Source: Caldilineae bacterium
GTDB taxonomy: Bacteria > Chloroflexota > Anaerolineae > DTLA01
Reading direction: 5' to 3'
Length of the DNA stretch: 41,908 nucleotides
Assembly: GCA_037446815.1 (NCBI GenBank)
Contig: JBBIHX010000007.1
Coordinates: 1 to 41,908 of the forward strand
The position numbers and the translations under genes were made by a program. The notes under the pieces were generated by a model. The model searched no databases. It had not been told where the DNA came from and was given only the letters and a program-made list of their open reading frames with translations. Below are positions 1-41,908 of this stretch, piece after piece (positions within the stretch are counted from its first letter, which is position 1; the number at the start of each line of letters is the position of its first letter).

Positions 1-2352
1 GTAGTTCTCTTCAATGGAGCCGATAGACGTGTCAATGCCAAACCCCACGCGGAAGCGGGGGGCCGGCGTGGGCGTGCAGGTGGCCGTGGGCGTGCGGGCG
101 GCGGTATGGGTCTTGGTGGGCGTGGGCGAGCCGCGCGTGTGGGTGGGCGTAGGCGAGCCGCTGTTCGTGGGGGTGGGCGTCGGCGTGGGGGTTGGGGTGG
201 GCGTGGGCGATGACAACTGGATGACCACGATGCCCGCCGATTCGGCAGCGGCGTACACGTACCCGTCCTTGTGGAAGATTCCCCAGACGTTGCCCGGCGT
301 GTCCACCGAGGCCACGAGCACGGGCGCGGCGGGGTTGGTTACGTCGTAGACTTTCACGCCCGCTGGCCCGTCGCCGACGTACACGTAGTTGCCCTCGGCG
401 TAGACGGCCTGGGCGGCGCCGTCGGTGTCCACAGTGGTAACGTGCGCGGGCGCGTTGCGGTTGGCGATGTTCACGATGCGAAGTCCGGCAGCGTCTCCCG
501 CCAGGTAGGCGTAGTTGCCGTTGACCCACACATCCCACTGGTAGCCGACCGGGCTGAACGGCAGCGTGGACAGCACTTGCGGGTTGGTGGGGTTGGAGAC
601 GTTGATGATGCGAAGCCCGCACGAGCCGCCCGCCACGTAGGCGTAGGTGCCGTCGGACCAGACGCGCTCGGAGAAGTTGCACCCGCCGGTCGCCGTGCCC
701 ACGATGGTGTAGGGCGCGGTGGCCTGCACCACGTGCATCCCCTCCCATTCGTCGGCCACGTAGGCGTAGGCTCCCACGGCGTCCACGCCCTTGGCGAATC
801 CGGGGGTGATGGTCGTGTACAGCACAGTTGGCGCGGCGGGGTTGGTGACGTCGTAGAAGCGGAGCGTGCCGTCATTTGCGCCGTAGAACTTCTCGCCCAT
901 GACAAGTTTGTTGCCCAGGAGCGCCACGTCGTGGGCCTCGCCGGAGCCCTCGCCTGCGCGTCCGATGATGGTGGGGCTGAGGGGGTTGGAGACGTTCAGG
1001 ACTGTCAGGTGGGCCAGGCCATCGGCGACGTAGGCGTAGTTGCCCGCGACCTCCACGTCGTAAGCGTTGTTCAGCACGGGCACAGTGGCCACGATGGTGG
1101 CCGCAGGCAACGGGCCGGCACGGACGGGCAAGGAGATGCCCTGAGACGAGAGGACGCCTCGGGCGCTGGATATGGCGCGGGGCGCGTCGGGCAGGGCGAT
1201 GTCGGCGACGCGGGCGTCGCGCGCGGTCGGGTTGGGGGTGATGCGCGCGCCGCTCGCATTGCGCATGATGAGGGGAAGGTAGCGGTTCTGCTGGCGCAGC
1301 AGGATATTGGCGAAGTTGACGAGATACGTCTCGTCGGCGGTTACCACGCCGAACCACGGCGCCGAGATGCCCAGCCAGCCCGACGGCGTGCCGACCTGCA
1401 CGACCTGATAGACGCCCGGGTACAGGGCCGGGAATTCGTAGTAGCCGTCGGCGCGCGAGGTTGTCGTGGCCAGTTGTGCGCCGTAGGCGTCGCGCAAGGA
1501 GAAGCCTACGCCCCCGAGGGGCGGCTCGTAGGGTTCGCGGCGGTCGTTGCGGTTGATGTCCCAGTAGGCGACGCCGAGAATCTGGCCGCGGCCGGGCATG
1601 GGCGTGGGAATGGGCGTCGGCGTGCGGGTCGGCGTGGGAGTTTTCGTCGGCGTGTTGGTGATGGTGGGCGTGGGCGTAACGGTTGGCGTGCGGGTGGGCG
1701 TACGGGTGCGCGTGGGCGTGGATGTGGCCGGGCTAGCGGTAACGATAACGTTGCCGTTGCGCACAACGGTAGAGTAGGAGAAGTACGGGGCGGGGCATGT
1801 GAAGCCCGGCCCACTGACGCCGGCGCTGGTGAATGCGAGGGCGGTGCCGGACGTGGCTGCCTTGCCTTTGAAGCGGACGGTGGCGACTTTGATAGACAAC
1901 TTGTTTTCGTCGTTGCAGGGCGTGGTGTCTTCTGCGTTGTACTGGATCAGCCCCGTGCCATTGTTGGCAGAGTTGAGGTTCACCTTGTTCAGAATCGCCG
2001 TATTGGGCGTGATCTGGCTGGTCGGGTTGCCCGCCGCATCCACGACCGTGAGGTATCTGGGGTCAAAACTCAGCGTGAAGGCGATTTGCTGCGTGTAGGC
2101 GCCCGGCCCCGCCGGGTCTACCCAGACCTCCAGGGTGAGCACCGAACCTACCTGCACAGACCATTCGTAAGGGGGGCCGTTGAACCGCACCTGCGCGGGA
2201 ATGGTCTGACTCAGCGGCGCGGCGGGCGGGCTTGCCCAGGACTGCTGCGCGTGGGAGAGCAACGCGATGGCAATGAGCGCGACGATTACGGCTGCGAATC
2301 TGAGAAGCAAGCGGCGGTCCTCGCCGTCGGCGGATCGTGGGTGTGTGGTCAT
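1..2352 (-). CDS. Large secreted modular surface protein, running off the left edge: signal peptide, cohesin-like domain, Pro/Thr linker, SdrD-B/prealbumin-like domain, YLPLIMR motif, LVIVD-repeat beta-propeller, second Pro/Thr linker, start of a further domain
   Basis: Absent from the ORF track because it has no stop in the window. Hand translation from ATG at 2352 (AGGAG SD upstream) stays open to base 1. It reads MTTHPRSADGEDRRLLLRFAAVIVALIAIALL..., FTLSFDPRYLTVVD (cohesin-like), GQILGVAYWDINRNDRREPYEPPLGGVGFSL..DGYYEFPALYPGVYQV (SdrD-B-like), and repeated GNYAYVAD..L.V.NVSNP..P units (LVIVD). Confidence 0.85.
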   Translation of the reverse strand, partial: MTTHPRSADGEDRRLLLRFAAVIVALIAIALLSHAQQSWASPPAAPLSQTIPAQVRFNGPPYEWSVQVGSVLTLEVWVDPAGPGAYTQQIAFTLSFDPRYLTVVDAAGNPTSQITPNTAILNKVNLNSANNGTGLIQYNAEDTTPCNDENKLSIKVATVRFKGKAATSGTALAFTSAGVSGPGFTCPAPYFSYSTVVRNGNVIVTASPATSTPTRTRTPTRTPTVTPTPTITNTPTKTPTPTRTPTPIPTPMPGRGQILGVAYWDINRNDRREPYEPPLGGVGFSLRDAYGAQLATTTSRADGYYEFPALYPGVYQVVQVGTPSGWLGISAPWFGVVTADETYLVNFANILLRQQNRYLPLIMRNASGARITPNPTARDARVADIALPDAPRAISSARGVLSSQGISLPVRAGPLPAATIVATVPVLNNAYDVEVAGNYAYVADGLAHLTVLNVSNPLSPTIIGRAGEGSGEAHDVALLGNKLVMGEKFYGANDGTLRFYDVTNPAAPTVLYTTITPGFAKGVDAVGAYAYVADEWEGMHVVQATAPYTIVGTATGGCNFSERVWSDGTYAYVAGGSCGLRIINVSNPTNPQVLSTLPFSPVGYQWDVWVNGNYAYLAGDAAGLRIVNIANRNAPAHVTTVDTDGAAQAVYAEGNYVYVGDGPAGVKVYDVTNPAAPVLVASVDTPGNVWGIFHKDGYVYAAAESAGIVVIQLSSPTPTPTPTPTPTPTNSGSPTPTHTRGSPTPTKTHTAARTPTATCTPTPAPRFRVGFGIDTSIGSIEENY

Positions 2353-2386
2353 CCCTGGTCTCCTGGCTTGGCGTATGTCCAATTGG

Positions 2387-2415
2387 ATTGTATGTCTACA
2401 GGCCCGGTTTGGCAA
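2387..2415 (-). promoter_or_regulatory. Candidate sigma70 promoter for the LVIVD surface protein gene
   Basis: Minus strand TTGCCA (2410-2415), 17-nt spacer, TACAAT (2387-2392), about 35 nt upstream of the ATG at 2352. Confidence 0.5.
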
Positions 2416-2480
2416 ACGGGCCTCGCGGGAGCGTCGGTTTCATCTTGTGTTGGTGAAACGCATGGACACTCTCCTCGTGT

Positions 2481-2552
2481 GTCGTTGCGAGCGAAGCGAA
2501 GCAACCTCACGCCCCAGGGATTGCTTCGGGCGCTCCGCGCCCTCGCAATGAC
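2481..2552. repeat. REP-like palindromic element (GTC..GCGAGCGAAGCGAAGCAA.....TTGCTTCG..CTCGCAATGAC type)
   Basis: Imperfect inverted repeat GTCGTTGCGAG...CTCGCAATGAC with an inner CGAAGCAA/TTGCTTCG stem. Intergenic; resembles CGTC/TGTC-tagged REP elements. Confidence 0.7.
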
Positions 2553-2637
2553 AAATACCAACAGACTTTGGAACCGAATCCGCGGGAGTCGGTCGCGACT
2601 GAGTCGGTTCGTCCCGGGCGCCGCGCCTTGGCAAGCG

Positions 2638-2753
2638 CGAGATTCTTCGCGGCTTCGCCGCTCAGAGAATGACGGTGTTGTTGTGTCATGTTGAACCGAA
2701 GGCGAAACGCCTCGGTCGGCGAGATTCTTCGCGGCTTCGCCGCTCAGAATGAC
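2638..2753. repeat. One and a half copies of a 69-bp REP-like palindrome (GTCATTCTGAGC..GAAGAATCTCG family)
   Basis: The full copy at 2685-2753 is the reverse complement of 39849-39917 with 6 mismatches in 69 by hand alignment. A half copy at 2638-2673 repeats CGAGATTCTTCGCGGCTTCGCCGCTCAG(AG)AATGAC. Confidence 0.85.
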
Positions 2754-2928
2754 AATAGGCGCCAACGGGCTTGGGCGCGGATGCTCCCGTGGCGGCAGGA
2801 AAGCATGCACTCCCTCCCTGTGTAAAACGCGGAACCGCGCCCCCGGTTGCGGGCTGCGGAGATGGCGCGGCGAAACCCACACGCGGTTGCGGGGAAGAAT
2901 GGCTCGGAACGCGATGCGGCAAAGCGGC

Positions 2929-4389
2929 CTACATGCTTGCCTGGGCCATGCGCCCGCCCTCGGCCAGCAGCGCCTGCACCATGTCAGGAGTGGGCGCTTC
3001 GGCGTAGATGCGCAGCACCGGCTCCGTGCCCGAAGGTCGGATGAGGAGCCAGGAGTCGTCCGCCAGGCGGTATTTGATGCCGTCGCTGTCGTCCACCTCG
3101 CGCACGGGGACGCCCGCCAAGCGCTCGGGAGCGGTGGCCTTGAGCGCGCGCACGAGTTCCGCCTTGACGAAGGGCCTGGTGCGCAGGTCGTTGCGGGCGT
3201 AGTGGAACGGGCCGACGGTGCGCTGGAGGTCATCGGCGAGATCGCGCAGGGATTTGCCGCTGGTTGCCACGATTTCCAGGAGGAGCAAGCCCATGAGGAT
3301 GCCGTCGCCGACGGGCAGGTGGCCCTTGATGCTGATGCCGCCACTCTCCTCGCCGCCGATGAGGACGTCCTTGTCCAGCATGTGGTCGCAGATGTAGTTG
3401 AAGCCCACGGGCGTCTCGTACAGGGGGAGGCCGTAGCGGCGGGCCAGGCGGGCCACCATCTCGCTGGTGGAGACGGTCTTGACGACGCAGCCGCACTGTC
3501 CCCGCTGTTCCACCAGGTGGCGCAGGGCCAGGGCAATAATAGTATGCGGGTCCACGAAGTTGCCCAGGTGGTCTACCGCGCCGATTCGGTCGGCGTCGCC
3601 GTCGGTGGCAAGGCCGATGTCGTAGCCGTTGCGGACGGCGCGCATCAGGTCGCCCAGGTTGCGGCCGATAGGCTCGGGGTGGATGCCGCCGAAGCCCGGG
3701 TTCATGTCGCCGTGGATTTCGTCGGCCACGAGGCCTGCCTCGGCGAGCAGAGCGCGGATGTATCCCCTGCCCGCGCCGTACATAGGGTCTATGAGGACGC
3801 GCAGGCCGGAGCGGGCGATGGCTTCCAGGTTGATGAGCGAGCGCACGTGCGCCAGGTAGTCGGGCATGGGGTCAAAGCGGGTGATTTCGGCGCCGTTGGG
3901 CTGAGGTGCGAGGGAGCCGCGCTCAATGGCCCAGTCGGCGAGAAGCGGCTGGCGGCCCGAGGCGAAGTTGGCCTGCAAATGGGCCTCAATCTGGGCGGTC
4001 TCCGCGGGCATGGCAGACCCGCCGAAGGAAGCCTTATATTTGATGCCGTTGTAGCGCGGCGGGTTGTGGCTGGCCGTTACCATGACGCCGCCCGTGGCCT
4101 TCAGGTGACGAATCGCATGGGACACGGCGGGCGTGGGGCAGTCCGATTTGCTCAGGTACACGCGGAGGCCGTTGCCGGCGAGGACGCGGGCCACTTCTGC
4201 CGCGTACCGGTCCGAGAGAAAGCGGGTGTCAAATCCGACGATGATGAGAGGGGGCGTGTTCGGCTCGCTGTTGGGTGTGTCCTCTAGGATGTGATCGGCA
4301 ATGGCCTGAGCCACGTGGCGCACATTGGCGAAGGTGAACTCGTCGCTGATGACGGCTCGCCAGCCGTCGGTTCCGAACTTGATGGGCAT
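2929..4389 (-). CDS. Phosphoglucomutase/phosphomannomutase family alpha-D-phosphohexomutase (486 aa)
   Basis: Starts MPIKFGTDGWR. Carries the phosphoserine loop TASHNP, metal loop DGDADR, sugar loop GEESG and C-terminal RPSGTEP. GAGGAG SD precedes ATG 4389, so the track start at 4563 is over-extended. Confidence 0.95.
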   Translation of the reverse strand: MPIKFGTDGWRAVISDEFTFANVRHVAQAIADHILEDTPNSEPNTPPLIIVGFDTRFLSDRYAAEVARVLAGNGLRVYLSKSDCPTPAVSHAIRHLKATGGVMVTASHNPPRYNGIKYKASFGGSAMPAETAQIEAHLQANFASGRQPLLADWAIERGSLAPQPNGAEITRFDPMPDYLAHVRSLINLEAIARSGLRVLIDPMYGAGRGYIRALLAEAGLVADEIHGDMNPGFGGIHPEPIGRNLGDLMRAVRNGYDIGLATDGDADRIGAVDHLGNFVDPHTIIALALRHLVEQRGQCGCVVKTVSTSEMVARLARRYGLPLYETPVGFNYICDHMLDKDVLIGGEESGGISIKGHLPVGDGILMGLLLLEIVATSGKSLRDLADDLQRTVGPFHYARNDLRTRPFVKAELVRALKATAPERLAGVPVREVDDSDGIKYRLADDSWLLIRPSGTEPVLRIYAEAPTPDMVQALLAEGGRMAQASM

Positions 4390-4470
4390 GCTCTCCTCGC
4401 TGTTGGCCGAAGTTGATGCTGGGATGTGCCCCGCGCGTCTGCGCACGGGAGCCTTGGGAAAGGCGGCGGT

Positions 4471-4499
4471 AGTATACCACAGGTCGCGTCCGCGGCCAA
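4471..4499 (-). promoter_or_regulatory. Candidate sigma70 promoter (extended -10) for the phosphohexomutase
   Basis: TTGGCC (4494-4499), 17 nt, TATACT (4471-4476) preceded by TGn. Confidence 0.5.
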
Positions 4500-4518
4500 C
4501 ATGGGCGAGTGGCTGACA

Positions 4519-4592
4519 TTCACCGCGGAGGACACCGAGGACGCGGAGGGGCACAAGAGACACTCTGCGTTCGCTGCGCCTTCTGCGCTGCA
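4519..4592. repeat. Degenerate 30-bp-arm intergenic palindrome (TTCACCGC.GAGGAC.C.GAGGACGC.GAG type)
   Basis: Left arm 4519-4548 against right arm 4563-4592: 20 of 30 Watson-Crick pairs plus 4 G:U pairs on the plus strand, by hand. 14-nt loop. Confidence 0.55.
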
Positions 4593-4678
4593 GTTGGTGC
4601 TGCTAGGCTGGCCGAAAACAGGAGAAGCGGCCCTCGCGCAAGGGCGGGGGCCGCCCGGGAATGGCCAATGCAGGGCGT

Positions 4679-5461
4679 CTACGGGATGATCAGCGTCTGC
4701 CCGGCGTAGATGAGGCTGTACAGGGTGAGGCCGTTGGCCTGGGCGAGGGCCTGGACAGTAACGCCGTAGCGCGCTGCGATGCCGTAGAGCGTGTCGCCGG
4801 ACTGGACTACGTGCGTCCTGGTGCCCGTGGGCGCGGATGGCGGCGCGCCGGTAGTGCCGGCGGGCAGGACGAGTCGCTGGCCCGCGCGCAGGGTCGTGGG
4901 GTCAGTGATGCCGTTGAGTTGGGCCAATTCCTGCCACGTGATGCCGTAGCGCAGCGCGATGCGGTACAGGTTCTCGCCTGCCTGCACGATGTGCACGTTG
5001 GGCGGGTTGGTGGCCGTGGCCGGGACCATGAGCGTCTGGCCCGCCAGCAAGAGGGCGTCGGGCGACAGGTTGTTGAGGGCAGCCAGTTCGTTCACCGTGG
5101 TGCCAAAGCGCGCCGCGATGCCGTAGAGCGTGTCGCCGGGCTGGACGGTGTAGGTGGACGATCCGGGTTCCGGCGTTGGTTCGGGTTCCTGCGGCGCGGG
5201 CGTGGCCGTGGGTTCCGTCGGCAGGAATGGCTCCGGCGTGGGCGTTGCCGTGGCTTGCATGGCCGCAGACGTGCTCACGGGCGTTGGGATGGCCGTTGCC
5301 GCGCTGGGAAGGGCGGTTGCGGTAGCCGTCACGGCCTGGGTCGGCGTGCCCTGCGGCGCAGGCGACGGGCTGGGCTTGGGCCTTGTGCAGCCGACGAGCA
5401 TGAGGCTGGCGGCCAGCACACAACCGGCCGCCACGAGGATGGCCCTGGTTCGCGCATTCAT
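4679..5461 (-). CDS. Lipoprotein with Pro/Thr linker and three LysM domains (260 aa)
   Basis: AGGAGG SD precedes ATG 5461. Signal peptide with lipobox LVGC. Three LysM repeats: YTVQPGDTLYGIAARFG, HIVQAGENLYRIALRYG and HVVQSGDTLYGIAARYG. Confidence 0.9.
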   Translation of the reverse strand: MNARTRAILVAAGCVLAASLMLVGCTRPKPSPSPAPQGTPTQAVTATATALPSAATAIPTPVSTSAAMQATATPTPEPFLPTEPTATPAPQEPEPTPEPGSSTYTVQPGDTLYGIAARFGTTVNELAALNNLSPDALLLAGQTLMVPATATNPPNVHIVQAGENLYRIALRYGITWQELAQLNGITDPTTLRAGQRLVLPAGTTGAPPSAPTGTRTHVVQSGDTLYGIAARYGVTVQALAQANGLTLYSLIYAGQTLIIP

Positions 5462-5497
5462 GTTGTGCCTCCTATGAGTAGGTGAGGTGGTTGACCT

Positions 5498-5526
5498 ATT
5501 ATAGCACATGTGGGCGAGTTTGTCTT
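5498..5526 (-). promoter_or_regulatory. Candidate extended -10 sigma70 promoter for the LysM lipoprotein
   Basis: TGcTATAAT (-10 at 5498-5503) and a weak -35 AAGACA (5521-5526) at 17 nt spacing, in the 86-nt intergenic gap. Confidence 0.55.
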
Positions 5527-5547
5527 ATGACGATGCCCGTGCGCACA

Positions 5548-5985
5548 TTACTCCTCTTGCCGCCTGCCCTTGCGCGCGGCGATGAGCAGGACTGCAAACG
5601 CAGCGCTGGCCGCAGCCAGGGGCAGCATGGAGCCACCCGTGTTGGGAATCTCCTCGCCTGCGGTCGGGCCGCTCGTGGGCTGGGCTGGAACCGTGGGAGC
5701 GCCGGTCGGCAGCGGCGCGACGGTCGCCGTGGCCGTTGCCACCGGCACCAGCGTAGCCGTCGGGCGAGGGGTGGGCTCCCGCGTGGCCGTGGGCATGCGG
5801 GTGTGCGTCGGCGCCGCGGTGAAGGTGGGCGTGGCAACGACAGTGGGAGGGACGGCGGTCTGCATCTTGTTGACGAGCGCCACGCCGGCGACGGCCAGCA
5901 ACCCGACGGCCAGCAAGCCGACGAGCACGAGGATGGCTACGGCGAATTTCCGATTCCTGAATGGGTTGGTGAATTGAGGTCTCAT
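5548..5985 (-). CDS. Small Pro/Thr-rich protein with C-terminal sortase-type sorting signal (IPNTG, TM segment, basic tail), 145 aa
   Basis: MRPQFTNPFRNRKFAVAILVLVGLLAVGLLAVAG (signal/TM), a P/T/A/V-rich core, then IPNTGGSMLPLAAASAAFAVLLIAARKGRRQEE. GGAG SD overlaps the upstream stop codon. Confidence 0.8.
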   Translation of the reverse strand: MRPQFTNPFRNRKFAVAILVLVGLLAVGLLAVAGVALVNKMQTAVPPTVVATPTFTAAPTHTRMPTATREPTPRPTATLVPVATATATVAPLPTGAPTVPAQPTSGPTAGEEIPNTGGSMLPLAAASAAFAVLLIAARKGRRQEE

Positions 5986-5990
5986 AGGTT

Positions 5991-7556
5991 CTACTCCGCA
6001 AACGGGGTGCCGTCTGCCCGCTGAACGCGCACGCCTTTGTAATAGTGGGCGAGAATCTCGTGGGCTAAAGCGCCTTGCTGGGCCATGCGGATGGCCCCTT
6101 CCTGGCACATGCCCACGCCGTGCCCGTACATCTTCACGTTGCCGCAAATGCAGGGGACGCTCCTGCAATAGGGAAGGGCGGCGCGCCACACGTCTTCGCT
6201 GTTGCGCGTGTGGCCGTCGCAATGGGCGAAATAGTACGCGCCGATGAGTTCATCGCCAAAGGCCAGGACAACGCCGCGCGTTTCGTCCACGGCTCTGTCG
6301 GAGCGCGCGCTGTGTTTCGGCGACCAGTTCTGGCAGTGTGAGGTGGTGCACACCGCAGCGGAGCCGTGTCGCGGCTGGCGAGCGGCCCGCGCGGCGAAGG
6401 TGCGGGCGGCGATGGCCTGCGCCTTGAGCGCCTCCATGGGGCTGCTCGCCGGAATCTCTTTGGGCACGCACCCCTTGGCGTACTCCTCAAGGTCCATGAC
6501 GACGGCGGTGCCGTCTTCCATGAGCACGGAGACGGTTGCCGGGACCTGCAGGCCGACCCGAGCGCGCTTGGGGAGGTCGCTGAGGGCTTGGACGGTCTCG
6601 CGGAGCACGGGCGTGCCGTCGGGTTTGTACCAGCGGTGCGAGGCGAATGGATCGCCGTCCTCGGCCGAGAGAAGCCAGAACTCGGCGTTTGCCAGGTAGT
6701 AGGGCGCGGCGCCGGACATGAGGCCCTGTGCCATATCCTTCGCAAGGGCGGCATGGCGGGCGGCATCCACAGGGGGATGGGCAGGGTGCCCACGGTCGCC
6801 GACGATGGGGCCGTTGGCCGCGGCCACCATCAGCACGGCGCGTCCCAGCCGCCGCAGCGCGATCTCCTGATACCACTCATGCAGGCAGTAGCCCGTGTGG
6901 TCTTCGCTCCCTTCGGGGCAGCGGCCGGGGCGCGTCGCGGGCCACGCTCGGCTTCCGCCATGTCCCCAGGTGAGCGGCTTGTTGCCGGTGAAGTTGTGGA
7001 TGGCGATGCCGAGTTTGTCTTTCAGGTTCGCGCTGGCCTTGGCCGCCACGATTTCCAGGCAACGATCCAAGAACAGCAAGTCGTGGTAGTCGCCGACGGG
7101 GTCCAGCGGCGAAAACAGCGGGATGAGCGTTTCTTCGCGCGCCAGTGTTTCCAACGCGGGCAGCGCGATGTCCATGAACGCGTCGGGGGCGCTGTCGCCC
7201 GGCCATTTGGCCCATTGGCCCATGCGATTAGGGCGGTCGTAGATGAACACGTAGCGCACGCCCATGGCCGCCAGGGATGAGACCGCTTTCCGCAGGTCCG
7301 CTTCGGGCACGGCGGAGACGAAGGGCGTCCACAGGTGCACGACAGGCTCAATGGCCCGGTCGCGGAGTCCCGTGATGAACGGCTCGGGCACGGGGTCGCC
7401 GATGCCGCTCATCACGGTGAGCCAACTGGCGCCCAGCGCCTTGAGCAGCGGCCCGAAGCGCTTGAGCCAGGCCCGGTCGTAGTGCTGCGTGTCCGGGAAC
7501 CAGTGGAAGCCGATTCCCGTGTCCCCTGCCGGTCTTGGGTACGATGCGATGTCCAT
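5991..7556 (-). CDS. Fusion of an N-terminal GH-A-like barrel (catalytic Glu residues missing) to a SpoIID/LytB lytic transglycosylase domain (521 aa)
   Basis: C-terminal YAKGCVPKEIP..MEALKAQAIAART, CTTSHCQNW, GHTRNSEDVW and GHGVGMCQEGA are SpoIID/LytB motifs. The first ~330 aa align end to end with the protein at 13053-14444. Confidence 0.88.
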   Translation of the reverse strand: MDIASYPRPAGDTGIGFHWFPDTQHYDRAWLKRFGPLLKALGASWLTVMSGIGDPVPEPFITGLRDRAIEPVVHLWTPFVSAVPEADLRKAVSSLAAMGVRYVFIYDRPNRMGQWAKWPGDSAPDAFMDIALPALETLAREETLIPLFSPLDPVGDYHDLLFLDRCLEIVAAKASANLKDKLGIAIHNFTGNKPLTWGHGGSRAWPATRPGRCPEGSEDHTGYCLHEWYQEIALRRLGRAVLMVAAANGPIVGDRGHPAHPPVDAARHAALAKDMAQGLMSGAAPYYLANAEFWLLSAEDGDPFASHRWYKPDGTPVLRETVQALSDLPKRARVGLQVPATVSVLMEDGTAVVMDLEEYAKGCVPKEIPASSPMEALKAQAIAARTFAARAARQPRHGSAAVCTTSHCQNWSPKHSARSDRAVDETRGVVLAFGDELIGAYYFAHCDGHTRNSEDVWRAALPYCRSVPCICGNVKMYGHGVGMCQEGAIRMAQQGALAHEILAHYYKGVRVQRADGTPFAE

Positions 7557-7582
7557 CTCCGATCACCGTCCGAAACCTATCT

Positions 7583-7699
7583 TCAGAAGGGGCGCTTTTG
7601 TCCGCACTTCTTGCACTGCTTGTAGCGCACCCCCTCCTTGCTGACCTTCACGACCCACTCGTGCTTGCCCCCCTTGGGGCATTTGTACGTTCCAGGCAT
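7583..7699 (-). CDS. Unannotated 38-aa basic zinc-ribbon-like microprotein
   Basis: Hand translation MPGTYKCPKGGKHEWVVKVSKEGVRYKQCKKCGQKRPF*. GGAG SD lies 9 nt upstream. It fills the gap between flanking genes with 15- and 26-nt spacers and has C-x5-H...C-x2-C ligands. Confidence 0.75.
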   Translation of the reverse strand: MPGTYKCPKGGKHEWVVKVSKEGVRYKQCKKCGQKRPF

Positions 7700-7714
7700 C
7701 GCTTCTTCTCCATG

Positions 7715-9199
7715 CTATTTGGGCATCATCGCCAGGGTCTCCATGGCCAGCCGCGCGGTGTTGTCGGAGTTGATGATGCTGTAGGCCGCGCGGATGTCGT
7801 CGGCGGCGACCTGTGGCGCGAAGTTGAAGTTCCAGAAGGCCATCATGCCCACGTAGGGCCGTGCGCGCCCGAGGGCATAGGCTTCTACGAGGTAGAGGGC
7901 CTGTTCTTGCTCGGTGTTGTCGGCGGCGTATTCGCGCCCTGCGATGGGCGTGGTGCTGGAGGGCCAGCCGAACTTTACCAGCCAGATTTGTTTGGCCCCG
8001 TCGCCATGCTTCTGCATGACGGGGTACAGGAGTTCAAAACTTCGGAGGTAAAGGGACCAGTCGCCCTTGAACGTGGTGCTGTCGGCGGTGCTGCGGGTGG
8101 GGTCGTCGGCGGGCGGGTTGTTGTAGCCCCAGGATTGCGCGCCGACGGCGTCAAAGTGCCCTTTGGCTCCGGCCTGGTACATCTCGTCCAGGTACACGTG
8201 GGGCTGGATGGCCTCACGCGGGTCGTGGCTGCCGGTGGGCATGAGCGCCGCTGTTACGACGATGGCCTGCGAGTCGGCGGCTTTTACCGCGGCATTGGCG
8301 AGCCGAAGGAGTTGCGTGTACTCCGACGCGGCCATGACGCCGTTGCCACCCCAGATGGGCGCCGCATTGGGCGGGTCCCAGATTTCGTATGCCTGCACCT
8401 GCCCTCGGTAGCGAGCGGCCATGCGGCCCAGCAGGTCGGCGTAGCGCTGCATCTCGTCGGGGGTGAGGGTTAGGGCATCGCGCTGGCGTGGCACGTCTTC
8501 GGGCGGGAATCCACCCACTTGCAGCAGGATGCGGACGCCTTCCGCCGATGCGTCGGCCACCAGGCGGTCCAGTTCGCTCCAGTGGTATTGGCCGGCGGGC
8601 CATTCAACGGCGGCCCAGCGGACTTCCTGACGTAGCCAGCCGAACCCGATGCCACGGATGCCCTGCAGGATGGCGCGATGTTCCTGGCCGAGCAACTGCA
8701 CATTGGCGGCATAGCGGAATGGTTGCTGTCCGGGCTTGCGCGTGGGCGAGGGCAGGACGGTCGCCGTGCGGTAGGGTTTCGTGGGAATGAGCAGCCTGGC
8801 CCCCGGCCGCAACGGGGCGTTGGCCTTCAGGTGATTGGCCACGAGGATATGCCAGGGCGATGCCTTGTATTTGCAGGCCACCGAGGCCAAGGTGTCGCCC
8901 GCGCGGACAATGTGGGTGGGCCAGTGGGCGGGGGCGGCGACGCGCAGGGCGGGGCCGGGGACCAAGATCTGTTGGCCCACGGACAAGGTTGCGTCCGCCG
9001 GAATGCCGTTAGCCTGAGCGATGGCCGCGGCGCTGGTGCTGTAGATGCTGGCGATAGCGTCCAGGGTGTCGCCCCAGCCGACGGTGTACACGCTCCACGG
9101 CACGCGGCCCTGGGCGCGCGCATCGGGCACGCACGCGGGCAGACACGCGCCGGCGAGCAAGATCGCCACAAGGAGCCATCGCCACCACAGTCGCTGCAT
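7715..9199 (-). CDS. Secreted 2xLysM plus GH-A (GH5/GH39-like) barrel protein lacking catalytic glutamates (494 aa)
   Basis: Signal peptide MQRLWWRWLLVAILLAGACLPAC and two LysM domains (YTVGWGDTLDAIA, HIVRAGDTLASVA). The barrel has GFGWLRQEVRWAAVE, YEIWDPPN, IWLVKFGW and MMAFWNFN. Start 9199 is preferred over 9244 because the upstream promoter places the TSS near 9240. Confidence 0.85.
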   Translation of the reverse strand: MQRLWWRWLLVAILLAGACLPACVPDARAQGRVPWSVYTVGWGDTLDAIASIYSTSAAAIAQANGIPADATLSVGQQILVPGPALRVAAPAHWPTHIVRAGDTLASVACKYKASPWHILVANHLKANAPLRPGARLLIPTKPYRTATVLPSPTRKPGQQPFRYAANVQLLGQEHRAILQGIRGIGFGWLRQEVRWAAVEWPAGQYHWSELDRLVADASAEGVRILLQVGGFPPEDVPRQRDALTLTPDEMQRYADLLGRMAARYRGQVQAYEIWDPPNAAPIWGGNGVMAASEYTQLLRLANAAVKAADSQAIVVTAALMPTGSHDPREAIQPHVYLDEMYQAGAKGHFDAVGAQSWGYNNPPADDPTRSTADSTTFKGDWSLYLRSFELLYPVMQKHGDGAKQIWLVKFGWPSSTTPIAGREYAADNTEQEQALYLVEAYALGRARPYVGMMAFWNFNFAPQVAADDIRAAYSIINSDNTARLAMETLAMMPK

Positions 9200-9246
9200 A
9201 TCAGTTCCGCCCTGTGCCTTATCGGTCAACATAATCTGACTCATAC

Positions 9247-9276
9247 ATGATACTGGGTCTCGGTATGGCCTGTCAA
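9247..9276 (-). promoter_or_regulatory. Internal sigma70 promoter immediately after the ftsZ stop
   Basis: TTGACA (9271-9276), 18 nt, TATCAT (9247-9252). Confidence 0.6.
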
Positions 9277-9277
9277 C

Positions 9278-10501
9278 TCACGTATGCGCAACATCGCTGA
9301 AGCGCGCCGATTGGAGCCGCCGTCTCAGAAATGCGGGCACATCCAGGCTGTTGGGATCCCACCGCGTGGTGTAGGATGGCCATTCCTCGGGCGCGCCGTC
9401 GGCAGGGGCCTGCGCCGATTCCGGCGGAGGGGACGGCGCCTCGGCGGGTTGGGCGCCCTCATCGGCCGGTGTGGTGATTCTGGGTTGGGGCAGGCGGCCC
9501 GACGTTGCGCGGACGGGGATTTCGGCTCCCGCGACCTGGATAACCTGGGGTTCGGCGACGCCAATGCCGGTTGCCACCAGGGTAACCTGCACGCGGCCTT
9601 TCATCGCGGGGTCTATGGTGGTGCCGACCTTGATGTTGGCGTCCGGGCTGGCATGGGAGGCGATGATTTCGGCGGCCTCGCCCACTTCGGCCAGCGAGAG
9701 GTCATCGCCGCCGGTGATGTTGACCAGCACGCCGGTGCACCCCTGGATGGAGTCCAGGCTGACGAGGGGGCACTTGAGCGCCGCATGGACGGCGTCGGCG
9801 ACGCGCTTGGGGCCGCGCCCCTGGCCTATGGACATGAGGGCCTGGCCGCCGATGGTCATGATGGCGCGGACGTCCGCGAAGTCCAGGTTGATGATGCCCG
9901 GCTGGGTTACCAGTTCCGCGATGCCCTGTACCGCCTGGCGCAGCACGTCGTCCGCCACGCGGAAGGCGACGTCCAGGGTCATGTGCTGGGACACGAGTTG
10001 CAGGAGGCGGTCGTTGGGCACGACGATGAGGGTGTCCACGTGCTCGCGCAGGCTTGCGATGCCTCGCTCGGCGGCCCGCTGCCTGCGGGTGCCCTCAAAC
10101 GAGAATGGGCGGGTAACGATGGCGACGGTGAGGGCTTGTGTCTCCCGCGCGATGCGGGCGACGATGGGGGCCGCGCCGGTGCCCGTGCCGCCGCCCATGC
10201 CCGCCGCGATGAAAATCATGTGCGCGCCGGCCAGATGTTGGCGCAGGTCGTTCTGGGATTCCAGCGCGGCTTGGAATCCGATGTCCGGATTGCCGCCCGC
10301 GCCCAGGCCCCGCGTGAGGGTCTTGCCCAGTTGGATGCGCGTGCAGGGTTCGGATGATGCCAGCGATTGGGCGTCGGTGTTGGCGGCGATAAACTCCACG
10401 CCTGGGATGCCAATCTGGATCATGCGGCTGATTGCGTTGACGCCTGCGCCTCCGACGCCGATGACTTTGATGCGAATGGGATAGGTCGGTTTGTCTGCCA
10501 T
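9278..10501 (-). CDS. ftsZ: Cell division protein FtsZ (407 aa)
   Basis: IKVIGVGGAGVNA, NTDAQSL, GLGAGGNPDIG, tubulin signature GMGGGTGTG, T7 loop NLDFAD, a Pro/Glu-rich linker and C-terminal peptide LDVPAFLRRR. GGAGG SD precedes ATG 10501, so the track start at 11329 is over-extended. Confidence 0.97.
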   Translation of the reverse strand: MADKPTYPIRIKVIGVGGAGVNAISRMIQIGIPGVEFIAANTDAQSLASSEPCTRIQLGKTLTRGLGAGGNPDIGFQAALESQNDLRQHLAGAHMIFIAAGMGGGTGTGAAPIVARIARETQALTVAIVTRPFSFEGTRRQRAAERGIASLREHVDTLIVVPNDRLLQLVSQHMTLDVAFRVADDVLRQAVQGIAELVTQPGIINLDFADVRAIMTIGGQALMSIGQGRGPKRVADAVHAALKCPLVSLDSIQGCTGVLVNITGGDDLSLAEVGEAAEIIASHASPDANIKVGTTIDPAMKGRVQVTLVATGIGVAEPQVIQVAGAEIPVRATSGRLPQPRITTPADEGAQPAEAPSPPPESAQAPADGAPEEWPSYTTRWDPNSLDVPAFLRRRLQSARFSDVAHT

Positions 10502-10518
10502 GGCCGCCTCCGTGTGCG

Positions 10519-13056
10519 TTAGGGATTCCAGTTGAGCCAGCGGCTTAGCCATTCTTCCAGGCTTGACCAGTGGAATGGCCCCGAACCTTTGACCTCCAGG
10601 GCCACCGGGCCGAGTAGGTTGTTCTGCTCGTCCGACTCGGCCACAAGGCCGGTGTCGCCTTCGGTATGGTAAGCATCTGCCAGCACGTAGATGCTGTGCA
10701 TACCGCTTGCCAGATTCCCCGCGAAGTTGCCGTACTGCGGGTACGGATCCGCGGAAGACAGGATAACTTCCTCGCCTGGGGCCAGGTCGGGGACGTACCA
10801 CAGGATGCCGACGCCCAGGGCACTGGCGATGGAGTTGACATAAGGTTTGACCCTCGGGTCTATGTACAGTTGCACCCAGAAGCCCGGCGCAGGGCCATCG
10901 CCTTGATTGCGGACGGTTACACGGAGCAGGATGGGTTCGCCCGACTGCGGTTGCGGCGGGAAGACTTCCAGCCCGCTGACGACGATGTCCGGCGCGGTCG
11001 GGGCGGGCGCAGGCGATGGCTCCGGCGTCGGCTCCGGGGTCGGTTTGGGCGGGCACGCCTCGCAGGGGAGCGGGTACGCCGGGCTTTCGGCCAGGTTGCC
11101 GGCGAGGTCGGAGATGCGGAAGCGCACCAGCGTTGCCTCGCCGGGTATGCGGGCGTAGAGGGCGGCCTCTGGGCCTTCGGGCGTTACGATGGCGTCCTGC
11201 CAGACGCTCCACGTGGCCCCGCCGTCGGGCGACCAGGCGGCGAAGGCGCTGGCGGGATCCAGGCCGCTTTCGTCGTCGCGCACGCGCACGGCGATCTCGC
11301 CCATGTTGGATTGCACCGCGTCGGTCCACGCGCCGGGCGGGTTGGGATCGTAGAAGATTTGCGCAACCGATGGCTGGGACGAGAGGCCCGCCTTGTCCGT
11401 TACGCGCACAGAGTACGTGCGCGGGCCCGGGATTTCGGGCAGGGGCAGGGTCAACTCGCGCACGTAGGGCTGCGCGGGCGCGCTGCTTGGGTCATCGCCC
11501 AGGCCTATCTGCATGGCCTCAACGCCGCTGCCCACGTCCAGCGCCTCAACGGTCAGGGTGATGGTGGCCTGCGTGGCATACGGCGCACCGTTGTTGATGA
11601 GGAGCGTGGCCTGGGGTGGCGTGTTGTCCACCAACACCATCAGGGACTGGGCCGCTTCTTCGCCGCGGGCGTTGTGGGCCACGGCCTTGAGCAGGTGATC
11701 GCCGTCTGTGGCCGCCGTGGTGTCCCACTCGTGCTGAAGCGATGTCCCGATCTTGCGCTTGACCGGCTTGCCGTCTATGTAAAGGGTAACGTCCGATGTC
11801 GCCACGCCGCCCTGGACCTCTATCGTCTGAACGCCGGATAGGGCGCGGTCGGCTGTCGGCGATACGAAGCGCACCGACGGCGCCTGCCGATGGATGATTT
11901 CGGCGACTTGCTCGCGGAGCGCGGGGAGGCGGCTCTGCACCTGGTCGCCCGGGCACGTGGTGGACTTGGTTTCGCGGTGCCCGGCGATGTTGGGCAGGTC
12001 CAGGTCGCGGAAGATGCTGCGCCCGGTCGGGTCAATGCCGTAGCGGTCGCACACCCAGGCGACCAGGCGGGCCAGGGCGTTCATCATGGCCTCGGTGGGC
12101 GGCTCGGTCTGGAAGTCGCCGATGAGCGAGATGCCGACAGAACCCTCGTTGAAGCCGTAGTCGTGGCCGCCGACGACGCCTTCGCCCCCCTTGCGCCCCT
12201 CGTAGATGTTGCCGAGGCGGTCAATGAGGTAGTTGTAGCCGATGTCGCCCCAGCCGCGGGTTATGGCGTGGTAGTAGTACACGGCGCGGACGGTGGCGGC
12301 GGGGTCCTGCTTGGGGTCGTTGGGGGTGGCCGTGTGGTGGATGATGATCTTCACGGGCTTCACGTACTTCGGTTCCCATGTCATCAGGGTCTCGTCGGCG
12401 CCCCACCCTCGCCGCGGGATGATGGCAGGACGCTGCACGCCCGGGCCTTCGCCCTGGGGCAGGACCATCTGCATGGCTTCCTGCACGGTGGGGCCGGGCT
12501 GCGTGTCGGCGAAGGTCCAGGTTACGGCGGAGACAACGGGCGTCGCCTGGCCGTCGGCAGACGCGAACAGCAATCGGTACTGGATGAACCGCGCGCTCTG
12601 GGCGTATACCATATGGCCGGGCCAGTCTTCGGCGGCGGAGCGCACATCCTCGTCGGGCAGCAGTTCCTGCCACTCGGTCCACTCCTTGCCGTCGGCGCTG
12701 GTGCGGACGGCGAGGGTCAGGCTGGTGCTGGGGGGAATCTCGGCCTCCCAGCGCCACACTGCCACCGAGAACGGCGCGACGGCCGGGGCGTAGGGCGGAG
12801 ACGTGTACACGCCCGCGCTTTCGTAGCGGCCTTCGGCGTTGCGGGCGAGGGTCAGTTCGCCGTCCCCCTGGCGTTCAATCTGAATGCGCTGCAAGGTGCC
12901 GCGTTTGAAGTCCGACACCGTGGACTGCGTCCATGTGCTCGCGCTCAACGCCTGCGGTTCCGCATTTTGCAGTCCCACCTCTGCGCACCCGGCGATGGAC
13001 AGCACGAGCGCGATGATCCCGAAAAGACACGCGGCACGCAAGGCATGGCGTTTCAT
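10519..13056 (-). CDS. Lipoprotein N-acetylmuramoyl-L-alanine amidase (Amidase_2/PGRP type) with Ig-like and C-terminal CARDB-like domains (845 aa)
   Basis: Lipobox IAGC. Zn ligands and catalytic residues intact: IIHHTA, GDIGYNY, IAGHRE, TCPG. Ig-like LYIDG..WDTT..DGDH.LKAVA and CARDB-like PDIVVSGL..VTVRNQG. The start overlaps the upstream stop (ATGA). Confidence 0.9.
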   Translation of the reverse strand: MKRHALRAACLFGIIALVLSIAGCAEVGLQNAEPQALSASTWTQSTVSDFKRGTLQRIQIERQGDGELTLARNAEGRYESAGVYTSPPYAPAVAPFSVAVWRWEAEIPPSTSLTLAVRTSADGKEWTEWQELLPDEDVRSAAEDWPGHMVYAQSARFIQYRLLFASADGQATPVVSAVTWTFADTQPGPTVQEAMQMVLPQGEGPGVQRPAIIPRRGWGADETLMTWEPKYVKPVKIIIHHTATPNDPKQDPAATVRAVYYYHAITRGWGDIGYNYLIDRLGNIYEGRKGGEGVVGGHDYGFNEGSVGISLIGDFQTEPPTEAMMNALARLVAWVCDRYGIDPTGRSIFRDLDLPNIAGHRETKSTTCPGDQVQSRLPALREQVAEIIHRQAPSVRFVSPTADRALSGVQTIEVQGGVATSDVTLYIDGKPVKRKIGTSLQHEWDTTAATDGDHLLKAVAHNARGEEAAQSLMVLVDNTPPQATLLINNGAPYATQATITLTVEALDVGSGVEAMQIGLGDDPSSAPAQPYVRELTLPLPEIPGPRTYSVRVTDKAGLSSQPSVAQIFYDPNPPGAWTDAVQSNMGEIAVRVRDDESGLDPASAFAAWSPDGGATWSVWQDAIVTPEGPEAALYARIPGEATLVRFRISDLAGNLAESPAYPLPCEACPPKPTPEPTPEPSPAPAPTAPDIVVSGLEVFPPQPQSGEPILLRVTVRNQGDGPAPGFWVQLYIDPRVKPYVNSIASALGVGILWYVPDLAPGEEVILSSADPYPQYGNFAGNLASGMHSIYVLADAYHTEGDTGLVAESDEQNNLLGPVALEVKGSGPFHWSSLEEWLSRWLNWNP

Positions 13057-14444
13057 GGCGTGTCCCCTCCGTGGGGCGAGGGCGCCTCGCTTGCCTCAAA
13101 GTTGAGGAAGCGGCGGCCCTGGCTCGCCAGTTGGTCCAGGATTTTCTGCGTTTCGGCGGCGTCGGCGCCCGCGACTCGCTCCACGCGGCAGCCCGCGGCG
13201 CGAAGCGTCGCCTCGGCGCTGGAAGGCACGCCGGGCGGCTTGCCGATGATGGTTACATACCGGGCGAGGGATGCTTCTTCCACGCTGAAGCCGCACACGG
13301 GCTTGAAGGCCTTGACGTAGTTCGCCAGCATGCGCCAGTACCATTCGGACACGCCCCACTCCCAAACCGGGCACAGGACGTAGTGATAGATGGGATGCTC
13401 TCGCGGGGTTGTGCCTGGATCGGGAGCGGGCTGCGGTTGCGCGTTCTGGCGGGGGTGCTTGGGCAGGTCCTTCATGGCCTGAACCGCCGGCAACCGATGG
13501 CCGCTCTCCTTGTACCAAGCGTGGGCTTCAAATTGGCTCCCGTGGCTGTTGGCGAGAAGCCAGAAGGCGTTGTTGAACAGGTAGTCGGGCACGACGTTGT
13601 CCATGAGCATCTTGGTCATGTCCACGGCGATGCGGGCGTGAGCGGCTTCGTCCACGGGCGGGTACTTGGCGTGGTCATGCGCGCCGACGATGGGCCCGTT
13701 CTCGTAGCAGATGAGGGGCAGCGAACGACCCACACGGGCCCGGATGATGGCATCGTACCACTCAAACAGGTAGAAGCCCACATGGTCCTGGCTGCCTTCG
13801 GGGCAATAATAGGGGCGGGCGTTGGGCCAGCGCGCAGGGCCGCCCTTGCCCCAGTCTAGGGGCTTGTTGGACACGTAGTTGTGAATGGCGACGGCCATGG
13901 TGTCAAACAGGCCTTCCTTGCCCTTGAGCACAAGGTAGTCCAGCGCGGTCTTTAGGAAGACCGTGTCCCAGTAGTTGCCGCCTGGACTCAACGGCGTGAA
14001 TACGGGATACAGGCCCGCGGCCTTCATCGTCTCCAGGCAGGGGATGAGCATGTCCATGAATCGGTCCACCAGCGCAGGCTTGGCCCATTCGGCCCAGTCC
14101 CACTCGTTGGTGAGGTTGGGCTCGTTGTAGACGTGGGCATAGTGCACGCCGAGGGCCTTGTAGGTCTCCAGCAGCGAGCGCAGGGCCTTTTGGTCTATGG
14201 GGCGAACCGTCGGGGTGTACACGCGGATGAGCGGCTCAATGTCGGCTTGCACCAGCGCCTTGATGAAGAACGACGGGATGGGGTCGCTCACGTCCGAGAG
14301 CAGCACCAACCATGATGCGCCCATGGCCTTCAGTTCGGGCAGCCAGAAGTCCAGGTCGGCCTTGCTGTAGTGGAACAAGTTCGGATAGTAGTGGAAGCCG
14401 ATGCCTGTGTCTCCCTTGGGTCGCCAGTATGCTTTGATGTCCAC
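13053..14444 (-). CDS. Putative clan GH-A glycoside hydrolase with both catalytic Glu residues, plus one cell-wall-binding-repeat-2-like C-terminal unit (463 aa)
   Basis: GTG start with AGGAGG SD. VYNEPN (acid/base E108) and ICYENG (nucleophile candidate E248). C-terminal YVTIIGKPPGVPSSAEATLRAAGCRVERVAGADAAET resembles CWB2 repeats. No signal peptide; the family is uncertain. Confidence 0.7.
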   Translation of the reverse strand: MDIKAYWRPKGDTGIGFHYYPNLFHYSKADLDFWLPELKAMGASWLVLLSDVSDPIPSFFIKALVQADIEPLIRVYTPTVRPIDQKALRSLLETYKALGVHYAHVYNEPNLTNEWDWAEWAKPALVDRFMDMLIPCLETMKAAGLYPVFTPLSPGGNYWDTVFLKTALDYLVLKGKEGLFDTMAVAIHNYVSNKPLDWGKGGPARWPNARPYYCPEGSQDHVGFYLFEWYDAIIRARVGRSLPLICYENGPIVGAHDHAKYPPVDEAAHARIAVDMTKMLMDNVVPDYLFNNAFWLLANSHGSQFEAHAWYKESGHRLPAVQAMKDLPKHPRQNAQPQPAPDPGTTPREHPIYHYVLCPVWEWGVSEWYWRMLANYVKAFKPVCGFSVEEASLARYVTIIGKPPGVPSSAEATLRAAGCRVERVAGADAAETQKILDQLASQGRRFLNFEASEAPSPHGGDTP

Positions 14445-14456
14445 GTGCTCCTCCTG

Positions 14457-16961
14457 CTATTTGGAAACGGCCATCTTCAGGATGGTGCCTTTGTGGTCTA
14501 CCGTGATTTTCGCGATGAAGGGGCCGCGCAGCCCGTCGCCTTCGGGCGCTCCGCTGACGGTGAAGACGTATCGGTTCGCGACGGGGGCGGCCGTATGGGC
14601 AACCGCGCCCGAATGGCAACTGCCGGTGCATTGGCCGTTGCACAACACCTGCTGGCTTACGCGCACCTGCTTGGGCGCGAGCCACGGCAGGCGATGGCTG
14701 ATTTGCGACTGCACCTGCTGCATCAGGTCGCCGGGCACATCCGTGGCCGCCTGGTGCGCGCTGTGCTGACAGCACACGGCCAGCGATTTGCGCACTGTCG
14801 CCGATTGGGGCAGTTTGTCCCAGATGGGTTTCTGCCCTTCTATGGCGAGGGTGGGATCGCCGAACAGGTTGAAGGTGAGGAGGGTCTTCTGGTCTTCGCT
14901 GTCCAGGTAGCCCTGGCGGTTCATCAGGTCGTTGGCGAACGAGAGTTTGGCCCATTGGAGGGCCTGGCCGATGGGCAGTCCGCCTGTAACGGCGAGCCAG
15001 AAGAGCCGGCCGAGCAGGTCTGCACCGGCGAGCGGCGGCGTGAGCGAGCCGTAGGCCAGGCGCGTGGATCCCACGACGGCGCGCGCGCCCTCGTGCAAGA
15101 AGCGCAGCGCGATGGAGTCGTTGTGCGTGCGCCCGAGGATGTCCGCGCCGTAGCAGGCCTCGGTGAGGACGGTGGCCCCTGCTGCCCACGCTTCTGCGAT
15201 GTCGTCGGGCATCAGCGCGACGGGGAACAGCGGAAAGTCGGCGGCGAAATCGGGGTCGCGCTGGCCGTACCAGGACGGTTCGCCCTCCACGCCGTGCAGG
15301 TTGAAGTAGGCCAGGCGTGGCTTGCTCTGTGTGAGGACCGAGAACTCCTCGCGCGAGATGGGGGGCGACATGCGCAGGTGGCGCGCCTGCCCGATGACCT
15401 CAAACACGGCGCGCGACGCCTCTTTCCACACGCTGGCGGTGTATCCAAAACTGCCATCGGCAGGCGGGGTCTCGGCATCCCGCTTCCAAATGCGGGCGAT
15501 GGCTTTGAGGCCCTTGGCCGTCGCGGCGCGCTGCGATTCCTCGTGGGCCTTCGCGGCGTGGGCGATGAGGCGCAGGAACGCGTCGGCATCGTCGCAGTCG
15601 GGCAGGCGGCCGACGGCGCGCGTGGGGAGCAGCGACGAGCCGTTGCGCGCGGCATAGGGCGCGTCGGTGTAGATGTCTTCGTCCTGGTCGTCGGTCGGGT
15701 TGGGCACGCGGCAGCAGGGCACGATGTCGTCGCCGCCCAGGATGAGCACGTGGCGCAGGTCCTGGCCCTGCATGGTGAGGCCGTCGGCGAGGGAATCCAC
15801 GGCGGCCTTGACCTGCGCCGCGTCGCCAGGGTCTTCTACAGCCGTTCCGCCCAGCCCTGCCATCTGCTGGGGATCGTCCAGCGCCACGAAGTGGATGGCG
15901 CGGTTGTCGCCCGGCCCGATGGCCTGGACGAGGCGCTGTACAGCCTCGCCGAGGCGCTGGACGAACTCCGCGCCGAATTTGGCTTCCAGCGGGCCTTTGC
16001 ACGTGAGGATGGCGAGGGCCGATACGGCGGATGGTCGTTCTGGCGCGTCCTGTCCCGCAGCGCCCATCAGGTGGTCGGTGAGCCGCACCATCTCCACCTG
16101 GATGTCCTGCAGGGTGGGGCTGTCGGGTGCGGCTGGCGCATCGGCGATGGCGTCGGCGGACCGTCGGCCTTTGGCGGCGTGCCGCGATGAGCCGGCGGGG
16201 GCCGCGTCGGGCGGGTCAGACGGAGCGGCCCACAGGTGGCGGTAGTGGCCCTCCCCGCCGAAGGTGCGCTCGGCCACGATTCCGCTGGGGTCCAGGGCCT
16301 GGGCGGCGTGGAGCGAGGCCATGCCCGCCTCGGTCTGCCCTTGGCGCATCAGGATGTCGCCTCGGATAAGGGCGGCCTTGACGAAGTTGGGCCACGCGGC
16401 GGCAATCTGCTCCAACGCGGACATGGCTTCCTCCAGCCGCTCCAAGCGCCACAGCGTCTCAGCAAGGCCTAGCCACGCTTCGGGAAGGAATGGGTCGGAG
16501 CGGGTGATGGCCTGGTACTCGGGCAACGCGCCGCCCCAGTTGACCGACAGTTTCAGGCGCGTGGCCCTGCCGAGGGGAGAAGCCTCGCCGGTGGATTTCA
16601 GGTTCAGAAGGGATGGGAGCCGATCGCCCAGGACTAGACTCTGGTCGGCGGCGGACGGGCAAAGGGCGAAGGCGCGCACAAACTGGCGCGCGGATTGCTC
16701 GGACTCTCCGATGGCGCGCAACGCCTCGGCAAGGGCCAGGCGACATTCGGCGTTCTCGGGGTCCAGGCCCAGGGCCGTGTCCAGCAGGAGGCGCGCCTGT
16801 TGAGGCTCGCCGAGGCGCAGCCATGCGACGGCTCCGAGGAACAGTCCGCGCAGGTGCCCTGGGTACTGGCGCACGAGCGCCTCGGTTTGCTCTAGCGCCT
16901 CGCGCGCTTGGTTTTGTCTGATGTAGGATTCGGCCGCGTTGCAGATGTCTTTGCCTTTCAC
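14457..16961 (-). CDS. N-terminal TPR plus peptidase C25 (gingipain-like, caspase/hemoglobinase fold) protein (834 aa)
   Basis: TPR repeats in the first ~240 aa. C25-type motifs VLILGGDDIVP, TDAPYA, AVGRLP, YFNLHG (His556), TEACYG (Cys603) and FNLFGDP. GTG start at 16961 with GGGAG SD; an alternative ATG at 17015 is possible. No signal peptide. Confidence 0.8.
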   Translation of the reverse strand: MKGKDICNAAESYIRQNQAREALEQTEALVRQYPGHLRGLFLGAVAWLRLGEPQQARLLLDTALGLDPENAECRLALAEALRAIGESEQSARQFVRAFALCPSAADQSLVLGDRLPSLLNLKSTGEASPLGRATRLKLSVNWGGALPEYQAITRSDPFLPEAWLGLAETLWRLERLEEAMSALEQIAAAWPNFVKAALIRGDILMRQGQTEAGMASLHAAQALDPSGIVAERTFGGEGHYRHLWAAPSDPPDAAPAGSSRHAAKGRRSADAIADAPAAPDSPTLQDIQVEMVRLTDHLMGAAGQDAPERPSAVSALAILTCKGPLEAKFGAEFVQRLGEAVQRLVQAIGPGDNRAIHFVALDDPQQMAGLGGTAVEDPGDAAQVKAAVDSLADGLTMQGQDLRHVLILGGDDIVPCCRVPNPTDDQDEDIYTDAPYAARNGSSLLPTRAVGRLPDCDDADAFLRLIAHAAKAHEESQRAATAKGLKAIARIWKRDAETPPADGSFGYTASVWKEASRAVFEVIGQARHLRMSPPISREEFSVLTQSKPRLAYFNLHGVEGEPSWYGQRDPDFAADFPLFPVALMPDDIAEAWAAGATVLTEACYGADILGRTHNDSIALRFLHEGARAVVGSTRLAYGSLTPPLAGADLLGRLFWLAVTGGLPIGQALQWAKLSFANDLMNRQGYLDSEDQKTLLTFNLFGDPTLAIEGQKPIWDKLPQSATVRKSLAVCCQHSAHQAATDVPGDLMQQVQSQISHRLPWLAPKQVRVSQQVLCNGQCTGSCHSGAVAHTAAPVANRYVFTVSGAPEGDGLRGPFIAKITVDHKGTILKMAVSK

Positions 16962-17037
16962 GTCTCTACTCCCGTATCCGAACAGGGTAGGGTCATCTCG
17001 GCGGGCGCGGTGCATCCACCAGTCCGCCCACGTGGGC

Positions 17038-20000
17038 CTAGGCGGCGCTGGGTTCTTTGCTGATGAAGCCCAGGGCGCTCACCGTGGCCAGTTGCTTGTA
17101 CGCTTCGGCGTTGCCCGGCTCCAGGCGGACGGCATGGCGGAACATCTCGGCCGCCTTGCCGTACTCCTTTGTGCGCTTGTACAGGAGGCCAGATTTGACA
17201 TAATATTCGGCGTTCTGGGCGTTGATTTGGATGGCGCGCTGGTAGGCGCGCTGCGCCTCCTCAATGCGATCCTGCTGCTCGTAGGCTGTCCCCAGCAGAT
17301 ACTGGGCTTCGGCGTCGGAGGGCAGGAGGTCCACCAGTTTCTGGAAGTGGGCGGTGGCCTTCTCCTTGTATCCCAATTGGGCGCAGAGCAGGCCCAGGCG
17401 ACGATGGGCTTCGGCATGCTTCGGGTTCAGGACGATGGCCTGTTGGTACGCCTGCAGGGCCTCGTCGGCGCGCTCCTGCTCGCGGAAGATGTCGCCCAGC
17501 GCCACGTAGGGTTCGGCCTCTCCCGGCGCGAGATTGATGGCCGCTTCCAGGCACTGCGTGGCCTCGTGGTATTGGCCGAGGTTCTTGAAGGCCAGGCCCA
17601 CGTGGAGGCAGTGGCGCGCGTTTTTGGGTTCCAGCGAGAGGGCGCGGCGGAAGTGGCCGAGGGCTTCGTTCCACCGGCCCGCGGCGGCGTAGAGATTGCC
17701 CAGTGCCTCGTGGGCAGGGGCGTAGTCGCCCTTTCGGGTGATTGCCTCTTTGAGCACGTTGATGGCGTCTTCGGGCTTTCCGTCGTCCTGCAGCACCGCT
17801 GCCAGGCTGAGGTAATACGCAGGCTCGTCAGGAGCGGCCTCAATGGCCTTTTGCAAGGCGGCGCGCGCCTGTTTAGGTTGCTTCGCCTTGAGGTACATTT
17901 CCCCGAGCGCTGCCAGGTCGGCGGCTTTCGGTTCCAGCGCCACGGCTTTTTCCAGCAGGGCGGCGGCGGCCGAGTGGCGGCCCATTCCGGCGTAGGCCTT
18001 GGCGGCCAGGCGGTAGTAGTCGGTCGCGCCAGGCTGGAGTTTGATGGCCTTGAGCAGGCATTCCAGGGCGGATTGGTACTGCGCTTCGGCGATGAGCATC
18101 TCAGCGAGTTCTGCCTGCCAGGGGGCCACGTCGGCGGCCAGGCTCAAGGCGGCCTGTAGGGCCTCGCGTGCTTCTGCGGGGCGACCGGCGGCGCGTAGCG
18201 CCCGGCTCAGCGCATGGTGATAGATTGCCTCTTGGGGCCGCTCTTGGGCCGCCCGCGAGAGGTGGGCAGCGGCCTCGTGCGGGTCGCTCTGCTCAAGAAG
18301 GGCCATCCCCAGATGGTAGTGCAATTCGTCTGTGCCCAGGCCCATGCTTTCGGCCGCACGCAGTTCCTGGTAGGCTTGCGCGGGCTGGCCCAAGCGACGC
18401 TTGAGGATGCCGAGCGCCAGGCGGATGGGCGCGTGAGTGGGCGACAGCGCCGCTGCCCGCTGGAGCAGGGACAGAGCCTCGTCGGTCTGGCCGGTTTCCG
18501 CCAGCAGCAGTCCAAGTTCGGCGCTCGCGTCGGGGTTGGCGAGCTGGGCCTCGGCCAGTTCGGTCAGGGCGCTCATGCTCTCGGATAGGGCCTCTCCGTC
18601 CACGTGCCGCGGCTTGAGCCCCAGGGCCTGCTCGTGGCGTGCCTGGGCAAGATCGCGGCGGACGCGACCTGCCAGGGCAAGGATGTAGCGCGGCTCCGAC
18701 GGGGCGAGTTTGTACGCGCGTTTGAGCGCTGCTGCGGCGTCGCCGTCGTTGCCGATGGCCTCATGGGCCAGGCCCAACAGGTAGTGGGCCTCTGGCTGGG
18801 CGGCGTCCAAGCGGGTGGCCTGCTCCAGGATGGGCAGGGCTTGGGCGGCCCGATGGGCGCGGAGCATCGCGCGTCCCAGGGCCAGGGCGTAGGCCTGGCT
18901 GGCCGGGGCCAGTTCGGCGGCCCGTTGCCATTCGGCGATGGCCTGCTCCAGGTTGCCGGCCGCTTCGTGCAACTCGGCCATCTCGGCGTGAGATGCGGCG
19001 TCGTCGGGCGCGGCCTGGAGCACATGGGCGAGCGCCTGGATGGCGTCGGAGGTTCGCCCCTGCTTGCGGAGGGCGGCAGCGAGGCCGCGCTGAACCTCGG
19101 TGTTTTCGGGTTCCAGCGTGGCCGCGTTCTGGTACGCTTTCAGGGCCTCGTCCATGCGGCCCTGGCTCTCGTAGATTTGACCCAGGAGCGCGTAGTGGCT
19201 GGCGATGGTGCCGTCTCGGTCAATGGCGGTGCGGAGGCTCTTCTCGGCATCCAGGGCGCGGCCCATTTGCCACTGCACGCGGGCCAACATGCCCCAGTTG
19301 ACCGAGTCGCCCGGGTCCAGGCGGAGTGCGTGCTCCAGTTCCTCCAGGGCCTCCTCAAGCCGCCCTTGCTCGGCCAGGATGGAGCCTGCGGCGCGGTGCG
19401 CGAGGCTGCTGGCAACATCGCCGTCGCGTGCGGCTTCTTTCAGGAGGCGCAGGGCCTGTTCGGCCTTGCCCAGTTTGTGGAGCGAGAGGCCGATGCGCTG
19501 GAGCGCCTGAGCGTCGTCGCCGCAGACCTCGGCGGCGCGGGTGTAGGCGCGTTCGGCTTCCTGGGCCAGGTTCTGGGCGGCGTACAGGTCGCCCAGGTCG
19601 CACAGGATGGACGGGTCGCCGGGTTCCAGCGTGGCCGCGCGACGCAACATCTCGTAGGCTTCGCCGACCTGCCCGTTCTGCGCCAGGAGCGCTCCCAGGC
19701 GGCTGTGGTAGTGGGCGTTGTCGGGCGCGATCTCCAGGGCGCGCCGGTACTGCTTGATGGCCTCGCCCAGCCAGCCCTTGTGCCCGAAGGCCTCGCCTAG
19801 TTGCGCGTGGAGCGCGGGATCGTCGGGCATGAGGCTGATAGCGGATTCCAGCACAGCGATGGCCTCGTCGGGTTCGGCGACCTGGCTCTGGGAAATGGCC
19901 AGCGAGCGGCGGTATTCGTGGCGTTCGGGGGCCAACTCCACCGCTCTGCGGAGCGATGCGATGGCGGCATCCATCTGCCCCTGCTCCTGGTACAGGATGC

Positions 20001-23000
20001 CCATCTCGTGGTGCGCCTGGGCCAGGGAGGGGTCTGCGGACAGGGCTGCCGACAGCGCCCGCCGGGCCTCATCCCGCATTCCCAGGACACGGCACAGTCG
20101 GCCGTAGAGGGTCTGCGCCTGCGCCCAGTTGGGGCGGAGTTCCACGGCGCGCTTGCAATGGCCGAGAGCGAGTTTCTCCTGGCCTTCCTGCCCGAGGATG
20201 TCCGCCATCTCCAGGAGGGCTTCCGGGCAGTTGGGCGAGAGTTCTAGCGCGCGCTGGAACGCGGACTTGGCCGCTTTGGTATCGCCGGCCTGGCGCAGGA
20301 CTCGGCCCATGGCCGCGTGGTAGCGGGCTTGCATGGAATCCAGCGCGGCGGCCTGCCCGAATTCGCGCAGGGCGTCGGCCCAGTTGCGGTCCAACTCGTG
20401 CAGGACGCCCATTTCGTAGTGCACCGATGCTTGGTCGGGCGCCATCTGGAGGGCCTGCGTGAGCGTGGACTTCGCGCCTTCCAGGTCGCCAGCCTGTTTC
20501 TGCATGTCGGCCAGGCGGATGCGGTACGGCAGCGCCGAAGGGGCCAGGGCGACTGCTTTCTGGAGCGCATCCACCGCCTTGGGGATATCGTTGCCCAGGG
20601 CGTGGATTTCGGCCAGTTGGGCGTGCAGTTCCGGCTGGCTGGGGGCCAGTTTGAGCGCGGCGAGGGCTTCTTCCCGCGCCTCGTTCAGGCGGCCCAGTTT
20701 GGCGGCGGCCGACGCGATGCGCTGGCGGTAGAGCCACTCGGCGGGGGCGAGGGCGCTGGCCTGCCGATAGTGGCCGAGGGCGCGCTCCACGTCGCCCATG
20801 TCGGCGTACACCTCGCCGATTTGGAACTGGGCGCGGGGGTCGCCGGGCGCGGTAGCCACAGCCTGCGAGAGCAGGGTCGCGGCGCGGGCGCTCTCGCCGA
20901 GCCGGTGCAGGACAGAGCCGAGCCGAAGCGTTGGCTCAATGGATTTTGGCAGGAGTTGCGCGGCCTTCTCATAGACGCCGCGGGCCTGGGCCAAGTGGTC
21001 GTTCTTCTCCAGAAGGATGCCCAATTGCAGATAGGCGGCCCCGGCCTCGGGGTTCATGTCCAGGGCCTTGTCCAGGGTGGCCTGAGCCTCGTCAAAGAGG
21101 CCGAGCGCCGTCTCCACGCGGGCTACATCCACCAGCGCGTCGGCGTCGGTGGGCGCGAGGCGGGCCGCGGTGCGATAGGCTTCTAGCGCGGCCTCCAGGT
21201 TGCCCTTGTCCTCATGGATGGCGCCGGCGGCTCGGTGCGCCTCGGCGACGTTGGGGTTCTCGCGCAAGATGGCCTGTATCTCGTTCATGGCATCATCCGA
21301 CTGCCCCAACTTCTGGAATAAACGGGCCGTGGCAAGACGGTAGCGAGGCTCACTTGGGTCAATGACCGACGCCTGGCGGTATGCGTTGATGGCCTGGGCC
21401 AGTTCGCCTTGTTTCTCCAGCAGGTCGCCGAGTTCGGACATCCACTGGGCCTGACCCGGGCGGGATTCCAACGCGCGGCGGTACAGCTCAACGGCCAGGC
21501 CGCGGCGGCCCAGATGGCCTTCGGCCTGGGCCAGGTGTCGCAGATACTCAGCGTCGCCGGACGAGAGTTCTACGGCATCTTGGAAGCGGGCGCGGGCGCC
21601 TTGCCAGTCGCCTGCATCGGCGAGGAGCGCGCCGAGTTCGTCGTACCACTCAGCGCGGTCGGGCTGGAGCGCGATGGCCTGTTGCATGCGGGCGATGGCC
21701 TCATCCCGCATGCCCTGCTCGGCCAAAACGAGCGCGGCCAGGCGCAGGTAGTGCCCATCGCCCGGGGCCAGTTGGATGGCCTGCCGGTAGGCCGCGAGCG
21801 CCTCTCCGAGCCAGCCGCGCTGTTGGTAGGCGCGGCCCAGTTCGGCGAGGATGGCGGGGTTGTTGGGTAGCAGGGAGCCCGCCCGCTGCAGGCGCTCAAT
21901 GGCCTCGCCGGGCCTCCCCAGGCGATTGAGGGCAACGCCTGCCCAATAGTGGTGTTCAGGGGCGTTGGGCTGGCGGGCGAGGGCCAGGCGGAATTGCGAC
22001 AGGGCTTCCTCGCCGCGGCCCTCGGCCAGGTGGATGAGCCCTTGCTCGGCGCAGATGACGGCATACAGCGCCGATGCTTCATCCTGCGCGCGTTGCAATT
22101 CGGACTGGGCGCGGTCGGGCTCGTTCATGAGTCGGAGGAGCGTGCCGCGCTCCAGGTGGCGGGCGAGGCGCCCGACGTCAAGGGAGCGTTCGGGGTGGTG
22201 GAGGTCGGCGATGGCGTCCGTCGCGCGATCTTCGTCCGAGACAGCAGGCTCTTGCGGCATCAACGCCTGGAGCAGATAAGCGCCGGCCTCGGGTTCGCCT
22301 GCGTTCATCAGCGCCGCGCCGAGGCTGCGAAGGGTCTCGGCGGGGATGCCCGCGTCCTTGAGGCTGCGCACGACCTTGCCCAGCCGATCGGGTGGCAGGC
22401 TCTGCCGGAAGGCACGGGCAGCTAGGGGAGCAAGGGATGGGCTGCCCGCCTGGAGCAGCCGGGCGATGGCGCGTTCCGGCTCGGGGTGCAGCGAAACGTA
22501 CATCTCCCAGAGGGCGGGGTTGTCGCGCGCCAGGGCCACTTCCTGCGACTCGCTGAGATGGTCGCGCAGGGCGAGGGCGGCCAGATACCGCTGCAACGCC
22601 CGATGCGGGAATCGCACGCCGGAGTCGGGCGCGTCCACCAGGAGGCCCATCTGTTTGGCCGAAGCCAGCGCCCCGGTCTTTTGGCCCGTGGCGTGGCGCA
22701 ACAGGATCTCGTTGGCCTGATGCGCGCTGATGGCGTCGTGCCCCTGGCGCTCCATGTGCTCTGCCAGGGCCGCCAGCCCCATGGCGCGCAGTGCTTGCTC
22801 GGGCGAAGGGGAGGCATTGCCCTTGTCGGCGAGGATGCGGGCCAGCGCCGCGAGGACGATCTGGGCAAGGTTCCACCACGGGACCTGGGTCAAGGTCTCC
22901 AGGAGTTCCAGCACAATGGACAGGAACAGGGGCAGGTGAACCATGTCCCAGAGGACGCTGTCTCGCCGCAAGATGCGGTTGACCCGCCGCCGCTGCTCGC

Positions 23001-23667
23001 CGGTGAGCCTGGACGAGAGGATGGCGGTGATGTCATCATCGGACAGCGGGCCCAGACGGACGGCGGGGATGTCGGGCAGTCCCCAGGCGGCCCCAGGCCA
23101 GGCTTCGGGCCGGGCTGCGAACACGGCTTTGACCCTGGCGTTGGCTTGGGTCGCGGCGTCGCATATCTCGCGAACCCATTTGGGGCAGGGCGCCGCGCCT
23201 ATGCGATCCGCTTGGTCTACCAGGAATAGCAGCGATGCGCCGTCTAGCCACCGGCGGGTTGCATCGTCAGCAGTGCTGACGCCATATTTCTCCAGCGCCT
23301 GGGAGACGATGCCTTCGGGCGAGGCGTCGGAAGGGCACGCCTCTGCGTCCACAAGGATGGGAACGGGGAGCGTTGTGCCCTCATCCGGCGCGGCGAGGAG
23401 AACGCGGTTGGCCGTTTCGTGGGCCAGGTAGGCCAGGAGCGTGCTCTTGCCGGCGAGCGGCTCGCCGAGAACGAGGGTGAGCGGCCACATCGCGATGAGA
23501 CTTGCGATGTCTTCGGCGCGACCCTGGGCGGCGGCTCGGATCGCCGAGGTGGGCTGCAAATAGGATTGCCAGGCATGGAGCAACCGCTCGTCGCGCAGCA
23601 GGGCCTGCAGGTAGTCGGTGGCAGGTCCGCCGGCGGGAGCGCCCTTGGAGGAATGTTTGGCAGCCAC
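17038..23667 (-). CDS. STAND/NACHT NTPase with a very long TPR array (2209 aa)
   Basis: Walker A LVLGEPLAGKST, Walker B LLFLVDQADR, sensor AARP, HD1 HLPLFL and winged-helix FPHRALQRYLAA. About 1600 aa of contiguous 34-aa TPR units follow (roughly 40-45 by length). GTG start with AGGGGG SD. Confidence 0.88.
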   Translation of the reverse strand: MAAKHSSKGAPAGGPATDYLQALLRDERLLHAWQSYLQPTSAIRAAAQGRAEDIASLIAMWPLTLVLGEPLAGKSTLLAYLAHETANRVLLAAPDEGTTLPVPILVDAEACPSDASPEGIVSQALEKYGVSTADDATRRWLDGASLLFLVDQADRIGAAPCPKWVREICDAATQANARVKAVFAARPEAWPGAAWGLPDIPAVRLGPLSDDDITAILSSRLTGEQRRRVNRILRRDSVLWDMVHLPLFLSIVLELLETLTQVPWWNLAQIVLAALARILADKGNASPSPEQALRAMGLAALAEHMERQGHDAISAHQANEILLRHATGQKTGALASAKQMGLLVDAPDSGVRFPHRALQRYLAALALRDHLSESQEVALARDNPALWEMYVSLHPEPERAIARLLQAGSPSLAPLAARAFRQSLPPDRLGKVVRSLKDAGIPAETLRSLGAALMNAGEPEAGAYLLQALMPQEPAVSDEDRATDAIADLHHPERSLDVGRLARHLERGTLLRLMNEPDRAQSELQRAQDEASALYAVICAEQGLIHLAEGRGEEALSQFRLALARQPNAPEHHYWAGVALNRLGRPGEAIERLQRAGSLLPNNPAILAELGRAYQQRGWLGEALAAYRQAIQLAPGDGHYLRLAALVLAEQGMRDEAIARMQQAIALQPDRAEWYDELGALLADAGDWQGARARFQDAVELSSGDAEYLRHLAQAEGHLGRRGLAVELYRRALESRPGQAQWMSELGDLLEKQGELAQAINAYRQASVIDPSEPRYRLATARLFQKLGQSDDAMNEIQAILRENPNVAEAHRAAGAIHEDKGNLEAALEAYRTAARLAPTDADALVDVARVETALGLFDEAQATLDKALDMNPEAGAAYLQLGILLEKNDHLAQARGVYEKAAQLLPKSIEPTLRLGSVLHRLGESARAATLLSQAVATAPGDPRAQFQIGEVYADMGDVERALGHYRQASALAPAEWLYRQRIASAAAKLGRLNEAREEALAALKLAPSQPELHAQLAEIHALGNDIPKAVDALQKAVALAPSALPYRIRLADMQKQAGDLEGAKSTLTQALQMAPDQASVHYEMGVLHELDRNWADALREFGQAAALDSMQARYHAAMGRVLRQAGDTKAAKSAFQRALELSPNCPEALLEMADILGQEGQEKLALGHCKRAVELRPNWAQAQTLYGRLCRVLGMRDEARRALSAALSADPSLAQAHHEMGILYQEQGQMDAAIASLRRAVELAPERHEYRRSLAISQSQVAEPDEAIAVLESAISLMPDDPALHAQLGEAFGHKGWLGEAIKQYRRALEIAPDNAHYHSRLGALLAQNGQVGEAYEMLRRAATLEPGDPSILCDLGDLYAAQNLAQEAERAYTRAAEVCGDDAQALQRIGLSLHKLGKAEQALRLLKEAARDGDVASSLAHRAAGSILAEQGRLEEALEELEHALRLDPGDSVNWGMLARVQWQMGRALDAEKSLRTAIDRDGTIASHYALLGQIYESQGRMDEALKAYQNAATLEPENTEVQRGLAAALRKQGRTSDAIQALAHVLQAAPDDAASHAEMAELHEAAGNLEQAIAEWQRAAELAPASQAYALALGRAMLRAHRAAQALPILEQATRLDAAQPEAHYLLGLAHEAIGNDGDAAAALKRAYKLAPSEPRYILALAGRVRRDLAQARHEQALGLKPRHVDGEALSESMSALTELAEAQLANPDASAELGLLLAETGQTDEALSLLQRAAALSPTHAPIRLALGILKRRLGQPAQAYQELRAAESMGLGTDELHYHLGMALLEQSDPHEAAAHLSRAAQERPQEAIYHHALSRALRAAGRPAEAREALQAALSLAADVAPWQAELAEMLIAEAQYQSALECLLKAIKLQPGATDYYRLAAKAYAGMGRHSAAAALLEKAVALEPKAADLAALGEMYLKAKQPKQARAALQKAIEAAPDEPAYYLSLAAVLQDDGKPEDAINVLKEAITRKGDYAPAHEALGNLYAAAGRWNEALGHFRRALSLEPKNARHCLHVGLAFKNLGQYHEATQCLEAAINLAPGEAEPYVALGDIFREQERADEALQAYQQAIVLNPKHAEAHRRLGLLCAQLGYKEKATAHFQKLVDLLPSDAEAQYLLGTAYEQQDRIEEAQRAYQRAIQINAQNAEYYVKSGLLYKRTKEYGKAAEMFRHAVRLEPGNAEAYKQLATVSALGFISKEPSAA

Positions 23668-23679
23668 GGTTCACCCCCT

Positions 23680-23991
23680 CTAGATTTTGGAGATCATCCA
23701 GAACGCGACAAGACAGATGACGATGCCGCCGCAGCAGAGGAATACGCCGATGCCGACCGCGGTCCGAATGAGTTGGCTCACGGCTTCCACCAGGCGGGCG
23801 GCCGAGTCAATGATGGGCGCGATGCCGTCTTCCAGAGCGGCCCGGGTTCCGATTTTCGCCGACTGGGCCGACAGGGTGCGCATGGTCTGCTGATAGTCGC
23901 GGGCCAAGATGGTCCAGAGGCCGGCGGCGCATGCGGCGACGCCGATGACAAAGAGGGTGATCGCCATTCCGAGTTGCAAGTTGGTGATCAT
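23680..23991 (-). CDS. Small two-transmembrane-helix protein of unknown function (103 aa)
   Basis: MITNLQLGMAITLFVIGVAACAAGLWTILA (TM1), an amphipathic helical middle, then AVGIGVFLCCGGIVICLVAFWMISKI (TM2). AAGGGG SD; 12 nt from the NACHT start. Confidence 0.8.
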   Translation of the reverse strand: MITNLQLGMAITLFVIGVAACAAGLWTILARDYQQTMRTLSAQSAKIGTRAALEDGIAPIIDSAARLVEAVSQLIRTAVGIGVFLCCGGIVICLVAFWMISKI

Positions 23992-24086
23992 ATGCAAGCC
24001 CCTTTCTGGAAGAATCCATGAAATTCGGTCATGCACGTGAATGGATTCGCGCATGTTGCCGACTGCGCGTCTTTCACCCAGAGGGT

Positions 24087-24102
24087 TGCAAGTTCTATGC
24101 CA
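24087..24102 (-). promoter_or_regulatory. Sigma54 (-24/-12) promoter
   Basis: Minus strand TGGCATAGAACTTGCA, with GG and GC separated by exactly 10 nt, matching TGGCAC-N5-TTGCW at all but one position. It sits directly downstream of rpoN and its activator. Predicted TSS about 24076. Confidence 0.85.
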
Positions 24103-24119
24103 TCCGAGAGGGGCGGCAG

Positions 24120-24160
24120 AAAACCTGACGGGCCATCCGGGGTGGGGGATGGCCCGTCAG
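24120..24160 (-). terminator. Intrinsic terminator of the deoR-rpoN-HK-RR operon
   Basis: Perfect 14-bp inverted repeat CTGACGGGCCATCC (24125-24138) / GGATGGCCCGTCAG (24147-24160) with an 8-nt loop, followed on the minus strand by GTTTTCT. Lies 52 nt after the regulator stop. Confidence 0.75.
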
Positions 24161-24212
24161 ACCGTAGAGAGGGCGAGTTGCGGTAGCCGGCGCCCGGGGA
24201 AGGGGCTGGCTC

Positions 24213-25598
24213 CTATTCCAGTTGATACTTGCGCATCCGGTATCGCAACTCGTCGCGGGAGATCCCAAGTGCGTTTGCCGCGCGGGTCTGGTTGCCGTCG
24301 GCGAGGGCTAGCGCCCTGCGAATCAGGTCCTCCTCCAGATGGGCTACGGCGTCTTTGAGGTTGAGGCCGTGGCCGTTGGACGGCGCGCCGTCGGCACCTG
24401 CCGGCGTGGGCGCCTCGCAGGGCTGGCAAGCGGCAATCTCGGCGGGGAGGTGCTGGGGCCGAATCTCATCGCCGTCGCATAGGATGATGGCGCGCTCAAT
24501 GACGTTTCGTAGTTCGCGGATGTTGCCGGGCCACGAGTATGCCTTCAGCAGGCTCAGCGCCTCGGCGGAGACGCCGGCAATGTTGCGGCCGGTGGACCTG
24601 TTGAAGTCGTCTATGAACGCGGCGACGAACAGGGGCAGGTCCACGATGCGCTCGCGCAGAGGGGGCAGGTTCACGGTAACGACGCCGAGGCGGTAGTAGA
24701 GGTCCTCGCGGAACGTGCCTTCGCGAATGGCCTTGACCAGGTCCTGGTTGGAGGCGGCGATGATGCGGATGTCCACCCTGATGTCGCGGGTGCCGCCCAC
24801 TCGTCTCAGAGTGCGGGTTTCCAGTACCCGCAGGAGTTTCGTCTGCATCTCGGGCTTCATGCCGCTGATTTCGTCCAGGAAGAGCGTACCGCCATCGGCA
24901 GCCTCAATGAGGCCTTTTTTCTGCTTGTGCGCTCCGGTGAAGGCGCCGGCTTCGTAGCCGAAGAGTTCGCTTTCCAGCAGGGCGTCGGGGATGGCGGCGC
25001 AGTTCAGGGCGACGAAGGCCTGTTCCGCGCGGTTGCTCTGCTGGTGGATGGCGTTGGCGACGACTTCCTTGCCCGTGCCGCTTTCGCCCTGCAACAGGAC
25101 GCTGGCGTTTGTCGGCGCGACGCGCATCAGGAGTTGCGCGATTGCTTTCATCTGCGGGGTTTCGCCCACGATCCAGGTGAGCGCGTAGCGGTTGCGGGCT
25201 TCCCGTCGCAGGCGGCGGATTTCCCTGCGCATGGCGGAGGCCTCCAGTGCCTTGGCCGCCACCAGGAGGAGCGTGTCCAGGTTGTAGGGCTTCTTCATGT
25301 AGTCGTAGGCGCCCAGTTTCATGGCCTGCACGGCGCAGTCTATCTCGCCGTGGCCCGTAACGATGATGACCGGGATGTCGGGCTCCTCCTCGCGGATGAC
25401 CCTGAGCACGTCCAGACCGTGCATGTCGGGCAGTTGCTGGTCCAGCAGGACCAGGTCCACCTCCTGGCGGCGGATGATGTCCAGCCCTTCTTGTCCGGTG
25501 AGCGCGCCGAGGCTTTCGTATCCGGCCTCGCGGAGGTCTTCCTGGACGAAATGGTTGAGCGTTTGTTCGTCGTCAACGATGAGTATCGTCGCGGCCAT
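24213..25598 (-). CDS. NtrC-family sigma54-dependent response regulator: REC, AAA+, Fis HTH (461 aa)
   Basis: REC ILIVDDE..LLDQQLP..KP, Walker A GESGTGKE, GAFTGA loop, Walker B LFLDE, FREDLYYRL, WPGNIREL and HTH NQTRAANALGISR. Confidence 0.96.
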   Translation of the reverse strand: MAATILIVDDEQTLNHFVQEDLREAGYESLGALTGQEGLDIIRRQEVDLVLLDQQLPDMHGLDVLRVIREEEPDIPVIIVTGHGEIDCAVQAMKLGAYDYMKKPYNLDTLLLVAAKALEASAMRREIRRLRREARNRYALTWIVGETPQMKAIAQLLMRVAPTNASVLLQGESGTGKEVVANAIHQQSNRAEQAFVALNCAAIPDALLESELFGYEAGAFTGAHKQKKGLIEAADGGTLFLDEISGMKPEMQTKLLRVLETRTLRRVGGTRDIRVDIRIIAASNQDLVKAIREGTFREDLYYRLGVVTVNLPPLRERIVDLPLFVAAFIDDFNRSTGRNIAGVSAEALSLLKAYSWPGNIRELRNVIERAIILCDGDEIRPQHLPAEIAACQPCEAPTPAGADGAPSNGHGLNLKDAVAHLEEDLIRRALALADGNQTRAANALGISRDELRYRMRKYQLE

Positions 25599-25620
25599 TC
25601 TGCTCCCCTCACAGTAGAAT

Positions 25621-28551
25621 CTACGCGGCGACCGGCAGGTCAACGGTGAACACGGTGCCGACGCCTTCCTTGCTGCGCACCGAGATGGTGCCGCGGTGGT
25701 CGGTGATGATGCGGCGGGTGATGGCCAGGCCCAGGCCGGTGCCTTTGGCCTTTGTCGTTACGAACGGTTCAAAGATCTTAGGCAGTTTGTCCTCTGGGAT
25801 GCCGACGCCGGTGTCGGCCACCTCAATGCGAATCCACTCATCCGGCCCGATGGCCACGTCTTGCTGTAGTCTGTCGGCGGCAGGCTCGGGGATAAGCCGC
25901 ACCTTGCGCACGCTGATGCGCAGGTCGCCGCCGTTGGGCATGGCGTCCAGCGCGTTGCTGATGAGGTTGGACAGGGCCTGGTCCAGCCGCAGGGGGTCAA
26001 CCAGGCAGGAGCCGATGCCCGGGGCGTAATTCTTGGTGATGCGGATGCGCTTCTCGGCGGCCTTGCCATGCCAGCGAGCGAGAACGTTCTCCACGATGTC
26101 CGGGACCTGCGCGGGAACCAGGTCCAGCGTGGGCGGGCGCGAGATCATCAGCACGTTCTCTATCAGGCGATTGACCCGTTCGGTTTCCTCCAGGATGAGT
26201 TGGATGGCGCGCTGCTGGGCGGGGTCGGTGATCTTGCGTGCGAGATGCTGGATGCCCGCGCTGATGGAGCCCAGCGGGTTGCGGAGTTCGTGGGCCAGGA
26301 CGGCGGCCATCTCGCCCAGGTCGGCCAGCCGATCCAACTTGCGCTTCTCCTCCTCTATCTTCTTAATCTCGCTCAGGTCGCTGAAGACCAGCAGGAGGCC
26401 GGTTACGACGCCCTGATTGTCGCGAAGGGGGGACGTGTTCAGGCCGATGGGGATTTCGTGCCCGTCGCGGTGGGTGATGACCGTTTCGTAGTTGGAGCAC
26501 GGCGTGCCCTTGTGCAGGGTCTCGGAGAGGATCTCCTGCAGCCCGTTGGACGAGACGAGCACCTGATGCACCGGCTTGCCCAGCAAGTGCTCGCGCGGAT
26601 AGCCGATGATCTTGGCGGCGGCGATGTTGGTGGATGTGATGCGGCCGGACAGGTCCACCGTGATGAGGCCGTTGGTCATGCTCTGGAGCACGTTCTCGTT
26701 GAACTGCTTGATGACGAACAGGTCGCCGATGGCGGTGCGCAATTCTGTGAAGAGCATGGCGTTCTCAATGGCGACGCTGATTTGGTTCGCCACGGCTGTG
26801 AGCAGGTCCACATCCTCCTGCGTGAACCACCGCTGTTTCTGGCTGGCGACGTTCATCACGCCGAGAAGCCTGTCCTTTGCCCGCAACTGGGTGCTGACAA
26901 AGGAGCCGAGGTGCGGTTGCGAGGTCTGGGGCCACCAGGCTCCGGCCAGTTGGGCCACGTTGCCGTTGGAGGCGGTGATGGTGGCGCCGCCGTTCGGCTC
27001 GTTGAAGGGCTGGGACTGCACGGCCAGGACGGGCGGCTCGCCACGATAGACCCGCAGCACCAGGTTTCCGGTGTCCTCGTCAAACAGGTAGATGGCGCCC
27101 ATGTCGGCCCCGACGACGTCCAGCACCTTGTCCAGCGCCGCGTCCAGGATTTCGTCCAGTTCCAGCGACCGGCCGACGGTGGCGGAGACGGCATTGAGCG
27201 CGGATAGGTTGCGGTTGCGTCGCAGGAGTTCACGCTCCATTGCCTTGCGCTCGGTGATGTCGCGCGCGAGAATCTGAATCACCTTGCGGCGGTCAAACTC
27301 TATGACGCTGGCGCTGATGTCCACATCCATGCGGGTGCCGTCCTGCCGGACGAAGACCATGTCGTCAAAGGTGCCCGACCCGTTGAGCAGCACCTCCTGC
27401 AACCTGCCAACGCTGCGCTCGCGCAGGTCGGCGGGGAAGAGGTCGCTGAGGCGCATGTGAAGGAGGGCCTCGCGCCGATAGCCTGTGAATTGCTCGGCCT
27501 TGCGGTTGACCTCCAGGATGCCCGTATCGGCGGGATGGATGGAGAAGATGGCGTCGTTGGCGTTTTCAATGAGCACGCGCTGGCGCTGCTCGGATTCGCG
27601 CAATTTGTGGGTGCGTTCGTGAATCTGGCGGCTCATGGAGCGAAACCACGCATAGGTAACCGCCGCCAAGAGGCAGAGGGCCAGCGCGCCTGCGCCAGCC
27701 AAGAGCAGCCAGTTGTCGGGCAGGGCGTTGCCGTCGCTGGGAACGGCGCCGAACCATTTGCGGACGATCTTGTCCTTGACGTTGTTGCTTTCCAGAGCCG
27801 TTAGCCCCGCATTGAGGAGGGCCAGGAGTTCGGTGTTGTTCTTGCGGACGGCGATGGCGTATCCGCGGCGGCGGAGGGGCTCTCCGACAGCCTTGACGAG
27901 GCCGCTCAGGTTGTTGCGCTGGATGACGTTGCGGCTGGAAAGTTCGTCGCCGACGAAGGCTTCCACCTCTCCGGCCAGGAGCCGATTCAGGCCGTCTTGG
28001 ATGCTGGGGACGGGGACGGCCTGGATGGCGGCGTTGGACTGCACCAGGTAGGCCGCCGGGCTGTTGCTCACGACGGCTACGGTGCGGCTGGCCAGGTCCG
28101 AGAGGCCGTGGATATCCAACCTGTCCGCCGTTACGAAGATGGCCTGGGCGTTGCTCAAGTAGGGCTGGGTGAAGGCGTAGAAGGGGGCCAGTTCCGGGCC
28201 AGGTTCCTGGCCCATGATGCCGTCAATCTCGCCGACGGACAGGGCGGCGCGGGCGTCCTGCACGGCCATGGGGATCACCCGGATGTCGGCATTGAGCGCC
28301 AGCGCCAGGCCCGCGACGAGTTCCTGATCAAACCCGTTGTAGATGCCCGCCTCCGAGGGGAAGAAGAAGGGCGGGTTGTTGGGCTGCGACGCGATGACGA
28401 TTTGACCGTGCTTTTGAAGCCAGGCGCGCTGCGCCTCCTGCGCGCTTGGGGTGCTTTGTGCGCGCGTGGGGCTCCACACGAACCGGTAGGCCAGCCCGCC
28501 GAGGAGTAGCATCAGCGTAAGGATTAGGGCGAACCGCCAGAGTTTGCGCAT
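25621..28551 (-). CDS. Membrane sensor histidine kinase: extracellular amino-acid-type SBP domain, TM, PAS, GAF, PAS, HisKA, HATPase (976 aa)
   Basis: SBP family-3-like NNPPFFF..GFDQEL..YAFTQPYL..YAIAVRK, PAS motifs ENANDAIF..VNR, H-box LAHELRNPL, N box NLISNALDAM and G boxes DTGVGI, GTGLGL. AGGAGG SD precedes ATG 28551. Confidence 0.93.
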   Translation of the reverse strand: MRKLWRFALILTLMLLLGGLAYRFVWSPTRAQSTPSAQEAQRAWLQKHGQIVIASQPNNPPFFFPSEAGIYNGFDQELVAGLALALNADIRVIPMAVQDARAALSVGEIDGIMGQEPGPELAPFYAFTQPYLSNAQAIFVTADRLDIHGLSDLASRTVAVVSNSPAAYLVQSNAAIQAVPVPSIQDGLNRLLAGEVEAFVGDELSSRNVIQRNNLSGLVKAVGEPLRRRGYAIAVRKNNTELLALLNAGLTALESNNVKDKIVRKWFGAVPSDGNALPDNWLLLAGAGALALCLLAAVTYAWFRSMSRQIHERTHKLRESEQRQRVLIENANDAIFSIHPADTGILEVNRKAEQFTGYRREALLHMRLSDLFPADLRERSVGRLQEVLLNGSGTFDDMVFVRQDGTRMDVDISASVIEFDRRKVIQILARDITERKAMERELLRRNRNLSALNAVSATVGRSLELDEILDAALDKVLDVVGADMGAIYLFDEDTGNLVLRVYRGEPPVLAVQSQPFNEPNGGATITASNGNVAQLAGAWWPQTSQPHLGSFVSTQLRAKDRLLGVMNVASQKQRWFTQEDVDLLTAVANQISVAIENAMLFTELRTAIGDLFVIKQFNENVLQSMTNGLITVDLSGRITSTNIAAAKIIGYPREHLLGKPVHQVLVSSNGLQEILSETLHKGTPCSNYETVITHRDGHEIPIGLNTSPLRDNQGVVTGLLLVFSDLSEIKKIEEEKRKLDRLADLGEMAAVLAHELRNPLGSISAGIQHLARKITDPAQQRAIQLILEETERVNRLIENVLMISRPPTLDLVPAQVPDIVENVLARWHGKAAEKRIRITKNYAPGIGSCLVDPLRLDQALSNLISNALDAMPNGGDLRISVRKVRLIPEPAADRLQQDVAIGPDEWIRIEVADTGVGIPEDKLPKIFEPFVTTKAKGTGLGLAITRRIITDHRGTISVRSKEGVGTVFTVDLPVAA

Positions 28552-28576
28552 GTCTCGTGAACCCTCCTGGACGCGC

Positions 28577-29983
28577 TCATGAGCCACGGAGTCGGGCAGG
28601 AAGGATGCCGAGTTCCTGCCGGTATTTGGCCACCGTGCGGCGCGCGATGGGATAGCCGCGCTGCGCCAGGCGCTTCGCCAGTTCCTGGTCGCTCAGGGGG
28701 CGCTTCTCTTGCGCGATGATTTCCAGCAGCACGTCTTTGACGGCCAGGGACTCGTCAAAGAAATCGGCAAGAGGGATGACGCGCCCGTTGGGAAGAAGAG
28801 CGTACTTGTTGGCGATGGCGCGGCTCACGGTGGATTCGTGGACTCCGATATGTTCTGCCAGTTCTGCCCGCGTGATGGGTTTGATGGAACGATTGCCGTT
28901 TTCCAGAAACTCGGCTTGATAGTTGACCAGCCAATCCCCTATCATTTGCAGCGTTTGCCAACGCTGATTGACGCACCGAATGAACAGTTTGCCTCTGGAC
29001 ATGTAGTCTTTCAGTTGCTGTTTGGCCTCTTCACAGGATGGGTCGTCCTTGCTCTCCAATTCCTGGGCCAGCCGCTTGTACTCCGGAGAGATTCGGAGCG
29101 TGAACGAGCGGCCGGGGAGGACCTCCACCTCAAAGCCCGTGTCGGGCGCGGGCCGCCGCCGGATGGCGATGTCGGGGCGGATGTAGACGGTGTCCGAGGC
29201 GGGTTTGGCCTCGCCCAGGGCCCAGTGCGCGTGGGCGGGCTTGGCGTTGAGATTAGTTCTGATGAATTCGTATTCGGCGCGGATTTCCTCTTCTGTTACC
29301 CCGAGCCGCCGCGCCAGCGCACGCACCTGCTGTTTGAGGAAGAGTTCCCATTCGGCGATGATGGCCTCGGCTAGGGGGCGGGGCTTGCCATCCTCGTGCA
29401 GGCGGCGCAGTTGGATGAGGAGCGCCTCCTGCGGGCCGCTGGCGCCGATGCCCGGCGGGTCCAGACGCTGGAGTTCGACGATCACGCGCCGGACGCGGTC
29501 GCGGGTTACGCCGAGGTTGGCCGCAACGTCCTCGGCCGACACGGTGAGGTAGCCGTGGCTGTCCAGGCTGTCTATGAGGTACTCCGCGATGGGGTGATCG
29601 TCCTGCGCGAGGGCGGGGCGTATTTGCCAGGTCAGGTACTCGGCGAGGCTCGTCGTGCCCGGCACCCGCGAGATTGGGTCGTCGTCCTCGTCGTCCCAGT
29701 CGGGGGAACGGTAATCCTGGTAGTTCCAGCCCTCTGGTTCCCAGTCGTTGGCCCGGGGCGGCTTTCTGCCCGCGCAGTACGGGCACTGGGACCCGCGCAA
29801 AGGGGCGCCGCACAAGGGGCACTGCTCGTGCTCAATCACCTCTAGCACGGGGTTTTGTTCCACCTCTTGAGCAACGGCCTGCTCCAGTTCAGCCGAAGAC
29901 ATGGCCAGCACTTCGTTGGCGATAATCAGTTGCGGCGTGATCTTCAGTTGACTTTCAAGCCTCTGCTCAAGGTACAGCGACAT
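28577..29983 (-). CDS. rpoN: RNA polymerase sigma-54 factor (468 aa)
   Basis: Region I QLKITPQL..L.E..EQNPVLE, core-binding DPPGIGA, HESTVSRA helix-turn-helix and RpoN box ARRTVAKYR. Confidence 0.96.
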   Translation of the reverse strand: MSLYLEQRLESQLKITPQLIIANEVLAMSSAELEQAVAQEVEQNPVLEVIEHEQCPLCGAPLRGSQCPYCAGRKPPRANDWEPEGWNYQDYRSPDWDDEDDDPISRVPGTTSLAEYLTWQIRPALAQDDHPIAEYLIDSLDSHGYLTVSAEDVAANLGVTRDRVRRVIVELQRLDPPGIGASGPQEALLIQLRRLHEDGKPRPLAEAIIAEWELFLKQQVRALARRLGVTEEEIRAEYEFIRTNLNAKPAHAHWALGEAKPASDTVYIRPDIAIRRRPAPDTGFEVEVLPGRSFTLRISPEYKRLAQELESKDDPSCEEAKQQLKDYMSRGKLFIRCVNQRWQTLQMIGDWLVNYQAEFLENGNRSIKPITRAELAEHIGVHESTVSRAIANKYALLPNGRVIPLADFFDESLAVKDVLLEIIAQEKRPLSDQELAKRLAQRGYPIARRTVAKYRQELGILPARLRGS

Positions 29984-30002
29984 GGTGCACCCTCCTGCGA
30001 GT

Positions 30003-30794
30003 TCAGGCCAGGATGGTCTCTATGCCCAGGCGCGCGATGGCGGAGATCATGTCGGGCGGCAACTCTCTGCCCGTTACCACTTTGTGGACGGCGGTGAGGG
30101 GGGCAAAGGAGACCAGGGCTACCTTGCCGAACAGGTTGTGTTGCGCCAGCAAGATGACTTCTCGCGCCGCCTGGATCATGGCCTGCTTCACGGTGATTTC
30201 CTCCAGTTGCGAGGTGGTGAGGCCGCGCTCCTGGTCAATGCCCGGAGCAGTCAGGAACAGTTTGTCCACCTGCATTCCCCTCAACGTTTGTTCGGCGACG
30301 TAGCCGACAAGGCCCTGGCGAAGGCCGCGCACAAGGCCGCCGGTGAGGATGGCGCTGACGCCGAAGGACTCGCTGAGTTCCAGCGCGACTTCCAGGTTGT
30401 TGGTCAGCACCGTCAGGTTCCGGCGGGTGGCCTTGATGCGGCGGGCCAGTTGGAGCGTGCCCGGGCCGGAATCAATGATGATGGTTTCGCCCTCGTTTAC
30501 CAGCCTGCTGGCCGCGATAGCCATTCGGGTCAGTTCCTCCCCCTGGATTTTGGCCAGGTCTGCCGCGGGTTCGGGTGTGCGCTCCTCCGCAGGTAGCGGC
30601 TCCTCCGGTGCTGCGATCTGGGACACGGCTCCTCCGTGCGTGCGCTTGATGACGCCCTGCTGGGCCATTTCCGCCAGGTCTCGGCGGATGGTGCTTTCGG
30701 AGGTGTTGAAGCGGGTTGCCAGTTCGGCGACGGTAACGAAGGGCTCCTCCTCCAGCACTTTGCGGATGGCGGCCTGCCTGTCTTCTTTTGTCAT
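30003..30794 (-). CDS. DeoR/GlpR-family transcriptional regulator (263 aa)
   Basis: wHTH RQAAIRKVL..ELATRFNTSESTIRRDL..RTHGGA and sensor domain IIDSGPG..TNN..LTGG..DKLFL. AAGGAGG SD precedes ATG 30794, so the track start at 30965 is over-extended. Confidence 0.93.
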   Translation of the reverse strand: MTKEDRQAAIRKVLEEEPFVTVAELATRFNTSESTIRRDLAEMAQQGVIKRTHGGAVSQIAAPEEPLPAEERTPEPAADLAKIQGEELTRMAIAASRLVNEGETIIIDSGPGTLQLARRIKATRRNLTVLTNNLEVALELSESFGVSAILTGGLVRGLRQGLVGYVAEQTLRGMQVDKLFLTAPGIDQERGLTTSQLEEITVKQAMIQAAREVILLAQHNLFGKVALVSFAPLTAVHKVVTGRELPPDMISAIARLGIETILA

Positions 30795-30957
30795 GGCGAT
30801 CCTCCTTCGGAATGATGCAATCGCCGCGACTGGGTGCTGCCTCGCTCGCCAAGTTGAGCGGGCCTGATGGTACGATGGGCAAGTCGCCATCGCGGTGGGA
30901 AGCCAGCAGTCCCGTTCCCGGCAGCAGTGGGGTTCGTTGGCAATTGGGCCCTGCGCG

Positions 30958-31220
30958 TCGCGCATATTGAGCGTTATTGGTTATGCTCAATATCGCGCAG
31001 GCATTTGCGCAATTGCGCGAACCCTCCTTGCTCTACGCTTGTATTATAGCATACTTTTAGCGAAAAGTCAAGGGGTTTTTGCGCGAATTTTGGGTGAATT
31101 CGGAGATGATGCTAGCAAATGAGCGTCATCATGCGCGATATTGCGCAGTCGGTGATTGCAAATGCGCAATAATGCGCAACGTGCTGCTGGTTGTGGCAAG
31201 ATGGTGCGCGAAAGCGCGCA
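30958..31220. promoter_or_regulatory. Array of TGCGCR-N4-YGCGCA operator-like palindromes flanking the promoter
   Basis: 16-mers at 30984 (TGCTCAATATCGCGCA), 31132 (TGCGCGATATTGCGCA), 31163 (TGCGCAATAATGCGCA) and 31205 (TGCGCGAAAGCGCGCA). Variants at 30958 and 31006, and a half site at 31080. Confidence 0.7.
31043..31071 (-). promoter_or_regulatory. Near-consensus sigma70 promoter of the deoR-rpoN-HK-RR operon
   Basis: TTGACT (31066-31071), 17 nt, TATAAT (31043-31048), with an extended -10 TG. Confidence 0.8.
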
Positions 31221-31317
31221 GCGGGCGAGGATGGAGTGGGGGAGCGGAGAACGCAGTGAAAGACGGGCGGGGTGCCCGCCAAGGCAGGGGATGGCGGGGA
31301 AGAGCAGTGCCCGGCGC

Positions 31318-31812
31318 CTAGCCGCGCTGTGGGTCTGGCGGCGTCTCCGCGTCGTCGCTGCCCTTGGTAACACCCTGCTGGATGGCCATGATGCCGTTGT
31401 TGACGGTGCGCAGGATTTGCTCCAATTCGCGCTGGAGCTTGCCGAGCACTTCTACCACGTAGTCGTCGGCGCCCTTGCGGATGCTCTCGGCGTCTCGCTT
31501 GGCGCGTTCCAGGATGGTGTTGGCGCGCACCATGGCCGCCTTGGTGATCTCGCTCTCCTCGGTAAGGCGGGCGGCCTCTTCGCCGGCCAGGGCGACGATG
31601 CGTTCGCGCTCCTCGCGCGCCTGGGCGAGGACGCGCTCTTTCTCCTGGAGGAGTCGCTTGGCCTGCTGCACTTCCTGCGGGATGCGCGCGCGCATCTCAT
31701 CTATGATTCGCAGCATCTCTTCTTCGTTGACGATGACGTCGGAGGTAAGGGGGATGTGCCAGCCATTGTTGACGGCGGCTTCCAGTTGGTCAATTAGGTG
31801 CAGGATGTCCAT
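31318..31812 (-). CDS. Conserved coiled-coil protein (DivIVA-like architecture) commonly found downstream of coaD (164 aa)
   Basis: MDILHLIDQLE..IPLTSDVIVNEEEMLRIIDEMRARIPQEVQQAK followed by a long heptad-rich region. GGAGG SD. Confidence 0.75.
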   Translation of the reverse strand: MDILHLIDQLEAAVNNGWHIPLTSDVIVNEEEMLRIIDEMRARIPQEVQQAKRLLQEKERVLAQAREERERIVALAGEEAARLTEESEITKAAMVRANTILERAKRDAESIRKGADDYVVEVLGKLQRELEQILRTVNNGIMAIQQGVTKGSDDAETPPDPQRG

Positions 31813-31873
31813 CGCGATCCTCCGTTCTGCGCGAGCAGGGTCGGCCTGCTGTCCTAGTGTGTGGCGTCGCCAC

Positions 31874-32401
31874 TCAATCGCGGAGGGAGACGAGCGGGAT
31901 TTTCCCGCTGCCGTCGGCCCCCAATGTCCTCAACCGCTCCACGAGGGCTTTAGCCACGTGCGGCGGAACCATCTGGTCTATGCAACCGCCGGCGATGGCC
32001 ACTTCCTTGACGATGCTGGAACTCAGGAAAGCGTGCTCCAGGCTGGTAACCAAACACACCGTCTCAATTTCGGGCGCGAGTTTCTTGTTGGTCAGGGCCA
32101 TCTGATACTCCAACTCAAAGTCATACGTTACCCGCAGCCCTCGGACGATAACCTGTGCTTTTCTACGGCGAAGGTATTCTACCGTAAGACCCTCGTATGT
32201 GTCCAATTCAATGTTGGGCACGTCGCCGAGCGCCTGGCTCATCATGGCGAGCCGCTCCTCGGAGGAGAACAGCAGGTTCTTGAGGGGGCGGGCGTACACC
32301 GCGATGATGAGCCGGTCAAATATCTTGGCAGCGCGCTTCGCAATGTCCATGTGCCCATAGTGGACGGGGTCAAACGTTCCCGGATACACGGCTACGCTCA
32401 T
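31874..32401 (-). CDS. coaD: Phosphopantetheine adenylyltransferase
   Basis: YPGTFDPVHYGH (HxGH motif), RGLR, DFELEYQMA and SSSIVKE. Confidence 0.97.
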   Translation of the reverse strand: MSVAVYPGTFDPVHYGHMDIAKRAAKIFDRLIIAVYARPLKNLLFSSEERLAMMSQALGDVPNIELDTYEGLTVEYLRRRKAQVIVRGLRVTYDFELEYQMALTNKKLAPEIETVCLVTSLEHAFLSSSIVKEVAIAGGCIDQMVPPHVAKALVERLRTLGADGSGKIPLVSLRD

Positions 32402-32427
32402 GGCCTTCTCCTTTCGTCGCGTCGGTG

Positions 32428-34854
32428 CTAACTCAGGTCGCCTTTGTGTTGCCAGAACTCGCGCACTTGCTCGGCGAGCAGTGCATGCTCCGGGCTGGTC
32501 AGGTCAGGGTCCCGTTCAAAGATGCGCAGGGCTTGGCGCCGCGCCTCCTCCAGGATGCGTGTGTCGCTCAACTTGGCGAGGCGCAGGTCGGGCAAACCGC
32601 TCTGGCGGGTGCCGAAGAACTCGCCTGGGCCTCGGAGTTCCAGGTCCTTCTCCGCCAGTTTGAACCCATCGTGAATCTGCTCAATGGCACGCAGGCGTTC
32701 CTGGCTTTCGGGCGTGGCCGAGTCGGAGATGAGGATGCAGTAGGATTGGTGCTCGCCCCGACCGACGCGCCCTCGGAACTGATGCAACTGGGCCAATCCG
32801 AACCGATCCGCGCCTTCCACCATGATAACCGTGGCATTGGGAATGTCAATTCCCACCTCCACGACGGAGGTGGACACCAGGATGTGGTAGTCGCCCTCGC
32901 GGAATCGGCGCATGACCTCGTCCTTCTCGTCGCCGCGCATTCTGCCGTGGAGAAGCCCGAGCCGCAGGTCGGGGAACACGTCGCTCTGGAGCCGGCGGTG
33001 CTCCTCCACGGCGGCTTTGACGTCCAGCGCCTCGGATTCCTCTATGAGCGGGCAGATGATGAAGGCTTGGCGTCCCTCCGCAATCTGCTTGCGGAGGAAG
33101 GTGTAGGCCCTTTCGCGGTCGCGCTGGGGCAGCCAGTAGGTCTTGATCTGCTGGCGGCCGGGCGGCATCTCGTCAATCACCGAGATGTCCAAGTCGCCGT
33201 AGAGGGTGAGGGCGAGGCTGCGCGGGATGGGCGTGGCGCTCATGACTAGCATGTGGGGGTTGAACCCTTTGTCGCGGAGCGTGGCCCGCTGCATGACGCC
33301 GAAGCGGTGCTGCTCGTCTATAACCACGAACGCCAGGTCCTGAAAAGCGACGGAGCCCTGAATCAGGGCGTGGGTGCCGATGATGAGGTTCGCCGTTCCC
33401 TCTTGTATCTCCTGCCGCACGCGCTCCTTCTCGCCGTTGCTGAGGCTGCCGATGAGGAGACGAACGGTCAGGCGGTCCTTGCCGATGCCGGAGGCCTCCA
33501 GGATGCGCGTGATGGTGCGATAGTGCTGCTCGGCCAAGATCTCGGTGGGGGCCATGAGGGCTGCTTGCGCTCCGTTGTCCAGCGCCGCCACGAGCATGCC
33601 GGTGAGGGCCACGACCGTCTTGCCGGAGCCCACGTCGCCCTGCAGCAGGCGGCTCATGGGCTGGGGTTGCGCAATATCGCGCAGAATCTCATCCATTGCC
33701 CGCCTTTGCGCTTGCGTGAGTTCAAAGGGGAGCGACCGGACGAAGGCTTCCACCGTCTGCGGGTTCACGCGCAGGGGGCGCCCGGCCTGCTCACGCCATT
33801 TGCGCCGCTGACGGAGCACGCCCAACTGGATGACGAGGAACTCGTCAAAGCAGAGCCGCCGCCGCGCCTGTTCCAACTTTGCCGTGTCGTCGGGGAAATG
33901 AATTTGGGCGATGGCCGTGGGCAGGTCCACGAGGTTCGCGTCGCGCCGCACGTCTTCGGGGAGCGGGTCGGGCAGCCGCGAGGCCCAGTAGTCCACGGTG
34001 CGCTTTTGCACGCGGCGCAACCAGCGCGGACTGATGCCTTCGGTGAGGGGGTAGATGGGCACGAGACGGGCTGTGTGGATGGCCTCGCCGTTGGACAGTT
34101 CCCATTCGGGCGACTGCATCACCAGGTGGCCCAGGTAGACATCCGTCTTGCCGCTGAGGATGATGCTGCGGCCCTGCTGGAACTGCTTGTCCAGGTAGGG
34201 CTGATTGAACCACGTGGCCTGGATGGTTCCCGACCCGTCGGCGAGGGTAACGGTGGTGATGTGCATGCCGCGCTGCGATTTGCGGCTCTGCACATCCCAG
34301 ATTTGGCCGAGGACGGTAACCTGCTCGCCGGGCCGCAACGTGCCGATGGGCCGAATGGCGCTGTAGTCGTCGTAGCGGCGCGGGAACAGCATGAGGAGGT
34401 CGCGGATGGTGCGAACGCCAAGTTTCTCCAGTTTCTCGGCGTAGCCCGCGTTGATGCCAACGAGCCTTGTAACGGGCGCGTCCAGGCCAAGCCCGCCACG
34501 CGGCGCTTCGCGAGGAGGGGCGGGGGGCGCGGGCCTGGCAACGGGGCGGGCCGAGGCGGGCGGGGGCGCGGGCGGGGTCTCGGCTCCTTCGCCCTCCAGC
34601 CGCGCGACGGTCTTGCGGATGGCGCGGATGACCTCTGCGCGCCCCTCCGCGGTGGAGCGGGTGGGGTAGGCAGTGATGAGGTCTCCGATCTGGCGCACGA
34701 GCGCCTGCTTGTCGGCGCTCGGGTACGCTTCGGAGGCTTCCTTGAGCCAGTGGCTGGCCAGTTTGTCCAATCCCCCGATGACGGCGTCGTTCCTGTAGTC
34801 TCTCTGCTCCTCCAGGTCAAGGATTCTCAACAGTTTCTCTGCAACAGGATTCAT
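32428..34854 (-). CDS. recG: ATP-dependent DNA helicase RecG, with N-terminal extension
   Basis: Wedge domain FPRRY.D, Walker A LQGDVGSGKT, DEQHRFG, MSATPIPR, QLHQFRGRVGRG and TRG motif RGPGEFFGTRQSG. Confidence 0.96.
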   Translation of the reverse strand: MNPVAEKLLRILDLEEQRDYRNDAVIGGLDKLASHWLKEASEAYPSADKQALVRQIGDLITAYPTRSTAEGRAEVIRAIRKTVARLEGEGAETPPAPPPASARPVARPAPPAPPREAPRGGLGLDAPVTRLVGINAGYAEKLEKLGVRTIRDLLMLFPRRYDDYSAIRPIGTLRPGEQVTVLGQIWDVQSRKSQRGMHITTVTLADGSGTIQATWFNQPYLDKQFQQGRSIILSGKTDVYLGHLVMQSPEWELSNGEAIHTARLVPIYPLTEGISPRWLRRVQKRTVDYWASRLPDPLPEDVRRDANLVDLPTAIAQIHFPDDTAKLEQARRRLCFDEFLVIQLGVLRQRRKWREQAGRPLRVNPQTVEAFVRSLPFELTQAQRRAMDEILRDIAQPQPMSRLLQGDVGSGKTVVALTGMLVAALDNGAQAALMAPTEILAEQHYRTITRILEASGIGKDRLTVRLLIGSLSNGEKERVRQEIQEGTANLIIGTHALIQGSVAFQDLAFVVIDEQHRFGVMQRATLRDKGFNPHMLVMSATPIPRSLALTLYGDLDISVIDEMPPGRQQIKTYWLPQRDRERAYTFLRKQIAEGRQAFIICPLIEESEALDVKAAVEEHRRLQSDVFPDLRLGLLHGRMRGDEKDEVMRRFREGDYHILVSTSVVEVGIDIPNATVIMVEGADRFGLAQLHQFRGRVGRGEHQSYCILISDSATPESQERLRAIEQIHDGFKLAEKDLELRGPGEFFGTRQSGLPDLRLAKLSDTRILEEARRQALRIFERDPDLTSPEHALLAEQVREFWQHKGDLS

Positions 34855-34903
34855 CCGCGTCTCCGGACTGTCGTTAGAGTGAGCGTAAGAAGGCGCAGGC
34901 GCG

Positions 34904-35737
34904 TCAGCGCTTCGTGATGCAGGCGAAGCCTACCGCGCCCGGGCCGGCGTGCGTCCCGATGACGGAGCCCGCTTCTATGATAGCAGGTTTCACGCCGGAA
35001 TTCAAGCGGGAGAGGCGCGTCGCAAACCAGTCGGCGACTTCGGCCGCCGCGGTGTGCAGCACGACGAGGTGGTCAAAGGGGGCGTGCGTCTGGGCGATTT
35101 CCAGCAACCGATGGAGCGAGTTCTCCCGATGGCGGGTGCGGGCCAGCTGCTCCAGACGGTTGTCAAAGACCTGGATGACAGGGCGGATGCTCAGGAGTCG
35201 GCCAAGGGTGGCGCTGATGCGGGTGAGCCGGCCGCCGCGACGCAGGTATTCCAGCGTGTCCAAAACCGCGATGACCCGCGTTCGCGGCTTCAGGCTATTC
35301 AGCAGGTGAATCAACTGTTCCAGGGTGGCGCCTTTGCGGGCTGCCTTGGCGGCCTCAAGCACCATGAGGCCAAGGCCCATGGACAACAGGCCGCTGTCGT
35401 AAACGCTGACGTTGCGTTCGGCCAGGGATTCGGACGCGAGTTGCGCGGCGCCGAAAAGCCCGCTGAAGGTGGAGCCGAGATGAATGCCGAGGACCGGCTC
35501 CCCGCTTTGGCCGGCTTGCGCGTAGGCCTCCATAAATTCGCCGACCGACGGTTGCGACGTGGTGGGTAGGGTGGGGGAGGCTACCAGGCGGGCGAAGAAC
35601 TCGCCGGTGGAGATGTCCACGCCTTCGCGGAACGACTCCAGGCCGAAGTTGACGATGGCCGGAACGACATGGATCCCGTGCTCGCGCGCCAGTTCCCGAG
35701 GGATGTCCGACGTGCTGTCGGTTACGATTCTGACCAA
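34904..35737 (-). CDS. DegV family fatty-acid-binding protein (FakB-like)
   Basis: RIVTDSTSD, TTSQPS, HLGSTFSG, DSGLLSMG, YLRRGGR and IGTHAGPG. TTG start. Confidence 0.9.
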   Translation of the reverse strand: MVRIVTDSTSDIPRELAREHGIHVVPAIVNFGLESFREGVDISTGEFFARLVASPTLPTTSQPSVGEFMEAYAQAGQSGEPVLGIHLGSTFSGLFGAAQLASESLAERNVSVYDSGLLSMGLGLMVLEAAKAARKGATLEQLIHLLNSLKPRTRVIAVLDTLEYLRRGGRLTRISATLGRLLSIRPVIQVFDNRLEQLARTRHRENSLHRLLEIAQTHAPFDHLVVLHTAAAEVADWFATRLSRLNSGVKPAIIEAGSVIGTHAGPGAVGFACITKR

Positions 35738-35758
35738 GGTTCGCTCCTGGCCGAAGCC

Positions 35759-36601
35759 CTAGATGTCCTCAAAGACGACGACGCCCATGGCTCCGGGGCC
35801 TACGTGGCTGGCGAGAACGGGGCCATAGGGCACGACGGGCGTCTCCACGGACGGAAAGTACTCTCGGAGCAACTCGCGCAGTTGGTGGGTCTCGTCGTTC
35901 TCCTGCTCCTGGAGAATCCAGAGTTCCTTGATTCGGCTGAATTCGGAGACGAATTCGGCGAGTTTTTCAATGGCCTTGGCCCGCGTCCGCACCTTCTCCA
36001 ACGGCTGGATTTCGCCGTCCTCAAGGATGAGCAAGGGTTTGATGTTGAGCATGCTGCCGAGGAGGGCCTCGGCTTTGCCGATGCGACCGCCGCGCTCCAA
36101 GTAGTCCAGCGTGTCTACGAAGAAGACGAGGTAGATGCGGGGGATGAGCCCGCGGACGTAGGGAATCAGTTCATCCAGCGTCATGCCGGAGGCGGCTGCC
36201 TTGGCGGTTTCGCGGGCCAGGACGGCCAGGCCGGCCGACGTGGTTTGGGAATCCACGACGTGGATACGCGTGCGACCCAGGAGGGCTTCAGCGGCGGCCT
36301 GGGCGAATGCGAAGGTCTGGCTCAGTTTGGCGGACAGGTGGATGGATAGGACTTGGTCCGTCTTGCGGGCGACGGCCCGATACACCTGGCGGAAATCTTC
36401 CACCGTGGGGGGCGACGTAACGGGCCCGGTGGATGAGCGCCGCATGCGGGTGAACATCTGCTCGCTTGAAATGTCCACGCCTTCCCGAAAGACCTGGTCT
36501 CCGAACCGAATGTACAGGGGCACCACCTGGATGCCGTACTGCTCGCATTCGGCCGGCGAGAGTCCTGCGGTGCTATCGGTAACGATAATCGGGCGTGCCA
36601 T
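35759..36601 (-). CDS. DegV family fatty-acid-binding protein (FakB-like), second paralogue
   Basis: IIVTDSTA, TSPP, HLSAKLSQT, DSQTTS, YLERGGRIG and SHVGPG. Confidence 0.92.
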   Translation of the reverse strand: MARPIIVTDSTAGLSPAECEQYGIQVVPLYIRFGDQVFREGVDISSEQMFTRMRRSSTGPVTSPPTVEDFRQVYRAVARKTDQVLSIHLSAKLSQTFAFAQAAAEALLGRTRIHVVDSQTTSAGLAVLARETAKAAASGMTLDELIPYVRGLIPRIYLVFFVDTLDYLERGGRIGKAEALLGSMLNIKPLLILEDGEIQPLEKVRTRAKAIEKLAEFVSEFSRIKELWILQEQENDETHQLRELLREYFPSVETPVVPYGPVLASHVGPGAMGVVVFEDI

Positions 36602-36649
36602 TCCTCCTCCTCTGCGGTGTGCCTCTCCGACAGACTGGTTAGGCGATCA

Positions 36650-38305
36650 TTATTCCAGGGAAAGGATGTAGGGATAGTGCGGCTGCCCGCCGCTGATGAT
36701 CTCTACCTCCAGGTGGCTGAACTGCGCCTTGATCTTGTCGGCCAGGGCCTGGGCTTCCGCTTCCCCCACGTCCTCACCGTAGTATATCGTAAGAATCTCG
36801 CTTTCGTCCAGCGGCAGGGATTCCAGCGCGCTGAGGATGACCTGATGGTAGTCGGCGCCGGTGAATTTCAGGTCGCCGTTCACCAGGCCGATGATGTCGC
36901 CTTCTCGGACGGCGAGGCCGTTGACGCGCGCCGAGCGTACCGCGCGCGTAACTTCCACGGTCTGAACGCGCCCGAAGGCTTGCTCCATGATCTGAGCATT
37001 GGCGGCCGCGTCGGCCTGGTAGTTGAAGGCCAAGAGCGACGCGATTCCCTGCGGGATGGTCTTGGTGGGAATGACGAAGACATTCTTGCGAGACAGGGTT
37101 TTGGCCTGCTGCGCCGATAGGATAACGTTGCGGTTGTTGGGGAGCACGATGACGTTGTCGGCCTTGACGCCCTCTATGGCCTTGAGCAGTTCCTCGGTGC
37201 TGGGGTTCATGGTCTGGCCGCCCGAGACAACGGCGCTGGCGCCCAGGCTCTCAAAGACGCGGCGCAGGCCGGCCCCCGGCGCGACGGCCACCGTGGCGAT
37301 GTTGCAGATTTCCTCGGCGGAGACGGGGGGCTTGGTCTGGGCCTGCACGAACTCCTGGTACTGCTCCTGCATGTCTTCCACGATGACGTGGCTGATGGAG
37401 CCGAGGCTGGCGCCGTAGTTGATGGGCGTGCCGGGCGTGGGGGTGTGGACGTGCACCTTGATGGTCGTGCTGTCGCCCACAACCATGACGGAGTCGCCCA
37501 TCTCCGAGATTTTCTGTCGGACGGCCTCTACATCCAGGTTGTGGCCGTGGATGATGAACTGGGTGTCATAGCCGTATTCGGCTTCGGCATGGGGAACGGT
37601 CAGTTCCGCATGGGCTACAGAAATCGGAAGCATCTCCACAGTTTCACCTCGCGCAAATCGGAGGGCGCCCTCCAGGATGATGGCGAGACCCTGCCCGCCC
37701 GCGTCCACGACGCCTGCTTCCTTGAGCACGGCGAGGAGGGAGGGGGTGCGGCTGACGGAATGCCGCGCTTCCTCCACGGCGGTCTCCAGGAGCGCCACGA
37801 TGTCGTCGGTATCCTCAACAGCGCGGGCACAGGCATCGGCGACCTCGCGCGCGACCGTGAGGATGGTGCCTTCTACAGGCTTCAGCACGCCTTTGTAGGC
37901 TGTAACCGCGCCTTCGCGCATGGCGGCGGCAAGGTCGGCGGCGGTGAACGAGTCTTTCTTGTGCAGGTAGCGCGCCATGCCGCGGAGCAACTGGGACAGA
38001 ATGACGCCCGAATTGCCGCGAGCGCCCATGAGCGCGCCGTGGGCGACTTTCTGGATAACCTCGCTGGCCGACTCGCCGGGGTTGTCGCCCACTTCCTTGA
38101 TCGCCGACTGGAGCGTGAGCATCATGTTCGTGCCGGTATCCCCGTCGGGCACCGGAAATACGTTCAGGGCATTCACTGCCTGGACGTGTTGCTCAAACCA
38201 GGCGGCGCTTACGCGCAACGCTTTGAACAGGCCTTCCCCGTCGCAGACGCGCACGGTATCTCTTCTTCTCGGTGTATGGGTTCTGTCTGGGGTTTCCGAC
38301 GCCAA
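36650..38305 (-). CDS. fakA: DAK2-domain fatty acid kinase catalytic subunit (FakA/YloV)
   Basis: NALNVFPVPDGDTGTNM, GARGNSGVILSQ, EGTILTV, VVDAGG, KVHVHT, GGQTMNPS and GGQPHY. TTG start. Confidence 0.9.
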   Translation of the reverse strand: MASETPDRTHTPRRRDTVRVCDGEGLFKALRVSAAWFEQHVQAVNALNVFPVPDGDTGTNMMLTLQSAIKEVGDNPGESASEVIQKVAHGALMGARGNSGVILSQLLRGMARYLHKKDSFTAADLAAAMREGAVTAYKGVLKPVEGTILTVAREVADACARAVEDTDDIVALLETAVEEARHSVSRTPSLLAVLKEAGVVDAGGQGLAIILEGALRFARGETVEMLPISVAHAELTVPHAEAEYGYDTQFIIHGHNLDVEAVRQKISEMGDSVMVVGDSTTIKVHVHTPTPGTPINYGASLGSISHVIVEDMQEQYQEFVQAQTKPPVSAEEICNIATVAVAPGAGLRRVFESLGASAVVSGGQTMNPSTEELLKAIEGVKADNVIVLPNNRNVILSAQQAKTLSRKNVFVIPTKTIPQGIASLLAFNYQADAAANAQIMEQAFGRVQTVEVTRAVRSARVNGLAVREGDIIGLVNGDLKFTGADYHQVILSALESLPLDESEILTIYYGEDVGEAEAQALADKIKAQFSHLEVEIISGGQPHYPYILSLE

Positions 38306-38352
38306 ATTCCCGTTCCTCGCTTTCCGTGCAGGGTGGTGGCGCAGGGAGCGCG

Positions 38353-38709
38353 TCAGTCGGCGCTGCTGACCCGCAATCCTTGAACGTGAACGTTGACTTC
38401 CTTGACGGGCACGCCAAGGGCTTTTTCCACGCTGAACCTTACGGCGCTCATGATGTTGTTGGCGACGACCGAGATGCGCGTTCCGTACTCAATGACGACG
38501 TACAGGTCGATGCGAATCTCGTTGCCGTCCAGCCGAACCTGGACGCCGCGCCTGCTTCGGTCGCCGGTGAGCACTTCCACGATGCCATCGCGGACGTTGG
38601 CCGGGGCCATCCCCACGACGCCGTAGGACTTGAGCACCGCCTGGCTTGCGATGCTGGCGATGGCAGCCGGCGACACTTCAATTCTGCCCAGTCTGGTTTG
38701 TTCTGTCAT
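38353..38709 (-). CDS. Asp23/Gls24 family envelope stress protein (YloU-like)
   Basis: GRIEVSPAAIASIA..YGVVGMA..IDLYVVIEYG..VNVHVQG, in the usual position between rpmB and fakA. Confidence 0.92.
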   Translation of the reverse strand: MTEQTRLGRIEVSPAAIASIASQAVLKSYGVVGMAPANVRDGIVEVLTGDRSRRGVQVRLDGNEIRIDLYVVIEYGTRISVVANNIMSAVRFSVEKALGVPVKEVNVHVQGLRVSSAD

Positions 38710-38770
38710 AGGAATCCTTCACTCCTGCGCCTGTGTGCTCCGGGCCGGTTGCAAAACGCAACGCGTCATT

Positions 38771-38799
38771 TTGCCGAAAACGCGAACCTGTGCTAATAT
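38771..38799 (+). promoter_or_regulatory. Candidate sigma70 promoter for rpmB
   Basis: TTGCCG (38771-38776), 17 nt, TAATAT (38794-38799), with an extended -10 TG. Confidence 0.55.
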
Positions 38800-38864
38800 G
38801 GCTTGGTGCGCAATGTGCGCCGCACGCATTTCTTGATCTTGCATTATGAAAGGGGTCAGGTTCT

Positions 38865-39044
38865 ATGGCAAAATGTGAAATGTGCATGCGCGGGCCTCAG
38901 TTTGGGCACAACGTGAGCCATTCCAATCGGCGCACCAACCGCCGTTTTGATGTGAACGTTCAGATGGCCACAATCGTGATTGATGGCCGCAAGAAGCGCG
39001 TTCGCATCTGCTCTCGCTGCCTGAAAACGCTCCAGAAAGCGTAA
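38865..39044 (+). CDS. rpmB: 50S ribosomal protein L28, zinc-binding form (59 aa)
   Basis: Not in the ORF track. Hand translation MAKCEMCMRGPQFGHNVSHSNRRTNRRFDVNVQMATIVIDGRKKRVRICSRCLKTLQKA*; AAAGGGG SD. Confidence 0.95.
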   Translation: MAKCEMCMRGPQFGHNVSHSNRRTNRRFDVNVQMATIVIDGRKKRVRICSRCLKTLQKA

Positions 39045-39064
39045 CGCTTCCCGAGGTTCCACGC

Positions 39065-39089
39065 AAGGCCAGCCCCGCGCTGGCCTTTT
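39065..39089 (+). terminator. Intrinsic terminator after rpmB, possibly bidirectional with rpe
   Basis: AAGGCCAGC-cccgc-GCTGGCCTT followed by TTCT, between the convergent rpmB and rpe stops. Confidence 0.75.
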
Positions 39090-39098
39090 CTATTGCCT

Positions 39099-39767
39099 CT
39101 AACCCTGCTTCAGGGCAATCGCTTCGCGAAGACGGCGTATGGCCGCGGCAATCGGGATGTCTGCCGCGAAGATGGCCGCGCCCGCCACGATGATGTCGGC
39201 CCCGGCCTGGGCCACACGCGGCGCGGTCTGCGGGTTCAACCCGCCGTCCACTTCAATCACGGGCCGACGGTCTCGGCCATCCAGCCACTGGCGCAGGCGC
39301 GCGATCTTGGCCGTCATGGTGTCAATGTACTTCTGCCCCCCGAACCCGGGGTTGACGGTCATGATGAGCACCAAGTCCACGTGATCCAGAATCTCTTCCA
39401 AGACGGTGATGGGGGTGGCGGGATTCAACGATACCCCCGGCGCCGCGCCCAGTTCCCGGATGCGTTGCACCGTGCGGTGAAGGTGCGGGCACGCTTCGTA
39501 GTGGACGGTGAGGATGTCCGCACCGGCCTCGCGGAAGGCTTCCAGGTATCGCTCCGGCTTCTCTATCATCAGGTGGACGTCCAGGGGCAGGGCTGTGCTG
39601 CGCCGCGCGGCGCTGACCAGCACAGGCCCCGCCGTGATGTTGGGCACGAATTGCCCATCCATCACGTCCACGTGGATATAGTCCGCGCCGCCATGCTCGG
39701 CCTCGGCGATTTGCTCGCCCAGCCGCGCGAAGTCGGCGGATAGAATGGATGCGGAGATTCGGGTCAT
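39099..39767 (-). CDS. rpe: Ribulose-phosphate 3-epimerase
   Basis: ISASILSADFA, IHVDVMDGQFVPN, DVHLMI, MTVNPGFGGQ and EVDGG. Confidence 0.97.
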   Translation of the reverse strand: MTRISASILSADFARLGEQIAEAEHGGADYIHVDVMDGQFVPNITAGPVLVSAARRSTALPLDVHLMIEKPERYLEAFREAGADILTVHYEACPHLHRTVQRIRELGAAPGVSLNPATPITVLEEILDHVDLVLIMTVNPGFGGQKYIDTMTAKIARLRQWLDGRDRRPVIEVDGGLNPQTAPRVAQAGADIIVAGAAIFAADIPIAAAIRRLREAIALKQG

Positions 39768-39773
39768 AATGCT

Positions 39774-39802
39774 ATCTTACCCGTTCTTCTGCGAAAACGC
39801 AA
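39774..39802 (-). promoter_or_regulatory. Candidate sigma70 promoter giving a leaderless rpe mRNA
   Basis: TTGCGT (39797-39802), 17 nt, TAAGAT (39774-39779). The ATG begins 7 nt downstream and has no SD. Confidence 0.45.
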
Positions 39803-39848
39803 GAATTCGCTTGCGGCGAGTCGGTTCCAAAGTCTGCTGGCATCTACC

Positions 39849-39917
39849 GTCATTCTGAGCGGCGAAGCCGCGAAGAATCTCGCTGACCGAGATGCTTCGC
39901 CTTCGGCTCAGCATGAC
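39849..39917. repeat. 69-bp CGTC-tagged REP-like palindrome
   Basis: CGTCATTCTGAGCGGCGAAGCCGCGAAGAATCTCG-ctgac-CGAGATGCTTCGCCTTCGGCTCAGCATGAC, an inverted copy of 2685-2753. Confidence 0.85.
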
Positions 39918-40034
39918 AGAGTGGGGAGGCGGCGTCCGGGACAGACCAACACAAGATAAAACCGAGTCCTTGCGGCAAACGTTCACAGTGCGGCTGCACG
40001 GTGCGGAACGCGGCCGGCCACGGCAGACGGCGGG

Positions 40035-41078
40035 CTATGGCTGTGCCTGGACGGCGCGCGCCCTGAGTTGGCCGCACGCCGCCTGGATGTCGGTGCCGCG
40101 CCCCAGGCGAACGGTGCAGGCGATCCCGTTCTCGGTGAGGATGGTCTGGAATTGGCGGACGCGCTCGCGGGGGCTGGGCCGCCATGGGGAGTTGGGAATC
40201 GGGTTCACGGGAATCAGGTTGACGTGCGCCGGCAGGCCGCGCAGGAGCGCCGCCAGGGCATGGCCGTGCTCGGGCTTGTCGTTGAGGCCGGCGATGAGGG
40301 CGTACTCAAACGTAACGCGGCGGCCGGTCAACTTTACATAATCGCGAACGGCATCCATGAGCGGGCCGATGGGGTAGGCGCGGTTGATCGGAACCAGTTG
40401 GTCGCGCAAGGCGTCGTCGGGCGCATGGAGCGAGATCGCCAGGCGCACCTGGGACCGCTCTTGAGCGAACCGACGGATGCCGGGGATGAGGCCGACGGTG
40501 GAGATGACGATGTGCCGCGCACCCAAGCCCAGGCCAGCGGGGTCCATGAGAATGGACACGGCCCTCCAGACGGCGTCGTAGTTGGCAAAGGGCTCGCCCA
40601 TGCCCATGAACACGACGTTGGTAACGCGGGTGGATTGTGCCGCGAGAAGCCGCGCAAAGGCGAGCACCTGGCCGACGATTTCGCCGGCGGTGAGGTTGCG
40701 CCGCAGCCCGCCCTGGCCCGTGGCGCAGAACACGCACCCCATCGCGCAGCCCGCCTGCGTGGACACGCACACGCTTTCGCGGGTCTCGTACCGCATCCAG
40801 ACGGTCTCAATGATTTCGCCGTCGGCAAGGCGCAGGGCGAGTTTGCGCGTTTGGCCGTCTTCCGATAGATGCTCGGCGAGAGGCTCAAAAGGAGCGAGGG
40901 TGAATGCGGCTTCCAGGCGCTGGCGAAGCGCGACCGGCAGGTTGGTCATCTGGGCGAATTGCAGCACGCCTTGCTTGTAGGCCCAGTTCCAAACCTGCCG
41001 GGCGCGGTAGGTCGGTTCTCCCCACTCCTTCAGGCGGGCCTCCAGTTCGGGAAGCGTGAGATCAAGGAGCAGTTCCAC
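40035..41078 (-). CDS. rlmN: 23S rRNA (adenine-2503-C2)-methyltransferase RlmN (radical SAM)
   Basis: CVSTQAGCAMGCVFC (CxxxCxxC), MGMGEP, SLHA, HVNLIP and DIQAACGQL. The GTG start at 41078 is uncertain. Confidence 0.93.
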   Translation of the reverse strand: MELLLDLTLPELEARLKEWGEPTYRARQVWNWAYKQGVLQFAQMTNLPVALRQRLEAAFTLAPFEPLAEHLSEDGQTRKLALRLADGEIIETVWMRYETRESVCVSTQAGCAMGCVFCATGQGGLRRNLTAGEIVGQVLAFARLLAAQSTRVTNVVFMGMGEPFANYDAVWRAVSILMDPAGLGLGARHIVISTVGLIPGIRRFAQERSQVRLAISLHAPDDALRDQLVPINRAYPIGPLMDAVRDYVKLTGRRVTFEYALIAGLNDKPEHGHALAALLRGLPAHVNLIPVNPIPNSPWRPSPRERVRQFQTILTENGIACTVRLGRGTDIQAACGQLRARAVQAQP

Positions 41079-41085
41079 AGCGCGC

Positions 41086-41790
41086 TCAATCGTTTCTGCG
41101 CAGCCCGCCCAGGAGGAAGACGTAGTACAGGAGGGTGGAGATGCTCTGGGCGGCGGCAGCCACATAGGTCAGCGCGGCAGCCGACAGCACCGACTTGGCT
41201 CCGTTGGACTCCTGCTGGGTTACCAGCCCCGCCTTGGTGAGCATCTGCATGGCGCGCGCACTGGCGTTGAGTTCCACCGGAAGCGTGATGAGCGAGAAGA
41301 CCGCCGCGCCCGCGAAGGCGATGACTCCCAACACCGCCAGGTCGTACGCCTGGAGCAGGAAGCCGATGATGAACAGGATGGGGCCGAGCCACGTGCCGAT
41401 GTTGACGATGGGGACGATGGCCGAGCGCACGCGCAAGGGGCCGTATCCCTCGGCGTGCTGCACGGCATGGCCGACCTCGTGGGCGACGATGCCCAGGGCC
41501 GCCACCGACGGGGAGTTGGCGACGCCGCGCGACAGGCGCAGTTTCCTCTTGGACGGGTCGTAGTGATCCGAGAGTTCGCCGGGCGTGCCCTCAATCTCCA
41601 CGTCGTAGAGGCCGGCGCTGTCCAGCAGGTAGCGCGCGGCGTTGAGGCCGGTGATGCCGCGGCCGTTGGGCACGCGCAGGTACTTGGAGTACGACGTGCG
41701 GATTTTCATCTGGGCGTACAGGCCCAGCAGCAGCGCGGGCAGGGCAAATATCAGATACATCGGGTCAAAGTAGAGACCTGGAAAGAACAT
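41086..41790 (-). CDS. Membrane zinc metallopeptidase (YugP-like, Zn_peptidase_2)
   Basis: LSDHYDP, VAHEVGHAVQH (HExxH), TLPVELNAS and AALTYVAA. AAGGAGG SD. Confidence 0.92.
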   Translation of the reverse strand: MFFPGLYFDPMYLIFALPALLLGLYAQMKIRTSYSKYLRVPNGRGITGLNAARYLLDSAGLYDVEIEGTPGELSDHYDPSKRKLRLSRGVANSPSVAALGIVAHEVGHAVQHAEGYGPLRVRSAIVPIVNIGTWLGPILFIIGFLLQAYDLAVLGVIAFAGAAVFSLITLPVELNASARAMQMLTKAGLVTQQESNGAKSVLSAAALTYVAAAAQSISTLLYYVFLLGGLRRND

Positions 41791-41908
41791 CGTTCCTCAC
41801 CTCCTTACGTGTTACCGAGGCCCCAGCCTCGCGATGGTCATCGTTCTCTGTGTGCAGATAAGTATACAGGAACGGTGCGCAGGCGCAAATGAGGGTGCGG
41901 GAGCGGCC

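Follow-up and report, generated by a model that had tools for sequence, protein, structure and literature searches.

Craspase and separase both carry a clan-CD protease on TPR-like helical repeats and are inactive until the scaffold or a partner changes state: Craspase (Csx29) is the TPR-CHAT protease of type III-E CRISPR, and separase joins a helical-repeat region to a clan-CD protease that acts at division. The DNA analyzed here comes from Chloroflexota, a phylum of mostly filamentous bacteria. In filamentous Anabaena, the clan-CD protease HetF cuts PatU3, an inhibitor of division (PMC9457339), which serves as a precedent for the mechanism proposed below. The bacterial comparators related to NACHT/NLR proteins are the bNACHT/Avs-type systems and the “conflict systems” of multicellular bacteria (PMC7159879, 10.1101/2022.07.19.500537), and in a survey of sigma54 functions, cell division was not an enriched context (PMC3162934). 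In the literature, we found no description of the gene cluster reported here. It lies in a window of 41,908 nucleotides (the whole stretch analyzed, contig JBBIHX010000007.1 of a Caldilineae bacterium), and, with confidence that is about evenly balanced, we take the whole to be a scaffold-protease module that is gated by sigma54 and connected with division and wall remodelling, a function that we infer.

Gene Order and Genomic Context

The cluster runs in the order rpoN, kinase, activator, sigma54 promoter, 2-TM protein, giant (NACHT-)TPR protein, TPR-C25 protease, GH-A-fold protein, amidase (in this clade), and ftsZ. Its features, with those that follow ftsZ, are:

28577..29983, minus strand: rpoN (sigma54), which opens the regulatory cassette; Pfam Sigma54_AID, CBD, and DBD
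25621..28587, minus strand: sensor histidine kinase; Pfam SBP_bac_3, PAS, GAF, PAS, HisKA, and HATPase_c
24213..25643, minus strand: NtrC-type response regulator and sigma54 activator, likely start ATG at 25598; Pfam REC, AAA+, and HTH_8
24125..24160, minus strand: perfect 14-bp inverted repeat, CTGACGGGCCATCC, 8-nt loop, GGATGGCCCGTCAG, then GTTTTCT; read from the sequence
24087..24102, minus strand: sigma54 promoter, TGGCATAGAACTTGCA, intergenic; -24/-12 elements TGGCAT-AGAAC-TTGCA
23680..23991 (ORF to 24054), minus strand: 2-TM protein; two hydrophobic helices and a basic loop (~50 aa) in the translation
17038..23667, minus strand: giant P-loop and TPR protein, 2209 aa; Pfam TPR families and NACHT
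14457..16961, minus strand: TPR and Peptidase_C25 protein, 834 aa; GTG start with a ribosome-binding site
13053..14444, minus strand: 463-aa GH-A-fold protein; AlphaFold2 model with pLDDT 89.4
10519..13056, minus strand: lipoprotein N-acetylmuramoyl-L-alanine amidase; Pfam Amidase_2, Big_7, and CARDB; lipobox LSIAGC in the translation
9278..10501, minus strand: canonical ftsZ; TIGR00065 at 401 bits vs. a cut-off of 295; C-terminal peptide LDVPAFLRRR
9247-9276, minus strand: sigma70-like promoter after ftsZ; 11/12 positions in a promoter scan
7715-9244, minus strand: LysM protein, 509 aa; Pfam
5991-7556, minus strand: GH-like barrel paralog fused to SpoIID; Pfam

The six genes from the 2-TM protein to ftsZ had been outlined in the first-pass annotation, and both the ORF calls and the Pfam/NCBIfam matches agree with its list, all on the minus strand, with the gaps of 12, 76, 12, -4, and 17 nt reproduced exactly by the ORF coordinates. 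The unit exceeds that outline, given that rpoN, the kinase, and the activator lie directly upstream. In several other lineages, the cluster genes overlap or are 4–30 nt apart. The setting among housekeeping genes, without hallmarks of mobile elements, was also described correctly: the Pfam-annotated neighboring ORFs of the window have housekeeping or cell-wall functions and include neither an integrase nor a transposase, and the window shows no tRNA gene, no Rfam RNA match, and no composition break. Purifying selection acts on all parts of the cluster, which is best read as chromosomal and vertically inherited in Chloroflexota.

The Sigma54 Promoter and Its Regulatory Cassette

The sigma54 site is one of only four matches with no more than one mismatch in the window, a count that by itself does not exceed chance expectation; the site is also conserved at the same place in relatives, and the promoter proposed in the earlier annotation is, in this sense, real. 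A TGGCAC-N5-TTGCA site with 10 or 11 of 11 positions matching stands ahead of the operon or the 2-TM gene in 34/50 loci, and the element is found in 30 of the 34 loci where the activator gene is visible. The dedicated two-component/sigma54 control suggested along with the promoter is real as well, and rpoN itself is inside the cluster, overlapping the kinase gene start by 11 nt, with the RpoN box ARRTVAKYR and 33–41% identity between the relatives’ RpoN and that of the window. By ORF clustering, rpoN is upstream of the kinase and activator in 22 loci among those whose flank reaches far enough, while the kinase is upstream in 23/34 loci with enough flank, and the activator, with its GAFTGA motif at residue 233, in 25/34 (7/10 clusters at 60% identity). 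The sensor (input) domains of the kinase differ between lineages. The 14-bp inverted repeat, kept in L003–L006, may terminate the rpoN-kinase-activator operon, bind the activator, or do both.

The Three-Gene Core: 2-TM Protein, Giant TPR Protein, and Protease

The 2-TM protein likely starts at M22 (position 23991), giving 103 aa, like its homologs (n=29, 99–111 aa). It matches no Pfam or NCBIfam family, its dN/dS is 0.03–0.12, and its gene is upstream of the protease gene in 49/53 loci (16/17 clusters at 60% identity).

The giant protein carries a NACHT-type STAND NTPase at about residues 60–470, followed by about 1690 aa of TPR repeats. In the window, the NACHT match reaches 21.3 bits, under the Pfam cut-off of 26.7, with orthologs at 33.2 and 29.4 bits, and the family profile matches the NACHT modules of NAIP, NLRP3, NLRP14, and NLRC4 (E ~3e-5). 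As judged from the sequence, the Walker A and B motifs are intact; Lys74 (Walker A), a residue already named in the first-pass annotation, is invariant together with D151, R186, and P246 in an alignment of seven sequences. A NACHT module, as claimed there, is present in the window, but about half of the lineages have a giant protein without the P-loop. Because the NACHT NTPase is absent in those lineages, an NLR-type switch is ruled out as the essential mechanism of the conserved core. No effector domain precedes the NACHT module. The TPR part is 84% identical to that of L004–L006, with one gap in 1687 aa, an unchanged repeat number, and a dN/dS of 0.10–0.14.

In the protease, an N-terminal TPR domain of about 240 aa is followed by a C25-like domain of putative clan CD, which contains His556/Cys603; the C-terminal domain spans about 95 aa and has a Cys-rich insert. 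The Pfam C25 match, at 38.9–40.1 bits vs. a cut-off of 23, is partial and covers only model positions 265–373, the Cys-containing half of the domain. His556 and Cys603, both named beforehand, are found in His-Gly and Ala-Cys motifs that are invariant in 12 sequences, with the dyad retained in 96/96 loci; this dyad and the partial Pfam match suggest the clan-CD assignment, and the predicted structure has a pLDDT of 65 and is poor in the catalytic part. Neither the giant nor the C25 protein has a signal peptide or a TM segment, and the protease is probably cytoplasmic. In other lineages, a small protein whose gene follows ftsZ shares homology with the C-terminal domain of the protease (hhalign probability 98.95%), and in 46 loci, this domain has a stand-alone gene directly after ftsZ.

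The GH-A-Fold Protein, the Amidase, and the Flanking Wall Genes

The fold of the 463-aa protein agrees with its earlier label of GH-A hydrolase: the model shows a GH clan-A (beta/alpha)8 barrel at about residues 1–335 and then an alpha/beta C-terminal domain, Foldseek retrieves PslG/GH39, GH128, GH26, and GH1 barrels (E 1e-10 to 1e-6, PslG being the best), and both E108 (NEP motif, strand 4) and E248 (strand 7) are present. The hydrolase part of the label does not stand equally well, since there is no sequence-family support for GH-A, with no Pfam model matching, and about half of the family has other residues in place of both canonical catalytic glutamates. This GH-like family is confined to Chloroflexota, and its gene is linked to both C25 and ftsZ, lying directly before ftsZ even where the module is absent. 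The barrels of the GH-like protein and of the SpoIID-fusion paralog are 43% identical, a signal peptide is absent from both proteins, and a weak CWB2-like match (E 0.014) falls in the GH-like C-terminal domain. The amidase is one of the six genes in the window, as had been annotated, and is a lineage-specific insertion, found in 12/47 loci. Region 5991..9276, with the LysM protein and the SpoIID fusion, contains the wall genes that follow ftsZ in this clade.

Linkage to ftsZ in Relatives

The comparison set comprised 96 related loci, all of them Chloroflexota MAGs or metagenome contigs, and the neighborhood counts refer to 80 loci of the metagenome scan plus the loci found earlier. Within 7 kb downstream of the protease gene, ftsZ is present in 37/47 loci (15/21 clusters at 60% identity), and the FtsZ of relatives with this arrangement has a minimum identity of 44% and a median of 57% to that of the window. 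The gene neighborhood is syntenic in relatives at deep divergence. The entire gene order is kept in L003, with a protease 67% identical, and L009, L011, and L013, found via the 2-TM protein, contain rpoN, kinase, activator, 2-TM, giant, C25, GH-like or MraZ, and FtsZ. The genes between C25 and ftsZ differ by locus (GH-like, MraZ, or amidase). Both ftsZ and wall enzymes recur beside the module, as expected from the linkage to division and wall genes noted in the first-pass annotation. The dedicated sigma54/ftsZ arrangement holds in most loci, but not in a minority in which the core is behind a sigma70-type promoter without a two-component system and without ftsZ nearby (L001, L007, L008, L032, L059, and L064); L016, L065, and L096 also have the three-gene core without ftsZ. 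The 2-TM, giant, and C25 genes are found without ftsZ nearby in 6/21 lineages, and therefore, the core can function away from ftsZ. In the window, no sigma70-like motif was found directly upstream of ftsZ, and for this reason, the sigma54 transcription unit probably includes ftsZ, with co-transcription read only from gene spacing.

Proposed Mechanism and Alternative Explanations

We suggest as the best explanation, one that we would believe or doubt in about equal measure, a scaffold-activated clan-CD protease that couples division and wall remodelling and is not a mobile defence system; the developmental proteolytic switch proposed earlier is a possible reading of the genes. The kinase would sense a signal and phosphorylate the activator, which would then open the sigma54 promoter and raise the transcription of the whole unit. 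The giant TPR scaffold, held at the membrane by the 2-TM protein, would dock the TPR-protease, and in this lineage, the scaffold would be gated through NTP binding or hydrolysis by NACHT. The protease would then cut a division- or wall-associated substrate, and this cleavage would link the activity of the Z-ring with the wall hydrolysis carried out by the amidase, SpoIID, and LysM proteins, deciding, for example, whether daughter cells separate or remain in the filament.

It is possible, although we consider it rather improbable, that the genes are only neighbors under common regulation, with the 2-TM, giant TPR, and C25 proteins having a sigma54-controlled function of their own (for example, in envelope stress, protein quality control, or nutrient response), the proximity of ftsZ coming from shared transcription or inherited order, and the protease not acting on division or wall proteins. 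The L001, L007, L032, L059, and L064 group, where the core lacks ftsZ, the GH-like gene, and the two-component system, would agree with this, as would L016, L065, and L096, where ftsZ is absent near the core, the variable genes between C25 and ftsZ (GH-like, MraZ, amidase), and the variable kinase input domains; however, the adjacency survives 44–57% FtsZ identity and several independent insertions, one domain is common to the protease and the small protein whose gene follows ftsZ, and the GH-like gene is tied to both C25 and ftsZ. We find it unlikely that the cluster serves multicellular bacteria as an NLR-like system of immunity or programmed cell death, in which the NACHT-TPR protein would sense an invader or damage and activate the caspase-like protease, killing the infected filament cell, perhaps with the 2-TM protein as membrane effector. 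PADLOC found no defence system in the window, in keeping with the earlier opinion that this is not a mobile defence island, the housekeeping context is fixed, with gene order kept across 96 loci, and the putative sensor is under strong purifying selection with an unchanged repeat number, besides lacking an N-terminal effector domain. About half of the lineages have lost its P-loop but kept the remainder of the cluster, and the unit is under dedicated transcriptional control. All this has to be set against an architecture, NACHT plus TPR plus clan-CD protease, that is the one of conflict systems enriched in multicellular bacteria (PMC7159879), a match of the TPR-S Pfam model to residues 554–642, and two weak partial matches, one of 24 bits to the NACHT antiphage protein EruA and one of 16 bits to PD-Lambda-4_A.

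Very unlikely, in our opinion, is a scaffold for the assembly or export of a wall polymer, sheath, or exopolysaccharide, with the giant TPR protein and a GH39-like enzyme working as in the Psl, Pel, alginate, and cellulose systems, or else a holin-like route in which the 2-TM protein lets the signal-peptide-less hydrolases (GH-like and GH-like-SpoIID fusion) reach the wall. PslG as the best structural match, the typical control of the cell exterior by sigma54 (PMC3162934), the missing signal peptides of these two proteins, and the weak CWB2-like match would fit such a role, but glycosyltransferases, synthases, and exporters are absent from the cluster, neither the giant nor the C25 protein has a signal peptide or TM segment, the catalytic glutamates are gone in about half of the GH-like family, and the 2-TM gene goes with the giant and C25 genes and not with the hydrolases.

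Comparison with Known Systems

The giant protein resembles the NACHT-TPR STAND NTPases in its Walker A/B motifs, sensor-1 Arg, NBD-HD-WHD order, and C-terminal TPR array, and the cluster shares with NACHT conflict systems a caspase-like protease partner and a host from a multicellular (filamentous) lineage. It differs from the latter in having no fused N-terminal effector, the protease being a separate gene with its own TPR domain, and in its chromosomal, syntenic location next to ftsZ, its sigma54/two-component control, its purifying selection, a P-loop dispensable in about half of the lineages of the family, and a locus to which PADLOC is blind. HetF/PatU3 (PMC9457339) offers a possible analogy through a clan-CD cysteine protease linked to the division machinery in a filamentous multicellular bacterium; in contrast, HetF is a membrane CHAT-family protein, not C25-like, and lacks a NACHT or giant TPR partner as well as sigma54 control and ftsZ linkage. 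With the gingipain/PorU-type C25 enzymes (MEROPS clan CD), the window protease shares the Pfam match and the His-Gly/Ala-Cys dyad, each half after hydrophobic strands, although it is without their signal peptide, propeptide, Ig-like domain, and type IX secretion C-terminal domain, and has an added N-terminal TPR and a new C-terminal domain. The likeness to Craspase and separase would be one of architecture alone; no detectable sequence relation is known, and the window has no CRISPR context.

The GH-like protein has the fold of GH clan A (PslG/GH39, Foldseek E 1e-10) and, in the clade of the window, the strand-4 NEP and strand-7 glutamates, but unlike PslG/GH39, it has no sequence-family membership or signal peptide, about half of its family carries other residues in place of both glutamates, its gene is linked to ftsZ, and it has a SpoIID-fused paralog. 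Finally, the GG-N10-GC promoter, the GAFTGA activator, and the rpoN gene in the window resemble sigma54 regulons with an adjacent NtrC-type system, and the difference from the usual regulons is that rpoN is here a member of the cassette and immediately precedes its kinase, activator, and target operon, an operon that probably includes ftsZ.

Organization of the Cluster and Its Predicted Sigma54 Control

The genes of the region are all on the minus strand at an even GC content (0.60–0.70), and the six genes that run from the 2-TM gene to ftsZ show an operon-like packing. The intervals of 12, 76, 12, −4, and 17 nt between these six genes, which the first-pass annotation had given together with the residue numbers Lys74, His556, and Cys603, were exact on recheck, as were those residues.

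Genes and predicted regulatory elements of the region
28577–29983, minus: rpoN, encoding sigma54
25621–28587, minus: sensor kinase (SBP_bac_3, PAS, GAF, PAS, HisKA, HATPase)
24213–25643, minus: NtrC-type sigma54 activator
24125–24160, minus: perfect 14-bp inverted repeat with an 8-nt loop, then GTTTTCT, 22 nt upstream of the −24 element
24087–24102, minus: predicted sigma54 promoter TGGCATAGAACTTGCA of the −24 GG/−12 GC kind, between the activator and 2-TM genes
23680–23991 (ORF to 24054), minus: 2-TM protein
17038–23667, minus: giant P-loop and TPR protein, 2209 aa
14457–16961, minus: TPR and Peptidase_C25 protein, 834 aa
13053–14444, minus: protein without family, GH-like, 463 aa
10519–13056, minus: Amidase_2/Big_7/CARDB lipoprotein
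9278–10501, minus: ftsZ
7715–9244, minus: LysM protein, 509 aa
5991–7556, minus: SpoIID protein
4679–5509, minus: LysM protein
2929–4563, minus: PGM/PMM-family mutase

FtsZ is canonical: it scores 401 bits with TIGR00065 (cut-off 295), and its tail contains LDVPAFLRRR. Further upstream of the cluster are housekeeping genes (a DeoR regulator, CoaD, RecG, two DegV, FakA, Rpe, and RlmN), and at the other end of the window (1–2900) there are long ORFs at 271–2694 (plus, 807 aa) and 32–748 (minus) with no Pfam match. A near-consensus sigma70-type promoter (9247–9276, minus; TTGACA, 18 nt, TATCAT; 11/12 positions) begins 2 nt past the ftsZ stop, and the LysM gene 3′ of ftsZ may form a separate transcript that is possibly almost leaderless.

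We suggest keeping in mind that a lone near-consensus sigma54 site means no more than chance here, given that sites with up to two mismatches number 43 in the window, against 55 expected. The site at 24087–24102 is nevertheless credible, because the activator carries GAFTGA and RpoN its RpoN box (by motif reading), because the rpoN, kinase, and activator genes are contiguous and directly upstream of the target operon, and because the element is conserved in place. It stands at the same position in the related loci L004–L006 (TGGCACAGAACTTGCA), L009 (TGGCACACGTTTTGCA), L011 (TGGCACGTTTTCTGCA), and L013 (TGGCACGTTTCTTGCA); altogether, 34 of the 50 loci holding the 2-TM gene match it at 10 or 11 of 11 positions, as do 30 of the 34 with a visible activator gene. 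Since the regulators lie directly upstream and the element recurs in relatives, the unit, as read from sequence, holds in one self-contained cassette its sigma factor, its sensor and activator, and the promoter with the operon that these would control. The dedicated two-component/sigma54 regulatory part proposed at first is borne out at the sequence level and is larger than it had been drawn. A ribosome-binding site precedes the ATG of the 2-TM gene at 23991, and the inverted repeat at 24125–24160, kept in L003–L006, may serve to terminate transcription, to bind the activator, or for both. No sigma70-type promoter was detected just upstream of ftsZ or of the GH-like gene by a promoter scan and a simple regular expression, and on this weak negative evidence the sigma54 transcript probably takes in ftsZ.

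A separate observation concerns L015, a locus without the 2-TM, giant, and C25 genes in which the GH-like gene and ftsZ are present, as is the gene for the small protein that follows ftsZ in many relatives. Before its GH-like gene (9940–9956) it carries TGGCATGTTTCTTGTA, a sigma54-like sequence with GT replacing GC at −12 and a near-match to the promoters of L013, L024, and L025, which hints at a deletion of the module with the promoter kept.

Conserved Gene Order Across Chloroflexota

Relatives were gathered in four ways, via the protease, the 2-TM protein, the GH-like protein, and a metagenome scan. In the last of these, 462 relatives were confirmed, and 80 loci were obtained; a genome scan with degenerate, narrow patterns gave 5 loci. 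The resulting 96 Chloroflexota loci were annotated with our own HMMs.

Neighbors of the protease gene (same strand; denominators are loci with enough flank only; clusters at 60% protease identity)
FtsZ within 7 kb downstream: 37/47 loci, 15/21 clusters
2-TM gene upstream: 49/53 loci, 16/17 clusters
Activator upstream: 25/34 loci, 7/10 clusters

The neighborhood check proposed in the first-pass annotation thus found the order conserved across deep divergence: identity to the window among these relatives is at minimum 44% and in the median 57% for FtsZ, 33–41% for RpoN, and in the median 45% for the 2-TM protein. The sequence comparison therefore shows a deep linkage of the 2-TM, giant TPR, C25, GH-like or MraZ, and ftsZ genes, with overlaps or gaps of 4–30 nt between genes in several lineages. 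A minority group (L001, L007, L008, L032, L059, and L064) has only the 2-TM, NACHT-TPR, and C25 genes, plus the GH-like gene in L008. The promoter of these loci is a near-consensus TTGAC-N17-TAxxxT, and neither a two-component system nor ftsZ lies nearby. All carriers are MAGs and metagenome contigs, with no cultured organism found among them.

Two features of this minority group are recorded here in their own right. In the sigma70-driven loci L001 (1–2777) and L007 (8–3382), a second very large TPR protein, from more than 1100 to 1900 aa and extending past the locus edge, is encoded directly upstream of the 2-TM gene. In L008 (14172–17083, minus), the opposite strand just downstream encodes a HEAT-repeat protein and a protein of 585 aa, and the latter, with a weak SIR2_2 match of 23.7 bits, under the Pfam cut-off of 24.5, could be the product of a defence-type gene.

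The Predicted Protease and the Domain It Shares With a Small Post-ftsZ Protein

The protease is a predicted clan CD cysteine peptidase of the Peptidase_C25 type. PF01364 matches it at 38.9–40.1 bits (cut-off 23), covering only model positions 265–373, the Cys-containing part; NLHG (H556) and TEACYG (C603) are invariant in a 12-sequence alignment, and all 96 loci carry the His-Gly/Ala-Cys dyad, the window's motif being intact. The caspase-haemoglobinase fold of such peptidases was looked for in an AlphaFold2 model made with 12 sequences, which was too poor to confirm it (pLDDT 65 overall and ~40–60 in the catalytic part); Foldseek returned TPR matches only, and a profile of the catalytic domain found no match among PDB sequences. 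A word-indexed search had given 16 relatives, and the idea of a rare family was discarded because an exhaustive search gave 386 representatives at E ≤ 1e-30, mostly of 830–1000 aa, the domain lying toward the C-terminus, in the second half. Members with public names all come from MAGs and are called no more than “hypothetical”, “TPR repeat protein”, or “C25 family cysteine peptidase”. One member, P0174, is likely a pseudo-protease by its sequence, with Arg for the His and Gly for the Cys of the dyad (YFSLRG/FSQAGFG).

The last ~95 residues of the protease are homologous to the ~85-aa protein encoded right after ftsZ (hhalign probability 98.95%, E 1e-17), so that a domain links, at the sequence level, the protease with this small protein. 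The stand-alone small gene occurs in 46 loci (e.g., L009 20009–20266, L015 12547–12762, and L043 15039–15272), including L015 with no module, and is absent from the window's clade, where the LysM protein takes that place. Neither Pfam nor a profile search of the PDB matched this domain. Within the protease, residues ~735–834 (window 14457–14760, minus) contain a Cys-rich insert, CCQH...C..C...C.C, which is absent from the stand-alone small proteins and may be a metal-binding site. Besides, in 20 loci (e.g., L043 15550–16320) a membrane-anchored ~280-aa protein with no Pfam match is encoded after the small gene.

A Conserved, Putative TPR Scaffold With an Accessory NTPase Module

The NACHT module takes up the N-terminal 470 aa of the giant protein, where Walker A (GEPLAGKS, K74), Walker B (LLFLVD, D151), R186, and the proline of NPLFL are invariant in a seven-sequence alignment, leaving the NTPase motifs of the window intact. 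The Pfam NACHT model gives 21.3 bits for the window protein, below the cut-off of 26.7, and 33.2 and 29.4 bits for orthologs, and a profile of the family aligns over ~300 positions (E ~3e-5), across NBD-HD-WHD, with the NACHT modules of NAIP, NLRP14, NLRP3, and NLRC4. The NTPase is not a constant of the family: in about half of the loci (L011, L033, L035–L048, L053, L061, L073, and L079–L096), the giant protein has ~1620–1800 aa with neither Walker A nor a NACHT HMM match, the one of L011 beginning at the equivalent of window residue ~215. These loci are otherwise intact, with rpoN, kinase, activator, 2-TM, C25, GH-like, and ftsZ genes. Because of this absence in about half of the loci, the NTPase is an accessory of some lineages, the window's included.

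The TPR array, compared with L004–L006, has 84% identity, one gap in 1687 residues, and a dN/dS of 0.10–0.14, against 0.08–0.12 for FtsZ and 0.09–0.18 for the protease; the fast, diversifying evolution of a sensor was not seen in it, and its substitution patterns are those of a conserved scaffold, not those of a diversifying sensor.

The GH-Like Barrel, the 2-TM Protein, and the SpoIID Fusion

Searches of the 2-TM and GH-like proteins against Pfam and NCBIfam returned no family. The GH-A fold proposed for the latter was nonetheless right according to its AlphaFold2 model (pLDDT 89.4), which Foldseek matched with probability 1.0 to clan GH-A (beta/alpha)8 barrels, namely PslG/GH39 (the best match, E 1.5e-10), GH128, GH26, GH53, and GH1. 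The window protein, like others of its clade, has a Glu at both the acid/base position (E108, NEP, strand 4) and the nucleophile position (E248, strand 7); of 35 members, only 16 retain the former Glu and only 13 the latter, DRPN and Gly or Ala standing there in many, and in P0125 and P0163, encoded directly before ftsZ with no module, DRPN or DKPN is found and the second Glu is gone. The family has at least 154 proteins, all from Chloroflexota and without a Pfam model, and the C-terminal domain of the GH-like protein has a weak CWB2-like match (E 0.014). The N-terminal ~335 aa of the SpoIID protein (5991–7556, minus) are a paralog of this barrel, with 43% identity. The substrate on which SpoIID normally works, peptidoglycan, lies outside the membrane; a signal peptide is absent from both the GH-like protein and this SpoIID fusion.

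Discussion

Bacterial pairs of a NACHT/TPR protein and a caspase-like protease are at present assigned to immunity or cell death almost by default, and this is distinctly unlikely to be the role of the present one. The NACHT kinship and the clan CD dyad would fit such a role. On the other side, the PADLOC run proposed in the first-pass annotation recognized no defence system in the window, with only generic TPR, activator, and weak partial matches, in agreement with its statement that this is not a mobile defence island; the order is fixed amid housekeeping, division, and wall genes across the 96 loci, all parts are under purifying selection by dN/dS, the NACHT protein has no N-terminal effector domain, and the P-loop was lost repeatedly with the remaining cluster retained, all of which points away from such an island. 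The window also has no tRNA gene, no Rfam match, and a uniform GC content. That the genes are merely co-located, with no direct functional link, is a somewhat improbable reading which the minority group without ftsZ would suit; the interval between protease and ftsZ varies by lineage (GH-like; MraZ; MraZ plus amidase; GH-like plus amidase) with the ends of the arrangement constant, and this changing middle between constant ends is the pattern expected if co-location itself is selected. A role in wall polymers or hydrolase export, which the PslG/GH39 match and the missing signal peptides of the GH-like protein and the SpoIID fusion would suit, has very little probability in our estimate.

A sigma54-gated scaffold–protease module tied to division or wall remodeling is the class of explanation that we favor, at about even chances. 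The kinase and activator would turn on sigma54 transcription of the unit; the 2-TM protein would anchor the giant TPR scaffold at the membrane; the scaffold would bring in the TPR-protease, with the NACHT module gating it in the window's lineage; and the protease would cut a division or wall factor, thus coupling septation to wall hydrolysis. The original interpretation of an NLR-like developmental switch is in this way partly supported, in its synteny, sigma54 control, non-defence character, and GH-A fold, and is not supported in its NLR-type core, since about half of the loci lack the NACHT P-loop.

No published description of the cluster was found in our literature searches. C25 and sigma54 go unmentioned in a survey of the NTP-dependent conflict systems of multicellular bacteria, which has FtsZ-like effector domains only as rare (PMC7159879); a 2026 STAND survey notes non-defence clades, this cluster's not among them (PMC13581612); a sigma54 survey places sigma54 in only “some Chloroflexi”, with cell division not enriched (PMC3162934); and a paper on the genomics of Chloroflexota takes up dcw, mraZ, and ftsZ, and not this cluster (PMC10608941). 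The nearest functional precedent is HetF, which cleaves PatU3 in Anabaena (PMC9457339). A STAND/TPR scaffold with a clan CD protease is a known kind of arrangement, and its setting here is ftsZ-linked, sigma54-dedicated, and, on our reading, non-immune. The NACHT/TPR and caspase-like pair behaves as a conserved housekeeping module with its own sigma factor, kinase, and activator, directly before ftsZ, across a deeply divergent phylum that has been little studied. A functional link, if there is one, would provide a first handle on the control of division or filament integrity in Chloroflexota, a case of sigma54 controlling ftsZ, and a non-immune role of a bacterial NLR-like protein, bearing on how such switches entered immunity. 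The analysis also defines three protein families for which Pfam has no model and, where the PDB was searched, no relative turned up among its sequences. Their genomic contexts are clear, and they are the 2-TM protein, the GH-like barrel linked to ftsZ, and the ~85-aa protease/post-ftsZ domain.

More tentatively, as a possibility that we hold to be on the doubtful side, cytokinesis in a large part of Chloroflexota would be run by a lineage-specific apparatus, in which the rpoN/kinase/activator set controls ftsZ together with a membrane-anchored, NLR-derived TPR scaffold and a clan CD protease, making proteolysis a step in septation or separation. A non-immune NLR and caspase-like pair working in the cell cycle would, by analogy, be comparable to separase or to HetF.

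Follow-up and report, generated by a model that had tools for sequence, protein, structure and literature searches.

Similar modules are known from several settings. In proteins of the MalT and AfsR/SARP type, which are members of other STAND clades and whose output domains bind DNA, a STAND NTPase joined to a helical-repeat sensor works in housekeeping or developmental signalling and not in defence. Bacterial NACHT defence proteins tend toward variable genomic contexts, and in the bNACHT01 clade the C-terminal region is rapidly diversifying. Porphyromonas secretes gingipains as virulence proteases, which bear a signal peptide as well as a T9SS C-terminal domain. In the animal receptor NOD2 the last Glu of the motif LLTFDGFDEF keeps NBD and WHD locked together, and the substitutions E383K and E383G leave the protein constitutively active and, it is thought, incapable of ATP hydrolysis (PMC4906405). 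Defence systems of the bNACHT/Avs STAND type are enriched in multicellular bacteria (PMC7159879).

Here we analysed a 41,908-nt stretch of DNA from a Caldilineae bacterium (contig JBBIHX010000007.1; the window), in which an ORF of 2209 aa (17038..23667; this and all other features given below lie on the minus strand) codes for a divergent STAND NTPase of the NACHT family with ~47 TPRs fused to it, hereafter the giant. An earlier note had described this ORF; its observation is confirmed and its interpretation is partly supported, but it missed the context, which adds a C25 peptidase, a two-TM partner, a sigma-54 promoter and ftsZ. Translation starts at GTG 23667, behind a Shine-Dalgarno-like GAGGGGGTGA, and the L001 orthologue begins at the equivalent residue. 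Since a second Anaerolineae MAG holds a 2209-aa orthologue with 81.5% identity, one gap position per sequence and an overall dN/dS of 0.16, the ORF is not a chance frame. The giant is genuinely related to the NOD-like immune receptors of animals, though divergent from them. We lean, with a little better than even confidence, toward a scaffold or switch that would bind nucleotide, hydrolyse it poorly and serve the neighbouring protease in the context of division or the cell wall, by a mechanism that we infer.

The NACHT module and its nucleotide site

The NACHT module (NBD-HD1-WHD-HD2, aa 61-470; 22258..23487) gave an AlphaFold2 model with pLDDT 87.6 and pTM 0.86, and all of the top 50 Foldseek matches to it were NOD2, NLRP, NLRC4 or NAIP (NOD2 5irm, E 2e-9). 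The Pfam NACHT match of the giant reaches 21.3-21.6 bits, under the 26.7 cut-off, and the family is matched by 10/10 clade members; an exhaustive phmmer search returned 285 relatives, and nearly all of the remote ones among the best 150 (P0008 onward) have the canonical motif LLLDGLDEV. Phmmer, Pfam and Foldseek agree that the N-terminal domain is a STAND NTPase of the NACHT type, as had been proposed. Walker A is preceded by 67 residues, close to the earlier estimate of ~60 aa. In the AlphaFold model the first 60 aa (23488..23667) form a short helical cap (helices 15-25, 27-35, 40-46 and 54-60) packed onto the NTPase domain, and the motif YLxxLRDDPxLA within it is common to the whole clade, so that this segment is predicted to be part of the NACHT module and no separate effector domain. 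We found no similarity between the cap and the neighbouring peptidase, and 0/20 clade members with the NTPase domain have an N-terminal effector; the earlier claim that none is fused holds for the giant and for every relative.

Walker A (GEPLAGKS, aa 68-75, with T76 next; 23443..23466) has G73 and K74, both invariant in the clade alignment, with the Lys retained in 20/20 clade members. Walker B (LFLVDQADR, aa 147-155; 23203..23229) reads LLFLVDQADR in full, with D151 and D154 kept, Q152 standing for a small residue and R155 for Glu; the earlier placement of LVDQADR at aa 149-155, with D151-R155 at nt 23203-23217, agrees exactly. D151 and the sensor-1 Arg (R186; 23110..23112) are both invariant in the clade alignment, and the Arg is present in 19/20 clade members and 136/144 remote relatives. 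As read from the sequence, the giant keeps the predicted Mg-nucleotide-binding residues K74, D151 and R186. The position of R155 is Glu in 138/144 aligned canonical NACHT relatives; in the 20 NBD-bearing clade members it is Glu or Asp in 0/20 and Arg or Lys in 14/20, and the +1 position is N, Q or H instead of a small residue. The NACHT signature D[GAS]hDE is replaced clade-wide by D-[NQ]-h-D-[RK], and the near-invariant canonical Glu is therefore missing from the clade. The question of R155 conservation raised in the earlier note is answered by the absence of Glu from 20/20 NBD-bearing members, and we found no orthologues with canonical DE and fused effectors.

Hydrolysis by the giant may persist, since D154 at +3 is retained as D or E in most members (17/20) and could be the catalytic base. 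Combined with the intact nucleotide-binding residues, this would fit a normally cycling, ligand-activated NACHT ATPase in which the E-to-R change is a neutral idiosyncrasy of the clade. We regard that as very improbable, however, as the +3 position allows N or S in 18 of the 144 canonical relatives and the Glu at +4 is thus the more constrained, the small +1 residue is swapped as well, and in NOD2 substitutions of this Glu produce constitutive activity attributed to lost hydrolysis. We favour instead a giant that would bind nucleotide and hydrolyse it slowly or not at all, which would make it a long-lived nucleotide-stabilised scaffold or switch, and no cycling ATPase.

The TPR array and loss of the NBD

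TPR families match the array (aa 536-2186; 17110..22062) at E down to 2e-164, and a 34-residue register spans its 1651 aa (~1600 aa by the earlier estimate) as 46-49 units. The units also show a super-period of 68 aa, and the register becomes irregular in one stretch, at ~aa 1588-1711. When compared with the array of L002, the best match is the positional counterpart in 21/49 units, and positional counterparts share 33% identity. Past the last TPR lies a conserved C-terminal tail (AEAYKQLATVSALGF...; 17041..17109), which also closes the giants of L002, L007, L009, L010 and L011. The array had been called one of the longest to be expected; it is not the longest even within its own family, where the number of units varies from about 35 to 70 or more and the L011 giant has 3190 aa. 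The proposal of a ruler fits the near clade only (2209, 2209 and ~2215 aa); in the family as a whole the giants range from ~1600 to 3190 aa.

Between the giant and its identical-length orthologue dN/dS is 0.33 for the N-terminal cap, 0.19-0.23 across the NACHT module, of which the NBD has 0.19, and 0.07-0.19 for the TPRs; the TPR superhelix would be the conserved working part of the protein. In two sister lineages the NBD or the entire NACHT module is deleted while the array, small protein and peptidase are retained. That such lineages exist shows that the module can do without nucleotide binding, which weakens the ‘switch’ half of our model; it also lends independent support to the earlier idea of a scaffold or poor hydrolysis, with poor hydrolysis itself a prediction. 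The tighter constraint on the TPRs than on the NACHT module, the deletions, and the clade-wide loss of Glu with further decay in some members (DNLNA, DHVES, sensor-1 Gln) would all suit a static scaffold with a vestigial NTPase, whose NACHT module no longer does anything that depends on nucleotide. The TPR giant would then serve to organise proteins of division or of the cell wall at the membrane, any connection to the peptidase being structural or incidental. We consider this possible though unlikely, because the Walker A Lys, the Walker B Asp and the sensor-1 Arg are so uniformly kept, the NBD value points to purifying selection and not to neutrality, and the prevalence of Arg/Lys at the old Glu position suggests a selected role and not drift.

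The conserved gene cluster

The cluster runs from a 103-aa two-TM protein through the giant, the C25 peptidase and cell-wall enzymes to ftsZ, with gaps of 12, 22, 12, -4 and 17 nt calculated from the coordinates, and is flanked by housekeeping genes. A terminator scan placed one weak minus-strand site inside it, the overall count being equal to the shuffle expectation. The 103-aa protein (23680..23991) has a pair of predicted TM helices with a basic helical loop, matches no Pfam or PADLOC family, and starts at ATG 23991 behind a Shine-Dalgarno-like GAAAGGGG; its stop lies 12 nt before the GTG of the giant, and the two are probably translationally coupled. Homologues stand directly upstream of the giant in L002-L004, L006-L011 and 29/29 metagenome loci, and identity to distant loci is 47-55% for the small protein versus 27% for the NACHT module. 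A sigma-54 (-24/-12) promoter, TGGCATAGAACTTGC (24088..24102), is predicted 5' of the small ORF as the sole consensus match in the window (0.19 expected). In 7/9 loci the element precedes either the small ORF itself or a receiver gene located ahead of it, and among the metagenome loci it occurs in 18/29 by strict match and in 3 more by relaxed match, with none in 8, its usual distance to the small ORF being 52-112 nt. From this consensus we infer sigma-54 control of the cluster; a search for RNA runs containing the sequence returned none. By family matches, the upstream regulatory block (24213..29983) consists of an NtrC-type sigma-54 activator (24213-25643), a PAS/GAF/SBP histidine kinase (25621-28587) and a sigma-54 gene (28577-29983), which are also found upstream in L001, L003, L007, L009 and L010; this two-component system would turn the module on transcriptionally.

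The peptidase (852 aa; 14457..17015) joins N-terminal TPRs to a gingipain-like Peptidase_C25 domain of clan CD with a caspase fold (Pfam 38.9-40.9 bits, cut-off 23; model pLDDT 86.9, pTM 0.90), and Foldseek retrieves gingipain R (8.5e-11), followed by Kgp, Csx29/TPR-CHAT, separase and procaspase-7. Across 51 homologues the predicted catalytic residues His574 (15294-15296) and Cys621 (15153-15155) are each conserved at 90% or more. The C-terminal part is a Cys-rich beta domain, and with no obvious signal peptide when read by eye the protein looks cytoplasmic. In every complete locus the gene immediately 3' of the giant is that of the peptidase, and from this neighbourhood the peptidase is the likely candidate for the giant's output in trans. 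No adaptor domain common to the giant and either the peptidase or the small protein was found, and it is likewise gene neighbourhood that suggests coupling of the giant to both; in our model the small protein would tether the giant to the membrane, where the giant would recruit or gate the peptidase.

Downstream follow a 463-aa ORF (13053..14444) with an NEPN motif that may recall clan GH-A glycosidases but no Pfam or PADLOC match, an Amidase_2 (N-acetylmuramoyl-L-alanine amidase) protein with Big_7 and CARDB domains (10519..13056), and, 17 nt past the amidase stop, ftsZ (9278..10501; start ATG 10501, MADKPTYP...). Counterparts of the 463-aa ORF lie 3' of the peptidase in L001 (463 aa) and L009 (458 aa), and in L010 an unannotated 406-aa ORF takes the corresponding place. 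The small protein-giant-peptidase trio is present in every locus with enough DNA (>35), including 29/29 metagenome loci, with ftsZ downstream in L002, L007, L009, L010, the JGI locus and 21/29 metagenome loci, and this synteny extends across genomes whose FtsZ share only 48-57% identity. Within Anaerolineae the trio has been passed on by vertical descent. Such inheritance beside ftsZ argues against a typical immune NLR and makes the giant look like a built-in regulatory scaffold and no mobile anti-phage gene.

This bears on an anti-phage or abortive-infection STAND of the bNACHT or Avs type, whose TPRs would sense a phage protein, whose NACHT would oligomerise and whose peptidase or TM protein would kill. 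NACHT plus TPR is the commonest architecture among bacterial defence STANDs, known defence effectors include caspase-fold proteases and small TM proteins, the peptidase retrieves Csx29/TPR-CHAT of Craspase, and STAND-type defence is enriched in multicellular bacteria as noted above. Against this reading, however, defence-system models gave nothing but generic TPR matches and some that were weak and partial (the strongest PD-Lambda-4_A, E 2e-4, 18 bits; PADLOC generic TPR only), and NCBIfam EruA a partial match of 24 bits where the cut-off is 1000. The site is fixed from the sigma-54 two-component genes to ftsZ; the supposed sensor evolves more slowly than the NTPase and without indels between orthologues, unlike the C-terminal region of bNACHT01; no effector is fused, and the NBD is dispensable in sister lineages. 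We judge a defence role improbable, and prefer a scaffold or switch that would serve cell division, the remodelling of the septal wall or the maintenance of filaments, although the place near ftsZ could reflect nothing more than inherited gene order.

Comparison with known systems

Animal NLRs (NOD2, NLRC4/NAIP, NLRP3, and by analogy Apaf-1/caspase-9) are the best structural matches of the giant and share with it the NBD-HD1-WHD-HD2 fold, an array of repeats at the C-terminus and a likely output through a caspase-fold protease, with R155 corresponding to NOD2 E383, the residue whose K and G substitutions are activating. Unlike them, the giant has no CARD, PYD or other adaptor, its repeats are TPRs and far more numerous than the LRRs of the animal proteins, its protease is gingipain-like and encoded in the same operon, it fails D[GAS]hDE, and it belongs to a bacterial sigma-54 operon beside ftsZ. 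The bNACHT (Kibby et al.) and Avs-type sensors have a homologous NACHT module, are the kind of protein found among the giant's remote phmmer matches, and use TPR-like arrays as sensors; they usually carry an N-terminal effector and DGLDE, whereas the giant is effector-less, reads DQADR, and is syntenic and conserved. Similar to Craspase (Cas7-11/gRAMP with Csx29), a TPR-fused caspase-fold protease stands here beside a very large partner proposed to control it, and the peptidase has Csx29 among its best fold matches; however, CRISPR components are absent, the partner is a NACHT-TPR protein, and the peptidase is nearer to gingipains (C25) than to CHAT. The gingipains RgpB and Kgp are its best fold matches (E 8.5e-11 to 3e-10) with the His-Cys dyad conserved, but unlike them it has TPRs and the Cys-rich C-terminal beta domain, and by eye no obvious signal peptide. 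Finally, the giant differs from MalT and AfsR/SARP-type proteins in being of the NACHT type, in lacking a DNA-binding domain and in its far longer array.

The NACHT module and its altered Walker B

The NACHT-TPR giant (17038..23667, minus strand, 2209 aa) starts at a GTG at 23667, which is preceded by GAGGGGGTGA and lies 12 nt after the stop codon of the small ORF upstream. For its N-terminal module the Pfam result by itself is ambiguous: Pfam NACHT (PF05729) scores 21.3-21.6 bits over profile positions 4-162 of 167, below the gathering cut-off of 26.7, and the generic AAA_22 profile ties with it. The NACHT profile matches all 10 of the aligned members of the clade, as we call the giant's close NACHT-TPR relatives, at E <=0.01 (best E 7e-14). 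Searched exhaustively with phmmer, 1.84 billion representative proteins gave 285 matches to the giant at E up to 1e-3, and among the best 150 of these the remote ones (P0008 onward) nearly all carry G[ED]PG[AS]GKT and LLLDGLDEV. Because the N-terminal 528 aa had no meaningful phmmer match among PDB sequences, a fold search was needed. The AlphaFold2 model of aa 1-470 (pLDDT 87.6, pTM 0.86) has the NBD-HD1-WHD-HD2 fold, the NBD being the P-loop nucleotide-binding domain, and its 50 best PDB fold matches consist entirely of NACHT modules from animal NLRs (NOD2, E 2e-9; NLRP3, NLRP9, NLRC4 and NAIP5). Since the phmmer homologues and these NLR-only fold matches agree, the module is a NACHT-type STAND NTPase by homology and fold, as the earlier note had supposed, despite failing both the Pfam threshold and the NACHT-defining D[GAS]hDE signature. 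The model superposes somewhat better on open or ligand-bound NLRs (TM 0.45-0.52) than it does on the closed, ADP-bound state (TM 0.32-0.41), a resemblance that in a model built without nucleotide may be read only as a weak hint.

The Walker A motif, GEPLAGKS (aa 68-75), fits GxxxxGK[ST], with Leu at the fourth position where Gly is usual (GxPGxGK); G73 and K74 are invariant across the clade alignment. Walker B is the LVDQADR of aa 149-155, which the earlier note had placed correctly, with D151-R155 at nt 23203-23217 on the minus strand. Counted from D151, the D151-Q-A-D-R155 stretch has a residue at +1 that is not small, and Arg in place of Glu at +4, against the NACHT-specific Walker B signature D[GAS]hDE (Koonin and Aravind 2000, as quoted in bioRxiv 10.1101/2022.07.19.500537). 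We counted these columns over the 144 non-clade relatives in the phmmer alignment and found Asp at position 151 in 143, Gly at 152 in 138, Asp (125) or Asn (17) at 154, and Glu at 155 in 138, so that of the two acidic positions downstream of D151, the Glu at 155 is under the tighter constraint (138/144 vs 125/144). Protein matches, their contigs and a metagenome scan together yielded 20 clade members that keep the NBD, and R155 could be followed through them: Glu or Asp occurs at +4 in 0/20, and Arg (13) or Lys (1) in 14/20, the others having Gln (2) or a small or hydrophobic residue (4). The +1 residue is N, Q or H in 19/20. All 20 keep the Walker A Lys, the Walker B Asp never varies, and 19/20 have the sensor-1 Arg (R186, without exception in the clade alignment); at the ADP-contacting His of the WHD, H355 in the giant (VRFPHRAL), 14/20 sequences have His and the others G, D, E or Q. 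From these motif states we infer that the clade binds Mg-nucleotide and hydrolyses it poorly. According to the NOD2 structure, the corresponding Glu, human E383 (LLTFDGFDEF), links R334 to the WHD when the receptor is closed, and NOD2 E383K/G is constitutively active, possibly through inability to hydrolyse ATP (PMC4906405); the clade offers a natural equivalent of the disease-causing E383K. Position 107, where strand beta-2 ends (aa 101-109, ~23341-23367), is a clade-specific Asp/Glu where canonical relatives have Asn/Ser, and a D107-R155 salt bridge might mirror the NOD2 R334-E383 lock with the charges swapped.

The giant had also been described as effector-less. In the AlphaFold2 model aa 15-60 fold into four short helices as part of the NACHT module and contain the clade motif YLxxLRDDPxLA, giving a ~60-aa helical cap before the P-loop; ~40-110 aa stand there in relatives, and remote canonical NACHT matches carry 100-500 extra N-terminal residues. 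A search for a fused effector domain in the giant and its relatives found none, only short N-termini, which bears out the description, and orthologues with a canonical DE and fused effectors are absent from the 20 clade members. No adaptor or 'effector-associated' domain common to the giant's N-terminus and the C25 peptidase was found. PADLOC defence models gave generic TPR or weak matches only, and the NCBIfam EruA match to the giant reaches 24 bits vs a cut-off of 1000.

An old and individualised TPR array

The rest of the giant is dominated by its TPRs (TPR_2 at E 2e-164, with many other TPR families matching too), which run in a 34-residue register from aa 536 to 2186 as 46-49 units. They show a 68-residue super-period (25.7% self-identity at shift 68) and one irregular stretch at ~aa 1588-1711. 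A scan of genome contigs returned one close orthologue, on JARYMK010000033.1 (a MAG assigned to Anaerolineae), which is exactly 2209 aa long and 81.5% identical, with one gap position per sequence and no indels in the array. Comparing the two with an NG86 script, we obtained dN/dS values of 0.16 for the whole protein, 0.07-0.19 for the TPR array, 0.19-0.23 for the NACHT module and 0.33 for the first 60 aa; by these substitution ratios the giant is under purifying selection. The giant of the distantly related locus L002 is ~2215 aa once an apparent frameshift is read through; its NACHT module is 27% identical to that of the window, and its array aligns almost gap-free at ~33% identity, the positional counterpart being the best match for 21/49 units where chance would give ~1. 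The near-gapless alignment, with units matching their positional counterparts, argues that the array is old and that its units are individualised. A recent expansion or a hypervariable array is ruled out by the same positional counterparts at 33% identity together with the low dN/dS.

In the earlier note the array was suggested to act as a ruler. This fits locally, where lengths are near-equal (e.g. 2209 and ~2215 aa), but giants in the wider family range over ~1600-3190 aa and ~35 to at least 70 units, which rules out a strict molecular ruler at family level. The longest, at L011 (400-9972), is 3190 aa with at least 70 TPR units and a DNLDR Walker B, and far exceeds the window protein. After the last TPR (window 17041-17109, minus strand) there is a hydrophobic or amphipathic tail, A-x-A-Y-K-Q-L/W-A-x-x-S-A-x-x-F, which recurs in the giants of L002, L007, L009, L010 and L011, with or without the NACHT module, and is possibly a docking peptide or membrane-binding helix. 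Two related giant genes are split, that of L002 by the frameshift at ~4560-4665 (called as 1294 + 917 aa) and that of L004 by an in-frame TGA at 4717-4719 (723 + at least 1270 aa); each was seen on a single contig and could be an assembly error or real pseudogenisation.

Operon structure, the conserved trio and loss of the NBD

Every gene from 29983 down to 9278 lies on the minus strand, in the order sigma-54 (28577-29983), a PAS/GAF/SBP histidine kinase (25621-28587), an NtrC-type sigma-54 activator (24213-25643), the 103-aa two-TM protein (23680-23991), the giant, an 852-aa TPR + Peptidase_C25 protein (14457-17015), a 463-aa ORF without a family match (13053-14444), an Amidase_2/Big_7/CARDB protein (10519-13056) and ftsZ (9278-10501). 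LysM and SpoIID genes come next after ftsZ, and the flanking genes are housekeeping (recG, degV, fakA, rlmN). From the small ORF to ftsZ the gaps are 12, 22, 12, -4 and 17 nt, and within the cluster a consensus scan flagged a single weak terminator-like site on the minus strand, the scan's overall count equalling the shuffle expectation. With the consensus TGGCAC-N5-TTGC (-24 GG/-12 GC), the sole sigma-54 match in the window (0.19 expected) is TGGCATAGAACTTGC at 24088-24102, 97 nt upstream of the ATG of the small ORF, with the sigma-54 and NtrC-type activator genes immediately upstream of it. An equivalent element, usually TGGCAC-N5-TTGC itself, is present in 7/9 and 18/29 related loci. By its sequence and setting, 24088-24102 thus qualifies as a putative sigma-54-dependent promoter. 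RNA runs carrying the window sequence were sought for evidence of co-transcription and none were found; the DNA runs carrying it come from hot-spring, sediment, subsurface and aquatic metagenomes.

Several further features of the region were observed. Between the stop codon of the NtrC-type regulator and the sigma-54 promoter, at 24125-24160 (minus strand), lies a perfect 14-bp GC-rich inverted repeat, CTGACGGGCCATCC N8 GGATGGCCCGTCAG, followed by GTTTTCT and absent from the terminator scan list; it looks like an intrinsic terminator insulating the operon, and could also be an activator-binding site. The 683-aa ORF called for ftsZ (9278-11329) reaches too far upstream, across the 3' part of the amidase gene; ftsZ really begins at the ATG at 10501 (MADKPTYPIRIKVIGVGGAG), for a product of 407 aa. 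Directly behind the ftsZ stop codon, ahead of the LysM gene, is a sigma-70-like promoter at 9247-9276 (minus strand; TTGACA-18-TATCAT, 11/12 matches), and the sigma-54 transcription unit probably ends there. The 463-aa ORF matches nothing in Pfam, NCBIfam or PADLOC; its YNEPNLTNEW motif is reminiscent of the acid/base Glu in clan GH-A glycosidases. Downstream of the peptidase, L001, the locus of the 2209-aa orthologue, has a counterpart of 463 aa and L009 one of 458 aa, and L002 and L007 have none; an unannotated 406-aa ORF lies at that position in L010. Within 1-5500 of the window the plus-strand ORFs 271-2694, 2749-4287 and 4661-5485 overlap long minus-strand ORFs, so that either strand may be the coding one, and these three plus-strand ORFs have no Pfam match.

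The synteny of the small protein, the giant and the peptidase is fixed over more than 35 loci. Wherever the contig is long enough the small TM protein is directly upstream of the giant (L002-L004, L006-L011) and a C25-like peptidase directly downstream (L001, L002, L007-L011 and a JGI locus), usually with MraZ and/or FtsZ downstream of the trio and sigma-54, kinase and regulator genes upstream. Protein searches see little of this family: a word-indexed search returned one fragment for the window N-terminus and one match for the L007 N-terminus, which was not L007's own 1942-aa protein; the window's 2209-aa protein was not returned by protein searches, and 7/7 close matches of the exhaustive phmmer search are truncated or split genes. 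The libraries therefore seem to lack full-length giants and to under-represent very long proteins, which makes the apparent rarity of the family an artefact and biases family-size estimates made from protein searches. To correct for this we sampled contexts through the peptidase, and the peptidase-seeded metagenome scan gave 80 loci, 29 of which were judged, having enough upstream DNA and a giant ORF upstream; L074 and L083 have long upstream DNA yet no giant ORF. In 29/29 judged loci the peptidase has a homologue of the small protein and a giant TPR ORF ahead of it, and in 21/29 an ORF with a tubulin signature lies downstream.

The genomes that share the module are deeply diverged: when the window proteins are compared with those of the distant loci L007 and L010, identity is 48-57% for FtsZ, 47-55% for the small TM protein, 38-43% for the C25 peptidase domain, 32-34% for the TPR array and 27% for the NACHT module (sigma-54, compared with L007 only, is at 41%). 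In L009 and a large group of loci (L041-L080) the giant is without a P-loop NBD and keeps recognisable remnants of HD1, WHD and HD2; in L017, L027, L029 and L031-L033 the protein starts at the pre-TPR linker and consists of 46-48 TPR units alone (~1750 aa). Because both NBD-less groups still have the small protein, the TPR giant and the peptidase (and ftsZ as well), these three form the conserved core. The NACHT domain is accessory, its catalytic Glu having been lost first and the domain then deleted in at least two lineages. A single operon type thus offers a natural deletion series (full NACHT, NBD deleted, whole module deleted) with which the contribution of NACHT to a TPR scaffold can be tested.

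The C25 peptidase and a proposed function

The product of 14457-17015 matches Pfam C25 at 38.9-40.9 bits vs a cut-off of 23 and carries N-terminal TPRs fused to the C25 domain; its N-terminus (MHRARRDDPTLFGYG...) has, judged by eye, no hydrophobic leader. More than 1000 homologues were found, the source-named ones all from Anaerolineae, Chloroflexi or Dehalococcoidia MAGs. The dyad consists of His574 (YFNLHG) and Cys621 (TEACYG), and each residue is kept in at least 90% of 51 aligned homologues. The best fold matches of the model (pLDDT 86.9, pTM 0.90) are gingipain R and K (E 8.5e-11 to 3e-10, gingipain R at 8.5e-11), followed by Csx29/TPR-CHAT of Craspase, separase and procaspase-7. The Pfam score, the His-Cys dyad and the gingipain-type fold matches make it a clan-CD, caspase-fold cysteine peptidase, and it is the natural candidate for the giant's 'output in trans'.

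Taken together, what the giant is can be stated with high confidence, and what it does with moderate to low confidence. It does not look like a defence STAND protein: it has no defence-model match and no fused effector, its synteny is fixed and its 'sensor' is slow to change. We propose that the adjacent kinase and regulator would switch on the sigma-54 promoter, that the two-TM protein would hold the giant at the membrane via a basic cytoplasmic loop, and that the NACHT module would bind nucleotide with little turnover, biasing the giant toward a long-lived assembled state in which it serves as a scaffold and not a timer. The TPR superhelix would then recruit or gate the C25 peptidase, and possibly other clients. 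Targets may lie in division or septal wall remodelling, since genes for an amidase, a GH-like protein, ftsZ, LysM, SpoIID and M23 are co-located. At its broadest, and here we can only speculate on what seems to us a rather unlikely reading, Anaerolineae would possess a vertically inherited, sigma-54-controlled, 2-TM-anchored and ftsZ-adjacent 'NLR plus caspase-like protease' module that rules a housekeeping or developmental decision in multicellular filaments (septation, filament breakage or programmed single-cell death), with its NACHT turning from an ATP-cycling switch to a hydrolysis-dead scaffold and vanishing in some lineages.

Bacterial NACHT/STAND proteins are now read near-automatically as anti-phage sensors, and the clade departs from that picture in its fixed place, its slow 'sensor', its missing effector and the loss of its signature catalytic Glu. 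With it, an NLR-like protein and a caspase-fold protease would form a pair that works outside immunity and in multicellular bacteria, and should its association with ftsZ and the cell-wall hydrolases prove functional, the giant would be a new division or differentiation factor of Chloroflexota. Searches of the literature on Anaerolineae/Chloroflexi gave no description of the trio operon. Among known systems the NLR/apoptosome-type platform with its caspase-fold protease is closest in working to the giant and its C25 peptidase, which the Cas7-11/TPR-CHAT pairing also resembles; if the broad reading were true, the module would be a bacterial, non-immune counterpart of apoptosome/inflammasome logic.

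Follow-up and report, generated by a model that had tools for sequence, protein, structure and literature searches.

An array of 16-bp motifs and a candidate leader RNA upstream of a deoR-rpoN operon in an uncultured lineage of the Anaerolineae

The region investigated in this study is part of a window of 41,908 nucleotides, the whole stretch of DNA that was analysed, which constitutes one contig of an assembly from an uncultured genus of the Anaerolineae (Chloroflexota) with a size of 3.19 Mb, a G+C content of 65% and a completeness of 94%. All genes around the array described here reside on the minus strand, in the order DegV, recG, coaD-like, unk164, a 522-bp intergenic region, deoR, rpoN, a PAS/GAF histidine kinase and, as final gene of the operon, an NtrC-like sigma-54 activator, with overlapping reading frames following rpoN (Table 1). 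The DeoR protein combines an N-terminal HTH_DeoR domain (PF08220 at 5.4e-18) with a C-terminal DeoRC sensor (PF00455 at 1.7e-43) and, since its score falls under the cut-off of every NCBIfam equivalog, models of the GlpR/AgaR type included, it is best described as a generic member of its family. The genome contains rpoN as its only sigma-54 gene, and a tblastn search with the central AAA+ domain located the sole sigma-54 activator of this 94%-complete assembly at 24213-25643 of the window. It appears that sigma-54 is in this organism dedicated to a single regulator.

The intergenic region upstream of deoR harbors a sigma-70 promoter, whose location on the minus strand implies that 'upstream' corresponds to higher window coordinates. 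This promoter is close to the consensus, with matches at 11 of the 12 positions in addition to an extended -10 element, and its -35 and -10 hexamers are invariant in an alignment of the five species of the genus. The transcription start is predicted at about position 31036, which would result in a leader of 242 nucleotides. A block of A-tracts that adjoins the -35 element, and that is at least nearly invariant in the genus, would fit a promoter of great strength in need of damping. The half site at 31080 described in an earlier note on this DNA, which was made from the sequence alone, is present within this block (TGCGCG at 31080-31085). It is confined to this genome; the other species contain GCGGGA or GCAGGA at the equivalent position. 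Between -60 and +1, no 16-mer of the type described below is found in the genus, and in the contigs L036 and L037 the sequence GCGCG is located inside the promoter spacer. A scan for the -24/-12 motif TGGC[AC][CT]-N5-TTGC[AT] did not detect a sigma-54 promoter in the region 30795-31317. In the intergenic sequences nearby, a good match is found only at about 24102, and a partial motif, which in four species overlaps the sigma-70 promoter, lacks conservation.

Table 1. Coordinates of the intergenic features upstream of deoR and of neighboring genes within the window. Positions relative to the promoter refer to the predicted transcription start.
Feature	Position	Strand	Description
unk164	31318-31812	-	164-residue coiled-coil protein of unknown function; upstream of the array and co-directional
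Distal 16-mer TGCGCGAAAGCGCGCA	31205-31220	-	centre at about -176; in this genome and G002 only (2 of 5 species)
16-mer TGCGCAATAATGCGCA	31163-31178	-	centre at -134; position kept in 5 of 5 species of the genus
16-mer TGCGCGATATTGCGCA	31132-31147	-	centre at -103; 31-bp spacing to the -134 site kept in 5 of 5 species; sister-clade site at -112
TGCTAGCA	31110-31117	-	degenerate in this genome; in the other four species a single TGCGCA hexamer with start at -79, in phase with both 16-mers
A-tract block (AAAATTC...AAAACCCC)	31072-31103	-	adjoins the -35 element on its upstream side; UP-element-like; kept in both clades
Sigma-70 promoter	31043-31071	-	TTGACT (-35, 31071-31066), 17 nt, TGcTATAAT (extended -10, 31051-31043)
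Structured 5' leader of deoR (candidate)	30795-31036	-	about 242 nt; conserved
TGCGCA-AT-TGCGCG	31006-31019	-	about +17 to +30; one hexamer kept in all relatives; paired in the predicted leader fold
Domain I hairpin	30951-31000	-	central helix 30985-30993/30964-30972; outer helix 30994-31000/30951-30957; 5' arm 30984-30999
Leader 3' part (domains II-III)	30783-30923	-	nearly invariant; helix junction and hairpin GGCGAUU/GAUCGCC; matches covariance model R1
deoR	30003-30794	-	HTH_DeoR and DeoRC domains, 263 residues; heads the operon; candidate for binding the array
rpoN (sigma-54)	28577-29983	-	starts 19 nt past deoR; probably co-transcribed with deoR

Upstream of the promoter, three exact copies of the 16-mer TGCGCRNNNNYGCGCA (TGCGCR-N4-YGCGCA) are found within 90 bp, at the positions 31132, 31163 and 31205 that were already recognized in the earlier note. 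A site at 30984, which was there counted as fourth exact copy, contains one mismatch (TGCTCA in the sequence TGCTCAATATCGCGCA); the spacings of 148, 52, 31 and 42 nucleotides that were derived from these positions and the half site are correct. We found another site with a single mismatch at 31006, and a fourth exact match, overlooked previously, at 33668 inside recG. The window thus contains four exact 16-mers compared to 0.09 expected, a number that is reached in none of 100 shuffles. In the whole genome of 3.19 Mb, there are eight such 16-mers compared to about 8.8 expected, as calculated from hexamer counts, and this chance-level number argues against a genome-wide regulon. Among these eight, only the four on this contig contain an A/T-rich spacer. 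The region between 30952 and 31220 is in turn distinguished by a density of 12 YGCGCA/TGCGCR hexamers per 300 bp, which is unique in the genome, the next densest cluster (C50) comprising eight hexamers that are part of the coding sequence of ribosomal protein L4. A motif that is equally frequent in random intergenic DNA, which according to the earlier note would have refuted its proposal, is thus not what we observe.

The 16-mer is asymmetric, with its right half, WTYGCGCAY, being the stronger one. Since GCGC is self-complementary, what appears as a palindrome may equally be a direct repeat of hexamers with a 10-bp period; in L037, the hexamers are repeated with a period of 8 bp. We have also considered the match inside recG (33668-33683) as a remote operator and rejected it as a coding coincidence. 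It encodes the residues LRDIAQ, which shortly precede the Walker A motif, and the corresponding stretch encodes LHDIAQ in the other species of the genus (TGCACG, with one mismatch) and LADIAQ, without a site, in the sister clade.

The genus alignment, which comprises this genome and four other species with DeoR proteins of 94-95% identity, reveals that the sequences separating the 16-mers have been scrambled between the five species and that the sites at -134 and -103 keep their position at a distance of exactly 31 bp. Together with the hexamer at -79, which is found in four of the species, the hexamers start at -142, -132, -111, -101 and -79 and are located on one helix face. Orthologues of DeoR form a narrow group, with identities of 93-95%, 71-77% and 56-59% before a drop to 45% or less. 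On contigs of sufficient length, the synteny from recG via coaD, unk164, a long intergenic region, deoR and rpoN to the kinase persists at DeoR identities as low as 71%, and those with identities of 71-77% have intergenic regions of 580-660 bp with the same promoter. The hexamers are still found in L037, with 56% DeoR identity, a short contig that, as others of its kind, shows only deoR and its immediate neighbors. In total, we scanned 12 upstream regions from the DeoR clade, which represent 11 distinct lineages as two of the regions come from near-identical members of the genus, and the motif is present in each of them. If up to one mismatch is permitted, these 12 regions contain 23 sites compared to 0.5 expected and a maximum of five in dinucleotide shuffles. 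Departures from the consensus in the 16-mers are one-sided and break the pairing between the two halves, with no compensatory double changes, which indicates that it is the DNA sequence that is conserved and not a hairpin.

The proposal of the earlier note that all sites fall on one helix face describes this genome well, although not its relatives. For the five starts named there, the Rayleigh R amounts to 0.95 with a 10.5-bp period (0.95-0.98 for the sites in this genome), and about 1.4-2% of random placements are phased as well as this if the period may vary between 10 and 11 bp. In the relatives, only the spacing of 31 bp is constant, and the spacings of 44, 49, 66, 73 and 76 bp that are found outside the genus correspond to fractional turns of 0.19, 0.67, 0.29, 0.95 and 0.24. 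The phasing is thus a real property of the 31-bp core pair and not of the array in general.

Downstream of the predicted transcription start, the leader of deoR folds with a predicted free energy of -104 kcal/mol and an MFE z-score of -4.08 relative to shuffled sequence. RNAalifold divides it into three domains, of which domain I is a long hairpin, domain II a junction with hardly any variation and domain III a terminal hairpin. In the sister clade, the helix of domain I contains either U-A or C-G at its position 2, A-U or G-C at position 7, G-C or C-G at position 8, and C-G, G-C or U-A at position 9, and the stretch homologous to the 30984 site no longer fits the operator pattern. This maintenance of pairing by compensatory changes suggests that the 30984 site is conserved as RNA structure and not as operator. 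We thus consider the palindromes downstream of the start (30951-31020) to be mainly helices of a structured leader RNA.

The 3' hairpin of the leader encloses the Shine-Dalgarno sequence AAGGAGG (30801-30807) and abuts the AUG start codon (30792-30794). The conservation of domains II and III equals or exceeds that of the adjacent coding DNA, and the presence of a 1-nt indel relative to other species in the most conserved stretch of the leader rules out a coding explanation. In these two domains, 96.5% of the cells are paired compared to 33-45% in slid controls, and the covariation is not significant, as its score is reached in 74 of 500 shuffles. A cmscan search of both strands between 30000 and 32500 against 4227 Rfam families returned no match at E-values up to 1. 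A covariance model of this part of the leader finds one copy per genome and gives strong hits in the five genomes of the genus among 401 representatives of the Anaerolineae, with one extra match in G027 (24 bits, E of about 0.006) that we take as spurious. These properties make the leader a candidate for a new cis-regulatory RNA. A second AAGGAGG at 31023-31029, shortly behind the predicted transcription start, was evaluated as orphan Shine-Dalgarno sequence of a 12-codon upstream reading frame and dismissed, as the four other species of the genus differ at this stretch (which reads, for example, CCCGAGG or CCGGTGG).

The comparison also covered four relatives that lack DeoR (the genomes G061 and G015 and the metagenome contigs L064 and L065). 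In these, the orthologous rpoN and regulator are kept, in three cases with the kinase in between, and none of them contains YGCGCA or TGCGCR hexamers upstream of rpoN. The presence of the array in the DeoR clade and its absence from these relatives, of which there are only four, all distant, favors autoregulation by DeoR over feedback by the NtrC-like protein, orthologues of which are, at 56-61% identity, widespread in the Anaerolineae. In G061 and G015, rpoN is preceded by the textbook sigma-54 promoter TGGCACNNTTCTTGCA and a sigma-70 -10 element, which suggests that rpoN may be subject to positive autoregulation in relatives without DeoR and that this mode of control would have been replaced in the DeoR clade. 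The sigma-54 promoters of these rpoN genes read TGGCACGCTTCTTGCA or TGGCACACTTCTTGCA and are located at about 3816 of L059 (G061) and 5680 of L060 (G015).

A second location where the hexamers are found concerns the sigma-54 promoter TGGCATAGAACTTGCA at about 24102, which resides on the minus strand downstream of the operon. Its 5' untranslated region (24010-24105) contains CGCGCA, TGCGCG 16 bp further on and CGTGCA after another 16 bp. The element GCGYRAATYC in 5' untranslated regions of this type is common to the DeoR clade, including the sister-clade contigs L061-L063, and neither this element nor the hexamers are found in the equivalent region of the DeoR-less L064 and L065. Whichever factor binds the array may have a second target in this region. 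The hexamers would fit DeoR acting at both promoters, and they would equally fit another clade-specific factor. Between the stop codon of the regulator gene and the sigma-54 promoter (24115-24215, minus strand), there are in addition a block, CCAGCCCCTTCCCC...GCAACTCGCCCTCTCTACGG, and a terminator hairpin. Both are kept in the genus and in the sister clade, with the distance between hairpin and promoter ranging from about 6 to 120 nucleotides. The block is a candidate for the enhancer of the activator. Relatives without DeoR contain palindromes resembling GGAAWTTCC in its place.

In light of these observations, the three 16-mers at 31132-31220 may be regarded as DeoR operators for the cooperative damping of the regulator's own operon, an assignment whose chances we consider to be about even. 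Autorepression by DeoR, as proposed in the earlier note, is in our view the best reading of a sequence in which the array fronts deoR, is specific to this locus and tracks the presence of the protein. The part of this proposal that did not hold up is the loop bracketing the promoter. In a full version of such a switch, one DeoR oligomer would bind the upstream sites (31132-31220) and downstream sites at 30984 and 31006 simultaneously to enclose and shut the promoter. This would be in line with the common helix face of all sites in this genome (with a null probability of about 0.02), with the hexamer near +17 to +30 that is found in all relatives and with the properties of DeoR from E. coli, where several separated operators act cooperatively and by DNA looping (PMC8053113). 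It is at odds with the described features of domain I, where the 30984 site carries its mismatch as arm of a hairpin and where its homologue in the sister clade has accumulated four or more mismatches while retaining the pairing with the opposite arm, and also with the shift in phase that is caused in G001, G002 and G003 by indels of one nucleotide in the DNA separating the upstream sites from the leader. The bracketing loop is for these reasons unsupported and we regard it as quite improbable. The hexamer at +17 to +30 itself is a possible promoter-proximal operator. Even further from what the data suggest is a scenario where the upstream palindromes would act as nucleic-acid hairpins, either as terminator or stabilizing stem-loops of unk164 or as REP-like elements, instead of protein binding sites. 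Each 16-mer could form a 6-bp stem with a loop of four nucleotides, and the sites are located downstream of a co-directional gene that ends at 31318. However, the variants found in relatives break the pairing on one side without compensation, the elements are not repeated in any other cluster or with an A/T-rich spacer elsewhere in the 3.19 Mb, and a separate GC hairpin can be read from the sequence directly after the stop codon of unk164. The probability of the scenario thus appears close to negligible.

If the sites are bound by a protein, this could be one other than DeoR. The NtrC-like response regulator, product of the last gene of the operon and named as alternative in the earlier note, could bind the array and exert feedback as NtrC does at glnA/glnL. 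The TGC...GCA dyad and the presence of two sites at a distance of three turns resemble NtrC enhancers, the regulator is the only bEBP of the genome, and conserved YGCGCR hexamers are found in the 5' untranslated region of a sigma-54 promoter that is presumably activated by it. This possibility is disfavored by the absence of a -24/-12 motif from 30795-31317 and by a motif that does not follow the orthologues of the regulator, which are found in the four relatives whose rpoN is not preceded by hexamers. A sigma-70 promoter, moreover, cannot be activated by a bEBP. Behind the regulator gene of L064 and L065 there is a sigma-54 promoter, and the hexamers are also missing from the 5' untranslated region of this promoter. 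The likelier enhancer would be the other conserved block just upstream of the sigma-54 promoter at about 24102, which does not contain TGCGCR. We thus judge a role of the NtrC-like protein at the array to be very unlikely. Somewhat less remote, although still unlikely, is the binding of a protein that is encoded elsewhere in the genome, with the proximity of deoR being incidental. The evidence on the identity of the binder is indirect, and the fact that none of the 16-mers overlaps with the core promoter would be unusual for simple autorepression. For such a protein, the regulon would be restricted to one locus, as the motif is found in no other clustered copy or copy with A/T-rich spacer in the genome, and the array tracks the presence of DeoR. 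Searches of the literature for TGCGCA in combination with DeoR, and for rpoN in combination with DeoR and Chloroflexi, did not return anything relevant.

Assuming that DeoR is the binding protein, a mechanism can be proposed where a DeoR oligomer would bind the in-phase pair at -134 and -103 cooperatively, extending in the sister species to the hexamer at -79. Binding would lower the transcription of deoR, rpoN, the kinase and the NtrC-like regulator, and hence of the only pair of sigma-54 and activator in the genome. Since the full 16-mers are clear of the core promoter, repression from -103 and -134 would require either a loop, which could be short and reach to the proximal hexamer near +20, or interference with the UP-like element. 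A sugar-phosphate-type effector might release DeoR, as in other repressors of the DeoR/GlpR family. The leader would in turn set the translation of deoR, with the 3' hairpin that encloses the ribosome-binding site conferring a second, post-transcriptional layer of control. A more far-reaching version of this scheme, which is speculative and which we hold to be rather unlikely as a whole, describes a clade-specific gate with two layers, consisting of DeoR operators and of a ligand- or protein-responsive leader RNA controlling access to the ribosome-binding site. In this scheme DeoR would have the sigma-54-dependent operon as an additional target, which it would clamp via the conserved GCGYRAATYC hexamers in the 5' untranslated region, and a sugar-phosphate signal would license the expression of that operon.

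The relevance of the locus lies in the genes at its downstream end, as array and leader would control rpoN and the only enhancer-binding activator that was found in the 94%-complete assembly. It appears that sigma-54 autoregulation gave way in this clade to a DeoR repressor, combined with a strong sigma-70 promoter and a leader that is both long and structured. Such a rewiring of regulation, in a lineage without cultured members, is amenable to experimental tests, and the locus yields a defined 16-bp motif and a candidate RNA.

The described features can be compared to several known systems. The operators of E. coli DeoR are 16-bp palindromes with the half-site sequence TGTTAGAA. As at the deo operon with its operators O1, O2 and OE, the regulator investigated here combines HTH_DeoR and DeoRC domains. 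In contrast to deo, its putative half site TGCGCR is unrelated to TGTTAGAA, the sites are located 31-42 bp apart upstream of a single promoter instead of being separated by hundreds of bp and serving two promoters, and the targets would be the regulator itself, sigma-54 and a two-component system instead of a catabolic operon. The E. coli repressor GlpR acts at glpD, glpFK and glpACB on arrays of half sites with a periodicity of about 10 bp on one helix face. With these, our locus shares a protein of the DeoR/GlpR family and repeated half sites, which in this genome are in phase, whereas GlpR arrays overlap the promoter or transcription start and the full sites described here are found at -103 to -176, with no glycerol-3-phosphate genes near the array. 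At glnAp2/glnAp1, NtrC binds two dyad sites about three turns apart and about 100-140 bp upstream, in an operon that encodes an NtrC-type regulator. The paired dyads of our array are separated by a similar number of turns at a similar distance, in front of an operon with its own NtrC-type regulator. The resemblance does not extend to the promoter, which downstream of the sites is not of the sigma-54 type, or to the distribution of the motif, which is absent where only the regulator orthologue is present. The leader finally resembles riboswitch-like or protein-binding leaders that sequester the Shine-Dalgarno sequence, in its length, its conservation and its strong folding, and in the terminal hairpin that surrounds Shine-Dalgarno sequence and AUG. 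Unlike known leaders of this kind, it matches no Rfam family and is, apart from the weak match in G027, found in this genus only, among the 401 Anaerolineae representatives, with one copy per genome. Collectively, the architecture of the regulator and the repeated, conserved sites would place the array among the DeoR-type multi-operator systems, with a function probably similar to deo and glp. As an operator array it is conventional; what is less ordinary is the leader RNA outside of any described family and the set of genes that the array would control.
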